From positions 1,054,001-1,118,000 of the forward strand of contig NW_026781909.1 in NCBI RefSeq assembly GCF_031769215.1: a DNA stretch of 64,000 nucleotides, written 5' to 3'. Position 1 is the first letter of the stretch. Each line of letters opens with the position of its first letter. Source of the stretch: Ylistrum balloti (lineage: Eukaryota). The translations under genes were made by a program, and so were the position numbers. The notes beneath the pieces were generated by a model. The model saw only the letters and a program-made list of their open reading frames with translations. It was not told where the DNA came from and ran no database searches. Positions 1-64,000 of this stretch are shown in pieces.

Positions 1-307
1 TGTCCTACCTCACATATCAACAGTCTGTCCTACCTAACATATCAACAATATTGTATGTCTGTCCTACCTCACATATCAACTGTCTGTCCTACCTCACATA
101 TGAATAGTATTGTAAATCTAACTTACCTCCCTTCTCAACATTATTGTGAATATATCCTAACAAAAAGTCAACAGTATTGTAAGTTAGTCTTACCTCACAT
201 ATCTGCATTACTGTAAATTTTCAACATTATTGTGAATATATCCTAACAAAAAGTCAACAGTATTGTAAGTTAGTCTTACCTCACATATCTGCATTACTGT
301 AAATTTT
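1..307. repeat. Degenerate tandem repeat (about 25-bp tgtcctacctcacatatcaac units) followed by an 86-bp direct duplication
   Basis: tgtcct-started units at 1, 26, 60 and 85. Segment 135-220 is repeated at 221-307. Confidence 0.8.
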
Positions 308-1754
308 CTTATCTGACATATTAACATGAATGTAAATTTAACTTATATTTCAATAAAGCACTGACTGTTTTTACTCCTGACGATATATATTAACATGGTA
401 AAAGTTTGACCGAAATCCCAAATCATGATTGGTTTGGTTTTATAAATTCAAATTAGAGAAGTTTGCATCGCGAACAAGATTTATATAACCTTACAGTTAA
501 CTAGAAATGGACATAAGAATTGAGCGACTAATGAAACATTTAAATTAACAAAAAACAAAAAATCAAAGAATCAAACTTACCATACTATAAACTGGAGTGA
601 CCGTATTAAGCGATGAACCTGACTGCCGACCAATTAGGGACACCGAGGTGAAGTCAGTAAAGATAATAGCAATTGACCAAAATATACAGTCACTGCAGAA
701 AACAAGGTATGTATGATGATCTGACCACTTTGTGTTATATGTATATTAAACGTATACACACATTTTTATTCTGTAAAATGAAACTTTGGATAAAAAATGA
801 TATCTTGATATATAATTTTTTGTTATCAGTATTCTCTAAGAAACATTATTTTTACATTGTATGTACATGCCAGAGGTATTGTACTGTATAATCTTTTATC
901 AGTGTTTGAAGTTATACAGAGGTAGTATATACCATAGAACATGTTCAGTGCGTTTTGACAATACCCAGTTATGTATTTCAGTCACCTTGTCGTTTCCTTT
1001 GTTTAAAGTACGAGAGGCTCTGTCGACTGTAAGAAAATATCGATTAGTTTGAATATAATTTAAAAAACGATTGCAATTGCCAACAACTATGAAGCAGTGT
1101 TTAAGCTACCACTGGAATGGTTAATTGGTTGTAGTGGTTTAAAAGTCTACGCTGTCAAACAAGAAAATACCGACATACCAACAGAATTCAACTTCTTATA
1201 ACACAACCAGCAGAAGATTAACGTGTAACGTTCGATGACCACACGTTTCAGACAAGCCGATGAAACAAGGGCAAGATATGAACATTTTGTTTACTGTTAA
1301 TTTTCCTGAGGTTGTCAGTATCAATATAATAGAAACACTTATAACACAACCAGCATAAGATTTCAGATTGTACAAAAAATAAAAAATACAAGTAAATAGC
1401 ATGCTTTATTACAAATTTAGAGTGAGATACACTAGTGCAGTGATGCTAACGACTTTGAGTAAAGTGTGGCATTCCGATGACAACATTGCCACCTTCGAAA
1501 AATGACCAGCATGGAGCGTATTAGCACTAGTGTACGGAGTGTAAGAGATGGCAGGATATCTCATCGCCTTTTTCAGCCGAACTATGAGTCCGCATACACT
1601 ATGGTAGAAAACAACGGGACGAGTTGGTTGAAATATTTTAGAAAAAAATGTACACAAACTAACTACATGTCGTTTAACACTTGGTCATAGATATGCGAGA
1701 GGACGTGTTTTTGTTGACATTCGTGACTGTAATCAGCGTATCAATACATGTCAA

Positions 1755-2200
1755 ACAGACCTTCTGATGTCCATCAATTTCACTTTCAGATGTATTGATT
1801 ACGTCATGCCGTTAGATAACAAGAAAGTTAATGAACACGTCCATCGTTTATACCCTGCATATATTGAATAAATTAAGGCCAAAGACATCAGCTGTTTTTG
1901 TCAAATCTTTTCTTCCAACGAAACCAATATACTAACTCTCCACAAACCCAATGATAATTGTGATGATCCCAATTTTCCTATTATGAATTTTCAATTTGTA
2001 AATAGCAGCAATCTCCAACCTATCGTGTGTACATGTCCCAGTTGATTCGATGCTCTGGGGCCTGATAGACAAACTCACATCACAGGGCTTTGAGGAATGC
2101 AAGTTATTATGGGGGAGTCGTCATAATGATCTTGTTGAGAAATATTCTATTCCCTCTTAAGTATGATTTTAGCTGAGATTTTATAAATGAATCTTAATGC
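1755..2200 (+). pseudogene. Decayed reverse-transcriptase fragment, Penelope-like retroelement
   Basis: Translates as SINFTFRCIDYVMPLDNKKVNEHVHRLYPAYIE*IK (about 1770-1880) and NDNCDDPNFPIMNFQFVNS (about 1950-2005). These resemble the PLE RT motifs FRYIDD..IYP.ELEIK and YDKRDDFNFPIVNFPFL. In-frame stop and altered catalytic motif. Confidence 0.6.
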
Positions 2201-3719
2201 TTATTAATATTACACGTCCTTCAAAGGCAACTCTACACCGCATACTGCAAACGTGTTGCACAAAAGCTGAAGTGATTTAAAAGATAAAAGTCAAATTCAT
2301 TTAAGATACTGTATATCACATTTTATTTCTCCAGATACATGTCATCTTTCGTTGCTTATGAGAACATCACATGAAAACTCATTATGATAATGTGCGATTT
2401 TCTATGCTGTGTCACTGTCAGATGCATGGCAATATATTACAAGACAACAGAAAATGTAACATACGAAGTTTTATTAGTCTAGCGTGGAATATCTGTATTT
2501 TCCCTCTTTAATTCAATTTCATATTACTACTTATCTTATAATTATGATATACATTTGATCTCTGTCATTTTCATTGAGATTAAATAATTTTTTATATGAT
2601 AATTCAGAGTTTTATAGCATTAACCGTAGTGACAATGAAGCAATATATCAAATTTGACTAAATTAGATGAATTGACCACATTGTACGATGTTTTCGGCCC
2701 AACTCGCCAGCTTTCGTGTCCGCTGCTACTTAAATCAGAAGCATTTGAGCGTTAGAAAGAGTCAGTATTGCAAAGCTTCTAAATGACTCAGATGTTCCAC
2801 TGTATGGTTTACAAAACTCATGAAAATTATAGAATGTAAAATCTAAAACCAAACCAGGTACGTGCTGCCACACTAAAGTAAAGCTAAATCATACTAACAG
2901 TATTATATATCAATGAAGCAATGACGACAGCACGGACAAGTGTATTGTTACATTTTCGAGACAATCTGTTTATCAACAACTTACAACAATCGAAGTTGAT
3001 TTTTGTCTTATAAAGGCCTTCCATCAGCCGAAGGGATTAACGAGACCTAAATTTACACCACCACTCTCGATTTAACTTTATAACTATGTATTTATTCTAT
3101 GCTCTATGTATTTGATGTATGTGATAAAGGGGTGGATTACCTCGAAAGTTGTTTTACAATTCGCTTGTCCGTACTGTCGCTATTACTTCATTGATCACAT
3201 ATATATTCCAGTAATACACATCCAACGAGCACTTGTCTGTTAGGATCCAGTATCAATATATATATATACCAGTGATAATATACACAGAACTGCACCTATA
3301 TGTGTGGAAAGATAAGAGTCCTGCTAGCGGTTCTCATTCAAATAAAAGCTCAGATTTCAAGCGGTAGTAATAGAACATTACCAGTTGTAATATAAATCGT
3401 GTTAGAAAGCAAGCTACATGTATTACTAACCCCACATAATATAGCTATATTTCAATTTCCAATGAACGGGATAGACACGACACATATATACATTAATATG
3501 TATATACTGATTAGCGCTTAATTTGTGATAAGGATAATGATGATAACTTATTTTATTGAATTGTCACGTATTAACTCTCAATACAAACATACACAATGCA
3601 AAACTGTTTAAGGGTTAATCAATATCCGGCTAAATAAGGACCTGTTAGACACCATTTAATATCTACATATCTATAACATTATTGTAAAAAACATAACATG
3701 CATTACTAAAGGAATATTA

Positions 3720-4562
3720 CTTATCGGCAGAGATATTACTATATCTTCAGTGTAGCTTATCGGCAGAGACAATGATATTTCTATATCTTCAGTGTAGCTA
3801 ATCGGCAGAGAGAATGATATTTCCAAATCTTCAGTGTAGCTAATCGGCAGAGAGAATGATATTTATATATCTTCAGTGTAGCTTATCGGCAGAGAGAATG
3901 ATATTTCTATATCTTTAATCTAGATAATCGGCAGAGAGAATGATATTTCCAAATCTTCAGTGTAGCTTATCGGCAGAGACAATGATATTTCCAAATCTTC
4001 AGTGTAGCTTATCGGCAGAGACAATGATATTTCTATATCTTCAGTGTAGCTAATCGGCAGAGACAATGATATTTCTATATCTTCAGTGTAGCTTATCGGC
4101 AGAGAGAATGATATTTCTATATCTTCAGTGTAACTTATCGGCAGAGAGAATGATATTTCTATATCTTCAGTGTAACTTATCGGCAGAGACAATGATATTT
4201 CCAAATCTTCAGTGTAACTTATCGGCAGAGAGAATGATATTTCTATATCTTCAGTGTAACTTATCGGCAGAGAGAATGATATTTTCAAATCTTCAGTGTA
4301 ACTTATCGGCAGAGAGAATGATATTTCTATATCTTCAGTGTAACTTATCGGCAGAGAGAATGATATTTCCAAATCTTCAGTGTAGCTTATCGGCAGAGAC
4401 AATGATATTTCTTTATCTTCAGTGTAACTTATCGGCAGAGAGAATGATATTTCCAAATCTTCAGTGTAGCTTATCGGCAGAGACAATGATATTTCTATAT
4501 CTTCAGTGTAACTTATCGGCAGAGAGAATGATATTTCCAAATCTTCAGTGTAGCTTATCGGC
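3720..4562. repeat. 42-bp tandem array, about 20 copies
   Basis: Unit ttatcggcagagagaatgatatttctatatcttcagtgtagc; period 42 (tgtagc at 3961 and 4003). It explains the 14-aa repeat ORFs 3920..4621(-) and 4066..4596(+). Confidence 0.95.
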
Positions 4563-5973
4563 TGCCGTAAAAATAAGTATACGGAAGTATTTCTAAGATA
4601 CCTTTCTAACAAAAAGTACATACACTTGAATGATTATTATCTACTATTTGCCATTTCGCATGTTTCAAATATAACAACTAATGATGTTGATAATACGTAC
4701 GTGAACTAACGAAGCAGAGACACACAGGAAGGCTCTGAAGGCTTTATAATTGCAGGACATGGCGCGCAAAAATATTCAAACTTTGAGAAAAGTCTCATAA
4801 AAACACATAAGTAATGAAGACATTGCCTATATTATGACATCACAATCGAGTTATGATTGGTGCAGCCAATAGAAATAAGGCTCCAGGGGATATTAATGCT
4901 GATGACGTATATGCCAATTTTGCACGTGCTATATCACTGTATAACAGTAGGGTTATAAACAAGCACAACCCTTGTTTAAATTTTTTTTCCTGTACAATGT
5001 CGCCACATTCTAAAGAACAACTTAACAGAATGACATCGTTAAATGTTTGTGGATTTCTGAAACTAACAGACATTTACTAAATAACTGATAATTACTGACA
5101 TACAATAGAGTCACTATATAGTAATTAGTTCTATATACAGGGAAACTTTCCCGGTCTCTTAAGTTTCTTCCGTTTCTCCCACTTTGCCCTTTTCGTTACA
5201 GACCGAAGATAAAGAGGACATATTCGTTGTTATAAGGCTCAGGGCGTATTTAACGCTTGGGGAAAGTGAAAGGTGTTTTGTGAATGTTGAACCGTACACA
5301 ATATGTTTAGTTAATAAAACACTTCATCAAAGTATGACTGCTTCATCGACGAAACCCGTCATATGAACCTTGGAAGTTGGACAAGACTTATTATCAAAAT
5401 ATTCGTACAAATTTTTTTAGTGAACATTGTACTTATTGTGCTTTCTGCTAAGTACCAAATTTGAATAAAGAAGTTGAAAAAATTGTCAAAAGCTGATCAA
5501 TGTAGTTCATAGTCACATACTATTATAACTGGTCTACTTTCATATGAAATAGCTTTGAATACTATACCAGAATGTCCCTCAAGCAACCTCAAATAACTTA
5601 ACAACAATGAATATCACTATGATTGAAACATAATCTGACAAATTACTGGACATCCAAGTTACAGGATTGCAAACGGGGTGACAAGGTACATTCTCAATTT
5701 CAATCATTTCTCCCTGCGAGACGAGTTGTCAGATTTTGAACGATTATGGCAGAAATCATCCTTAGCAAATTAGCACGAGTACATATAACACACAAATTGC
5801 TAAATGACTCATTTGTCACAATGTCTTGAAATTTTTCAAAGCGCCCACACAAAAGCTGATGTTTTGGCTACCCCACTATATTCAGCCGACCTTAATGAAT
5901 TTTCGGGCGAACCATTGGTTTATCACTGAATGACTGTAGAATAGTCAGATTGGCATCACCACTTTTCCCTACT

Positions 5974-8900
5974 TCAAACGGTGAGATTTAAGCCCATTGT
6001 CGTTGTAGTCTGGTTACCACTTGCTTCGTGTGGCGTCGAATTTCCAGTGAAGAATGCGATGAACTCTACAATGTAAGACATGCTAGAACAGTAATTATTT
6101 TCCCGAGTATTCGTCAGAGAAAAAGGATTGATATAACTTAAAACACAACTTCATTTATTAAGAATATTCAGAGGAATATTTGTTACGTTCAAATGATGTT
6201 TCTAAGATTAAATTCCATGTATGCGTGCTTACCATTTAAATCGATTAACCCATCACTATTTTTGTCCGCTGTTTTTATCAATTCGTTTACTTCCTCCTCT
6301 GTCATTGGTTCACCGAGATGCTTCAAGGCGATCCGCAATTCTTTAGGATCAAGAAATCCATTTCCGTCTCTATCAAACGTTTTAAAAGCCCAGATCAACT
6401 CTGCGATTTCGTCAGTGGTCTCTTTTCTATTTTTCATCAACGTAACAAATTCCGGAAATTCTAGACTCCCATTTCCTGTAAATAGTTAGGTAATGGCATT
6501 GTGAGTTGTGATTACACCATAAAAGTCGCGTGAACAGACAACATTTTGAACTTTGACATGAATGTTTTTCCTCAATAAGAATTTATTTTTTGAACGAACA
6601 TCATTGCACGATGATATGATGATATGAAACTTTCATAAAACTTTTAAATACAGTGGATTGCCAGATTTTTAACGGAAGCGGTACATAGCGTCACTTTGGC
6701 GTCATTGACGACGCCATGTTAATAAAATAGATCCAAGAATAAATAATGATATTGAAGTGCTTACTTACCATGTGCAAATACCTGTATAGCATTACATCTA
6801 GATATCTTACATGTCTCTTAATACTTACATTTATATAAAACTATGGATGTACCAGAAAGACAAGATGTAGAAAACATCGAGCATTTACAAGCGGTAAAAA
6901 GTAATGAAAAAGCCGTATCTAATTACAAGCGCAATCGTCATGCGGCGTAAACGCACATTGATTAATAGCCACAAATCACCTAACGGAGCTATACCTAAAT
7001 TGTGAACCACTACAAGTTGACTTTCCGGAAAAAAGGAGTAGATGCATTAAGGGTCAATTTTGGCCCCAGCATAGATTTTCTTAATTTTTATATCATGCAA
7101 ACATGGACATATGACATTGATAAAAAAACAAGTTTTCAATAATTCTGACAATGCGTTGCCTAGCAACGGGCCTGGAAACCAACCTACTCTTTACCGTCTA
7201 TTTGCACATTTTAGTGATATTTCACTGTTTTTTTTTATTATTTGGTGAAAATATTTAATCAATTTTTACATATCAATGGTATGATTTAAAAATCATATCA
7301 TATTTGTGATCAACCATCATATATTACATGTTTAAGATTTCCTAGCAACACAATAGCAACCAAACTCTCTCCATAGCAACGGATTGTAATAAATACAATA
7401 ATGGACACAGAAAATTGATGATAATACTCAAGGGCTGTTTAGATTATGATACATCTTAAAAATGTAAATATGATGATACAATAGAGCATATAGGTGGTAT
7501 TCCACAGTAACCATGTCTTACCATAGCAACTAAATATTTCACCATAGCAACAGTACATGCAATAATCAGTACATCAATTTGTCAATACTTCCGTACACGG
7601 TTATCTTTATATTCTTGGTTAATTTGAAAAGGATATGAAATCAAACATGTTACAGTTAATGATTCTTACAAAAGTTAAAAGTTATTTCAAATAAACATTA
7701 TGCACTAACAAAATACATTGTCATTCGAGATTAAAGCCAATTCCTCAGTCGATCAAGTGACCATCGTGCATTTGTAATTACATTTTTGGAGATTCCGAAA
7801 TTTATATGTAATTTACATGGCTACATCGGTAAAGCTGTGCTGTTTTATTCCTCCGTGTTACCTTCATCATCACTCTCATCAATACTGATTGGGTCTGGTG
7901 TATAACTGGCATCTTGTAAATATTGTGTCCAGTCCTTACTAAAGTCAAAGGACTTGTCTAAATGACGTGCAAATCCCATATACCATAAGATGGATGCAAC
8001 ATGGGAGCAAGTCCCAACCACCCTCGCCCCAGCACGGCATGTACAGTACCATCCTTGCACATTACAATCATCAAATGATACCCACAATTGGTAAAGTTTT
8101 GAGGAAAAATGTCGGCTCTGTATCTTGGCATTGATCAGATTAGCATCTACTTTACAGATAGATACTTCATATCCTCCCGTTTCGCTCATATGTTCCTGTG
8201 TGTAGGACCGTGCCAGTTTGAGCTGATACACTCCCAGTGTCAAATTCCGCAGGTCTTCTTCTGTCAGAACAGGAAATATGATATCAGTTGTGGTCTCCAT
8301 CTTCTGCCACTTACTAGGTCGATTGAAAAGGCCTTCTCGTTCAATTCTCTCCCAAAGAGAATTCTGCTTCCGTGACAAATGCAACATTTTCGATCCTAGC
8401 AGTTGATCTTGCTCTGCATCCCCCGTGCTTATTGGTGTACCGAACTTGTTGAAGATTGCACACACAATCCTGACAATATCGCCTATGTATGGAATCTGTG
8501 AGTTTGGCAACACACGATCCAAATATTTCCAGGTTTTTAACCGTCCATTCACAGCCTCAACGACCCATCTGAAAAATAGTAAATAGATGCATTTTGAATG
8601 TGAATAAATGCAGTATTCAAATGCATATGATGGTAACTATATCAAATAAATTTTGTTTTCAATTTCGACATCTTCTAAATGGACAGGTTTATGCAGTTCA
8701 ACTTATAAAATCGAAAGTATCTAATTCTCACTGGGAATTACCTTTAACCATTTTAATGATATATTAATACAAATAAGTTATAAATATGTTGTAAAAGCAA
8801 TTGGTAAAGTTAGTAAAATGTTACTCAGAACAAAGAGAGACCTTACCTTATTTTAGTAACAAGCCTGGAAGCGTTGCTTTCTCCGGTAGTGTGCTGTTTC

Positions 8901-11900
8901 CTTTGCTTGGAAAAAGAAGGCATCTCTGTTTGTATTCCTAGCTGTTGTAGGAGGTCCATGGAATCTCTAAAGCCTCTGTCAACCACAAACACATCATTTT
9001 CCTGAATCCACTCCTTGATTTCTTGAATGTTGGAATTTAAAATCTGATTCAGGATGCTGGCATCATTGTTTTTGGAATCGGCAAAATAGGGACCTAACAC
9101 GGACACTATGTAACCTGTTGTGGTGACAAACATCATAGGTTTTACCAACGGCCGGTGCTTATGCATGCTGTAACTCCTCCTTTGGAACATAAATTGGCCA
9201 CTCTTTTGTATATAAATGTAGGTGCCATCAATTACAAGAATGGCTGGTTCCATAAGTCCTCCAAACAATGTTTGGGCGAGTGGTCTTGTGTGTTTCAGTA
9301 TAACATCTTGTCGACTTACATGCTGAAATCCCAGATTTGATGGAACAAAGTCTTTCGCTAGTGCAACTCTTGCCGATGTTACTGCACGTCGAATAGAATC
9401 TTTTCCAATGTTAAAAACTGTTGATAGGACTTTATTTGACATGCCACTTTTTAGTTTAGTAAGAAAGATGCCGACACAAGATTTAATGCTCCTATTCTTT
9501 GAAGATCGCACAGAACCAGCACAGTGAGTACACAAATCGTTAAAATGCTGTGTACATAGTCCAGTTAGTGTAATGAAATCTTCATTCGAAAGGGCATGCG
9601 GTGAGTCAAAGTCAATGCGTTTGCTTTGCTGTGTATTTGCTACATCTCTAATCTTAGAAATCAATGCCACTATTTCAGTACGATTAAGAGAAGATAGGTC
9701 ACTTTTTATAGCAATGTTTTCACAAGCATCATTTTGCAATAGACCATCCTCGATATGATGACTACAACATCTTGCTCCGAACGGAACTAAAACCCCTTTT
9801 TGCAGGAAGAGGTCGTATTTCGCGTCACGAGATATTACCACCAGTTTCTTTGGGTAAGTATTGCATACAAAACATTTTTTGTGGCTACTTCCAGTGGATG
9901 GGATTGAAAGTGTAATATTCCGCGGCGATGAAAGGATGTTCTTTGTTGATTTATTACAAGGGGCTTCAACTGAAGAGTGGTGTTGAGCGATGTGTGTACG
10001 ACGCTGTAGTATTGAGCGATGACATGACATACGACACTTTCCACAAATGACATCTTCTTCTTTTGTTTGTATCATATATGTTTTCAACAAATATTTTCTT
10101 AGTGAAGAGTTTTCCTTGCCTTTAGTGAAGCGCCTGTCCCCAGGTTTTGTTCTCTTAGAACAAACAACACACCGAAATTCTCCCTTTCCAGGCATCCTAA
10201 ACAAATAGATACTAACTATATTAAAATATGTCCCAAACATCAGAAACTAAAGGGCGTCTGGGCATTTACTTATTGTATGTTGAATAAATATGAAACATTG
10301 TATCCATCACTTGTTGTTTATACAGTGTATCATGCAATACTGATCTTCATAATGTTATTACAATGATTTATCAAACATGTAAATTGATGTGTTAACAGGG
10401 ACCCGAGTCAGATATGAGCATTGCTTTGACTAGGTGTTAAATATTTGTATTACTTTACTAGAAGTCAATAATTGCTTTATTATACAGTATATACTGTATG
10501 AAATAATAAAATAATAGCTATTTTAGAAGCTGGTAGCTGGACTCATATGAAGTAATCGAAAATGTTTATCATTGTTCTTCATAAATAGCCAACAAGGAAA
10601 GACTGGACAAACAATTGGAGGGAGACAGACAGTGACAATTACATTAAACACATGTATAATAGAAAAAAAACCTGTTTTTATTACAATACATATATCAGTC
10701 ACCTTTTTTAAAATAAAATATTGTAGTTGAAACGGAAATAAACATGATAATGAGAGAATTCTCCTCCAAGTATTTCAGATTTCTGTTACTTAACAATTTG
10801 AAGCATAGAAATAAGATTAATTCAGGAACTTCCTAAAACACTTACATGTAACTTCAAGAATCTCCAGGCATTTTCTCGCTACTCTCTGTCTCCTATTACA
10901 TCACTAGTAAACCTTAAAGAATGAAAATAATGAAAATAAATAATCTATTAAATCTTAAGTTCGGTGAAAAATCTGATTTTTACAAAACTTTATTTTAAAG
11001 AGTAGCTAATGTATATTATGCCAGTGTCAATCTGTTTTAAAAAAATATATATCAAGCCAGTGTTTCGTATGTTTCCCGTAATTTGTTTTTGGTAACAGTA
11101 CATGTAGCATTGATACTGGCTATACAGTATATCTGGAGCATATAAACACGTTTATATATACATGTAAGCATGTACATGTATATACTTCATTTAGTTATTC
11201 AGGGATGTGCCATTATAACAAGAGTTCTCCGAAATATACAAGCCAATAAACTAACTGCAGCCAAAAATGAAGCTAGGTCAAAAATATCAAATAGCCACAA
11301 TATAATAATGTTCGATTCATTGTGCTGACGAAACTTACAAAGCAGAAGACTTACGTTTAATTTCTGAATCAAATGTATCCATAAAAATATTTGAATTCAG
11401 GTCCTCAGGATCGTTATGTTACTGGGATTCTTCAAAAGAAAATATACATGGTAAGATTTTTCATCGTATTAATTTTACAATAGTATAAATGAGAGAAATT
11501 ATACCCTAGCCCATAAGAATTAACACTTTAGTTTCTGCACGTATATGCTGATTATTTGATGCTAGCAAAAGTAAGTCCGACGCAAAAAATATATATAGAA
11601 AAAAAACTACCCTAGGTCGATAACAATTCAGCAAAATGACATCTAACGCGATGTAAGAGTTTCAATATATCCAAAAGAAATATTTGTAACACCAAGACTA
11701 TCGATGCAGATATAATTGTTTGTATTAGAATGCAAGGATATTTATATGGAAAAATACATGTAGCAACATGATATAACGTCCTGAAAATATTCTAATATTT
11801 ATAATTATTAATTCTATCAGTACATTATTGATGAATATAACTATTAAAATCGAGAATAATTGAGGTGAAAGTTATAGAAAAAAAATAAGAATAAAAAATA

Positions 11901-14900
11901 ATATGGTGTGTGCCCGCGATTTGAACTCGCCACGGCAAAACTACACCTCCAGAGCATCGCACCTTCACCATTACACTACAGCGGCTGATTACGTCACAGA
12001 GGAGATTTTGTTAGTAATATAAATCAAAACCAACACACTTCGGATGTACACTGATTTTATTATGGGTGTGTGAATTGACACTTTAGTTTATATCTCGTAT
12101 ATAGGAACACTTTCTCATTTTTATATGTTAGTGTATGTTTTGAAAACAACACTGTAGCAAATACAGTTTTGCCATTATGTTTTTTCTGACGATAAATCCC
12201 TGCATTTTGTTTGGTTGCAAAATTCTATTTTTAGACGCAGACTCAGACAACGTTATTATGGAAAATACCGTTTACAAACAAAAAAAGAAAAGGTTTTATT
12301 TTATTTTTTATACTTGTTATTGTATTTTTACTTACTGCATACTTATCAAAACACTAGCAATATCTACAATGACTATTTTTTCGAAGTCAGATCTGACGTC
12401 TGCTCATATGCACAAACGTAAACAAATCGCGACAATGTCGCGAATACACAACATGGATATCTTCTACATAATATTGTTACATACCTGTTAAAGAAGTAGA
12501 CAACTTCTACAAGATGTGCAGATGTGTTGACAGCTCTTCTACGTATACATACTTCAAATGTAGGCTGAAACTTGCAAGATCTTCTGTACGAGTTTAGACT
12601 AACGTACAATGTAGCGCATTAGACTCGGGCCTAGGAGATTGCAAAATCTAGGAGTTGTTACCATGGATATTTTTGTCATTTTTCAAAATACATTTTTTTT
12701 CATTATTATTATCTAATTTTATTAACAAACATAAGTCAAGTCATTTTTCATGTTTTTGTCTTTTATTTCAGCATCCATTTACTTCCGCAATCTTGTAGTC
12801 GGTCTCGACGCTAACGTTACGCTGGGCAACGTCAAAATCTCACCAAAATCGTGAAATGTGGTTACAAATTCAGAAGATATTTGTTATTTTAAATACCTCC
12901 CCAGGCATGTACCAAAAAAATATTTGAGCATCGCAAACATAATGTGGAAATTGTTCTCATTGATAAATATAAAATTGGTACACCCTTGGGGAGGTAGTTA
13001 ATTTTTCGTTCAAAGTCATAAAATATCGAAAAAAATCGTGACTTTTTGTAAACGTGACGTTTTCCCGCGAAATTTGTGACGTCATCACACGCGTTATGAA
13101 CCTATTTTTATCTGCATTTCAACTGATAAGTTGTTAAATAACACAAATGGGTACATGATTAAAGAATTTTCTAACAATTAAAAAAAAGATTTTTTGAGGC
13201 CAATTTTGAGCCAAAGTGCATCTACTCCTTTGTAAAAATGGTGTATAGCAACCATGAGGACAGAGGGGCGGGGCTCTGATGGGTGAAAAGGTATAGGCAA
13301 GGACAGGGGAACGAATTTTGTAAAAATGGTGTATAGCAACCATGAGGGCAGTGAGGCGGGACAAATGGCATACATCTATATTCATTTAAAGTGTGCTATT
13401 CCTTTGTCATTTTGGATTAAATTATGCTACTTTTGGCATATTCAAGGATTTTTCTTTCTGATTAGATTTTAGTCAAAGCTAAATATCAAGAAAACAGTGA
13501 TTACTAACTCCAATGAGATAATTATGATCTTATAACGAAATTGCTATCATGTTAAAAATGGATTGTTTTCGTGTACGAACAAACTAACTGACACGTTAAA
13601 ATGTTATCAGTTAAGCGTCTCAACGCAACGAGACATTTACCACGCCAATTGTCACTAACGAGATCACTAACGCATTTTAATGGAAATTTGTTTATATATT
13701 TCCATACCGAAATGATATTGATAAGTGTTATACAAGTGCATTTCAAATCATTCACGTGTGCTTGAAGACTGTTGAAATCATCCAATATTAGATATGAAAT
13801 TTATTGGATTGTGGAGAAGTACAACACGCCATTTATATTATGACATTCATTTAGAACAGTTTGGATTTTCCTGTGTCGTCTTTAGGTTTCAATAATTTAA
13901 CAATCATAACTATAAGTAAGAAAAGAATGAGATGATTGGTGTAGGTACATTCATCATCTGTCGCTGTTGTATCTTAATAAATATTTTGAAGTTACTTATC
14001 ACTTTTGTACAATTTTTCATGTCTTTATATATCATGTAATAAATGAAACCTACATAATGATATATTTTCTATGTTTAAATGATAACTATACCTTCCAATT
14101 CTTGCTCCGCGTCCTCTGATTCCTGCACTTTTTGCTCCTACATAAACATAAAAACACGCATCAACATTTTTTTTTTCTAAACCTAATATTTGTTTAAACT
14201 ATCAATACCATGCCCAAACACAGTCAATGAAATCCTTTTCAGAGGTAGATTATTTTCTTTTGACCAGAAGATCTGTTTGAACTTTCGATACCAGGCCCAG
14301 ATTGTATACTGATAACGTTGTTAGTATCCTCGGGATTATTGCTACTTTTGAGTTTTAACCCCCGGTGAAATAGGTACATAATAATGTACTTTGGAAAAGA
14401 CGAATTAAGTAAAACATGATTTATTTGATGACTGATAAGATTCAAACTGTTGATAAAACCGTGAACGTTTGGATTAGGACCAAAGTCAGGACTTGTAGTA
14501 TTGGGTCGTCCTGATAGAGGTGAAGGTCAATACCGGAAAAACAAATCTTGGCTCAAACTCAAAAATAACGAGGACAAAGTATGAAAAAACATTGTTAAGT
14601 AATCACAACGTTAATGCCCAAAATTTCAATTTGTAATTGCTTATTTAATAAAAAGAAACGTATTTGAAAAAAAAGAAAGAAAAAAAAATTGTCTGGTTTA
14701 TATAATAAATATTTGGTTAATGTAAAATGTGAGTTTGTCAGGATCATATGATATTGGTATTAAGTTTACGTTATCAATATTGATGGTCTGGTCTATATAA
14801 TAAAAATATATATGTGTAAAGTATGTCAACAAATTCATCAAAAACATACCAACATGTGAACATAATCATAATCCAAATTCATATTCGATAAAACTAGGGC

Positions 14901-16294
14901 AAAATATAAACGAAAGAAACATGAACACTGAGATTCCTGAAAAGTGCAAGGGGAATAAGACAACCAATATGTTACAAAAGAATAAGCGTCCTCTGCTTTA
15001 TCGACAACACTCGTAATGTAAACCTTGGTCAATCCAAGTAAGCAAGGTCACGTTCTCAAATGAAAAGAACGAAAACAACAACGGAACCAACAAACACAAG
15101 CATCAAACACATCCAGCTTCAGAAACAGACTATGACGACCGTAACACTTCCGTTGTTTTCGTCAACCTGCTTGTTTTGAAACCCTGTGTTATGGTTAGAC
15201 CGTCAGTTGATGACATATTGCAATCATGGTAATAGGAACAGGCCCTTGTTTGTAGAATCAAATGCGACATGTAAACACCATAGGTTTAGGATACTGGTGT
15301 ATTGTTATCCAGAAATAGAAAATAAGCAACAGGGAAAGTAAATATGAATGCGTCCGTTTTATGTGATACGTTTTAATTTAATGCTATACATTTTTATGTG
15401 TCTGGTTTAAGAACAAGGAGAATTTTGCTATATTTTTGAGAGTTCAGGAGGAGAAATGTCGTTCGGTTTATCTCACTCAAATGATGTCATATCGGCAAAT
15501 GGTACCCTAGTTTATAACAAAGAAATATCTTGACTACTTCCAACTGCTGAACATGTCTAACCGCATGTGACATAATCTTGAATTACAATTCTTATATTTA
15601 GTTAGTATTGACTTTCATGTTTTCATGTTTACATCCCGATTTGGAAACCCAAATGTTCTAAAAGCCCCCACGAATTCTGGTGTATGTGTGTGTGTGTTTA
15701 TTTTTTTAATGATATAGAATATGCAGCTGTTTTGCCCATTTCATGATATAAAAGTAATTTTTGTGTATCCATTCATGTTACCAAGAACAGATAAGTAAAT
15801 ACTGCTTGTTTTAAAACAAATATATCGGTTATGAGCAAATGTTGACGATATCGACAAACAGATGTCTATATCTGTTTACAGTGATCATATTTTGATCGTT
15901 AACAATAGCGGCTTGTAGATATCTTGGATGACGCATTAGGCATATCATTTAAATTTTAATTGATCCGACAAATTATCTTGATTCTACTAGTGCACTTTCC
16001 CCTCCATCTGCAGTTCATACATCAATGCTGTAATAACATATTTCTAAAAACTTTAGGTATCACTTGATTTCAAACGAGTAGTGAAAGAAAAAACGTTTTC
16101 ATTTGATTAGAGTTTTTGTTGTTTCAATTAATAAACATTTACCAAGATGTTAATTGCATTGTTTACAAAAGCATACATAGAACGAAATTACCTCCCCTGC
16201 TACATCTACATAATATCCTTTGTAAACACAAGTTTGTAAACTTGATAATAATTTCATTTCACATTTTTATGTGAAAAAACTCTTTACTTACCAT
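5974..16294 (-). CDS. Calmodulin-like gene A (C-lobe intact, N-lobe missing or highly diverged, extended C-terminal tail)
   Basis: Exons: ATG 16294-16292 (ATG|GTAAGT); 14137-14092 (EQKVQESEDAEQELE, 46 nt, phase 0 to 1); 6475-6233 (243 nt, GNGSLEFPEF...DRDGNGFLDPKE...DKNSDGLIDLN); 6065-5974 (EFIAFFTGNSTPHEASGNQTTTTMGLNLTV*). The last two exons are firm. Linking the first two exons to this gene is inference, and no clear EF1 exon was found. Confidence 0.65.
7845..10195 (-). CDS. Transposase, 690 aa, DDE_Tnp_4-like catalytic domain plus C-terminal SWIM zinc finger
   Basis: Exon 10195-8847 (1349 nt, donor AG|GTAAGG) and exon 8568-7845 (724 nt, acceptor TTTTTCAG) join in frame as LVTKIR-WVVEAVNGRLK. 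Motifs IDGTY, VDRGF and VVE form the putative D-D-E triad. N-terminal CxxC/CCxxH clusters; C-terminal WYCTCRAGARVVGTCSH (CxC-x-CxH). No stops or frameshifts. Confidence 0.88.
11904..11985 (-). other. tRNA-like (Pol III A/B-box) sequence inside the transposon; not a functional tRNA
   Basis: Minus strand GCCGCTGTAGTGTAATGGTGAAGG...GGCGAGTTCAAATCGCGGGCACACACCA: A-box-like TAGTGTAATGG and B-box GTTCAAATC. Stems are degenerate. Confidence 0.45.
14860..15300 (-). repeat. Copy of a dispersed repeat family (3' end of the Penelope-like element)
   Basis: Shares cataatccaaattc..aaaactagggcaaaat, gcgtcctctgctttatcgacaacactcg..aaaccttggtcaatc and tatgacgacc blocks with 32640-34500. Related copies at about 17680(+), 24950-25260(-), 25980(+), 27270(+) and 30945(+). 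Confidence 0.65.
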
Positions 16295-18580
16295 CGGATT
16301 TATTCTGTATACCTCCTTTGATACCACACTGCCTTCACATAAACGTTTGTTAAAAGTCCAACTCAATAGCTTAGTCAAGATCGCATGTTATTATATATCT
16401 GATTGTGACACGAACATAATATACAGAGGGACAATGCAGATAAGCATTTATAAAGGACGATCATTTTGTCTTGAACATTCCATACACAATACTAATGATT
16501 TTGGCAAACATTAAAATATCATTGTACTAATATTCAATGTACTTTTGTAATTAGTTAATTTGTATAATTTATCAAGAAGGTTCGAAGGACATTGTATAAC
16601 AATATAAATATGAGAAATACAAAATATTTAATCTCTTTGAGTATACAAATGTATTTCATTCCGACAAAAAGAACTCAGTGTTATAAATTCTGAAAAAGTA
16701 CACAAACATGAGTTCATAGGAATAACAAATTAAATGTAAAATTAATTATGTTTTGTCATAGCTTAGTCTATTGGAAAAAGACAATGTGATGTTTCAGAAG
16801 CGTTTTATGTTTGGTTAACCAGTCCTAACTGATTACTGGCTTACATTACCTGTGACTTGGCTGGGTTTTGTCAATTATTACTTGTTTAAGCATTATCAGC
16901 TTAGTATTTCCTGACCTCATTAACAATGATTCGATTTTTTAGTATTTGATTTTCCAGTGTTCTATCCATGAATTAAACAAAATGAATGTTTCACCCCTTC
17001 GATCAAAAGGAGCTGCAGAACTATTTAAATAACTTAAAACAGATTCGACGATTTATCGTATTTAATCAGCTGTTACAGGGTAACTACCTTTGTCCTTTAT
17101 ACAAATATCTTGGTGTCACTCATCGATAAAGTCATCACTAGGCTCGGCTGTCTTCATCTAGGCAAATGACCATACATATTTCAGTATGGCAAAATGATAA
17201 CCATTACGTATCTATTAACATGTAAATGACATTATGTCCATTTTGTGTACAAATGTAAAGTCGGTATGTGTACAATTTGTATCCGTTTTTTCTTCATTTT
17301 CAAAAGTTTTTGAAATATATAAACAGAAACCGTACAGAGAAATGTGTGCCCATGTTAACGTCATAAGTAGAAGAACAATGTTTTCTTTACTGTTTGGGTA
17401 CAAAATGTTTATTGCACAGGACAAGCATGTAGTCAAAATACTTATGTTTTTCTCATGTAACTTATAGGACATAAACATTGTACAAAAATATGTTCGCATA
17501 TGGTAACTAAATGAATAAATATTTTAAAAAAATACATAGAAATGAACAAAAAAATAAACAATGACATGTTCGCCATTATGATCATATCGGAAGATGTCCG
17601 ACTCTCGTTATTAACCAGGTGCTAACTAGGAATACGTCAACTAATGTAGACTAACACAGGTAAACATGACGGATACCGTTAAGGGTGTCTTTGATGTAGC
17701 AAAAGATGCTTACTCTTCCGGAACACATGTCTCCGTGTAAATATTTCTGTTGTTCATATTTGCTCCTGTTTCATCAAATTTGAGTTTGAATCCATATCCT
17801 GTTAAAATGTCTGTGTTCATTGTTTTGCATTGTTTGTTTGTTTATGTTGTTTACTTTCGTCTTCATCTAATCCTTTATCCAATAGATTTTAATTAATGTT
17901 TTATTATGACAGGAGGAAAATACCCAAGATCAAACTGATATGTGTAATCAGACATGGACTTTTTTCATTTATGAGTCGTATATAATTTCATCATATCAAT
18001 TTTACCTTTTAAGTTTTACGCCCAAATAGTTTTTCCTAAAAATAAATATAAAAAAATAAATCAGCAACAAGGACCTAGTGTACCGTACATCATATACATG
18101 TACAAATTATACCCATGTGTTTATCAACTCCGAATAAAGAAGTTTGTGATTGATAAGGTACAAGTCTAGAACTGAACTAAAGTGTTACAAACAACTCCTG
18201 TCCTTCCCGGGATTTTCAGTGTTGATAAGAGATAAAACCACAAAAGTCTAGAATGGGAACTAAATTAATGAGATTTAAAACCCTATAACACAAAGACTTT
18301 GCAAGATATTGGAATCGAAGTAATGATCGCTACTGGAAATGTATATATATGAGAGTTAGAGACTAATTAGCCGATACATGATATCAATTTATTTTAAGTG
18401 ATATTATAATCATTAACCGAAAACAACACAAACTTTCAACGTTACAATGATCACATTTAATCAGATATATATCCGACAATTCCAAAAAGGTATTTCAGAA
18501 AAAGAATGATATGAATGATCTGTTGTCGTTGTTGCTGAATATTGATGGTAACCGCTGATGTCCGTGTAATGCCGGGTTAC

Positions 18581-20702
18581 CTAATCGTTAGCAAGGATCT
18601 TGGCAAATTCTGTAACAGAAAGTAAATGTCATTAGCTATCTGAGTCTTTGTATATGCAGGCAATAATTTATTGTAAAGTATAAAACTATTATACTAGTTC
18701 TATAGAGAAAATCCGACATTAATTTGTTAAAAAATATATTTTATGGTATATCTTTTTCTCTAAGTTCGATCTACAATGTATTGTCCCTGATTGCTGATTT
18801 TTTTCTAAATGTTATAGACTACTGTATACCATACTTACTTATATATTTATGTTTATCATGAACATTTTCTAAAAGTTTTATCGTATGATTATACTAACCA
18901 CCATATTTTATGTAGCCATCACCATCAGGATCAGCCTCTCTGATCAATGCATCCACCTCCTCGTCTGTCAATTTCTCCTCCAAGTTCACAAGAGCATGGC
19001 GAATTTCTGCTGCACTAATCAGACCATTGCTGTCTTTATCAAATGTCTTAAACGCGTTTAATATTTCCTCCTCCTCGTCATGCCCATCAGGAAGAAAGCG
19101 GATCATACATTCTAAAACATCCTGAAAATCTGCGGTGCCATGCCCTGAAAATGAATACATCTTGTCGTGCAGCAATTTATTTTTGTAGTTACAACTTTCC
19201 CAGTCAGGTGGGTAATATTTTTGAGTCTTCAGTGACAACAATATTACACTATTACACAGGTTTAATTAGTCAATGACAAAGTTTCATTCAACAATGCCGT
19301 AAAAGAAATCAGCTGCTCGACCTCCCAAATTTCCTTCCGCAGTAAGACCGCTCGTACGCTTCTGTCAGGGCCAACAATAGTAATAAATGTTGGCTGGTAT
19401 AACCTTTTTCACAATTATTGCAATTGTATCATAATATTCTCTTTATAGCCGGAGAATGAATAAAATTACATCATGCAGTTGTTTCATCCTTCTAAGAATC
19501 GATCTGATTTGTTAGAACGTGAACAAGGAAAGTTTAAAAAATGTCCGAAATAAACGCATAAATATAGGCAGCGTTATTTTAATCATATTTAGAGAGGTTT
19601 AGGTAAAAGAGTTCTATCGCTATTTAAAACAAGAACAAAGAATGATATTTTTGAAAGAAATTGACTTTTTAAACCATGCATGTTCATCGATTTATGCTAA
19701 TAATTTCAAAACGCTTTCTACACACTTTAAGGTACAGTCTCACAATAGTCAAGATACAAAGCGATAACGTGAAGTTTTAAGAAGGACACTGTGGAACAAT
19801 ACAAGGGAGATAATCACCTGTTGGATCCACGTCCTTCATCATCTCCTTGAGTTGGGCCTCTGTTGGAGCGGCGTTTAATGCCCTTATAATGGTAGCTATG
19901 TCTTTGGAAGCTATTGTACCATCTCCATCTTTGTCAAAGAGCTTAAATGTGTCTTTAAACTCTAAAATGAAAGCAAAATCCAATTTTGTATCGCTCTATA
20001 TTTCCTTTTTATTACATTTTGTATGATGATGTTTGTTTTCAATATTTAATATGATAATTCAAATGGAATATTTTTTTGCACTGTTATCATGTTCAAAATT
20101 ATTTGAAAACATATCAGTTTGAAAACAAAATTTCGTAACAATGTTGATTTAAGGGAAAATTTTTTTGTTAGTGTTTAAAGAATGAAATTTTAAAGTGTTA
20201 TTTTGATGTCAGTACAGAAATCATAGACATACCTGCTAGCTGGTTATCTGTCAACTGGCTCGCCTGCAATAAAAAATAAGGGTTTTTACATTTTTCATAC
20301 AATCACTAAAGTATGGTATGAATGGTATTCATATACAGCTTCTTGAAATTAAATGCAAAACATATACTTAATATACATAGATACAATAAACAGTTATGTA
20401 AAGTTTGCAAAAAGAATATAATATACATTTATTCGAGTGTCCATGAATATCAACTTCACGTACGAAAATTGATGTCAAACGAATCTTAATTCAAATAAAT
20501 ACATGTAATTCACAGTGTTACGATGAATTACATTTCCATGATAAAAATATGTGTTTGTTACATTATATATCAATCATTTACCTGAATTGTTTAAACTGAA
20601 GAACAAATTTATCATTTTGTAGGTTACTGAATAGATTTTCAATTTATCTCACAACTTTACGAATACTAATTAGCAGCATTAGCAACGCAAATTACTTGCC
20701 AT
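18581..20702 (-). CDS. Calmodulin-like gene B, 150 aa
   Basis: Exons: ATG 20702-20700 (ATG|GCAAGT, GC donor, tentative); 20263-20233 ([10 protein letters not shown]); 19961-19818 (144 nt, [21 protein letters not shown]...); 19144-18899 (246 nt); 18609-18581 (EFAKILAND*). All phases are compatible and all acceptors are AG. Confidence 0.88.
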
Positions 20703-22520
20703 ATTAAGTTGTTGACATTCCTGGTGGCAGAAAGATGGCGGAAATGAAACAATACAAATCCACACAAAGGGACACGCACGTGCTACGTATGTATTTAATT
20801 TGACAGATGTATGAATATTGGCCCATTGAATACTCTATCTTTGATAACATTAAATATAATTTCATTTCCATTACGGTAGGATGTTACTGTTGAATTGATG
20901 TGTGATATTATCAATGGTGGTTTTGAGACTAATCATGAATATATTAAAAAAGATAGAATAAAGTAAAAAAAAAATAAAATAAAATAAAAAATAAATAAAT
21001 AACGAAATAAAATTTACATGAATTACTATACATTATATGATATCACAACTGTAAGCTATACTTCAGAACTTTGATGAAAATATATTTCGTTTCAAAAATG
21101 TTTTCTGCAACAAAATGGCTCTTTTTGCATTAGAGATATAGACAGAACGTATGATATACCCCACAGTGTGGAGGTATCCATTATACAAAAAATGTACAAC
21201 AAATAACATATCCATTACAATAGGTATTTCAACTTGGGTCCGTTCAATTAGATTTAATCATATTGTGCCTACTCTCCTGGTCCGTGCATTTAAATAATTC
21301 AATAGATGCCTTTGTGTGTACGGTATCATTATATGACAATCAGTTGCAACAATGACTTACAACAATGATTAATAACACTGAAATGTTAAGGGCTAAACTT
21401 TGATCAAAAGTATTGATACAACACACCTACAGGAAGGCACATGTGTCCTGATTAGAGTAGTTTCAGTAAGTTTTATAATTAGAAGGGGCAATAACCCTAG
21501 TATTGTTTTTATTTATTTACGTACATTTGTATTTCACTCATATATAAAACGGTCATTTCATATTTACCATAAATTGAAAGTAACATATAACTTTACTTTG
21601 ATTGCTTTGAACAAGAATGAGGAAATCAGAAATGACATATTTTTCCTTCGTGTCGAATTCTGTTTCATTGTAGTCCTATAGTGACTTCGGTATAGTACCT
21701 CTTAATCGGAAGTCGGAAAATGGCCACAAAGAGTATCTAAGCTTCGACCTACATGTGAAGCTGACATTTCTTGTCGCAATCTAATCATGATAAATACTCT
21801 CTTCTTGTTACAACGATGAGAAATGCGGTATATGCATAGCTCATTCGTTGACTCGATAATTCATTGAAATTATACGGGATATTAGTTTCGGAGCCTGTTA
21901 ATCATATTCAGATTTATCTGTACTGTGACTTCGATAAGGCAGAGAACACTAAGCTTTATATGGTACTTTGTATCATTCTCCATGTGAATCTTTCTGTTGT
22001 TTGTAGTCTGCTTTCATTTCACCAAAATTCAATAAAATTACAAGTTTAGAAGTTCAATTGTCTGTTATATTACATTGAATTAAATCATTGAAATTATTTC
22101 TGTAATATTGTGCTAATCGGGCAGATGTTGTACGTACAAACACACATATATACACGTATTTATATACACGTGTTTTTCTGAAAAAACGTGATTGGTAAGA
22201 AGGTGATATAGTCAATAGGTACCTCGAGTCATCTGAATTCCATTTTAGGTATAAAAAGAACGTCGAATTATGCATATTCACATAGAAATATCTATTGTGT
22301 CTCTTAGAACATTTTGTACTGGTATTGTTACATTACTCTTCATTAAAGATAATATATATATATGTTTAGAATTAAGGATATGTGTACGTTGTTGTACATT
22401 GAGGATTTAAATGTTTATTTCTTCTGATAGTATGAGATGAATTTCAGTGAAATTGGTAAAGATGCAAGTCACAAAATATTATCTGTATCAAGTGATCAAC
22501 TAAAGTTACATCCCTAAGAT

Positions 22521-23323
22521 ATATACACTTTCATAAGGATGGTGTAATCAATGTTTATTAAACTTATATACACTTTCATAAGGATGGTGTAATCAATGTT
22601 TATTAAACTTATATACACTTTCATAAGGATGGTGTAATCAATGTTTATTAAACTTATATACACTTTCATCAGGATGATGTCATCAATGTTTATTAAACTT
22701 ATATACACTTTCATCAGGATGATGTCATCAATGTTTATTAAAGTTACATACACTTTAATCAGGATAATGTCATCAATGTTTATTAAAGTTACATACACTT
22801 TAATCAGAATAATGTCATCAATGTTTATTAAACTTATATACACTTTCATCAGGATGATGTCATCAATGTTTATTAAACTTATATACACTTTCATCAGGAT
22901 GATGTCATCAATGTTTATCAACTTTATATACACTTTCATCAGGATGATGTCATCAATGTTTATTAAAGTTACATACACTTTAATCAGGATGATGTCATCA
23001 ATGTTTATTAAAGTTACATACACTTTCATCAGGATGATGTCATCAATGTTTATTAAAGTTACATACACTTTAATCAGAATAATGTCATCAATGTTTATTA
23101 ATCTTACAGACACTTTCATCAGGATGATGTCATCAATGTTTATTAATCTTACAGACACTTTCATCAGGATGATGTCATCAATGTTTATTAATCTTACAGA
23201 CACTTTCATCAGGATGATGTCATCAATGTTTATTAATCTTACATACACTTTAATCAGAATAATGTCATCAATGTTTATTAATCTTACAGACACTTTCATC
23301 AGGATGATGTCATTATTGTTTAT
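22521..23323. repeat. 45-bp tandem array, about 18 copies
   Basis: Unit tttcatcaggatgatgtcatcaatgtttattaaacttatatacac; period 45 (catcaatg at 22816 and 22861). It explains the 15-aa repeat ORFs on both strands. Confidence 0.95.
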
Positions 23324-23518
23324 TAATTGGTATTATATAGTTTTAGAATATCTAAAAAATATCATGAACATATATTGCTGATTTACTGCATGACTATAAA
23401 ATATATGAACAGAATGATAATTACACTGCTATCATCCACTTATACTCCTTTCAGTGTTTTATGTAACTATCCATTTACTTTAAATTAAAGGTCCTTCTGA
23501 GTTCGTATCGTCGATGGT

Positions 23519-25429
23519 TCAACTGTCTTTCCGACTCAGGAAGGTTTTTATAAACTCTGAAAAAAGATACAAAATCATAACATCATTCTGTTAAAAACTA
23601 ACATTATTGTTCACCAAAGATTTCACGTAAGGTAATTTTTATGTGTTTTTATAATGATACCAAAACGGATGTTTTGATCAAACTGGAGGAGAAAAAGAAA
23701 TAATCATTATTTACACTTAATCTAGAATGGCTATATTACCTTCGTAATTTATCAACCCTTTTCCGTCCACACGTGCATCTTGTAGGATGTCGTCTACTTC
23801 ATCAACTTCCAGCTTTTCTCCACAGTTCGATAGGATTCGTCGAAAATGCTCCTCTGATATCTTATCGTCGCCATCTTGGTCAATCATCTGGAATGCTGCC
23901 TTCATATCTTCAGCATGATTTACATTGGTTGGTATCAATTTTTTGAATGATGTAAACAAAGACAAAAACTCGGGAAACGTAATTCGTCCGGTTTCTGAAA
24001 GACCAAACAAAAATACAATGGCATGACAAATTTCAATAGAGAATTAGCTTTGGGTACAGTATAGCGTAATAAAACGTAAACCGTATCATAAATCTGTTCT
24101 ATTTTTTTAAAGTTTGGAGGTGACTGAAGAAAGGAAGAACAAAGTCTGACTGGGGAGTTGAAAAGAAAATATACCGTTATCATCCGATTCCTGTGCTGCC
24201 TGCTGCAGTTCCTTAATTTGAGCCTCGGAAGGGCAATGCCCAAGTGAACGCAATACTAATCCCATTTCCTCCATAGCTATAGACCCATCTCCATAGGAGT
24301 CCAGCAAAGCAAATGTTTCTTTCATACCTGTATAGAATGTTGTTAACATGATCAATAGGACAGCACAACAGAAATGATCATCTATATACGATATATTTCA
24401 CATGGTATGTTGTATATGGCTCCGATTTCTTTTTTATAAACCTATAATGATTCAAACCCATATACAGCAATACGGTATCCTCTTTATTTCTCATCTACGG
24501 AAAGAGCCGAGTGTTCCCGATTGTCTCTACAATTGAATTGTCTGGAACCTTTACTTATATTGTAATGGTGTACCGAATTAACATGTGTACACCTTTCCAT
24601 GCTGAATACCAATCAGATTTATGATTTTATGGATGGTATTTACTTACCGTCAATTTCATTCGCCTGTTGCTGTTTAGTCGTCTGAAAAAAGGAATACAAC
24701 ATTTCGGTATTTTCTTTATTTAACTAGCGATATACGAGTATTGAATATACTGGTTATCAGCGACATATTGTTTTACCATCCGTAATGCATACATTGCGTT
24801 TGCGTTTTGAGCAACAAATGTGAACAAATGTCCTGCTTGAGCTTTCAGATAAAGCTTAATTTGAACAGCTACATTTTCAATAAAGGCATTATGTGAAAGA
24901 GGCTCAATGTACGATATGAAAAATCTTTACATAGAAATCCTCGAAAAGGTAACAGAAGAGCAACAGCAAGTTTTCTTGAAGGGCAAACGTCTGACATCCG
25001 TCTGTAAATCTTAGTCGATTCTAAATTAACATGGTTGATCAGGCAGACTTTGGAGCATCAAACACACTTTCGTTGTTTTCTTCGTTGTCTTCATCACACG
25101 TTATAAGGAGAATATTACAAAATAAGACAACGACCATAAAATATCCCCATAGCCTTCATCAACTTGCATCTGTCAAAGCCCTGTGTAGTAAGTCTACGAA
25201 AATCGTAACATTGGGAACAAGCCTATGGATTTCGTTTCATTTGTAGACGACTTGCAGCTTAAGTAAACGGAAATAAATGGCTCAAGATGAAAGTAGAGTT
25301 ACAAGAAGGATAATTCTTCCTGAAAAAAAACATAAAACAACACACAGACATTCATCTACATTTTGTATCAACTATACCCTGTAATCTTTACGATGGTAAT
25401 GCATGTTAAGGTGATGTTATAATTACCAT
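23519..25429 (-). CDS. Calmodulin-like gene C, 160 aa, strongly diverged EF-hands
   Basis: Exons: ATG 25429-25427 (ATG|GTAATT, tentative); 24681-24648 (TTKQQQANEID); 24327-24175 (153 nt, GMKETFALLDSYGDGSIAMEE...); 23994-23740 (255 nt); 23556-23519 (EFIKTFLSRKDS*). In frame, with GT-AG introns at calmodulin positions. Confidence 0.85.
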
Positions 25430-26364
25430 TTCCACTTCGGTCAACTTAAGAGGCAGGAACGGAGGCCATCAGTTATACATAACATCTAGTTCTACAGAAT
25501 ATTACCACGTGTTATAAGGAAACAACACTAAAACATACACATACACACATGATTTGTATTAGATTTACACCCCGGCGAAGAGTACCTCGTGGACTATTTA
25601 CAAATCAAGTCATGCAGTCCATTGAATTTTAAAAAGCCTGACAATGAAGGGTAACAAGCACAACACATCGTCGATACAAATATACACCAGTGTTGAGGGT
25701 TATGTACCGTCAATTCCAGTTGTTGCAAGTTATTGCTTAATACAAGTGTATCTTTACTATATTTATTGAGTAAGCATGTCATCATGAAATTATTTCTCTC
25801 AGCATTTGTTTGGTGAAGGTGACAGATATGTTTCAACTAATCTTCATTTAAACAGATGCAATAAAGGTCAGGGTTCCGAGTATTTTTATGCTTCTGTTTT
25901 TTTATAATTATTTTAACTTTTTTTTCATGTGGAATTATGACTTTACTTACTTCGATTGACCAGAATTTGCGTGTAATAGCGGGTGTAGTCGAGAAAGCTT
26001 ACTCTTCAGGAACACCTCGTCTTACCCTCCTTGTAAGTTTTTCATTCACATTTTGCTCTAGTTTTATGGAATTTGAGTTTGGATTATGATTTTGGTAGTT
26101 TTCTTTTTCATCATCCTTTTGTATTTTCATCGTTGATGCTGTTACTCTCGATACAGATTTGGTATCCTGTTTGAACTTGTGTTTTTAGTATACACCCAAG
26201 AGGGAAACGACCAATCAAATACTCAAAACATTCTAAATTTTAACAAGGTCGAGCTATAGATATACATAGATATTATAATAGACATATTTATTTTTAAAAT
26301 TGCGAATCAAGCTTATACCTTACATTACATTATTGTCTGGTAAATATCCACAAATTAATGCATA

Positions 26365-26437
26365 GACTGACCGGGAAATCGAACCCATGTCGTCTAGCTG
26401 TAGAGCCAGTACGTTACCAAAACATCACCCGAGTACC
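26365..26437 (-). repeat. tRNA-derived fragment (SINE-head-like)
   Basis: Minus strand GGTACTCGGGTGATGTTTTGGTAACGTACTGGCTC...GGGTTCGATTTCCCGG with a B-box. Confidence 0.4.
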
Positions 26438-26778
26438 AATCAATAGATATAAACTGAATCTTTGAAATATTTAGATTGCAAAAAAATTATTACTATATAA
26501 CATATCATTCTGCCAGCAAACCACCGAAAATACTGTTGATATTGATATCGTGAATAACATATACCACATTCATATCTCAAACAAATTCAAATGTCTTGGT
26601 CTTCTTAATGGAAACCTGGTGCGATTGATCATTTGATACCCTATTTGATTCGACTTATAGAGAATTATTGAAAAATTATTAAAGTCATCATTTTTGTGTC
26701 TTTTGAATGAATTCGAATGTACTAAAACAATTGTTATATGTATATATCTGACCCGATGTGTATATATGTGTATATATA

Positions 26779-27675
26779 CTACATTTTTAAAATTCTTTTG
26801 ATTACGCTTGATGAAATAAATCTGGTTAATTCTATAAATACATTTATCATCATTTATAATCATCACTATCGAATTTCTGTACTATAACTACATGTTTGTT
26901 ATCAAATCTTTATTCAAACTTGATACCGTTGTCAGATTTGGGATGTATGTTCACTTCCCCATCGATGTGACAATAATTACAAGGGTTTTTCTAGCCGCAG
27001 TTGATTCGATATTCAAAGGCCTGCTGACATTATCACAATTTTCGCGCAAAGATTCGTCCAATGACGGACAGACAAGGTTTCAAAAGAAGTCGGCTGATGA
27101 AAAGTTTGGTCGTTATCGTGATCTCATTTAGAATTAATCTATTTCTTTGTGCGATAGGAAGCATTGGATGCTCTGTAATTTTACCTGTTGATTCCGTTGT
27201 TGTTCTCATCTTAAGCATGACATTAGTCTTTGACTTAGTTGAATTGACCAAGCTTTATGAAGCAGAAAGCTCCTGGACGGAACACTTGGTCTTATGATCC
27301 TTGTGTGTTTTCATTACTCTCAATGTAAACAATTATTTTGTTCATATTTTGCCCTAGTTTCATTGAATTTGAGTTTTGATCATGATTATGTTGAAAATGA
27401 CTATTTTCTTCTCTCCCCATCCCCCCCCTCAACCACCTTTTCCATTTCACTTTCAATTTTGCCAGTTAAATCTCATAGAAGGATAAACCATTGTCTGTTT
27501 GACTAAATTCAAATCCGTTTGTACTTCTAATTTCTTCGCTATTGTCCGGTCCTTACTAAAATGACAATTCAATAATAATAAAAAAAAATAAATGAATAAA
27601 CAACAAACTACATTTTTACAACTCTTTTTATTACGCTTGATGAAATAAATCTGGTTAATTTTATAAATACATTTA
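26779..27675 (+). mobile_element. Retro-type insertion of about 760 bp flanked by 68-bp direct repeats
   Basis: Near-identical ctacattttta...attacgcttgatgaaataaatctggttaatt.tataaatacattta at 26779-26846 and 27608-27675. The interior carries the dispersed-repeat motif (gaacacttggtctta...ttttgccctagtttcattgaatttgagtttt) and ends in an A-rich run. Confidence 0.55.
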
Positions 27676-27862
27676 CAGATTGATTAACAATATGAACATG
27701 GTTTTAACTATGTATTTTTAACGATGTATTTGCATGATTTCATCATGAAACAATATCTTCGATAACTTTTAACCAGGATTGGTCCCCTAAACAAAGTCAC
27801 ATTGCGTCTAGATTCCAGATGCATAAAAACTTGCGTATTCCTCCATAAACAATGCGGCCCTA

Positions 27863-30800
27863 TCACTGGTTTAACATCATTTGCTTGAATTCTGAAATTT
27901 AAACAGATAGTCGCCGTTTATTTCATTTTAAGGTATAAAGTGTTACTTAACTCCTCTCGTTTGAGTTGCCGTCTGGTTAATCGTAAAGGAATGTAATCGA
28001 TAAGAAATTGTTCATTTTTCCCGTTTTATACATACATATGAATTACATATATATATACACGTTACCATTGACTGTTTTCTTCGCTCTGACATCTTTGAGA
28101 ATTTATGTTTTCTCTTTTTATTGGTTTCAATGTATTTTTTTCTTCAACATGTTTTTAAAAAATATGCAAAATAAACATATCAATATTGCAATTTTCTTAA
28201 GAAAGAACAATTTTGTGAATATTGAAAAAGATGAAATACAAAAAAGTGTACTTGTATTAATTGTAGGTATTTCTCTCACCAATCCAATGAAAGGGAAATA
28301 AAAAAAATATTTAGCATGTTTCTGAAAAAATATCGGATAAAATTTCCAGCTTTTTCAGTAATGATTTCTGAAGGAAATGAAAAGCAATTGAATATGTTGT
28401 CATTCAGGACATGTGGTATTTACACAAACCTTCAAAATCTATCCTGTCGTCCTTGTTTATGTCAGCTTCATTCATCATAGCGTCTACCTCGGCATCTGTT
28501 AGTGACTCTCCTAGGGAGTTCATTACCTCCTTGAGCTCACTCTTTGAAATGCTGCCGTCACCATCCTTATCAAACACTTTGAATGCCTCAAATAAATCGT
28601 GATGTGGATCCGAAGATTGCATCTTTTTCATCATATTGAGGAATTCCGAAAATTCGATAGTACCATTTCCTGTATGATGATAATAAGTTAATAATAAGAT
28701 AGTCTTTATTAAACATTGTTTCAAATATATGAACCGAAAAACACCCAGACATGATTCTATTAGTATCCATGTACTTTCGTGCAAACCTTTGTATATCATC
28801 ATCATACATCTTTGGATAATACATTTGTTGGCATGTCAGCGTTTTCTGACTTAAATAAAACATCAATGAGTTTTTCAGCAATTAAAAACTGACAAAATGA
28901 AAGCTTCAGACGAATAGAACGTAATATAAGGTAACAGTTATATGTAATTCTGCAAAGATGAAATGAGGGGTCGAAAAGAAGAAAACCAACAACGCTTCCC
29001 TCATCCTCTCCCCTTCAAAATGGTCACATACTCATCTTAGCTTTTTACATGGTAGCGGCCTTGATTCGGAAAAAGATCTTGTTACTTGTGCATGTGACCT
29101 TCATTGTGTTAAACGTTCGTTTGTATACCTGCTGGTTTGTTTGACGCTACTCCAGCTCCCACTTTGATAGCATAGCAGTATTTAGATATGATGGCCTACT
29201 TGATGTTGGCTGTCGAAGAAGCAGATCATCATTACTTACATGGTCTCCTCGTTATTTTCATGGGTCTGTGTAAGTAGTTATACGTATTCCGTCATTTCGA
29301 TACAAAACAATATTTGTTTTATTTCAGACGTGTAAAGCAATGAAATTACCATCGGAATCTGCTTCATTTATCATGTCGCAAAGTTCCTGTTCTGTTGGTT
29401 TTTGCCCGAGGGATCTCATCACTGTCCCAAGTTCGTTTTCTGACACCCTTCCATCTTTATCTTTATCAAAAAGATTAAACGCCTCTTTGTACTCTGAAAA
29501 TAATACATGTATGTATTGCGTATGCATTGAAAAATGAAGCAAAGTAATATTTCCACCAAAGACCAAAATTTATCTACATATCTAGTGTATCTATATATGT
29601 AAACCAAGACCTTAGTTATCGGTATGAGTAAAGAGATGTGCTAAATGTTATTGCGAATACTCTTTTCAATCTCTGTTAACGAGTTCGTGTTATTTCATCT
29701 CAAAACTTGCACACCAAGATGATTCTGAAGAAGAAAAGATCTCTCCAGTGCCTATAATGATTTAAATTTTTTAACTTTGAAGAATTTGCGACCAAGGTCA
29801 GCAATATTACAGATTTATTAGAGAGTTCATCAAATTTTTCTATTTGTTTTTGTTTAACAAAGTATGTGCTTACAAAATATAGATGATGCTTAACAAAATT
29901 TGGTATGTCTGCACACACTTTAGCAATCGAATCTCATGTCATAAAAATATCAAGCAATAGGATATTGCACATTACATGATGATTCTAATTATTTCGACCA
30001 GCTTAAGACAAAACGTAATTCTACAGGCTTCAGCAGGGTTAAAACCAGTACTGGAACTTACCCTAACGATCGCATATTTTAAATCTTTTCTTCTTTGAAG
30101 GAATATTTCGGTAAAGATTGCTTCTATACAAGAGGTATTCTTAAGAGGTTAGCCGATCAAATAAATTTCATAAGCCTTGCATGATTGATAAGTTTTCTTT
30201 TTTGGCTTCAGACTAAAATGCGGGGAAAATGCGTAAAATGCATAAAAAATAGATAGAAATACATTTTGATATTAATAAATATCACTATGCAGACAGACAA
30301 AATGCGCTCATCAATGTCAGCTGTGCTTTGCTAGACATTTATGAAATTTTGCGATGCAAACTAATGATGGTAAAGCAAATAAACGCGAACAAAAATTATA
30401 ATGTTCTTATTTACCAAAATGATACAAAGGTAAATCCTCCCCTAGTCCCAAGTTAAATCCTTCAATTTGACTTTCAGGTATGTTGATGACTTATATAACA
30501 AGTGATTTATTGATGTTATATATACCCACCAGAACAGGAAATTAAGAACTCTTCTACAACAGCCACTTACCTCATTCTTTTCTGATAATGAATTCGAAAG
30601 GAACAGCTTTCTATCAAGCTGTATGATGAACATGCTGATTTCAATTTCCGTATTGTGAATTTTCCATTTCTGGACAGCAACACTCCTACATCTCTAATCT
30701 ATGGTGTGTAAACACCGCAGCTTATTCGACATTCATGGACTTATTTAGAGTATCACGACAGAAACACACAACACAATGTTGTGAGAGATGCAGTTTGATG

Positions 30801-31883
30801 GAGATTATGGGGAAGTGACCTAATTTGAAATGCATTCATTTTGCGATAGTTGAACGTGTTTGGTGATCATGAGTGTGCTGAATGCACCTAGCTCTCATTT
30901 GAGAACATGTCATTACTTATTTGATTGACCATAATTTACAATACGGGTGTCGTCGATGAAGTAGCAGACGCTTATCGCTCCAGAACTTCTGGTCTTACTG
31001 TCTTTGTACTTATTTAGAAGTATCCGCATAACTTTTGCTCTTGTTTTCCTCATAGTTTCATTGACCTTGTGTTTGAACTAATATTTTATTTTAATTTTAT
31101 TTTACTATTTTATTTTTGTTGTTTTGTTGTTTTTATTGCTGTTTCCCTTCCTCTTTACCGTATTACGCAACATATTTGAATTAATGACAAGTAGACATAT
31201 ATTTAAGTACAACATCAAAAACCTATCTGTAAGCCTGTAATACACACATGTACGATTCTGTTGACATGTTGGTTTTTCTTACATCATATAGAATGCATTT
31301 GTGATTCCAATGATTCCAAATTTAATCAAGTGTACGTGATTAGTGCTCATCATATACAACCCGTATGACAACATAATGTATAACATATTTATGTTAAACA
31401 ATTCCTTGACAGTTATAATGATATTGAATAATATATATGAATCCTATCTTACCTGCAATTTCACTTTCTGAAAGATCTTCCTGGATATAAGAAAAGAAAA
31501 CATGATGTAGAAGAGGATAACATATGAATGCCTATATGCATCAGATTTGTTTCTATTATGTATAAATTTTTTGATCGAATTATCAAAAGGGTCATTTTAC
31601 CTAACGCTAACTCAACATTAAATTTCACACAGGATGAGAGATGTTTGCTGCAATTTCAAGAACAAGCCAATACAATCATATAATACGACGGAATATATCC
31701 CCAAGATATAATCAGCAGTTATACGACTGTAAACATTGGTCGTATGTTGATCAGGTGCACGTCCTTAAGAAATTGTAATCCGTACCATAATTTTCATTCT
31801 TATGCGATAAAAATTAATTCAAATCAATATGCATGCGAATCACGACCGAACGTGCTTATAAACACAAAATAAACACTTACCAT
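27863..31883 (-). CDS. Calmodulin-like gene D, 147 aa, four near-canonical EF-hands
   Basis: Exons: ATG 31883-31881 (ATG|GTAAGT); 31480-31453 (EDLSESEIA); 29493-29350 (144 nt, [37 protein letters not shown]...); 28669-28430 (240 nt); 27891-27863 (EFKQMMLNQ*). Confidence 0.92.
30540..31070 (+). pseudogene. Decayed Penelope-like RT C-terminal fragment plus 3' terminal repeat
   Basis: Translates [38 protein letters not shown] (about 30612-30730). It is followed by cgggtgtcgtcgatgaagtagcagacgcttatcgctccagaacttctggtct, the dispersed terminal motif. Confidence 0.7.
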
Positions 31884-32869
31884 AATATCAGAAGGACTGA
31901 GGACAGACTCCAGTCAGTGGTTATATTCACATGCACGAATATCTACAAACAACCACTAGTATATATTTCTGTTTTATCAAATAAGATTCTTGTTTTGATG
32001 GTCTTTAATCGACGGCACTGTTCTTAAGTTTAAATGATTGCGCACCGGTAGATAACAATGAAACAATCATACCGCAACACTCTAGTGATTTTAAATGACG
32101 CCTTTGTAAGAAATTATCTTAAACTTTGTTGGTTAACGGCTTTTCAACAATAGCAAAGTATTGATTACCATTTAGTTGTCTTCACAGAACACATTGACCG
32201 TTGGTGCTCGTTTGACGTACATAGTCAATATCTAAAAGTCTACCGTTATATACCAACATGTCAACATGCCAAAGAAGGGAACGTCAGTATTTCTATAACA
32301 AACCTATTCAATTTTAAAATTGAATAATATATGTTTATTTCGCGATTATTCGTTTTTCCCTTTAGCGCTGCTACTGTCATCGAAACCTAACACGAAATGT
32401 TGATATTTTGAATGAAAGTGGATGGAATAACAGGGGAAAGGGGCACCATTTGACAGAAAAAAAGACATCCATTTCGACACCTGCAAACATAATCGGATAC
32501 GGTACCGCCTTCTGTTCTTACGTATCGGATTGATAATCCTACAGAAATGTGATAATCCAATCATCTAAGTTACTTGAATTCTTCATCAATTTACGTCTCT
32601 CGAGACCAAAAACGTCATTAAAATACCAACAATTCAACATGATCATAATTCAAACTCAAATTCAATAAAAGAAACATTTACACGTAGACTCCTGAAAAGA
32701 ACAAGGAAAATAAAATTAGGTGTTCCTGAAGAGTAAACGTCTTCTGCTTCATCGACAGCACTCGCCATGTAAACCTTGGTCAATCTTATTAAATAATGTC
32801 ACGTTTTCAAACAAGATCAAGGTATACGACAACGGAAACAAAAAGCGAACTAACGTGTATCAAACGCGC

Positions 32870-34328
32870 CAAGCTTCATATCGCACAAAGGAACCAACAG
32901 GTAAACTAACGAGTATCAAACGCGCCAAGCTTCATATCGCACAAAGGAACCAACAGGTAAACCAACGAGCATTAAACATGTCCAGCTTTATATCGCACAA
33001 CAGACCAGCAGAAAGACTAACGAGCACCATACACGTCCAGCTTTATATCACACAACGGAAACAACAGACAAACTAACGAGCATCAAACACGTCCAGCTTT
33101 ATATCGCACAACGGAACCAACAGACAAATTAACGAGCATCAAACATGTCCAGCTTCATATCACACAACGGAAACAACAGACAAACTAACGAACGTCAAAC
33201 TCTCCAAGCTTTATATCACACAACAGACCAGCAGAAAGACTAACGAGCACCATACACGTCCAGCTTTATATCGCACAACAGACCAGCAGAAAGACTAACG
33301 AGCACCATACATGTCCAGCTTTATATCGCACAACGGAAACAACAGACAAACTAACGAGCATCAAACATGTCCAGCTTCATATCACACAACGGAAACAACA
33401 GACAAACTAACGAACATCAAACACGTCCAGCTTCATATTGCACAACGGAACCAACAACAAACTAACGAGCATCAAACACGTCCAGCTTCATATCCCACAA
33501 CGGAACCAACAAACTAACGAGCATCAAACACGTCAAGCTTCATATCACACAACGGAAACAACAGACAAACTAACGAGCATCAAACACGTCCAGCTTCATA
33601 TCACACAACGGAAACAACAGACAAACTAACGAGCATCAAACACGTCCAGCTTTATATCACACAACGGAAACAACAGACAAACTAACGAGCATCAAACACG
33701 TCCAGCTTTATATCGCACAACGGAACCAACAGACAAATTAACGAGCATCAAACATGTCCAGCTTCATATCACACAACGGAAACAACAGACAAACTAACGA
33801 ACGTCAAACTCTCCAAGCTTTATATCACACAACAGACCAGCAGAAAGACTAACGAGCACCATACACGTCCAGCTTTATATCGCACAACAGACCAGCAGAA
33901 AGACTAACGAGCACCATACATGTCCAGCTTTATATCGCACAACGGAAACAACAGACAAACTAACGAGCATCAAACATGTCCAGCTTCATATCACACAACG
34001 GAAACAACAGACAAACTAACGAACATCAAACACGTCCAGCTTCATATTGCACAACGGAACCAACAACAAACTAACGAGCATCAAACACGTCCAGCTTCAT
34101 ATCCCACAACGGAACCAACAAACTAACGAGCATCAAACACGTCAAGCTTCATATCACACAACGGAAACAACAGACAAACTAACGAGCATCAAACACGTCC
34201 AGCTTCATATCACACAACGGAACCAACAGACAAACTAACGAGCATCAAACACGTCCAGCTTCATATCACACAACGGAAACAACAGACAAACTAACGAGCA
34301 TCAAACACGTCCAGCTTCATATCGCACA
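32870..34328. repeat. 56-bp tandem array (about 26 copies) with a 609-bp higher-order duplication, embedded in a dispersed repeat copy (about 32640-34500)
   Basis: Unit acaacggaaacaacagacaaactaacgagcatcaaacacgtccagcttcatatcac; period 56 (33541 and 33597). Identical ORFs at offset 609 (33311/33920 and 33438/34047). Confidence 0.92.
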
Positions 34329-36703
34329 AGAAAGACATATTTCTTCATTAGCTGTCTATGACGACCTTAGACTTCCCTATAATTTTCGTCAGTCTGCATA
34401 TGTCATTTGTCGACATCTTGAACGAAAATCGTGGTAATTGGAAAAGTACTTTGACTATCGAATCAACTGCGAAGTGTAAACCCCACAGGTTGGGAATGCA
34501 GGAATGTTGCTATAAAGAGATGGAAATTTACTATAGGAAAATGGAAACCAGCACGCTAATCATACAGCTTGATTGAAAGCTAGTTTGTTGCTAAATTCAA
34601 ATTTCGTATGTATCATAGTTTCTGGGATATAGACAAGAATAATGCTAGTAATAGTTTGTTTTGTGTAGTCGACACATATGAAATAGACCGAACGGTGTAG
34701 AAATAAAAACGTGCCCTCTCTGTCCTCTCTCTCAACCCCACAACCTTTTCGTGGATAAAGATTTTCGTGATAAGTGTATTACAAGAAGTTTGTGTCGATT
34801 AATTCTCGCGAAGCAAACTATTATAGTATATAGTTGGTTTACAGTAGAGACCTTTGTATCACATGTACTATTAATGTATAGAATATAATTTACATTGTAC
34901 AACACACTCAAGTGAATAGCACTTTTTAATGTATATTTAGAATCGGATATAGAAGAGCAAAATAACGAATTAAACCAAACATTTTTGTCTCGACCTTGAA
35001 AAGACTAACGAGGAAAACCCAAACTGATCGGTGGAATTTAAAAAAAAATAGATGGACAAATGCACTGGCAATAAAAACATTTCGTCATTTTCATACAACT
35101 GATCATTTCAAATTAACCTAAGTGCATGTACACCGTGCCACTAGCCAAATTAAAACATGGCATTCAGAGTACGACTAAACGTCCACAAGAAATGTCTACC
35201 AAAAAACAAACCGCGGTGATTATCACAGTAGCTCGATATTGATATGTATGTCCATTTGAAATAATGATTGATTATAGCTAGAACAAAACAGATCTTGTGA
35301 CATATCAAAGGATCTAATACCTCGGTATTATGCCTTTATTGAGATTTCTTCAGCTGCGTGAAGATATACATATTACGTAACAGTAATATTTATTTCACTG
35401 ATACACAGATAAAAATATCAACCCTACTGTCTCCTTAGTTGAAAAAATTATTCATTTACAGACGGGGATGTTATTTCACGTTTTTCCTATGATAGATGTT
35501 GTTGGTCTATTTTAAAATCAAATATATATCATTTATAACAAATAAGACTGTTATGGGACACAAAACATATTAAGGAGTCAAGAATGAAATTATTTTACAT
35601 TGTTCTGTCTCTATTAATCGAAATATACCTGGTACAAAATAAACTTTAGTATTCTTTGTGTTTACAAAACACCTTTAGAACCTTTTAACGTTTTGATATT
35701 TTCGATTTAATGACCTAATCTGTTAACATAGCATTTAAGCCAGACAGAGTGGTCTCCCGCCTTTTGTTTAACAAAGAGTAAGAACTGTGTGGTGATATCT
35801 GTGTGACTGGTAGCTATTTTTAGTAACTTATTTAGTCACATTACATCTCAGTTAAGTTTTCATTTTATATGAGATCTTAAACGAGTGTTAGAAGTGACTG
35901 TGTTATGTCTGCGAGTCATGGCGAGCAAAACTTAACGTGGCGTCTCACAAAATCCAACATGAAATGGAGATAAACCTAGGATATTTTTAAACATCATTTT
36001 GAAATCGATGTTGTTGCACCATTTTCAAATCATAATATAACGCCATTGGCCATATCATGTCATCAATATCGATTTCTGACTGGCATAGGAGAACATACGT
36101 TCTCCAGGATATATCACAGGAGTGACATAAACAAAACAATATTACATGAGCGAGTTCACCAAACAACTGGTGAATGATAAAACCATTAATATTAATTAAA
36201 TGGGAAATGTCTTAGTTCATACTGGAAAGGAAATTCATTTCGGTAGTTTTAATTTTCAGCGTTTCCGTGGATGGAATTTAAAACAAATTCATTTTCTAAA
36301 ATAAGATTGATAAAGAAACCGACTACTTCTGTAAACAGACCGCTGTTTAAGATTGTAAAGTTGCCGTTTTTACAGTACCCCTTTAATTATACCAATACTA
36401 TTTATATAACGAATAAACACTATAACAACATATAATAATTACTGAATTGTAGAATTTAATTGTCATTCAGTGTGTTTACATATGACCATGTGTATAGCAC
36501 CTCCATCTGTCGGCCACCACGAGCAAATAGGAATTTCCAGTGTGTAGACGTTGTGATAGATAGTTTGAGACATCACAATACCATCACTGGAGGCGTCAAG
36601 AAATCTTCAAGGGCGAGAACTCCTTAAATAAGCATGAACTAAGCCACTTACTGAGTTTATTCAAAGGACTTTCTGTCTGGCAGGAGGTAGTAGCTCACTA
36701 CCT

Positions 36704-39700
36704 TCACATGTTTACGGTAAGTATATGGGTTGCAAATTCTGAAAAAATCAATTTGAATACTATATCAAGTTTTATTCGTTTAATGCATTTGAAACTTGAG
36801 AATAAGTTTATACTAAAATAGGATACATACGATGTGAAGCAAAATCTTACCTCGAGACAATAATTATTTACTATATACGTTAAAGGTTAGAAATTTTGAT
36901 TGAAGTCATTATCTAGGCACGTGAAATCCAGATGATATGAGTGGAGTACGTGGTATCTAATGGGGCAATGAATATTGGGTCTATAAGTACAATATAGGTA
37001 AATAAGTAAGTATGATTCAAGAAAATAGGTATAAGTTATGAGATCAAGAGAGTCAACGAAATTAGGTTAATAAATGTATAGTAAGTACAAGGTAAGTATA
37101 AAAATAACTCCCATGTAGATATAGAGAAAATAAGAGTTTACTGAGAAGTAAAGAACATCTATTGTCAAAGGATAAATACTATTATATTAAATAATATCGC
37201 AGAAACACGTGCATCAGAACCACTCCGACATCAAAACATGGTTAAAAATATAATCAAATCCAACATGTACTAAAAAGAACGTATTTTTGTTGTGCAATAT
37301 ATTTTTTTCAAGTTTAATTGTAGCTTTACCTTCAAATGCAATTTGACCGGACCCTGTTTTGTCCGCTTCCTTAATCATTTCCTCTACTTCCTCGTCGGTC
37401 AGTTTCTCTCCGAGATTAATCATCGCCTGTTTGAGATCTGCTGTAGGTATCAACCCATTTCCGTCCTTATCGAACACTCTGAATGCTTCCCGAAGGTCTT
37501 CCGGGGTGTCCTTTTCCTTCATAGATTTCAGCATCAATGTGAGAAATTCTGGGAAATCTACCAGACCGCCGCCTGCTAATAAATCATAATGGAATAGATT
37601 AACTATTAATTACGTCACTAGAAATATTAATGTGGCCTTTGAAGTCGTCGGACGTCATCCAGTGGAGTCGGTTACCCTCTTGGTTACCATACTCAACCCT
37701 CAACTCTTCTAAATGAGATCGCTCTCTTAGACTTGCATTTCACTTTCGGTCAAAGGCCAAGGTCGCTGGTAATATAGATGGAATAAAGTCTGTTAAAAAA
37801 ATTGCATAAGCCAACCGAATTCACATGCATTTTCCTTAGTGTGTGTGATCAGTATGTACCTACTGTCGGAGAATCGAAAGTCGATGTAATTCTTACTACA
37901 TGTTTTTGTTTCTACAACTAATGCAAAACCTTAACAAAATTCGTAATCATATATTGTTTCCTCAACAGGTCAAAGGTTAGGACTTAAGGTCAATGTCACT
38001 AATTCCTTCAATGTAAAAATTGTACATTTAGTTTGCTTGTCTCTGTTAAAATAACAAATCAAACATTACGTCCTATTTTGAGTGGTTGCTTTTCAAGTGG
38101 GAAAGCCATAATTGCTGATAAAAATGCTTCCCGTGAACTCGAGTGAAGTTTGTATGCTTTATTGTCTTACTGGTTTTGTTTTTCGAACCCGGCCTGTTCG
38201 ATGTATCGTTGACACGATATGATAAACCTTTTAATTGATTTACTATATTAAATATCTGGGGATAAACCCGACATGTTTAAATCTTCTGTCTGATATTCTA
38301 TTTTGTTGTGATCATCCAATGATTTTGACCCGCTATCCACTCTTGTCCATTTTACTTCATATACAAACATGTTTATTTGTGCTCTAGTTACACCCATCAT
38401 GAACTGTACAGGATAGCAACTTTACTGATTAACTTTTGATCTTGTTCATTATCAAATTACCGTTTCTACTTCATGACTACCTGTTACAGTGCAGCTCCAT
38501 TCATTGTCCCTGATGTTGTTGGTACCTAATGCTATTCGTGCAAGTTATTGGTGTTTGTTTAACACCCTGATGTTATATAGTCGTGACCCGATGTGTTTCC
38601 TGTCGCTCCAGACCTTGTAAAACGTTATACCTAACGTGATTGTAAAGTCATCGTGTGTTGTGTTTCATATGAGATACTATGGAAGCCTTGTATATTCTAT
38701 GGAAGCCTTGTGTATTCTGTGGAAGCCTTGTGTATTATATGGAAGCTTTGTGCATTCTGTGGAAGCCTTGTGTATTGACGTTGTTGTGGACTCTTCATCA
38801 TTGTGGGTTGTGGCAAGGAAGTTTTTGCATGCATCTCGATCGTTATGAAAGAGTGTTTTTGACTCGTAGCGTTTTTGCTGACTTTATGAGTTGTAGTAGT
38901 TTGTTATTTTATCAACAGAAGACAAATAAAATACCTTTATCCTCGTTCTCCAGTTCATCTATCCTTTCTTGTAGCTCTCGTTCTGAAGGATTCTGACCTA
39001 ATGACCTCATTACCATGCCAACCTCCTTAGTGGAGATAGCTCCGTCGCCATCTTTGTCGAACAAACTGAAGGCTTCTTTCATCTCTGTTAAGTAAAATCA
39101 TAAATAATGATCACATTAATTCCATGTAATGTTTAATCCAGTGATACATTCAGCTGAATTATACTTAGAAAATAAAAAGGTTTATAACATTCTACAGAGA
39201 CAGACTTCTTTCGTGACTAGGTATTGCTCAATTAAACAGGTCACGAACATATTCCTTAACTTAGCTTAATTACCATAAGAAAGTGTAGTTACACATATTA
39301 CCTCATTACACCACATACTGTTAATATGTTGATAAAACAATGCTTAATGTACGAGAATAAGTAGTTACATAGTCTAAGCCATCTTCCTGGTGGCGGCTGA
39401 AACTTGTTAAGCCAGTATGGTGTAATGTTAGCTTGCTTTGCTCAAAATATGTCTTATTTATATTATTGTTCTTAATTATGTATCATATAAGCACTTCATG
39501 TTTGTCGTTCTGTTCAGGGGCATGCCAAAATGTTACCACCATATTGTTTTAGTAGTCTATGTTCTCCATTTTTAGAAAAAAAGTGAATTCGAAGAATGGA
39601 CCAGATTTTGTTATTATAGTCCATGTGTTTATTCTAAATATATACGTAGGACAACATTGTTATTTTCATGTAGATATCAGCAATAACACTGTTTAGAATC

Positions 39701-40278
39701 TTAATCTTACCTGCAATCTGATCTTCTGTCAGTTCGTCCGCCTGTAATTTGATATAAATATACTTGTAAGTGGACTATAGAGTGTTAAAACGATTTTTGC
39801 TATTTCTCATTCGATGACATTAGACCTATCATGACAACTGTCATTTTCTAATCTGGAGATGAATTACACAATATATTGTTATACTGATAATGATGTCTAA
39901 TATTTGAATAGATCTACGCCTCCTGTATTTTATTTTTAATTTGAAGATGAAATGATAATGAAATAGATAACAAATTTTGATGTTAAAAGCGTCCTTACGA
40001 AGGTCTATTCTGGTGACATTCTTTTCTGAAATTCAACACATTTTTGTGTTGTTTTTATGATATATACTCGAACGATCGTGCTGTGTGTGTTTCAACCAGA
40101 TTTCAGATAAGTTCCCCCTCCATTCAAGCAATCTCAATGTTCAGAAAGCTCAAATTAAAGCAGACACTGATCTTTAAAAATGAAATAAGATACTTTTTTT
40201 TATGTTAAATTCTCGTTATTTCTGTTATAAGTAGAATTTTCCAACATTAAAATGAGGATTAGAAACTATACTTACCAT
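36704..40278 (-). CDS. Calmodulin-like gene E, 153 aa
   Basis: Exons: ATG 40278-40276 (ATG|GTAAGT); 39741-39711 ([10 protein letters not shown]); 39084-38935 (150 nt, [37 protein letters not shown]...); 37572-37330 (243 nt); 36738-36704 ([11 protein letters not shown]). Confidence 0.92.
38679..38776. repeat. 20-bp minisatellite, 5 copies, in intron 3 of CaM-like E
   Basis: ggaagccttgtgtattctgt at 38681, 38701, 38721, 38741 and 38761. Confidence 0.9.
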
Positions 40279-41563
40279 GCTTGTGGTAGCTTTGTGTTAT
40301 ACATAAATTCGATAAGTGCGAAATAATACATATACCGTAACGAAGATAGCATACACACACGTGTGGAAGAATTAGATTTAGAATTACTTGTTAGCTTTAT
40401 TTTCTCTTGGTGAAATTTAAATGATTGATATATTGATTTGTCTACCGAACGCATTGCTGAAATTCCGGCCAGTATGTAAAGATGATATTGCTTGTATGCA
40501 TGGTGAAGTTCATTAGATATTTTTTCGACATAATTACTATTTACATGCAGTAATAACGCCGTATCGTATTAAGCATATAAGACACGCTATAACCCTATGA
40601 ACACAATACCCAGATAATATCACTTAGAATATCTTTCTGGTCCGCTAATGGCTTTAATAGAACATTTAATTCATTCGCAGAGACACGCAGTGTACAGTTT
40701 CTTGTGAGTAATTTATTCGTTAAACTACAGTTACATGTTCTCTCGTTTAACCCTGTATACAAATAAAACATTAAGGTAAACAGGACAATTCAACCGTAAT
40801 TTTATGTAAGCCACACATAACGTATGCAACTTTTTCGTCTATTTTAAGAAACAACATATACGGACCTTATTGAATTATTTATTACAAAGTCTTATTGAAT
40901 TAATAGTTTAAAGGAAAGCAGTTCAATTTAGAGCCAACAACAGATTAAGAAGAATGATACTAGCTAGCGACTGTCACTTTTCCGTGATGATTGTTCAATA
41001 TTACATTAATTGTAACGGTTGATTTATTTGTTTTTCTCTGATAAGTTAATGTTAAACCGGTGCCAAAATCATAGAGTATAGAAGTTGGGGCCTCCCGGGT
41101 GAAATTTTGTAGTGGCATCACCTTGAAATGCTATATATTTTTTTTCTTTTCCTTTTTAAAAAAAAAATCATTATGTTTTTTAGGATACATAATGGACGCA
41201 GGATATAAGCCTCTATGTCCATATCAATATTAGTGTTTTGTTTCACTGTATTTTTATTGCTCCAACAGTGTACATGCAAAGCCATTTTAATATTTGATAG
41301 TTCAAGTTAGAAGCACATTAGAGAAAGGATAAAAAATGTAAATATAAAATTTTATTCAATACATTAGGCCTGAATATATCCTTTTAGCATATTGAATAGC
41401 CTTCTGTTAGATATCTAATAACTTTAATACATATTCACTTTAATGAAAATTCTGTACATGTGAATAGAATCTACTTTCGGTTTGTACTTTGCCGCCGTTC
41501 TCTAAACTATTCGGATTGTTCTCGCGCCATTAAATGGAAGACATCCGAAAAGTTTCGAATGAA

Positions 41564-41581
41564 TAGCAACGTTGTAGCAAC
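41564..41581. promoter_or_regulatory. Two RFX half-site-like TAGCAAC motifs about 300 bp upstream of the CFAP107 ATG
   Basis: tagcaac at 41564-41570 and 41575-41581. RFX factors drive ciliary genes, but this is not a full X-box. Confidence 0.25.
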
Positions 41582-41874
41582 GATACCGCGTTGTTAAAGT
41601 GCCGCACAGTAATATAGTCCGTGGTATTTTGAAAATCTTAACTAATAACAACACATTTAAATTTCAAATGAAATAATCTATCAATATATTCACTAAAGGT
41701 TAGTTATAAATTATGACATTTTAATTCAATATCTTGGTTAGGAGTCGAAAAAAATAAACTGGCGCGTAAGAATATATGTGTTGTTGTCCCGTCACATGCA
41801 GTTCATGACGGTCGTCCTATTCCAGTTAGAAAGTGAGAATTGTGATCCGATAAGGAACAGCGGAAGGTAGGAAT

Positions 41875-43310
41875 ATGGCTCAAGGCGATCCACAGAAATG
41901 GCATTTGCCTGGATGGCGGATTGAACAAAGATTTGCACCCGGTGTTCTAATCGGAAACTGGTCCGAAGAGAGATATACCGTAAGTTTTACAGTAAGATTG
42001 CAATAGTAATATGTGAATGTCATATCACAAAAAATGATACTGCACGGATTCTTCCTGTAATAAGATAAACGTTAGAACTTCAGAATTATGCGCATTGTGA
42101 ATTGTCATGGTACACGAAAATTGGCATACTGGAGACCAATAGAAGCTGTCTGCATGTCCAGCAACAGTATTGTCTTGCAGTGCAATCATTTCCGGTTGCG
42201 AAAGAAACCGTGTCGTTTGTGTCAAGTTTCTTTCATGAGGGACTGCATTGATCAAAAGTTCGAGTCTTCTGTGACTCCTACATAAAACGTATCACTTTAC
42301 CCCAAAACCTACCGGATAAAAGTGACTTAAACCGTACACGTAGGACTTCACCCCTGTATGCTGCAAGATAAAAAAAATATCGGTCAAATCAAAGTGACAG
42401 TATCAATCTGGTTTCGTCAAATCTTTGCTATTGTACTTGTAGATTTTTATTTCTTCGTATCAGAATCTCATTTTTGTTTATTTCAGTTCAACAAGGGAGA
42501 TCAGAAACATAATAGTACACACAGAGCAGATTTTCGTAATTTCAAAGGACACCGTCCCGATGTACTGGTAAGGAGAAAAGCCCTGTTGAAAAACAATGGT
42601 CTTGGTCCAGAGCACATATTCTACCATCATGGTAAGCGGTACTGCAACAACACTGTGTCCTGGTATGATGAGCACTACAATGGACGTTGGACAGAGAACA
42701 ATGATCTGCCAGGATTACGGGACTGGAATAGTCACAAACTGTCATGGGCACCAGAGAGATCTGATTATCCCCTCCAAGGTAAAATCTTTTATCAAATAGC
42801 TGTTGTAGAAGTCAATATGAAAGGATAGATACAAATAACATTAAATATGAAAGGTTGAAACACAACAGTATTTATAACTTGAGTAAGCCATTTAAGCAGC
42901 TCTTCAAACATGACTCATTAAACCTTAGCAAACTTGATATTTCAAACTATTAATTCATACAACAAACTACAATTTCATATAACAAAGTACAATTTTATAT
43001 TACAATCTGTGAACTTTACATTCTGGTTTTTTCAATTTAAGGAAAACCAACAAATTTCGGATTGCTTGAACAACTTGAAAACAAATGGAAAAATCAAATT
43101 GCTGATGAAACTAGGGGAGACTACTTATCAACCTACCAGAATTCCTTTCTTCAACATCCAACTGACAGTATGGTGAAGGCAAGATTTGCGATTCCGAAAA
43201 ATATGTCTACAAGTCTTCATCCAGTCAATAAAATAAACAAAGATCTACACCTCAGGAACACGTCCGTATATAAATCTCCAGAAAAGCTTCCAGCTCTGGC
43301 AAATGCGTAA
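41875..43310 (+). CDS. CFAP107: Cilia- and flagella-associated protein 107 (C1orf158 family), 221 aa
   Basis: Exons 41875-41979 (MAQGDPQKWHLPGWRIEQRFAPGVLIGNWSEERYT), 42487-42778 and 43042-43310, joined in frame with GT-AG introns. Motifs W.IE..F...VL.GNW.EER, HRPD, SWYDEHYN, LPGLRDWNSHKLSWAPERSDYPL and PTNFGLLEQL match the human protein as I recall it. Confidence 0.9.
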
Positions 43311-46300
43311 CAGTTGGAGCTTTAAGTAAATGTTTTTCATCATTTTCGTGTTCAGTTTGGGCATAAACTCATTATACAAAATATATTGGACATAAAGGGT
43401 CACTGTGTATTGATATTGCTTTACTAGAAAATGATGGCATTTGAATTAAGTAGCAATTTATAAAGTTAAGTTGGTTTTTTCTTACCTCAAATTAGGAATT
43501 CCAGATCAGCAGGTTTGCTACGATTATATATTGATCTTGGTTCGTTCTACTTTGATATTGAATTTGTTATTTGGTATCAAACAATTTAGAGGTTGTGTTA
43601 AAAAAAAGTTTAAAAGTTTGGATAAATTTTGATTCTTTTAGTGAACTGATTCCATGTTTAAAATCTTGTACCAATGAATAGATTAAGCTGAGATGAACAT
43701 TTGTAGATGTTGAATGTCATAATCTTGAAAGAGTGTAGGAGAGGAAACAAATGATGTAACATATTTTTTTGGAATCAGGTATTACAGTAGCAGTGCCTAG
43801 CTATGAACAGCATTAAAATATAAATTTCCTGTAATAGTTGATATTTTTAACACTTTTTAAACTCTTGAATGTTTGTGATAACTTTTAATCCACTTTCTAT
43901 TTTTTCCCAATTTAAAATGAATATCTTTTAGGAATTTGAATATATTTACAATTTCAGCTACCGGTAATTAGTGGTTATCTTATTAAGTTTTAGTTCAATG
44001 TTTCTCTGTGAAATATGTTTTTCATTTTGGTGTTTTCAAGTGAGAATTTCATTTTGAGGTTGATCTTATATCAAAGTTAATCTACTAGATCAAAGTCTGT
44101 TTTTCTTATAAATATCTTTACATAAGCTTTAAACCATATGTGTGTTTCTGCACCCCTTTTTTCTAGTCTTTGTGCAAAAACTTCATTTTCCCATTGAAAG
44201 ACTATTTATTATCAATATATTTACATATATTGCCCCACTGTTTTTTTATTGTACAGTATTATAGACATTACACTGTCTTTTTGCTACTTTTAAGTTTTTT
44301 CTTGCTGTGATATATTTCAGTCTATGTAATATTTTTTAATCATGTTTAAAATAAATTGTATACGTAATAAACACTCTGAAAATTTAGATTAATTCCACGT
44401 ACTCCAAGAGTTTCAGTATTCCTGTAATGAATAACTAAGGTTTAGTGTTAAGTTCAGATACCTGGTCATAGATTAAAAAATTTCATTTGTAAACAAAGAA
44501 AGGAAATTCTGATACAATCAGAAATGTGAAGATTTGGCAAGACGAAGTAATGTTGTACAAAGCAAGATTGTCGAAAAACAAACCTTTACAGGACTCTTCT
44601 ATTGATGCTTTTTCTCTTATTGGAGTGTGCACATTGATTTTGTAATACTGGCTTATCAGGTATATGTTGATATGTTACCATGGAGATGTGGAGAATCCCT
44701 GCTCTATGATAAAACAACAGTTACTATACTCAGTAGAAATTAGCTTATGTTTGTCTTCAGTATTAACTCAAATTTTACATGATTTAATGTTAAATACTTG
44801 AATGTGTTATACATATATTAGTTTTGAAATTCTTGAATCTCTGTGATAATGAAATAATCTCAATCAATAATACGTAGCATGCTCAACGTTGTTGCACAAG
44901 TCTAATGAAATTAGAAGAGAACAACAATATACATTATCTAAGTACATGTTTTACTGACCAGATCTCAGTATATGTTGAACCAAAAACATTACAGGTATTG
45001 TAGAATTTAAAACTGTTGTAATTGTTACAACTGTTACAGTACATTGTAGTTTCATTTGATAAAAAAATAATTTATTAATCGATACAAAATTTAAGAAAAC
45101 TTTTTAATCTAAAAAAAGTATTTTAATTCATGGTTTGGGAAGTAAATATTAGATTTTTTATTGACTTTATAATAATATGTTTATCTAATATTATTGTACT
45201 CTTTAACAAAAATATTCCATCCATCTGTTTGAACAATGGAATCTTCCTGCTTCTTCTAAGAAAGCCTGGAGTATCAAATCATTAGTGCTGGACAAGATTC
45301 CATTGTAAACAGAAAATTATAATTATATATTAATTGCATATTTATCCACTTTGCTCAAGCTTGATCACTATACTCTCACTAGGTGGAAGTTATGCATCAT
45401 AAAGATTTATTTAAAGATATATTTCTATATAATCTCAGCTGTAGATATTGTTGGCTTTTTTTTTTGGTTTTTATTGTTGGTTGTTACCCTTTCCTACTAT
45501 AGTCTATATCATCACCAGTATTATCAGTTTCACAGTATTGTTAAGACATCAAGTTGTGGTGCACACTGTCTGATGTAAGAATGAACCACCTAGGTTTGTG
45601 TGTTACAATGAACATAGTATTACATTGTTACTATCTTATGTTGGCTATATATTATATGAAAATGAAATTTTATATGTCCTTAATCTACTACATTTCTTTC
45701 ATTTTTTTTATAAAATCAGTATTTTATCTCATGATCTATTAAATTTTCTTAAAGAATTATTTACTGTTTTTACACAGATCTCCTTTATCGCATGATATCA
45801 CTATGACTTTAAATTACCCATAATTCCAATTTGAATATAGCTGATACTCTATTGTACCAAAAGTGAACTTTTTCACAACTTCCCTTAAAATCTTTTCTTT
45901 TTAAGACTGATTGGAATTCTAGATATTTGTTTCACTGAAAATTAGTTATTGAAACTTTCTGAACTTTTCATAAGCTCAGATCTAAAATTATATATCTCTC
46001 CATATATATTGTCAATGAGAAAAGTTTACCTGTAGAAATACAAGTTTCCACAACTGTGATACAATGTATGTAACTATTTATATGTGTGTTACAACAACAA
46101 ATAGATTGTTAAAGTAGTATACATGTGTTTGTTTATTTTTTATAGTCTTTGCTTTAAACAAAGCATGTTAATACCTGTTAACTTTTCAGATTTAAAATCC
46201 AGAGAAAGCACTTGGCAAAATCGAAATCACGTTGAACATCCATATCATTGGGTATGATCACCCCCCCCCCCCCCCAAAAAAAAAAAAATGAAATATTGCT

Positions 46301-48258
46301 TATTTCAATTATGCTAATGCAAAGTACCAATTTAACTTCAGGGTTCAGGGAAGATTAAGGGTAAATACAAAATTCACATACAATAATATGAAACTGAAAT
46401 TTTGGAGAGTCCCATAAAATTTGGAGAAGTTTACAGGTATACATGTCCAACACAGCTTCACAAAATTACATCTTCTGATGAACAACTATTTAGACAAATA
46501 AATCTTTCCACTTGGGCAACCTGAGTTTGATTCTCCAATTGCATGTGGAAAGGTATGGGGTCACCTACCAAATCATGTTAATTTTCTTTGTGTATTCCAG
46601 TTTTCTCTGATAGCAAGACCCCTCATACCCTTCAATCCTGAACAACATGAGAAAGCAGTATCAGCTTGTTTCACTATTGTTGTAAACTAAATGAAGCTTG
46701 AAGATTTATTGAAAGTCTTCAAAAAAAGTTTAGAAGGTGGGACCAGATGTGTAGCATTCCAAACTATTTGTGAGGCTGAATCAAGGAAAAAAAAAACAAG
46801 ACTGCATTCTGTTTTATTTAGGTTTTATTTCTGGAAACACGACACAATAAATTAAGAAAAACATTCATGCAATGGAATGGAATGATGAAACATAGATGGT
46901 GGATGGGATATGAAACATAGAAACAAAACACCAAACAGCTATGAGAAGAACAGATTTTGTCTGTGAGACATGGAAACTCTGGAATCATGCACCTTGTTTG
47001 TAGAATAAGAAAATGGTAAAATTTCCCATTTCCAACCTCTCTCATACAAATCACATCATTAACCCATGTTTTCTTACACACAAACACTCAAATAAATACT
47101 GGTATTCACAACAAATTTAACTTTTTACTTAATCGGAAATTCAGACGTCTCCTATCTAATATCTTCACTCTGGTCTAAGAAAAACAAAGAAAAACTCTTC
47201 AAAAGTCAAAAATCATAAAACAGAAGAAAAATCAGTTATTTTATTGTATATTCATCAATTTTAAATATTGATTGATAAAAATTCTTTATTTTATTTTGAC
47301 ACTTCCTTAATATTTTTGGGGGTAGTCAATGACAACATTTTCTATAAAAGAGGTTATATAAAATAAAGAAACCAAAAAGTGTTCCTTTATAATCTGATGG
47401 AAGTAACTCCACTCTTGAAATCATTATCTCAGGACTTATCTGTATGAAAAAAAAAATCCAGTACTATGACATTCAAGTGAAAAAAGTATATATCTATATG
47501 CATAAAAAAGTATATATTTATATGCATATCCTATATATACACAAGAAAAAAAAAATTTTTTTGTATTACAACAAAACCACCACTAAATAACTAAGTAAGA
47601 TTTATCAAAAGGTTTCCTCTGAGTATAGTTTAAACCATGATTATAAATGGGATGTAATTAAGCACAAAAATGTGTTGGACAAGATATCACACAATACTTG
47701 TGAACGTGACATGAATGCTCATACAAACTATACAGCAGTCTCAGCCTCTCATTATTCTACACTTCATCAACACAACACATGTACAATAAATCTGTATTTA
47801 AATGACTTGGGAAGAAAATGACAAAAACTTTATATCTCAAAATTTACATTATCTTCTAACATTAATAGCATAAAATGATTGTGTATGGTAATTTAAATGT
47901 TAAAAATAAACAAAGGTAGAAAATCTGATTTCATTTTTTTCTTCTTTATAGAATAGAGAAATTTTAAATAGATTTTCAACACTTGTCAGTTTGACCTCAA
48001 ATGAAGTTCCTCTTCAATGACATTCACATGGTATCTCATTCTAATCAAATCAAGTTCTTAAATCACAAATGGAATTTTTTATCAGTATTTGTCCAAGTCA
48101 AATTCCATATTTGTTATTACATGTGAACCTAAAATACAAAAATCTACACTGTGACAAACAGTGAGAATCGTCACAGGAAAGGCAACTGCCATGTATGTCT
48201 GGCTCGAAAGGATGTTTTGGTCAGGAAAACACTGATTTGACCACTCAAAGGAACAAAC

Positions 48259-48565
48259 GATTTATCTAATAAACTTGTCTATCTCTGACATCACATCAGT
48301 AACTTGATTTATCTAATAAACTTGTCAATCTCTGACATCACATCAGTAACTTGATTTATCTAATAAACTTGTCTATCTCTGACATCACATCAGTAACTTG
48401 ATTTATCTAATAAACTTGTCAATCTCTGACATCACATCAGTAACTTGATTTATCTAATAAACTTGTCAATCTCTGACATCACAGAAGTAACTTGATTTAT
48501 CAAATAAACTTGTCAATCTCTGACATCACATCAGTAACTTAATTTATCTAATAAACCTGACATCA
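48259..48565. repeat. 47-bp tandem array, about 6 copies
   Basis: Unit gatttatctaataaacttgtcaatctctgacatcacatcagtaactt at 48259, 48306 and 48353 onward. Confidence 0.92.
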
Positions 48566-48968
48566 CAAGTCCAAACCCATCATAACATATCACTTTCAAT
48601 CAATAAAATACATTTTACATGCTGATATATTAGTTTGTGAATAAATTGTCTTGAATAAGTAATAAAAAAATATCAAAACAAACAAATGGCAATATATATT
48701 ACACATATCTATAAATAAAAACAAACTACATCTACCAATGTGCATGTAAATAGACTTCACACACTGAATATTAAGGGCATTTGGGGAGAAAATTTAAACT
48801 TTCATCTGCTGCCAATTTCCTCCGGAAAAAATACCGAAAGTCCAGAGGTTTCTGTAAACTGGTAAAGGTTATGACCTGTACTTTGACACTGACTGAATTC
48901 AGAAAATTTTCTTTGAAATTGTGACATTTTTTTTCTTTTCTATATCATACGTCAACAGAGAGAGATCT

Positions 48969-49235
48969 TTACCCTGGTTACAATCACTACGATACTGATT
49001 GTTACCCTGGTTACAATCACTACGATACTGATACTTACCCTGGTTACAATCACTACGATACTGATCGTTACCCTGGTTACAATCACTACGATACTGATAC
49101 TTACCCTGGTAACAATCACTACGATACTGATTGTTACCCTGGTTACAATCACTACGATACTGATACTTACCCTGGTTACAATCACTACGATACTGATACT
49201 TACCCTGGTTACAATCACTACGATACTGATACTTG
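48969..49235. repeat. 33-bp tandem array, about 8 copies
   Basis: Unit accctggttacaatcactacgatactgatactt; explains the 11-aa repeat ORF 48952..49218. Confidence 0.92.
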
Positions 49236-49516
49236 ATTTATATGTTTTGAACTTTACAGTAATTTGTTATTTTTGTTAAATACATTCACCTGTTACCTTA
49301 TAACAGTCACAGTTTATGTATGTGACATTTTACATAATCTGTTTTCTATTTTTCTGTTAAAAATAACAAGGTGTTCCCTATTACTTATTCTATAACTATT
49401 CTATCACGTCTGATAGGCCACTTTTAGGCATAAATACATCAAACTACATTTTTATCTTTTATCTAAACACAGAAATGAAAAGTTGAACTTGGACTGATAG
49501 GAGATTTGTTGATTTG

Positions 49517-50098
49517 ATCAGGTAATCTATAGTCATTTGACCAGGTAATCTATAGTCATATGACCAAGTAATCTACAGTCATTTGACCAGGTAATCTATA
49601 GTTATTTGACCAGGTAATCTATAGTCATTAGACCAGGTAATCTATGGTCATATGACCAGGTAATCTATAGTCATCTGACCAGGTAATCTATAGTCATTTG
49701 ACCAAGTAATCTACAGTCATTTGACCAGGTAATCTATAGTTATTTGACCAGGTAATCTATAGTCATTTGACCAGGTAATCTATAGTCATTTCATCAGGTA
49801 ATCTATAGTCATATGACCACGTAATCTATAGTCATATGACCAGGTAATCTATACAGGTAATCTATAGTCATATGACCAGGTAATCTATGGTCATCTGACC
49901 AGGTAATCTATAGTCATTTGACCAGGTAATCTATAGTCATTTGACCAGGTAATCTATAGTCATATGACCAGGTAATCTATACAGGTAATCTATAGTTATA
50001 TGACCAGGTAATCTATGGTCATATGACCAGGTAATCTATGGTCATCTGACCAGGTAATCTATAGTCATTTGACCAGGTAATCTATAGTCACATGACCA
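49517..50098. repeat. 23-bp tandem array, about 25 copies
   Basis: Unit caggtaatctatagtcatttgac (49519, 49542 onward). Two 13-bp truncated units lie 128 bp apart. Confidence 0.95.
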
Positions 50099-51099
50099 TA
50101 TTGATGAAGTTATTCTTGCATTATTGTAACTTTTGTAATCGGGAAACGGTCGAGACTGAGGCAACTTGTTGAATTTTGCAGTAAAAAATTCAACTGAAAC
50201 AACGTTTAGCCGTCTTCCCTCAGATGCCACTATGGAAATGTGAATTGTTTTCATAATAACTTTAAAAAATGTACAAAAAGTCTTGAATAATTTTGACTAG
50301 AATTGATTAAAATCCACGACTTGTGTGACATATGTACAAATCTGTATCTTTCATTGTTAGGATTGCACGTATAATAAAAAACAAACTGCTTCAACAGATC
50401 ATAAACAACAACTTTTGATACATCATCTGAATAGACCATCATTGGTATGAATTCCTTTCTATTTTGTCAAAATCTACTGAAGTACTCAGTTTTCATTAGT
50501 CATCATCATTATAAAACTTCCAGCTAACCTATTTATCACGAATAACTCTTTGGGATTCCAATGTAATATGATTCAAAGTCATCAAATCTTTGTATAGAGG
50601 TCACCTGCCTATAAAGGCCACTGTCTGAAGACAATTTTTTACAAACAAAAACAAATGTAAAATTGAAAACAACATACTTGGTATAGTTATAGCTTGAATA
50701 AACTTTTGGCTAAATGAAATAAATGACTCATATTCATGTATATTCATTTATCACAATTCTATTCATAACAAAAATCACAAAATGTTGTTCTTAATCATCA
50801 CATGACAATTGAATGACGTCTAGGATTCTGTTAATGGTTGTGGTATCTCTCTTACCTCCCCTTACCTGATGGACGAGACACGTGTCTGGATACAGTGTAT
50901 GCAGTATACAATCTTACAAAAGTTTAACATTTAACATGACATTATGAAATGTGTCTAAGAATTTTAGAAACTGTTTGACTACTGTTTCGTCTTTCACATA
51001 TAAAATGAAACAAATTTAAGATCCTTACAAAACAATAGACTTTTGGCAAATGTTGTAGAATGTCTCTATTTTGAATATTGCATTAACCCTTTGTACTTA

Positions 51100-51345
51100 T
51101 GTAACCCTGGTAAAATACTAGCCGCAATTTACCACTCGGCTATTTGAGAACTTCTCTTTAATATGATTGGTTGAGCATCAGACTAGTAAGCCAGGGGTCC
51201 CGGGTTCGATTCCTAGCGGAGGTAAGTTTCAGCTCAATGAGACATGTAGAACTTGAGAAGAAGTTGAAAACGTTTATGACGGACGACGCCGGACAAACGG
51301 CGATCGCAATAGGTCATCAGACCCTTCGGTCAGATGACCTGTAAT
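51100..51345. repeat. Composite interspersed repeat fragment: tRNA-like segment plus terminal hairpin
   Basis: ggttgagcatcagactagtaagccaggggtcccgggttcgattcc (B-box) at about 51169-51213. gacggacgacgcc is followed by the hairpin AGGTCATCAGACC-CTTC-GGTCAGATGACCT at 51311-51340 (12/13 paired), typical of non-autonomous Helitron/Helentron-type ends (inference). Confidence 0.5.
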
Positions 51346-52668
51346 TGTAAAAACCCTTACCACATCAGATTTAGAAACTACAATTTACATATGAACTTGT
51401 TTTATAAAGTAAATCTGTCAACCAAAGATACATACAAGCTGAATTGATTTCAGTTACAAACATAGAACAAAAATTTACAGGGATATTGAATTTTTTAAAT
51501 TCAGAATATCACATAAATACCAAGATGTGTATGGAAATACCACATACATAAACAGTAAAATGATTCATTTTCATGGGAATTAATTTCCATTGAATTTGTG
51601 GCTACACTAAATTCACAATTTTATACGTCCAAAATATAAATGGACAGAAGTTGACCTGGATTACTGGACTAGTGGATTTCACGACGAAGACTTAACAACA
51701 AAATCAACTGCCAACAAAAATGTTTATATTGGAAAACCCTGAAATTAGAGCTCCACAAAAATATATGATTTTACAGTATATGGTATATATCAAACGGATT
51801 AACTTTTACAGCATTCGCAAATTTTTATCCAAATGAAAAGAGTTAATCATTCTTAACTCTGTGATTAAAAACACAATAAAATGGCAGCTTTTAATTTCAA
51901 CTGAAATCATAAATTTCAACATAAACGAAAACTTGAAAAAGTATATTAATATCCTGAGGAAATTTGAAAAAAAAAGCTTATATTAATACTACACTTACAA
52001 TGCAAATGCTGAAAACATCTTAATGTGAGATTCCATTATTTGTTTGCAATTGATTAATACCTTTTATATGATGAGACCATTGTATCAAAGTGTTTGACAA
52101 AATAACAAGAAACATCAAATAAATCTTGTCACTATTATATGATCTTTGTCCTCTCTATGTAAGTTTGATGTTGCCTTTTCTGTATTTATTTTCTGTATTG
52201 ACAAGACAAGGAATCTTATGTTCACATCAATCAATACATGCTATAAATCTAGCAATGGCTACATCATATAAATTTCTTTTTTGCATTTGACACATTGTAA
52301 ATTCTCAATCAATTGATCAAGGATTTCAATTAATTTTGATTTGTATCATTTGCAACAATGAACAATATATCCTGATCATACTCCAGTCCTATGATCTATT
52401 CTCACAAAAAATACATCACATAAAATATGTGAGTGTTATAATTATAATATCTCCCTATATTCTACTGGTAAGCGAGATCAGACAATGGAATATCAGCCAT
52501 GTTATTTCTGTAGTATGAGGTATTCTGTAAAATGATTGCCCCATATCCACTATTTTTCATTTCTTGACCACTTCTACTTAATGCTATAAAAATTAATTAA
52601 TAAGATATTCAAAAATGTGATAAGAACTTACGGATATCTAACTGAGGTATATCTACATTAAATCAATT

Positions 52669-54358
52669 CTTATTAATTGGTGATCTTAGAGAAATTAGTT
52701 CTTATTAATAGGTAATCTTAGAGAAATTAGTTCTTATTAATAGGTAATCTTAGAGAAATTAGTTCTTATTAATTGGTTATCTTAGAAAAATTAGTTCTTA
52801 TTATCCCTTTCGGCACCAATTATCTCTTACAATGTACAGCTCAGCGCCAAATATTTTCCAGAAAATATCCAAAACAATGGCAGCATTACTGAAACAAGCA
52901 CATCTTGGCTAATAATAAAGATATTAACTTGGTCGACCAAAGTCGCCTACGGCGGCCTGTCTGCATGTCGACTTTAGTCGCCTACAGCGCCGAAAGGGTT
53001 AATTGTTAATCTTAGAGAAATTAGTTCTTATTAATAGGTAATCTTAGAGAAATTAGTTCTTATTAATAGGTGATCTTAGAGAAATTAGTTCTTATTAATA
53101 GGTAATCTTAGAGAAATTAGTTCTTATTAATAGGTAATCTTAGAGAAATTAGTTCTTATTAATAGGTAATCTTAGAGAAATTAGTTCTTATTAATTGGTA
53201 ATCTTAGAGAAATTAGTTCTTATTAATAGGTAATCTTAGAGAAATTAGTTCTTATTAATTGGTAATCTTAGAGAAATTAGTTCTTATTAATAGGTAATCT
53301 TAGAGAAATTAGTTCTTATTAATAGGTAATCTTAGAGAAATTAGTTCTTATTAATAGGTAATCTTAGAGAAATTAGTTCTTATTAATTGGTAATCTTAGA
53401 GAAATTAGTTCTTATTAATTGGTAATCTTAGAGAAATTAGTTCTTATTAATTGGTAATCTTAGAGAAATTAGTTCTTATTAATTGGTAATCTTAGAGAAA
53501 TTAGTTCTTATTAATAGGTAATCTTAGAGAAATTAGTTCTTATTAATAGGTAATCTTAGAGAAATTAGTTCTTATTAATAGGTAATCTTAGAGAAATTAG
53601 TTCTTATTAATTGGTGATCTTAGAGAAATTAGTTCTTATTAATTGGTGATCTTAGAGAAATTAGTTCTTATTAATAGGTAATCTTAGAGAAATTAGTTCT
53701 TATTAATAGGTAATCTTAGAGAAATTAGTTCTTATTAATAGGTAATCTTAGAGAAATTAGTTCTTATTAATAGGTAATCTTAGAGAAATTAGTTCTTATT
53801 AATAGGTAATCTTAGAGAAATTAGTTCTTATTAATAGGTAATCTTAGAGAAATTAGTTCTTATTAATAGGTAATCTTAGAGAAATTAGTTCTTATTAATA
53901 GGTAATCTTAGAGAAATTAGTTCTTATTAATTGGTGATCTTAGAGAAATAAGTTCTTATTAATAGGTAATCTTAGAGAAATTAGTTCTTATTAATAGGTA
54001 ATCTTAGAGAAATTAGTTCTTATTAATAGGTAATCTTAGAGAAATTAGTTCTTATTAATAGGTAATCTTAGAGAAATTAGTTCTTATTAATAGGTAATCT
54101 TAGAGAAATTAGTTCTTATTAATAGGTAATCTTAGAGAAATTAGTTCTTATTAATAGGTAATCTTAGAGAAATTAGTTCTTATTAATTGGTGATCTTAGA
54201 GAAATTAGTTCTTATTAATAGGTAATCTTAGAGAAATTAGTTCTTATTAATAGGTAATCTTAGAGAAATTAGTTCTTATTAATAGGTAATCTTAGAGAAA
54301 TTAGTTCTTATTAATAGGTAATCTTAGAGAAATTAGTTCTTATTAATTGGTGATCTTA
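52669..54358. repeat. 32-bp tandem array, about 46 copies, interrupted by a MITE
   Basis: Unit ttagagaaattagttcttattaataggtaatc; period 32. Confidence 0.96.
52805..52998. mobile_element. 194-bp piggyBac-type MITE
   Basis: Termini CCCTTTCGGC...GCCGAAAGGG (10-bp perfect TIR). Right flank TTAA, left flank TTAT, positioned at the TTAA of a satellite unit. Confidence 0.7.
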
Positions 54359-54501
54359 ATTATCATGGCAGACAAATCTGACATTATGTAATTGCACATA
54401 TGAAGTGGTAAAACTTCAGGTTCTTTAAATTCTTACTTGAAGTTTAGTTTATAATTTTGTTGTGTAATTTTTTGGATTAAACAAAATCATATAGACAAAT
54501 T

Positions 54502-57500
54502 TTACTTAATCACCATTTCAGGCCAGTATGGTACTCGAATTTTCTTCACAGATCCATCAAATACTCGGTCCATCCAAGTTATGTAGCCTTTCAAAAGGTC
54601 CTCTACCATGGGCTGGTCTCCTTTGAAGCGTTTCTCCTCCGAATCTGATTCTTCATCGGTATCAAAAAATCCTATTGAGCTTGGTATGTTTTCAGTGTGT
54701 TGACGGACCCATTTCCGCACTCGTTTTGGGTGGTAGATATAGTAATAGTTTCTGAAACCATTAATGGCCAGGACAGTTCCCACACAGCTCTTGACTTTAA
54801 TGTTTGAGAGATCCTGTTTGAAATCAACACATTCTTCTAGTAAGTGTCTGTACCATCCAAGGTAGAGATCCAAGTCGATGAAACCAAATGTCAAGGCACT
54901 GTACCTACAATGGTTGTAAGATTATAGATAAGTAAGTAAACAACAGCACCAACCTATTAAACAATATCTTTCTACCATTTCCATATACAATACATATAAT
55001 ACTGGTCCTCAACTCCACATCAGATATTGTCAAGTCTGGGGCCCTGGAGTATCAGTACAAATTTAGAATAATGTTTGATTTCAGATAGCTGGGGCTAATC
55101 TTTGACATTACAATTTATCCACTATATATAACTTACATACACCCCATATTTCTCCCAATAAAGTTATATTGTTATATCAGTTTGTTTTTTTATAAATTCT
55201 CTACATATTTAGAGATAAACAAGGAATCTATGTTATCTGTAAGCTTTTTTCCATTTTATCACTACATTTGTACATCTTTTACATCAAGTTTACTGGCCCC
55301 TGACCTTTCCTCACCAGGCACTACCAACACCTGTATCATACACTGGTGGGAATAGGTTGGCTACCAACAGTGTTGTTTAGAAATGTCCCCTTATCTTAAC
55401 ACTACAAGCTAAACAGAGTTACTTCCCCTGGACCTGATGTCCATTCTATACTTGATTCTGATGGTTCCAGATGCTGATTGCCTTCAGCAAACTTGCAGTA
55501 GGCATATGACATTAAGGAATTGATTTTGTCTGTCTCTCCAAGCCTGTAGACACCTTCCTCACTGACTTGTATCATTAACGCATGTGCCCTAAGATTAAGA
55601 TCAAGGTTGTCTTGCTGGCAGTAAACAGCATGACTGTGCCAGTCAGTCAAGAGTGCCAACAACTTTTTGACATTCTGGTTTACATAGGACATTCCAAAAT
55701 CAGAAGTCACTTAGCAGATACTATTCAGCTTTTATCTACCTTGTATAATTTGGGAAAACTAGTTCTCCAAAGCGGTTGAGCAGCCTCTCTTTTGATTCCT
55801 CGTCCACCAAGAGGGCAAAGGTCAACCCGGTCTCCACATTGACAATCAAGTCATTATATGACTTATAGTTGATCTCATACAAGTTGACTTTCTTGTTGTC
55901 TACAGAACTGAAAATAGGAGAAATTTCAAACTGAGCATTTTCTTTTACATGATTCTTGGATATCATTAAAAAGATGTTGACATAAACCTAATACATTTCT
56001 AAAAGTCAAAACACTGTTTCTGTATAGAAAGCAAATAATTCTCTAATTCAACTTAAACTGTTCATGTCAAAAATAGAAAAAAATAAATTTTATTAAAAGA
56101 TTAAAATGAAACAACAAAATATTTGTCAGTAAAGGTTTGCACATACTGTAAATCATCTATTACTAGGAATGAGAAATATTGAAAGATAAAAAAAAATTCT
56201 TTAAAAATTCAGTACAGACAGATGGTGACTAAATCAGATTTGATAATCAATGATTACATACGTTGAAGGAGGTCTGGATTTCACATTTTTGGGTTTCTTT
56301 TCCATCACCTGCTCATGTTCTATAGCCGCCATTTTGTTCATGAAATATCCCATACAAAACATGAGGAACAGAGAGAGTAGGACAGTTCCTATTGTAAAAC
56401 CGTCGTACCTGGGTAAACACACAAGGTTTATCTGTTAGTTCACACAGTAAAATGGTTGTACCTGAGTAAACACAAGGTTTATCTGTTAGAACCTACAGTA
56501 TAACAGTCATACCTGAGTAAACACAAGGTTTATCTCTTAGTTCCTATAGTAAAACAGTCATACCTGAGTAAACACAAGGTTTCTCTGTAAGTTCCTGCAG
56601 TAAAAACAGTCATACCTGAGTAAACACAAGGTTTATCTGTAAGCTCCTGCAGTAAAAACAGTCATACCTAAGTAAACACAAGGTTTATCTGTAAGTCCCT
56701 GCAGTAAAAACAGTCATACCTGAGTAAACACAAGGCTTATCTCTTTGTTCCTGCAGTAAAAACAGTCATACCTGAGTAAACACAAGGTTTATCTGTAAGT
56801 TCCTGCAGTAAAAACAGTCATACCTGAGTAAACACAAGGTTTATCTGTAAGTTCCTGCAGTAAAAACAGTCATATCTGAGTAAACACAAGGTTTATCTGT
56901 AAGTTCCTGCAGTAAAAACAGTCATACCTGAGTAAACACAAGGTTTATCTGTAAGTTCCTGCAGTAAAAACAGTCATACCTGAGTAAACACAAGGTTTAT
57001 CTCTTAGTTCCTGCAGTAAAAACAGTCATACATGAGTAAACACAAGGTTTATCTCTTAGTTCCTGCAGTAAAAACAGTCATACCTGAGTAAACACAAGGC
57101 TTATCTCTTTGTTCCTGCAGTAAAAACAGTCATACCTGAGTAAACACAAGGTTTATCTGTAAGTTCCTGCAGTAAAAACAGTCATACCTGAGTAAACACA
57201 AGGCTTATCTGTTAGAACCTACAGTATAACAGTCATACCTGAGTAAACACAAGGTTTATCTGTAAGTTCCTGCAGTAAAAACAGTCATACCTGAGTAAAC
57301 ACAAGGTTCATCTCTTAGTTCCTGCAGTAATACAAAGTCCTTATCACTATCATATGATGTCATCAAGAAACATCACCAAGAACATCATGTAGTGGAGCAT
57401 AAAAGTCCTTGATATTTTTCAGACAAGAAAGACAAGCAATACACATTGTTGGTAACTGATAAGACTGGTGTATTAACTATAAGACTGTGATCTAAATTAT

Positions 57501-60500
57501 TATTATTGTTGCGTTTTAAATATATTTTATAAGAACATATAAACTATACACCACCTAACCAACCGATATCCAGAATTTTAACACCAAAAAGTGTAAGTGT
57601 TTTCTTACTAAGGAAAATTACATTACAGTCAACAAGACACCCTAATCATTAATTCAATATACTGTGGTTTGTACAGATTTGTATTTCAGTATAAAATTAA
57701 GAAATGTTCATCTGATATGAATGCTCCATTTCCTTTGTATAATGTGACCTTGACTCTTTACCCTTGACCCAAGACCATCTTTATGTGATATGATGTACAG
57801 AACTTGATGTTATGACACTACTGAATAAACAGGAATCCGATCTGTTAAGGAATTCTCAAAATAAGACATTGATTTTTAACAGAACAAAATGAATTAAAAT
57901 GGAAGAACATGTGGAACATTAACACCATATGCCCTCTCATCTCCCCACAAAAATTTTATGGACATAATAATTTGATTTGATGATAGTTGTTGTTAATAAC
58001 CAGTCTTAAACACTTATACCATAAGCCTTTAAAAGAGAACGGAACCTGTAATGTTGACAACCTATGTGTAATAAACGCTTGTTACACATAATAAATGTAC
58101 ACTATTAAATTTAAACTTTATTTATTTTACAACAATTGCGAAAAAAGTTATTTCAGCTTATACTAATCACTCTTGTTGGCCCGGATGTAAGCACATGAAA
58201 GGTGTTACTGCCAGGGGAAACCGGAGAACTCAAGGAAAACCCCTCAAGTCTGGTCTGGAAATCAAACCCTCGACAGCTAAGTGAAAGTCGAGTGCATTAC
58301 CACTGTGCTGCCTGGCCACCCAGGTAAGGCAGTGGTAACGCATAACATAACAGGTTCAGTCCTCTGCTGGTGTGAATTGAACTGTACACAATTTTTTTAT
58401 TTGGTTAAATTAACAGAGCTGTTTCCTCATTTTAGCAAATAAAACATTTGACAACATCGTTAATAACCTCTTATAATCTATCATATCCTGACACCGATAT
58501 CCTGAATACAACTTGTACGATCAGGTTAAAATTTATTATAATGTCTTTACTTCATTTTACTGTGACAATGCAAAGTTTATCTCCACTAGTATTAATGATT
58601 CCCATTGGCCTGGGATGAAAGTGAGCCAGAGGTCTTACAGGAGGGAATCTGCTGTATCCATGGAAACGGAGCTCACATGGTCAGACTGGTGTCTTACTGC
58701 CGTGCATCTCAACCAGCCTTGGTTAGGATAAAATACTTACGATGTGAAAAAGGAGAATACTCTCTCAGCCCAGTCAAGGAGTCTGTACACAATGCGCACC
58801 ATGAGACCCTGTTTAATGAGATAAGATTCCATCCTTGACGAAACTCAAAATCAAAACAATAAACTGTACATAACATGAACTGCTGTCCCCTGATAAGGCT
58901 TCTAACCAAGTTTGAACTAAAAGAAATCAAACTAAAAAGTTGAATTTTTCCTATATAAAATCTTCCATCCAAGAACATTAGACAATCTTTGGAACTTCAC
59001 TCAATTTGACCCATTTTTGACCCCGCCAATCAACCCCTGAAGGGGTCAGCCAAGGTCAATATGTGCATCTCATCTAAATGTCAGATTATATGATTCTTAT
59101 CAAGTTTGAACTATTTCTGAAAGAAAAAGAAATTATGCTCAAAAATGTAATTTAACTATATAAACAATAGTAAATTTTCCCCCCTCCCCTGGGGGAATTG
59201 TGAGACAATGGGGTCATGAAATTTACAATTTTGGTAAAGCCTCTGAAAGCCTTTCCATCCATCTACCATACCTGGATTTGAGAAGAAAACTTTTGAAATT
59301 TCAATCAATTTGACCCTTTTTGGCACCGCCCCTCAGGCCCCTTGGGGTTGGGGACCATTTATTTACAATTTTAGCGTGTCTTTAACCAAGGAAGGTTTCC
59401 GTAAAATTTCATTGGTTCAGGTGTTTCCAGGAAAATGTTAAAAGACACATGAAGCTGGACAAAAGGGGATCCCGTTTATCACCCTGAGACTCTGTCTGAG
59501 GTGACCTTTCAACTTTAATGTTAATATGTACATCTTTTATTTATATCTATCATCATCATGAATTCCTAGAAGAAATTTTGTAATTGTAAAGGTACACAAC
59601 CCGATAATGCTTCAACACACAAATCTTGGTTCCTTGAGCAACCAAATGTGTTTAAAAACTCAAGTCTCATATTTACTGTACACATTGTCAGCATATAGAA
59701 GATCAATAAAGATCATTAACTTGGTGGTTATGGAACTATATATCAGTTGTTTATCATGTAAATAAAATGTCCTAAATATAAGAGCACCCACTTATACATA
59801 ATTATAGCTTTAGTAGAAGTACCCACAAACCCTATAGTGTTGTCCAGTAATAAGCCCACCTCAGTCAAAACTAAGAGTCTATGTAATGTCACACTGGGTT
59901 TTGTTTACGGTAAACATGGTACTGATTAAAACTAATCCAAATGTCACCACCTATACCATACTTTTTCTGTCACAAGCCCATGTGTAGTAATAACCTCACT
60001 CAGATCTATTTACAGTTTCATATAAAAGATGCCCAACATCAGTAATTAATCCCCCTGGGCTTAACATGCAGAACTATCCAACTATCCCCCCCCACCCCCT
60101 CCCAAAAAAAAGAAAAATCTTTTAATATTATAGATGTAATTTTATATCTCATCCTGACATAAAACAATTCATGGTATGGATAGTGAACCAAGTCTCAGTA
60201 ACCTCACCATCAACCTTTGTCAGTAGACATGTATATAACTACCAATAAATCGGATAATACTCAGTACTGTCAATTTACATACCAAAGCATGTTCGTTATG
60301 GAACTCCGGTAAAAGAGTCTTGTACGCCAAAGACTGATCAGAGTTAAGGAGAAGCTTGACTTTCTCCTCCAGGTATTCTTCACATTCCTCTAGTCGATTT
60401 GGATCAGCACTCCATCCCGATTTCAGCCAATCATAGCTCAGGTGGTATATATCCATCCTCCATATAAGGACAACCTACAACAAATCAGGCAGTGATAAGA

Positions 60501-63500
60501 AGTAGTCTCATTATTTTCAATCTATCTCATCTTTCAAGTGTTTCTGATACTGTGGATAGAAAAACGTTTGCTTAGATTTCTTTCTCCCTCATTTATGACT
60601 GTTCAAATACCATATGTTGGAATAAGGGTATGATAATATCAGATGTACAATATTTATAAGAACGCAAAAACATGATTTTCACAAATCTAAAAAGCAGTCA
60701 GGGCACTGCAGGGCATGACAATATACACCCTCTGATGTCGAGGAAATATTCATGGTTTATTAAATCAAACTCAATATAATTATCAAAATGGTCATATTTT
60801 ACGAGATGCTAAGAGAGAAAAAATAGTGTTATATATGTTTGGATAATAAATTAAAACATCTCCAGTTGAAAACAGAAGGAAGAAAATGTCTGGAGAAGAA
60901 TACTGTAAACAATGAATACGTGAAAATTAATCCATGTTAATTAAATGTAGATAATGAACATCAATGTCTTAGGAATCATTTGTTGTTTTAAACCATTATA
61001 ATGATTTACCTTACATACTGTTTATCGTGAATCTACATGTACAGTACATACAGCTGTAAGGCATTGTGTAAATATAATGGTAAATTCAATGCTATCATTT
61101 TTGACAAATGTATATTGATGTGAAAAGATATCATTGCTGTGTAGTAATCACCTTTAGTGAGTTATTCCTTTAAAGTCTGTATAAACCTGTCTTATTAAAG
61201 CTAGCATCATTTCATAAGTTTCTAAGCTGATTATTTTTACTATTTTTCAATGTAAGGTCAAAATAGAATGCCTTTACTAGTACCGACATCCTGACAGAAT
61301 GATATACCATTGTAGACATGGACATCTGAACCAATGTGAAGATTAACGCTCTTCTGCACTCAAAAGCAGATGAGCTGAAAATCAAATTAGTCCATTCAGA
61401 CCAAGAAAATCTATCAAACAATGTTAATTATATGTGGGAAGTAAGTCTTAAATAAATACCTTTACAGCATTTTTTTCAACAACAGATTTGCTTCCCTTTG
61501 TTAAACTCTTCACGAAATCCTTCTGGGTGTCTTCATATATGTAGGTAAATCTCACACGATCCTGTTGTAGAAATGGGGACCGTCGAATGTACTGACGGAA
61601 TGATTCACGATAGACTTCATTATTTTTTGCTTTCTTTGTAAAAAGAACAATGCACAATCTGCAAAATAAAAGGAATGATTAATAATAAACAATACAATGT
61701 AGAGATGTCAAAAAAGAACAACAATTTTGTATAAGTATAATACCTCAATCTTTCCTCCATTGTTTAGACAATTTTCCTGGTAAGGGTTTAGAGGATAGAA
61801 AACCTACTATCATGATAATCTAAAATCTCAAAAGCCTTATAATCCTGGAAAACCTTCACAATCAGAAATATATAGAAAACTTCAAACCATTCCATGATAT
61901 TCCCTTTTGCTTCAAACTTTTGCTTAACACACAGAAATATGAACCACTCATTAGTAAAAAAAAAAAAAAAAATTAAAGAATTTAACCTATTTAACCCTCA
62001 ATATATTGGTACGTATGGATACATTTCCTAATATTTGAACCTTTTTATGCCATAAATCTGTGATAAATTGCAAAGCTCCATTCTCGACATACCTGGTACA
62101 TAATACATTTGTATACATTATTTGATTGCTCTGTAAAGTGAAATATGCCATTTTACATCTTTAGTTTTCTTGAACCTCTAAACCCCTTAAACCATACTTA
62201 TTACACTTACCAGTATGTTTAAACTACAGCCCACATTCCAATAATAATACTACCAAAAAATTCCAATTCTCAAACAAAATTACCAAAGAATCAAATTTAT
62301 TTACTTTTTACGACGTGCTACACGTTCGATGGGGCAAAGCTCTTCAAATCGTTCTTGGGATGACAGTCTCGGCAGTAGCAAGAATTTGTTACTTTCAATA
62401 ACTTCATTTAGTGTACTCCGTGACAACTGATGCATCTGTTATAAACAAATTAACCACATGTTATTAATCAGCTGATCTTGACTTAACAGTCACCTCTCTA
62501 TATAGACAACTATGGTTTTGTATGGTCTTTATAAACAGGTTCAACTTTATCATACAAAGAAAAAAAAGTAATTTTGCAACAGAAGGAATGAAATAGGCAG
62601 AAAACATTTGCAGTAAGACCTGAATTTAAAAGTAACAGTAAAACCTGGACTTAAAAGTAACAGAAAATGACTTAGACTTACAGGAACAACATACTTTTGT
62701 AGTGACATTGACTGAGTAACTGATTAACTGATTATTTGAAATAAAGGAAAATGAAATTGACATTGAATAAGAGGAACTTCATAATGATCTTTAGTTCTGT
62801 TTTGAGGAGCTGAAGATGAATTTGTTTTAGATGTTTTTGCAAATGACTTTGATTTTAAGGAGCTAGATCATGACCTCAACCTTAAATAACTAGACAGTGA
62901 CCAATAACACTTACCAAACAGGAACCAATATTAAGATCATTTTGATCACTACAAATATATTGATGAAGTTGAGAGTTGAGGTCCAGATCTTCCTCATTAA
63001 ATAGAATATCTCGAGTGTGAATTTTACATATGATTATTTTAACACTTACACTAATAGTAGCGACTGGAGATGAAGATTCTTCATTAAACATGAGTAACGT
63101 GTCTCTGTGTTTATTAACTCCATTTTTCTTCATGATTTTCACAACGTCTGGTGATCCCGTATTTATATATGCAAATTTGACAAAATCTTTGTAGTACATT
63201 GCAGTGGCAAGAAATCTGATGGCAGGTTCTTCTTTCTGTCCTAAGATAATAGCCCGTACTTGGTTGTCTGTCCATCCATCTAGGAAAGCGTTGTATGTGC
63301 CATCTGTCAACTTCTGAATAACAAAGCAGGTAAATGTGAATTCATAGAGATCAGCATGTTTGATTGAGAAAAAAAAGCACGGAAAAAGACTAAATGTTCA
63401 TTAAAAGATACTAATGAAATAACTTTGGATGTCAAAACATCATTTTTGAGTATTTAAATCTTGGCACATGTATCAAATTTTTAAGAAAAAAATCTTAAAA

Positions 63501-63986
63501 TACCCAGTAAAATGTTTTCACATTTTGTACATTTTTGTGACAAAACCTTTCTGTGACATGTGTTCAGACAGAAATGACAGTCAGTGGAGACTGATCTTTC
63601 GAGGGACTGACAGACAAGCTTTGACAATTTGTAACAACAACACAGAAATTTCAATCTGTTGCTTTTTTGGCCAAATATTTACCAAAAAAGGAAACTCTGT
63701 CACATACAGGTACATGTTTCTACGTAAAAAGCTTTTCGATAAAATTTCCTGAATACTTGTAATAGAAATTTTAGAAGACAGAAAATCTGCCAATGTTTTA
63801 CCCTTTCTATGAGTTTTGCTGGGAACATTTTCCTGATGAAGTCTCGAAACTGTTGAGGTCCTACATTTCCAGTGAAGAAAGTTGACCTCCCATTGACAAT
63901 TCCTAAAATGGCTGGTACATGATGGACACGGAGTTCTGAGGCCAAACCAACGGCATGTCCTGCATGGAAAGTTCCAACACCAATTC
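54502..63986 (-). CDS. DNAJC16: DnaJ homolog subfamily C member 16, last nine coding exons (5' part lies beyond the window)
   Basis: Exons 63986-63802, 63313-63050, 62435-62305, 61658-61460, 60474-60283, 58808-58741, 56408-56262, 55907-55740 and 54904-54502 join in frame with GT-AG introns. Thioredoxin-like GIGVGTFHAG..PAILGIVNG, LLPRLSSQERFEELCP, DRVRFTYIY, TM segment GTVLLSLFLMFCMGYF, VLAINGFRNYYYIYHP and C-terminal WMDRVFDGSVKKIRVPYWP all match the family. Confidence 0.92.
56388..57329. repeat. 52-bp intronic tandem array, about 18 copies, derived from a DNAJC16 intron/exon junction
   Basis: Unit gttcctgcagtaaaaacagtcatacctgagtaaacacaaggtttatctgtaa (56591, 56643 onward). The first unit overlaps the real acceptor at 56409. 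Confidence 0.93.
58178..58321 (-). mobile_element. tRNA-headed SINE fragment in a DNAJC16 intron
   Basis: Minus strand GGGTGGCCAGGCAGCACAGTGGTAATGCACTCG...GGGTTTGATTTCC followed by GGTTTTCCTTGAGTTCTCCGGTTTCCCC, a SINE central-domain-like motif. Confidence 0.55.
58880..59510. repeat. Degenerate interspersed repeat (non-autonomous Helitron/Helentron-like)
   Basis: Internal repeats atttgaccc.tttt.g.ccccgcc at about 59004 and 59308. Decayed terminal hairpin tcaccctgagactctgtctgaggtga at about 59478-59503. Confidence 0.4.
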
Positions 63987-64000
63987 CTATAGGAGAAATA

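What the first reader, a model, noticed from the sequence alone, without database searches (positions are those of the whole stretch)
5974..40278. Tandem array of five non-canonical calmodulin-like genes sharing calmodulin exon architecture
Five same-strand paralogues (A-E) span 34 kb. They keep the ATG-only first exon and the phase-1 introns of animal calmodulin: B, D and E have exons near 31/144/243/29 nt, where 243 equals the fused vertebrate 107+136 exons. Animal calmodulin is normally almost invariant, yet these proteins differ heavily from it and from each other, with indels in loops and linker (exon 3 of 144-153 nt, exon 4 of 240-255 nt) and distinct termini. Intact frames and splice sites despite this divergence suggest an old, selected expansion of specialised Ca2+ sensors or adaptors. 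Molluscan CaM-like proteins have been linked to shell formation, and the adjacent CFAP107 raises a ciliary or sperm role. Both functions are inference. This is the best candidate in the window for an under-described system.
Basis: partly seen in the sequence, partly recalled or inferred. Interest (0 to 1): 0.72.

Follow-up and report, generated by a model that had tools for sequence, protein, structure and literature searches.

The report
Conserved scallop calmodulin-like gene array
This is a real tandem row of divergent calmodulin-like calcium-sensor genes that scallops have kept in the same order next to CFAP107 under purifying selection, but it is one small part of a very large calmodulin-like family, it is already machine-annotated in other scallops, and one of the five copies has lost its front half.

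Summary
All the genes lie on the minus strand. Four (B to E) are complete: an ATG-only exon 1, phase-1 introns, canonical splice sites and two EF-hand lobes. They are 42-66% identical to calmodulin and 34-53% to each other.

Gene A is not complete. Its N-lobe exon 3 is missing from the window and from the whole assembly, and a 6.2-kb DDE transposon sits inside the gene. A sixth member (Z) lies 14 kb outside the window.

The genome is Ylistrum balloti or a very close relative. Mizuhopecten yessoensis has the same order, CFAP107-E-D-C-B-A, with matching exon lengths. Argopecten and Pecten share CFAP107-E-D.

Each gene pairs one-to-one with its orthologue (SH-aLRT 97-100). dN/dS is 0.03-0.25, with dS saturated. 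So "old and selected" is supported.

"Under-described system" is only weakly supported. The orthologues carry automatic RefSeq names, no paper found treats them, and this genome holds at least 87 calmodulin-type exon-4 matches. The scan has also noted a similar five-gene cluster elsewhere in this genome (s1-240702).

The parts
36704..40278 (-). Gene E, 153 aa. Exons: 40278-40276 (ATG only), 39741-39711 (31 nt), 39084-38935 (150), 37572-37330 (243; a tandem acceptor at 37575 is also possible), 36738-36704 (35 nt including the stop).
   Evidence: About 88-91% identical to the orthologues P0006 (Argopecten), P0121 (Pecten) and P0373 (Mizuhopecten). 66% identical to calmodulin.
27863..31883 (-). 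Gene D, 147 aa. Candidate ATG exon at 31883-31881, then exons 31480-31453 (28 nt), 29493-29350 (144), 28669-28430 (240), 27891-27863 (29).
   Evidence: Orthologous exons in Argopecten (L033), Pecten (L034) and Mizuhopecten (L048) are 65-77% identical. All four loops have canonical ligands at positions 1, 3, 5 and 12, and all nine calmodulin methionine positions are kept.
23519..24681 (-). Gene C, 160 aa. Exons: 24681-24648 (34 nt), 24327-24175 (153), 23994-23740 (255), 23556-23519 (38). The ATG exon is unresolved (candidates at 24779 and 25429).
   Evidence: The orthologue is P0244, neo-calmodulin-like of Mizuhopecten, 158 aa, 67-69% identical with the same N- and C-termini. 42% identical to calmodulin. 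Three or four EF loops are non-canonical.
18581..20263 (-). Gene B, 150 aa. Exons: 20263-20233 (31 nt), 19961-19818 (144), 19144-18899 (246), 18609-18581 (29). Candidate ATG exon at 21570.
   Evidence: 90% identical to the orthologue P0372 (OWF37199, Mizuhopecten), which also fixes the 246-nt exon 4.
5974..6475 (-). Gene A, C-terminal half only. Exon 4 is 6475-6233 (243 nt, two canonical EF loops). Exon 5 is 6065-5974 (92 nt) and encodes a long Thr-rich tail ending -NLTV.
   Evidence: The Mizuhopecten orthologue (182 aa, L048:48699-53437) is 66% identical in exon 4 and has a matching tail.
14092..16294 (-). Probable 5' end of gene A. ATG|GTAAGT at 16294-16292, with about 90 nt of flanking similarity to the Mizuhopecten A exon-1 region. 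Candidate acidic 31-nt exon 2 at 14122-14092. Exon 3 is absent.
   Evidence: 70% identity over 90 nt, E 2.6e-4. Absence of exon 3. The exon 2 call is an inference.
7032..13231 (.). A 6.2-kb DNA transposon inside gene A, 557 bp upstream of exon 4. It has 56-nt terminal inverted repeats and a DDE_Tnp_4 transposase ORF at 8846-10246 (minus strand).
42331..43307 (+). CFAP107 coding exons, head to head with gene E.
   Evidence: PF22595, E 2e-37 and 8e-11. The same neighbour in the same orientation occurs in Argopecten, Pecten and Mizuhopecten.

Best explanation
The locus is a conserved scallop (Pectinidae) tandem array of calmodulin-family paralogues. They arose by DNA-level duplication of a calmodulin-type gene before the Ylistrum, Mizuhopecten, Argopecten and Pecten lineages split. 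Since then each has been kept as a separate gene under purifying selection.

The products are small cytosolic two-lobe EF-hand proteins. They most likely act as calmodulin does, by clamping helical target motifs, but each has its own calcium dependence and target surface (inferred from sequence):
- D keeps canonical ligands in all four loops and all nine calmodulin methionine positions, so it is probably a full Ca2+ sensor.
- E keeps site 1 and has altered sites 2-4.
- B keeps sites 3 and 4 and has swapped most methionines for aliphatic residues.
- C has lost key ligands in three or four loops and all the methionines, so it probably binds partners largely independently of Ca2+.
- A-type proteins carry two canonical C-lobe sites and a conserved Thr-rich tail.

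In this genome gene A has lost its N-lobe exon and carries a transposon. It is either a recently damaged gene or makes a one-lobe product. Skipping exon 3 keeps the reading frame, because its introns are phase 1 on both sides.
For: Family:
- EF-hand Pfam hits on every exon.
- Calmodulin is the top solved relative even for the most divergent member.

Gene plan:
- Canonical AG/GT sites and phase-1 introns.
- Exon lengths equal or within 3 nt of those in Mizuhopecten: 150/150, 144/144, 153/153, 255/255, 246/246, 243/243, and 243 vs 240 for E4 and 240 vs 243 for D4.

Synteny:
- CFAP107-E-D-C-B-A in Mizuhopecten.
- CFAP107-E-D in Argopecten and Pecten.

Orthology:
- Each window gene pairs with its orthologue with SH-aLRT 97-100. 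Stems are long and tips short.

Selection (window vs Mizuhopecten, NG86 and YN00 where available):
- E 0.05/0.08
- D 0.08/0.20
- C 0.12
- B 0.03/0.08
- A exon 4: 0.12
- Against Argopecten and Pecten, E gives 0.05-0.09 and D 0.14-0.25.

Paralogue-specific loop and methionine changes are shared by orthologues.

Gene A:
- Exon 3 is present in Mizuhopecten but absent here.
- The transposon's inverted repeats are confirmed.
Against: - There is no RNA evidence for this species. Support for the models comes from conserved splice sites and from annotated orthologues.
- dS is saturated (0.6-2.4), so the dN/dS values are approximate.
- Calcium binding and target binding are inferred from residues only.
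- Deep branching among paralogues is unresolved. Monophyly of the array is neither shown nor rejected (p-AU 0.44), so local duplication is inferred from position and not demonstrated.
- The missing exon 3 of A could in principle be an assembly or haplotype artefact.
Confidence: 0.85

Rival explanations
1. The copies are decaying duplicates, that is neutral pseudogenes whose open frames survive by chance.
For: Gene A lacks its N-lobe exon and holds a transposon. In this species C has lost more Ca2+ ligands than its Mizuhopecten orthologue, with Arg at position 1 and Lys at position 5 of EF4.
Against: All exons are open with canonical splice sites. One-to-one orthologues survive at saturated dS with dN/dS 0.03-0.25. 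Each orthologue pair shares its own deviations. Only A is a candidate pseudogene, and its remaining exons still give a ratio of 0.12.
Confidence: 0.05
2. The array encodes shell-formation calmodulin-like proteins of the pearl-oyster CaLP kind, which act in mantle calcium handling and biomineralisation.
For: Bivalve calmodulin-like proteins have been linked to calcification, and CaLP has an extra C-terminal tail (citations in PMC13144384, and in PMC5040781). Expansion of the Calmodulin-A-like family in giant clams was interpreted in the same way (PMC11700175). A-type members here have a conserved extra tail.
Against: I have no expression data. The N-termini are calmodulin-like and start directly with the acidic first helix, with no hydrophobic leader. 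I did not have the CaLP sequence, so orthology with it could not be tested. The argument fits any of the dozens of other calmodulin-like copies in this genome equally well.
Confidence: 0.1
3. The array, or at least gene E, is functionally tied to CFAP107 and acts in cilia or sperm flagella as an axonemal calcium sensor.
For: E and CFAP107 lie head to head in four scallop genera, 2-7 kb apart. Calmodulins solved within axonemal complexes are among the close solved relatives (e.g. 7jts).
Against: Linkage alone is weak evidence. The spacing is too large and too variable for an obvious shared promoter. Nothing in the protein sequences is cilium-specific, and there are no expression data.
Confidence: 0.1

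Closest known systems
Canonical animal calmodulin, present in this genome at C101:1847307 (locus L003)
   Same: Length is about 150 aa, with two EF-hand pairs. The gene plan is the same: ATG-only exon 1, a 31-nt exon 2, a 144-nt exon 3, an unsplit ~243-nt exon 4 and a 29-nt last coding exon, all internal introns phase 1. It is the best solved relative.
   Different: Identity is only 42-66%. There are indels in the EF2 loop and the central linker. Several loops lack canonical ligands, most target-binding methionines are lost in B and C, and the C-termini differ.
Bivalve calmodulin-like proteins (Pinctada fucata CaLP, Crassostrea gigas CaLPs) and the Calmodulin-A-like expansions reported in bivalve genomes
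   Same: These are divergent calmodulin paralogues in bivalves, some with an extra C-terminal tail, and the family is expanded (PMC5040781, PMC11700175, PMC13144384).
   Different: No orthology to any characterised member was shown. The CFAP107-linked E-D-C-B-A-Z array is not described in any paper I could find.
Automatically annotated scallop orthologues: XP_069115256.1 (Argopecten), XP_033764296.1 (Pecten), OWF37196, OWF37198/XP_021339245.1 and OWF37199 (Mizuhopecten)
   Same: They are one-to-one orthologues of E, C and B, 67-91% identical, with the same gene order and exon lengths.
   Different: The names are automatic (calmodulin-alpha-like, neo-calmodulin-like, Calmodulin, Sulfhydryl light chain). 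One RefSeq model fuses E+D+C+B into a 561-aa protein named calcium-dependent protein kinase 31-like. In those species gene A is two-lobed, but here it is truncated.
Plant CML and vertebrate CALML families
   Same: These are lineage-specific radiations of calmodulin-like sensors with graded loss of EF-hand function and new target specificities (PMC5983762, listed; the rest is general knowledge).
   Different: They are independent radiations. Many plant CMLs are intronless, whereas these genes keep the animal calmodulin intron plan.

Membership tests
Calmodulin-like proteins (calmodulin family sensu lato) | About 150 aa made only of four EF-hand motifs in two lobes, with no other domain | tested here: met
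   B, C, D and E are 147-160 aa, with EF-hand_7 pair hits on both the exon 3 and exon 4 products. Gene A of this genome does not meet this, because only the C-lobe is present.
Calmodulin-like proteins (calmodulin family sensu lato) | Closer to calmodulin than to other EF-hand families such as troponin C, myosin light chains or centrin | tested here: met
   The top 60 solved relatives are all calmodulin, both for exon 4 of E and for the full-length C orthologue P0244 (E 1e-35 to 1e-43).
Calmodulin-like proteins (calmodulin family sensu lato) | Calmodulin gene plan: ATG-only exon 1 and phase-1 introns at homologous positions | tested here: met
   The canonical gene of this genome has the same unsplit exon 4.
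Bona fide calmodulin | Near-invariant sequence, roughly 90% or more identical to canonical calmodulin | tested here: not met
   E 66%, D 59%, B 52% and C 42% identity to the near-canonical reference P0008.
Bona fide calmodulin | Four canonical Ca2+-binding loops (Asp at position 1, Asp/Asn/Ser at 3 and 5, Glu at 12) | tested here: inconclusive
   By sequence, D has 4 of 4. E has 1 clearly canonical loop; EF2 has an insertion, EF3 has Asp at position 12 and EF4 has Thr at position 3. B has 2 and C has 0 or 1. A has 2 of its 2. Actual binding was not measured.
Pinctada CaLP-type shell calmodulin-like protein | Orthology to CaLP, the extra C-terminal tail and mantle expression | not tested
   I had no CaLP sequence and no expression data. 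Only the A-type tail resembles the description.
Functional (expressed, spliced) genes | Spliced transcripts across the predicted junctions in this species | not testable with these tools

The most novel reading that the evidence does not exclude
The array is a scallop-specific graded toolkit of calmodulin-derived adaptors, fixed early in Pectinidae. It would run from a full four-site Ca2+ sensor (D), through partial sensors (E, B), to an essentially Ca2+-insensitive member (C). It would also include an A/Z type whose conserved Thr-rich tail ending -NLTV docks the sensor to PDZ scaffolds. Each would serve a dedicated partner, for example IQ-motif motors or channels in adductor muscle, mantle eyes or cilia. 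Loss of the N-lobe of A in Ylistrum would then be a natural one-lobe variant.
Probability: 0.12. Interest if true: 0.5.

Novelty: new member of a known kind. Interest (0 to 1): 0.3.

Why it matters
The locus gives a clean, dated example of how an almost invariant hub protein diversifies after tandem duplication. There are six linked paralogues, each with its own pattern of lost Ca2+ ligands and lost target-binding methionines, and each pattern is frozen across scallop genera.

It would be useful for correcting RefSeq models that fuse neighbouring genes, and as a starting set for biochemical comparison of calmodulin-like sensors in bivalves.

It does not reveal a new kind of system. Calmodulin-like expansions in bivalves are already reported, and this genome holds dozens of further copies.

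Tried and rejected

2. Looking for the N-lobe of A. I used tblastn with all paralogous exon 3 peptides, an HMM over every open segment of 15 aa or more, low-stringency tblastn and blastn, the Mizuhopecten A exon 3 as query, and a whole-assembly search. All were negative.

3. An ATGGTAAGT at 6771 looked like an exon 1 for A. I rejected it because it lies in a dispersed ~150-bp repeat and cannot splice in frame to exon 4.

4. The word-index protein search with A exon 4 found nothing. With D exon 4 it returned only generic calmodulins. The orthologues were reached through E and through the exhaustive representative search with C.

5. Exact look-ups of P0244 and P0242 for contigs failed. The fused model P0371 gave the Mizuhopecten locus instead.

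6. The ESM Atlas look-up of the B orthologue gave only generic calmodulin clusters.

7. Exon-4-only and exon 3+4 trees do not resolve the relations among paralogues.

8. The identity of DNAJC16 downstream was not verified. Pfam found nothing on the exon-sized ORFs I tested.

9. Joined spliced models were built only inside scripts, for translation, alignment, identity and dN/dS. They were never sent to a search tool. Searches used single exons by reference or database protein ids.


Full report
**What is there.** An EF-hand loop scan and tblastn with the window's own exons place every calmodulin-type exon on the minus strand. Searching for AG...GT intervals in phase 1 gives one clean model per exon. 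Models, in window coordinates:
- E: 40278-40276 (ATG only, then GTAAGT), 39741-39711, 39084-38935, 37572-37330, 36738-36704. Product 153 aa.
- D: 31480-31453, 29493-29350, 28669-28430, 27891-27863, with a likely ATG exon at 31883. Product 147 aa.
- C: 24681-24648, 24327-24175, 23994-23740, 23556-23519. Product 160 aa.
- B: 20263-20233, 19961-19818, 19144-18899, 18609-18581. Product 150 aa.

For B the better donor (GTTAGT at 18899) gives a 246-nt exon 4. It restores Glu at position 12 of EF-hand 4 and matches the Mizuhopecten protein. Every exon 3 and exon 4 product hits the Pfam EF-hand models. The closest solved proteins are calmodulins. Identity to a near-canonical calmodulin is 66% (E), 59% (D), 52% (B) and 42% (C). 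Identity among the paralogues is 34-53%.

**Gene A is not complete.** A has an intact exon 4 (6475-6233) and a 92-nt exon 5 (6065-5974), but no N-lobe. The following were all negative in the window and in the whole assembly:
- tblastn with every paralogous exon 3;
- an HMM over all open segments;
- low-stringency protein and DNA searches;
- the exon 3 of the Mizuhopecten A orthologue as query.

A 6.2-kb element lies 557 bp upstream of exon 4, where exon 3 is expected. It has 56-nt terminal inverted repeats at 7032-7087 and 13176-13231 and a DDE_Tnp_4 ORF. The likely 5' end of A is still recognisable. There is an ATG|GTAAGT at 16294 in a 90-nt stretch that is 70% identical to the Mizuhopecten A exon-1 region, and a candidate acidic 31-nt exon 2 at 14122-14092. 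Because exon 3 is flanked by phase-1 introns, joining exon 2 to exon 4 would stay in frame. Whether that happens is unknown. A second ATGGTAAGT at 6771 lies in a dispersed repeat, and I rejected it.

**Context in the genome.** The window is C52:1054001-1118000 of a 648.5-Mb assembly. Exon 4 of E finds at least 87 matches at E <= 1e-6, and most of them align over the full exon length with no stop. About 46 lie on contig C101 between 1.85 and 2.52 Mb. These include the canonical calmodulin exon 4 (L003) and several near-identical copies. A sixth member of the C52 array, Z, lies 14 kb before the window start and has both lobes. For A, B, C and E, where I ran the search, the nearest relatives in the genome are the canonical-type copies, not their own neighbours. 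The scan has also noted a five-gene calmodulin-like cluster on another piece of this genome (s1-240702). The shared calmodulin exon plan is therefore a family trait here, not a peculiarity of this array.

**Species and orthologues.** A 532-aa RefSeq protein of Ylistrum balloti (XP_060072888.1) contains three exon-4 peptides that are letter-for-letter those of contig C354. So the genome is that species or a very close relative (Pectinidae).
- E exon 4 is 89% identical to calmodulin-alpha-like of Argopecten irradians. The Pecten maximus protein falls in the same 90% cluster.
- In both genomes the gene lies head to head with CFAP107 and is followed by the D orthologue.
- The exhaustive representative search with C exon 4 found the Mizuhopecten yessoensis protein OWF37198/XP_021339245.1. 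Its cluster also held OWF37196 (E), OWF37199 (B) and a 561-aa RefSeq model that fuses E+D+C+B.
- The Mizuhopecten locus (L048) reads CFAP107, E, D, C, B, and then a 182-aa gene that is the A orthologue. That gene has an intact exon 3 and a C-terminal tail like that of window A.
- Exon lengths agree between the two species, exactly or within 3 nt, and all sites are AG/GT.
- CFAP107 is confirmed in the window at 42331-43307 on the plus strand.

**Selection and history.** For exons 3+4 against Mizuhopecten, dN/dS (NG86, and YN00 where it ran) is:
- E: 0.05 / 0.08
- D: 0.08 / 0.20
- C: 0.12
- B: 0.03 / 0.08
- A, exon 4 only: 0.12

dS is 0.6-2.4, that is saturated. Against Argopecten and Pecten, E gives 0.05-0.09 and D 0.14-0.25. 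In a maximum-likelihood tree of exon 3+4 peptides, every window gene joins its orthologue with SH-aLRT 97-100. A and Z are sisters (97). The stems leading to each orthologue group are long (0.25-0.82) compared with the tips. Deeper relations are unresolved, and a single origin of the array is not rejected (p-AU 0.44). The picture is early divergence after duplication followed by long constraint.

**What the proteins look like.** Aligning the models with their orthologues shows that each paralogue's departures from calmodulin are shared across species.
- D keeps canonical ligands at positions 1, 3, 5 and 12 in all four loops, and methionine at all nine calmodulin positions examined.
- E has a canonical loop 1, a loop 2 with an insertion and non-ligand residues, Asp instead of Glu at position 12 of loop 3, and an invariant DKTGSG-type loop 4.
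- B has Asp at position 12 of loop 1, a degenerate loop 2 (Thr, His), canonical loops 3 and 4, and aliphatic residues at six of the nine methionine positions.
- C has a non-acidic residue at position 12 of loop 3 in both species. In this genome it also has Tyr at position 3 of loop 1, and Arg and Lys at positions 1 and 5 of loop 4. It has no methionine at any of the nine positions.
- None has an N-terminal hydrophobic leader.

From this I infer a graded series, from a full Ca2+ sensor to a largely Ca2+-independent binder, each with a changed target surface. No binding was measured.

**What is known.** Papers on bivalve calmodulin-like proteins deal with single genes from pearl oyster and Pacific oyster, or report family expansion in general terms (PMC5040781, PMC11700175, PMC13144384). 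I found no paper on this array or on any of the orthologue accessions. The array is therefore annotated but uncharacterised: a new member of a known kind.

**Limits.**
- Joined spliced models were used only inside scripts. Searches used single exons by reference, or database proteins.
- I could not test for the array outside Pectinidae, nor test orthology with Pinctada CaLP.
- The DNAJC16 neighbour was not verified.

Noticed in passing
G000 contig C101, about 1,845,000-2,518,000 (loci L002-L027 and others): A very large cluster of calmodulin-type genes: about 46 exon matches, roughly 38 genes, in 0.67 Mb. It includes the canonical calmodulin exon 4 (L003) and several near-identical copies. Smaller clusters lie on C328, C354, C444, C331 and C994.
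   Followed up: partly
window 5974-6065; L048:53334-53437: A-type members have a conserved long Thr-rich C-terminal tail that ends -NLTV in both Ylistrum and Mizuhopecten. This fits the class I PDZ-ligand pattern, but that reading is inference only.
   Followed up: partly
L048:10001-45796 (Mizuhopecten); L033:15276 onward (Argopecten); contig C354 of this genome: Public gene models fuse neighbouring calmodulin-like genes. XP_021339258.1 (561 aa, 'calcium-dependent protein kinase 31-like') is E+D+C+B. A 302-aa Argopecten model starts with D and runs off the fetched locus, so it probably merges D with its neighbour. XP_060072888.1 (532 aa, 'LPS1-alpha-like') merges the C354 cluster.
   Followed up: partly
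L031:5888-6625 (= C52:1039888-1040625, 14 kb before the window start): A sixth array member, Z, on the minus strand with both lobes. It is sister to A in the tree (SH-aLRT 97).
   Followed up: partly
window 3732-4562, 22523-23326, 32829-34329, 48259-50098, 52999-54358, 56396-57330: Several minisatellites with units of 23-56 bp and up to 42 copies lie between and beside the genes. The 56-bp array at 32.8-34.3 kb explains the strong GC and AT skew in that stretch.
   Followed up: no
window 583 (minus strand): Another exact ATGGTAAGT, the motif that marks the ATG-only first exons of E, D and probably A. It might be the first exon of Z or of another gene, or it might be chance.
   Followed up: no
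window 6659-6858 and 13778-13900: Short dispersed repeats (about 100-190 bp, 70-82% identical copies on many contigs) flank the transposon inside gene A.
   Followed up: partly
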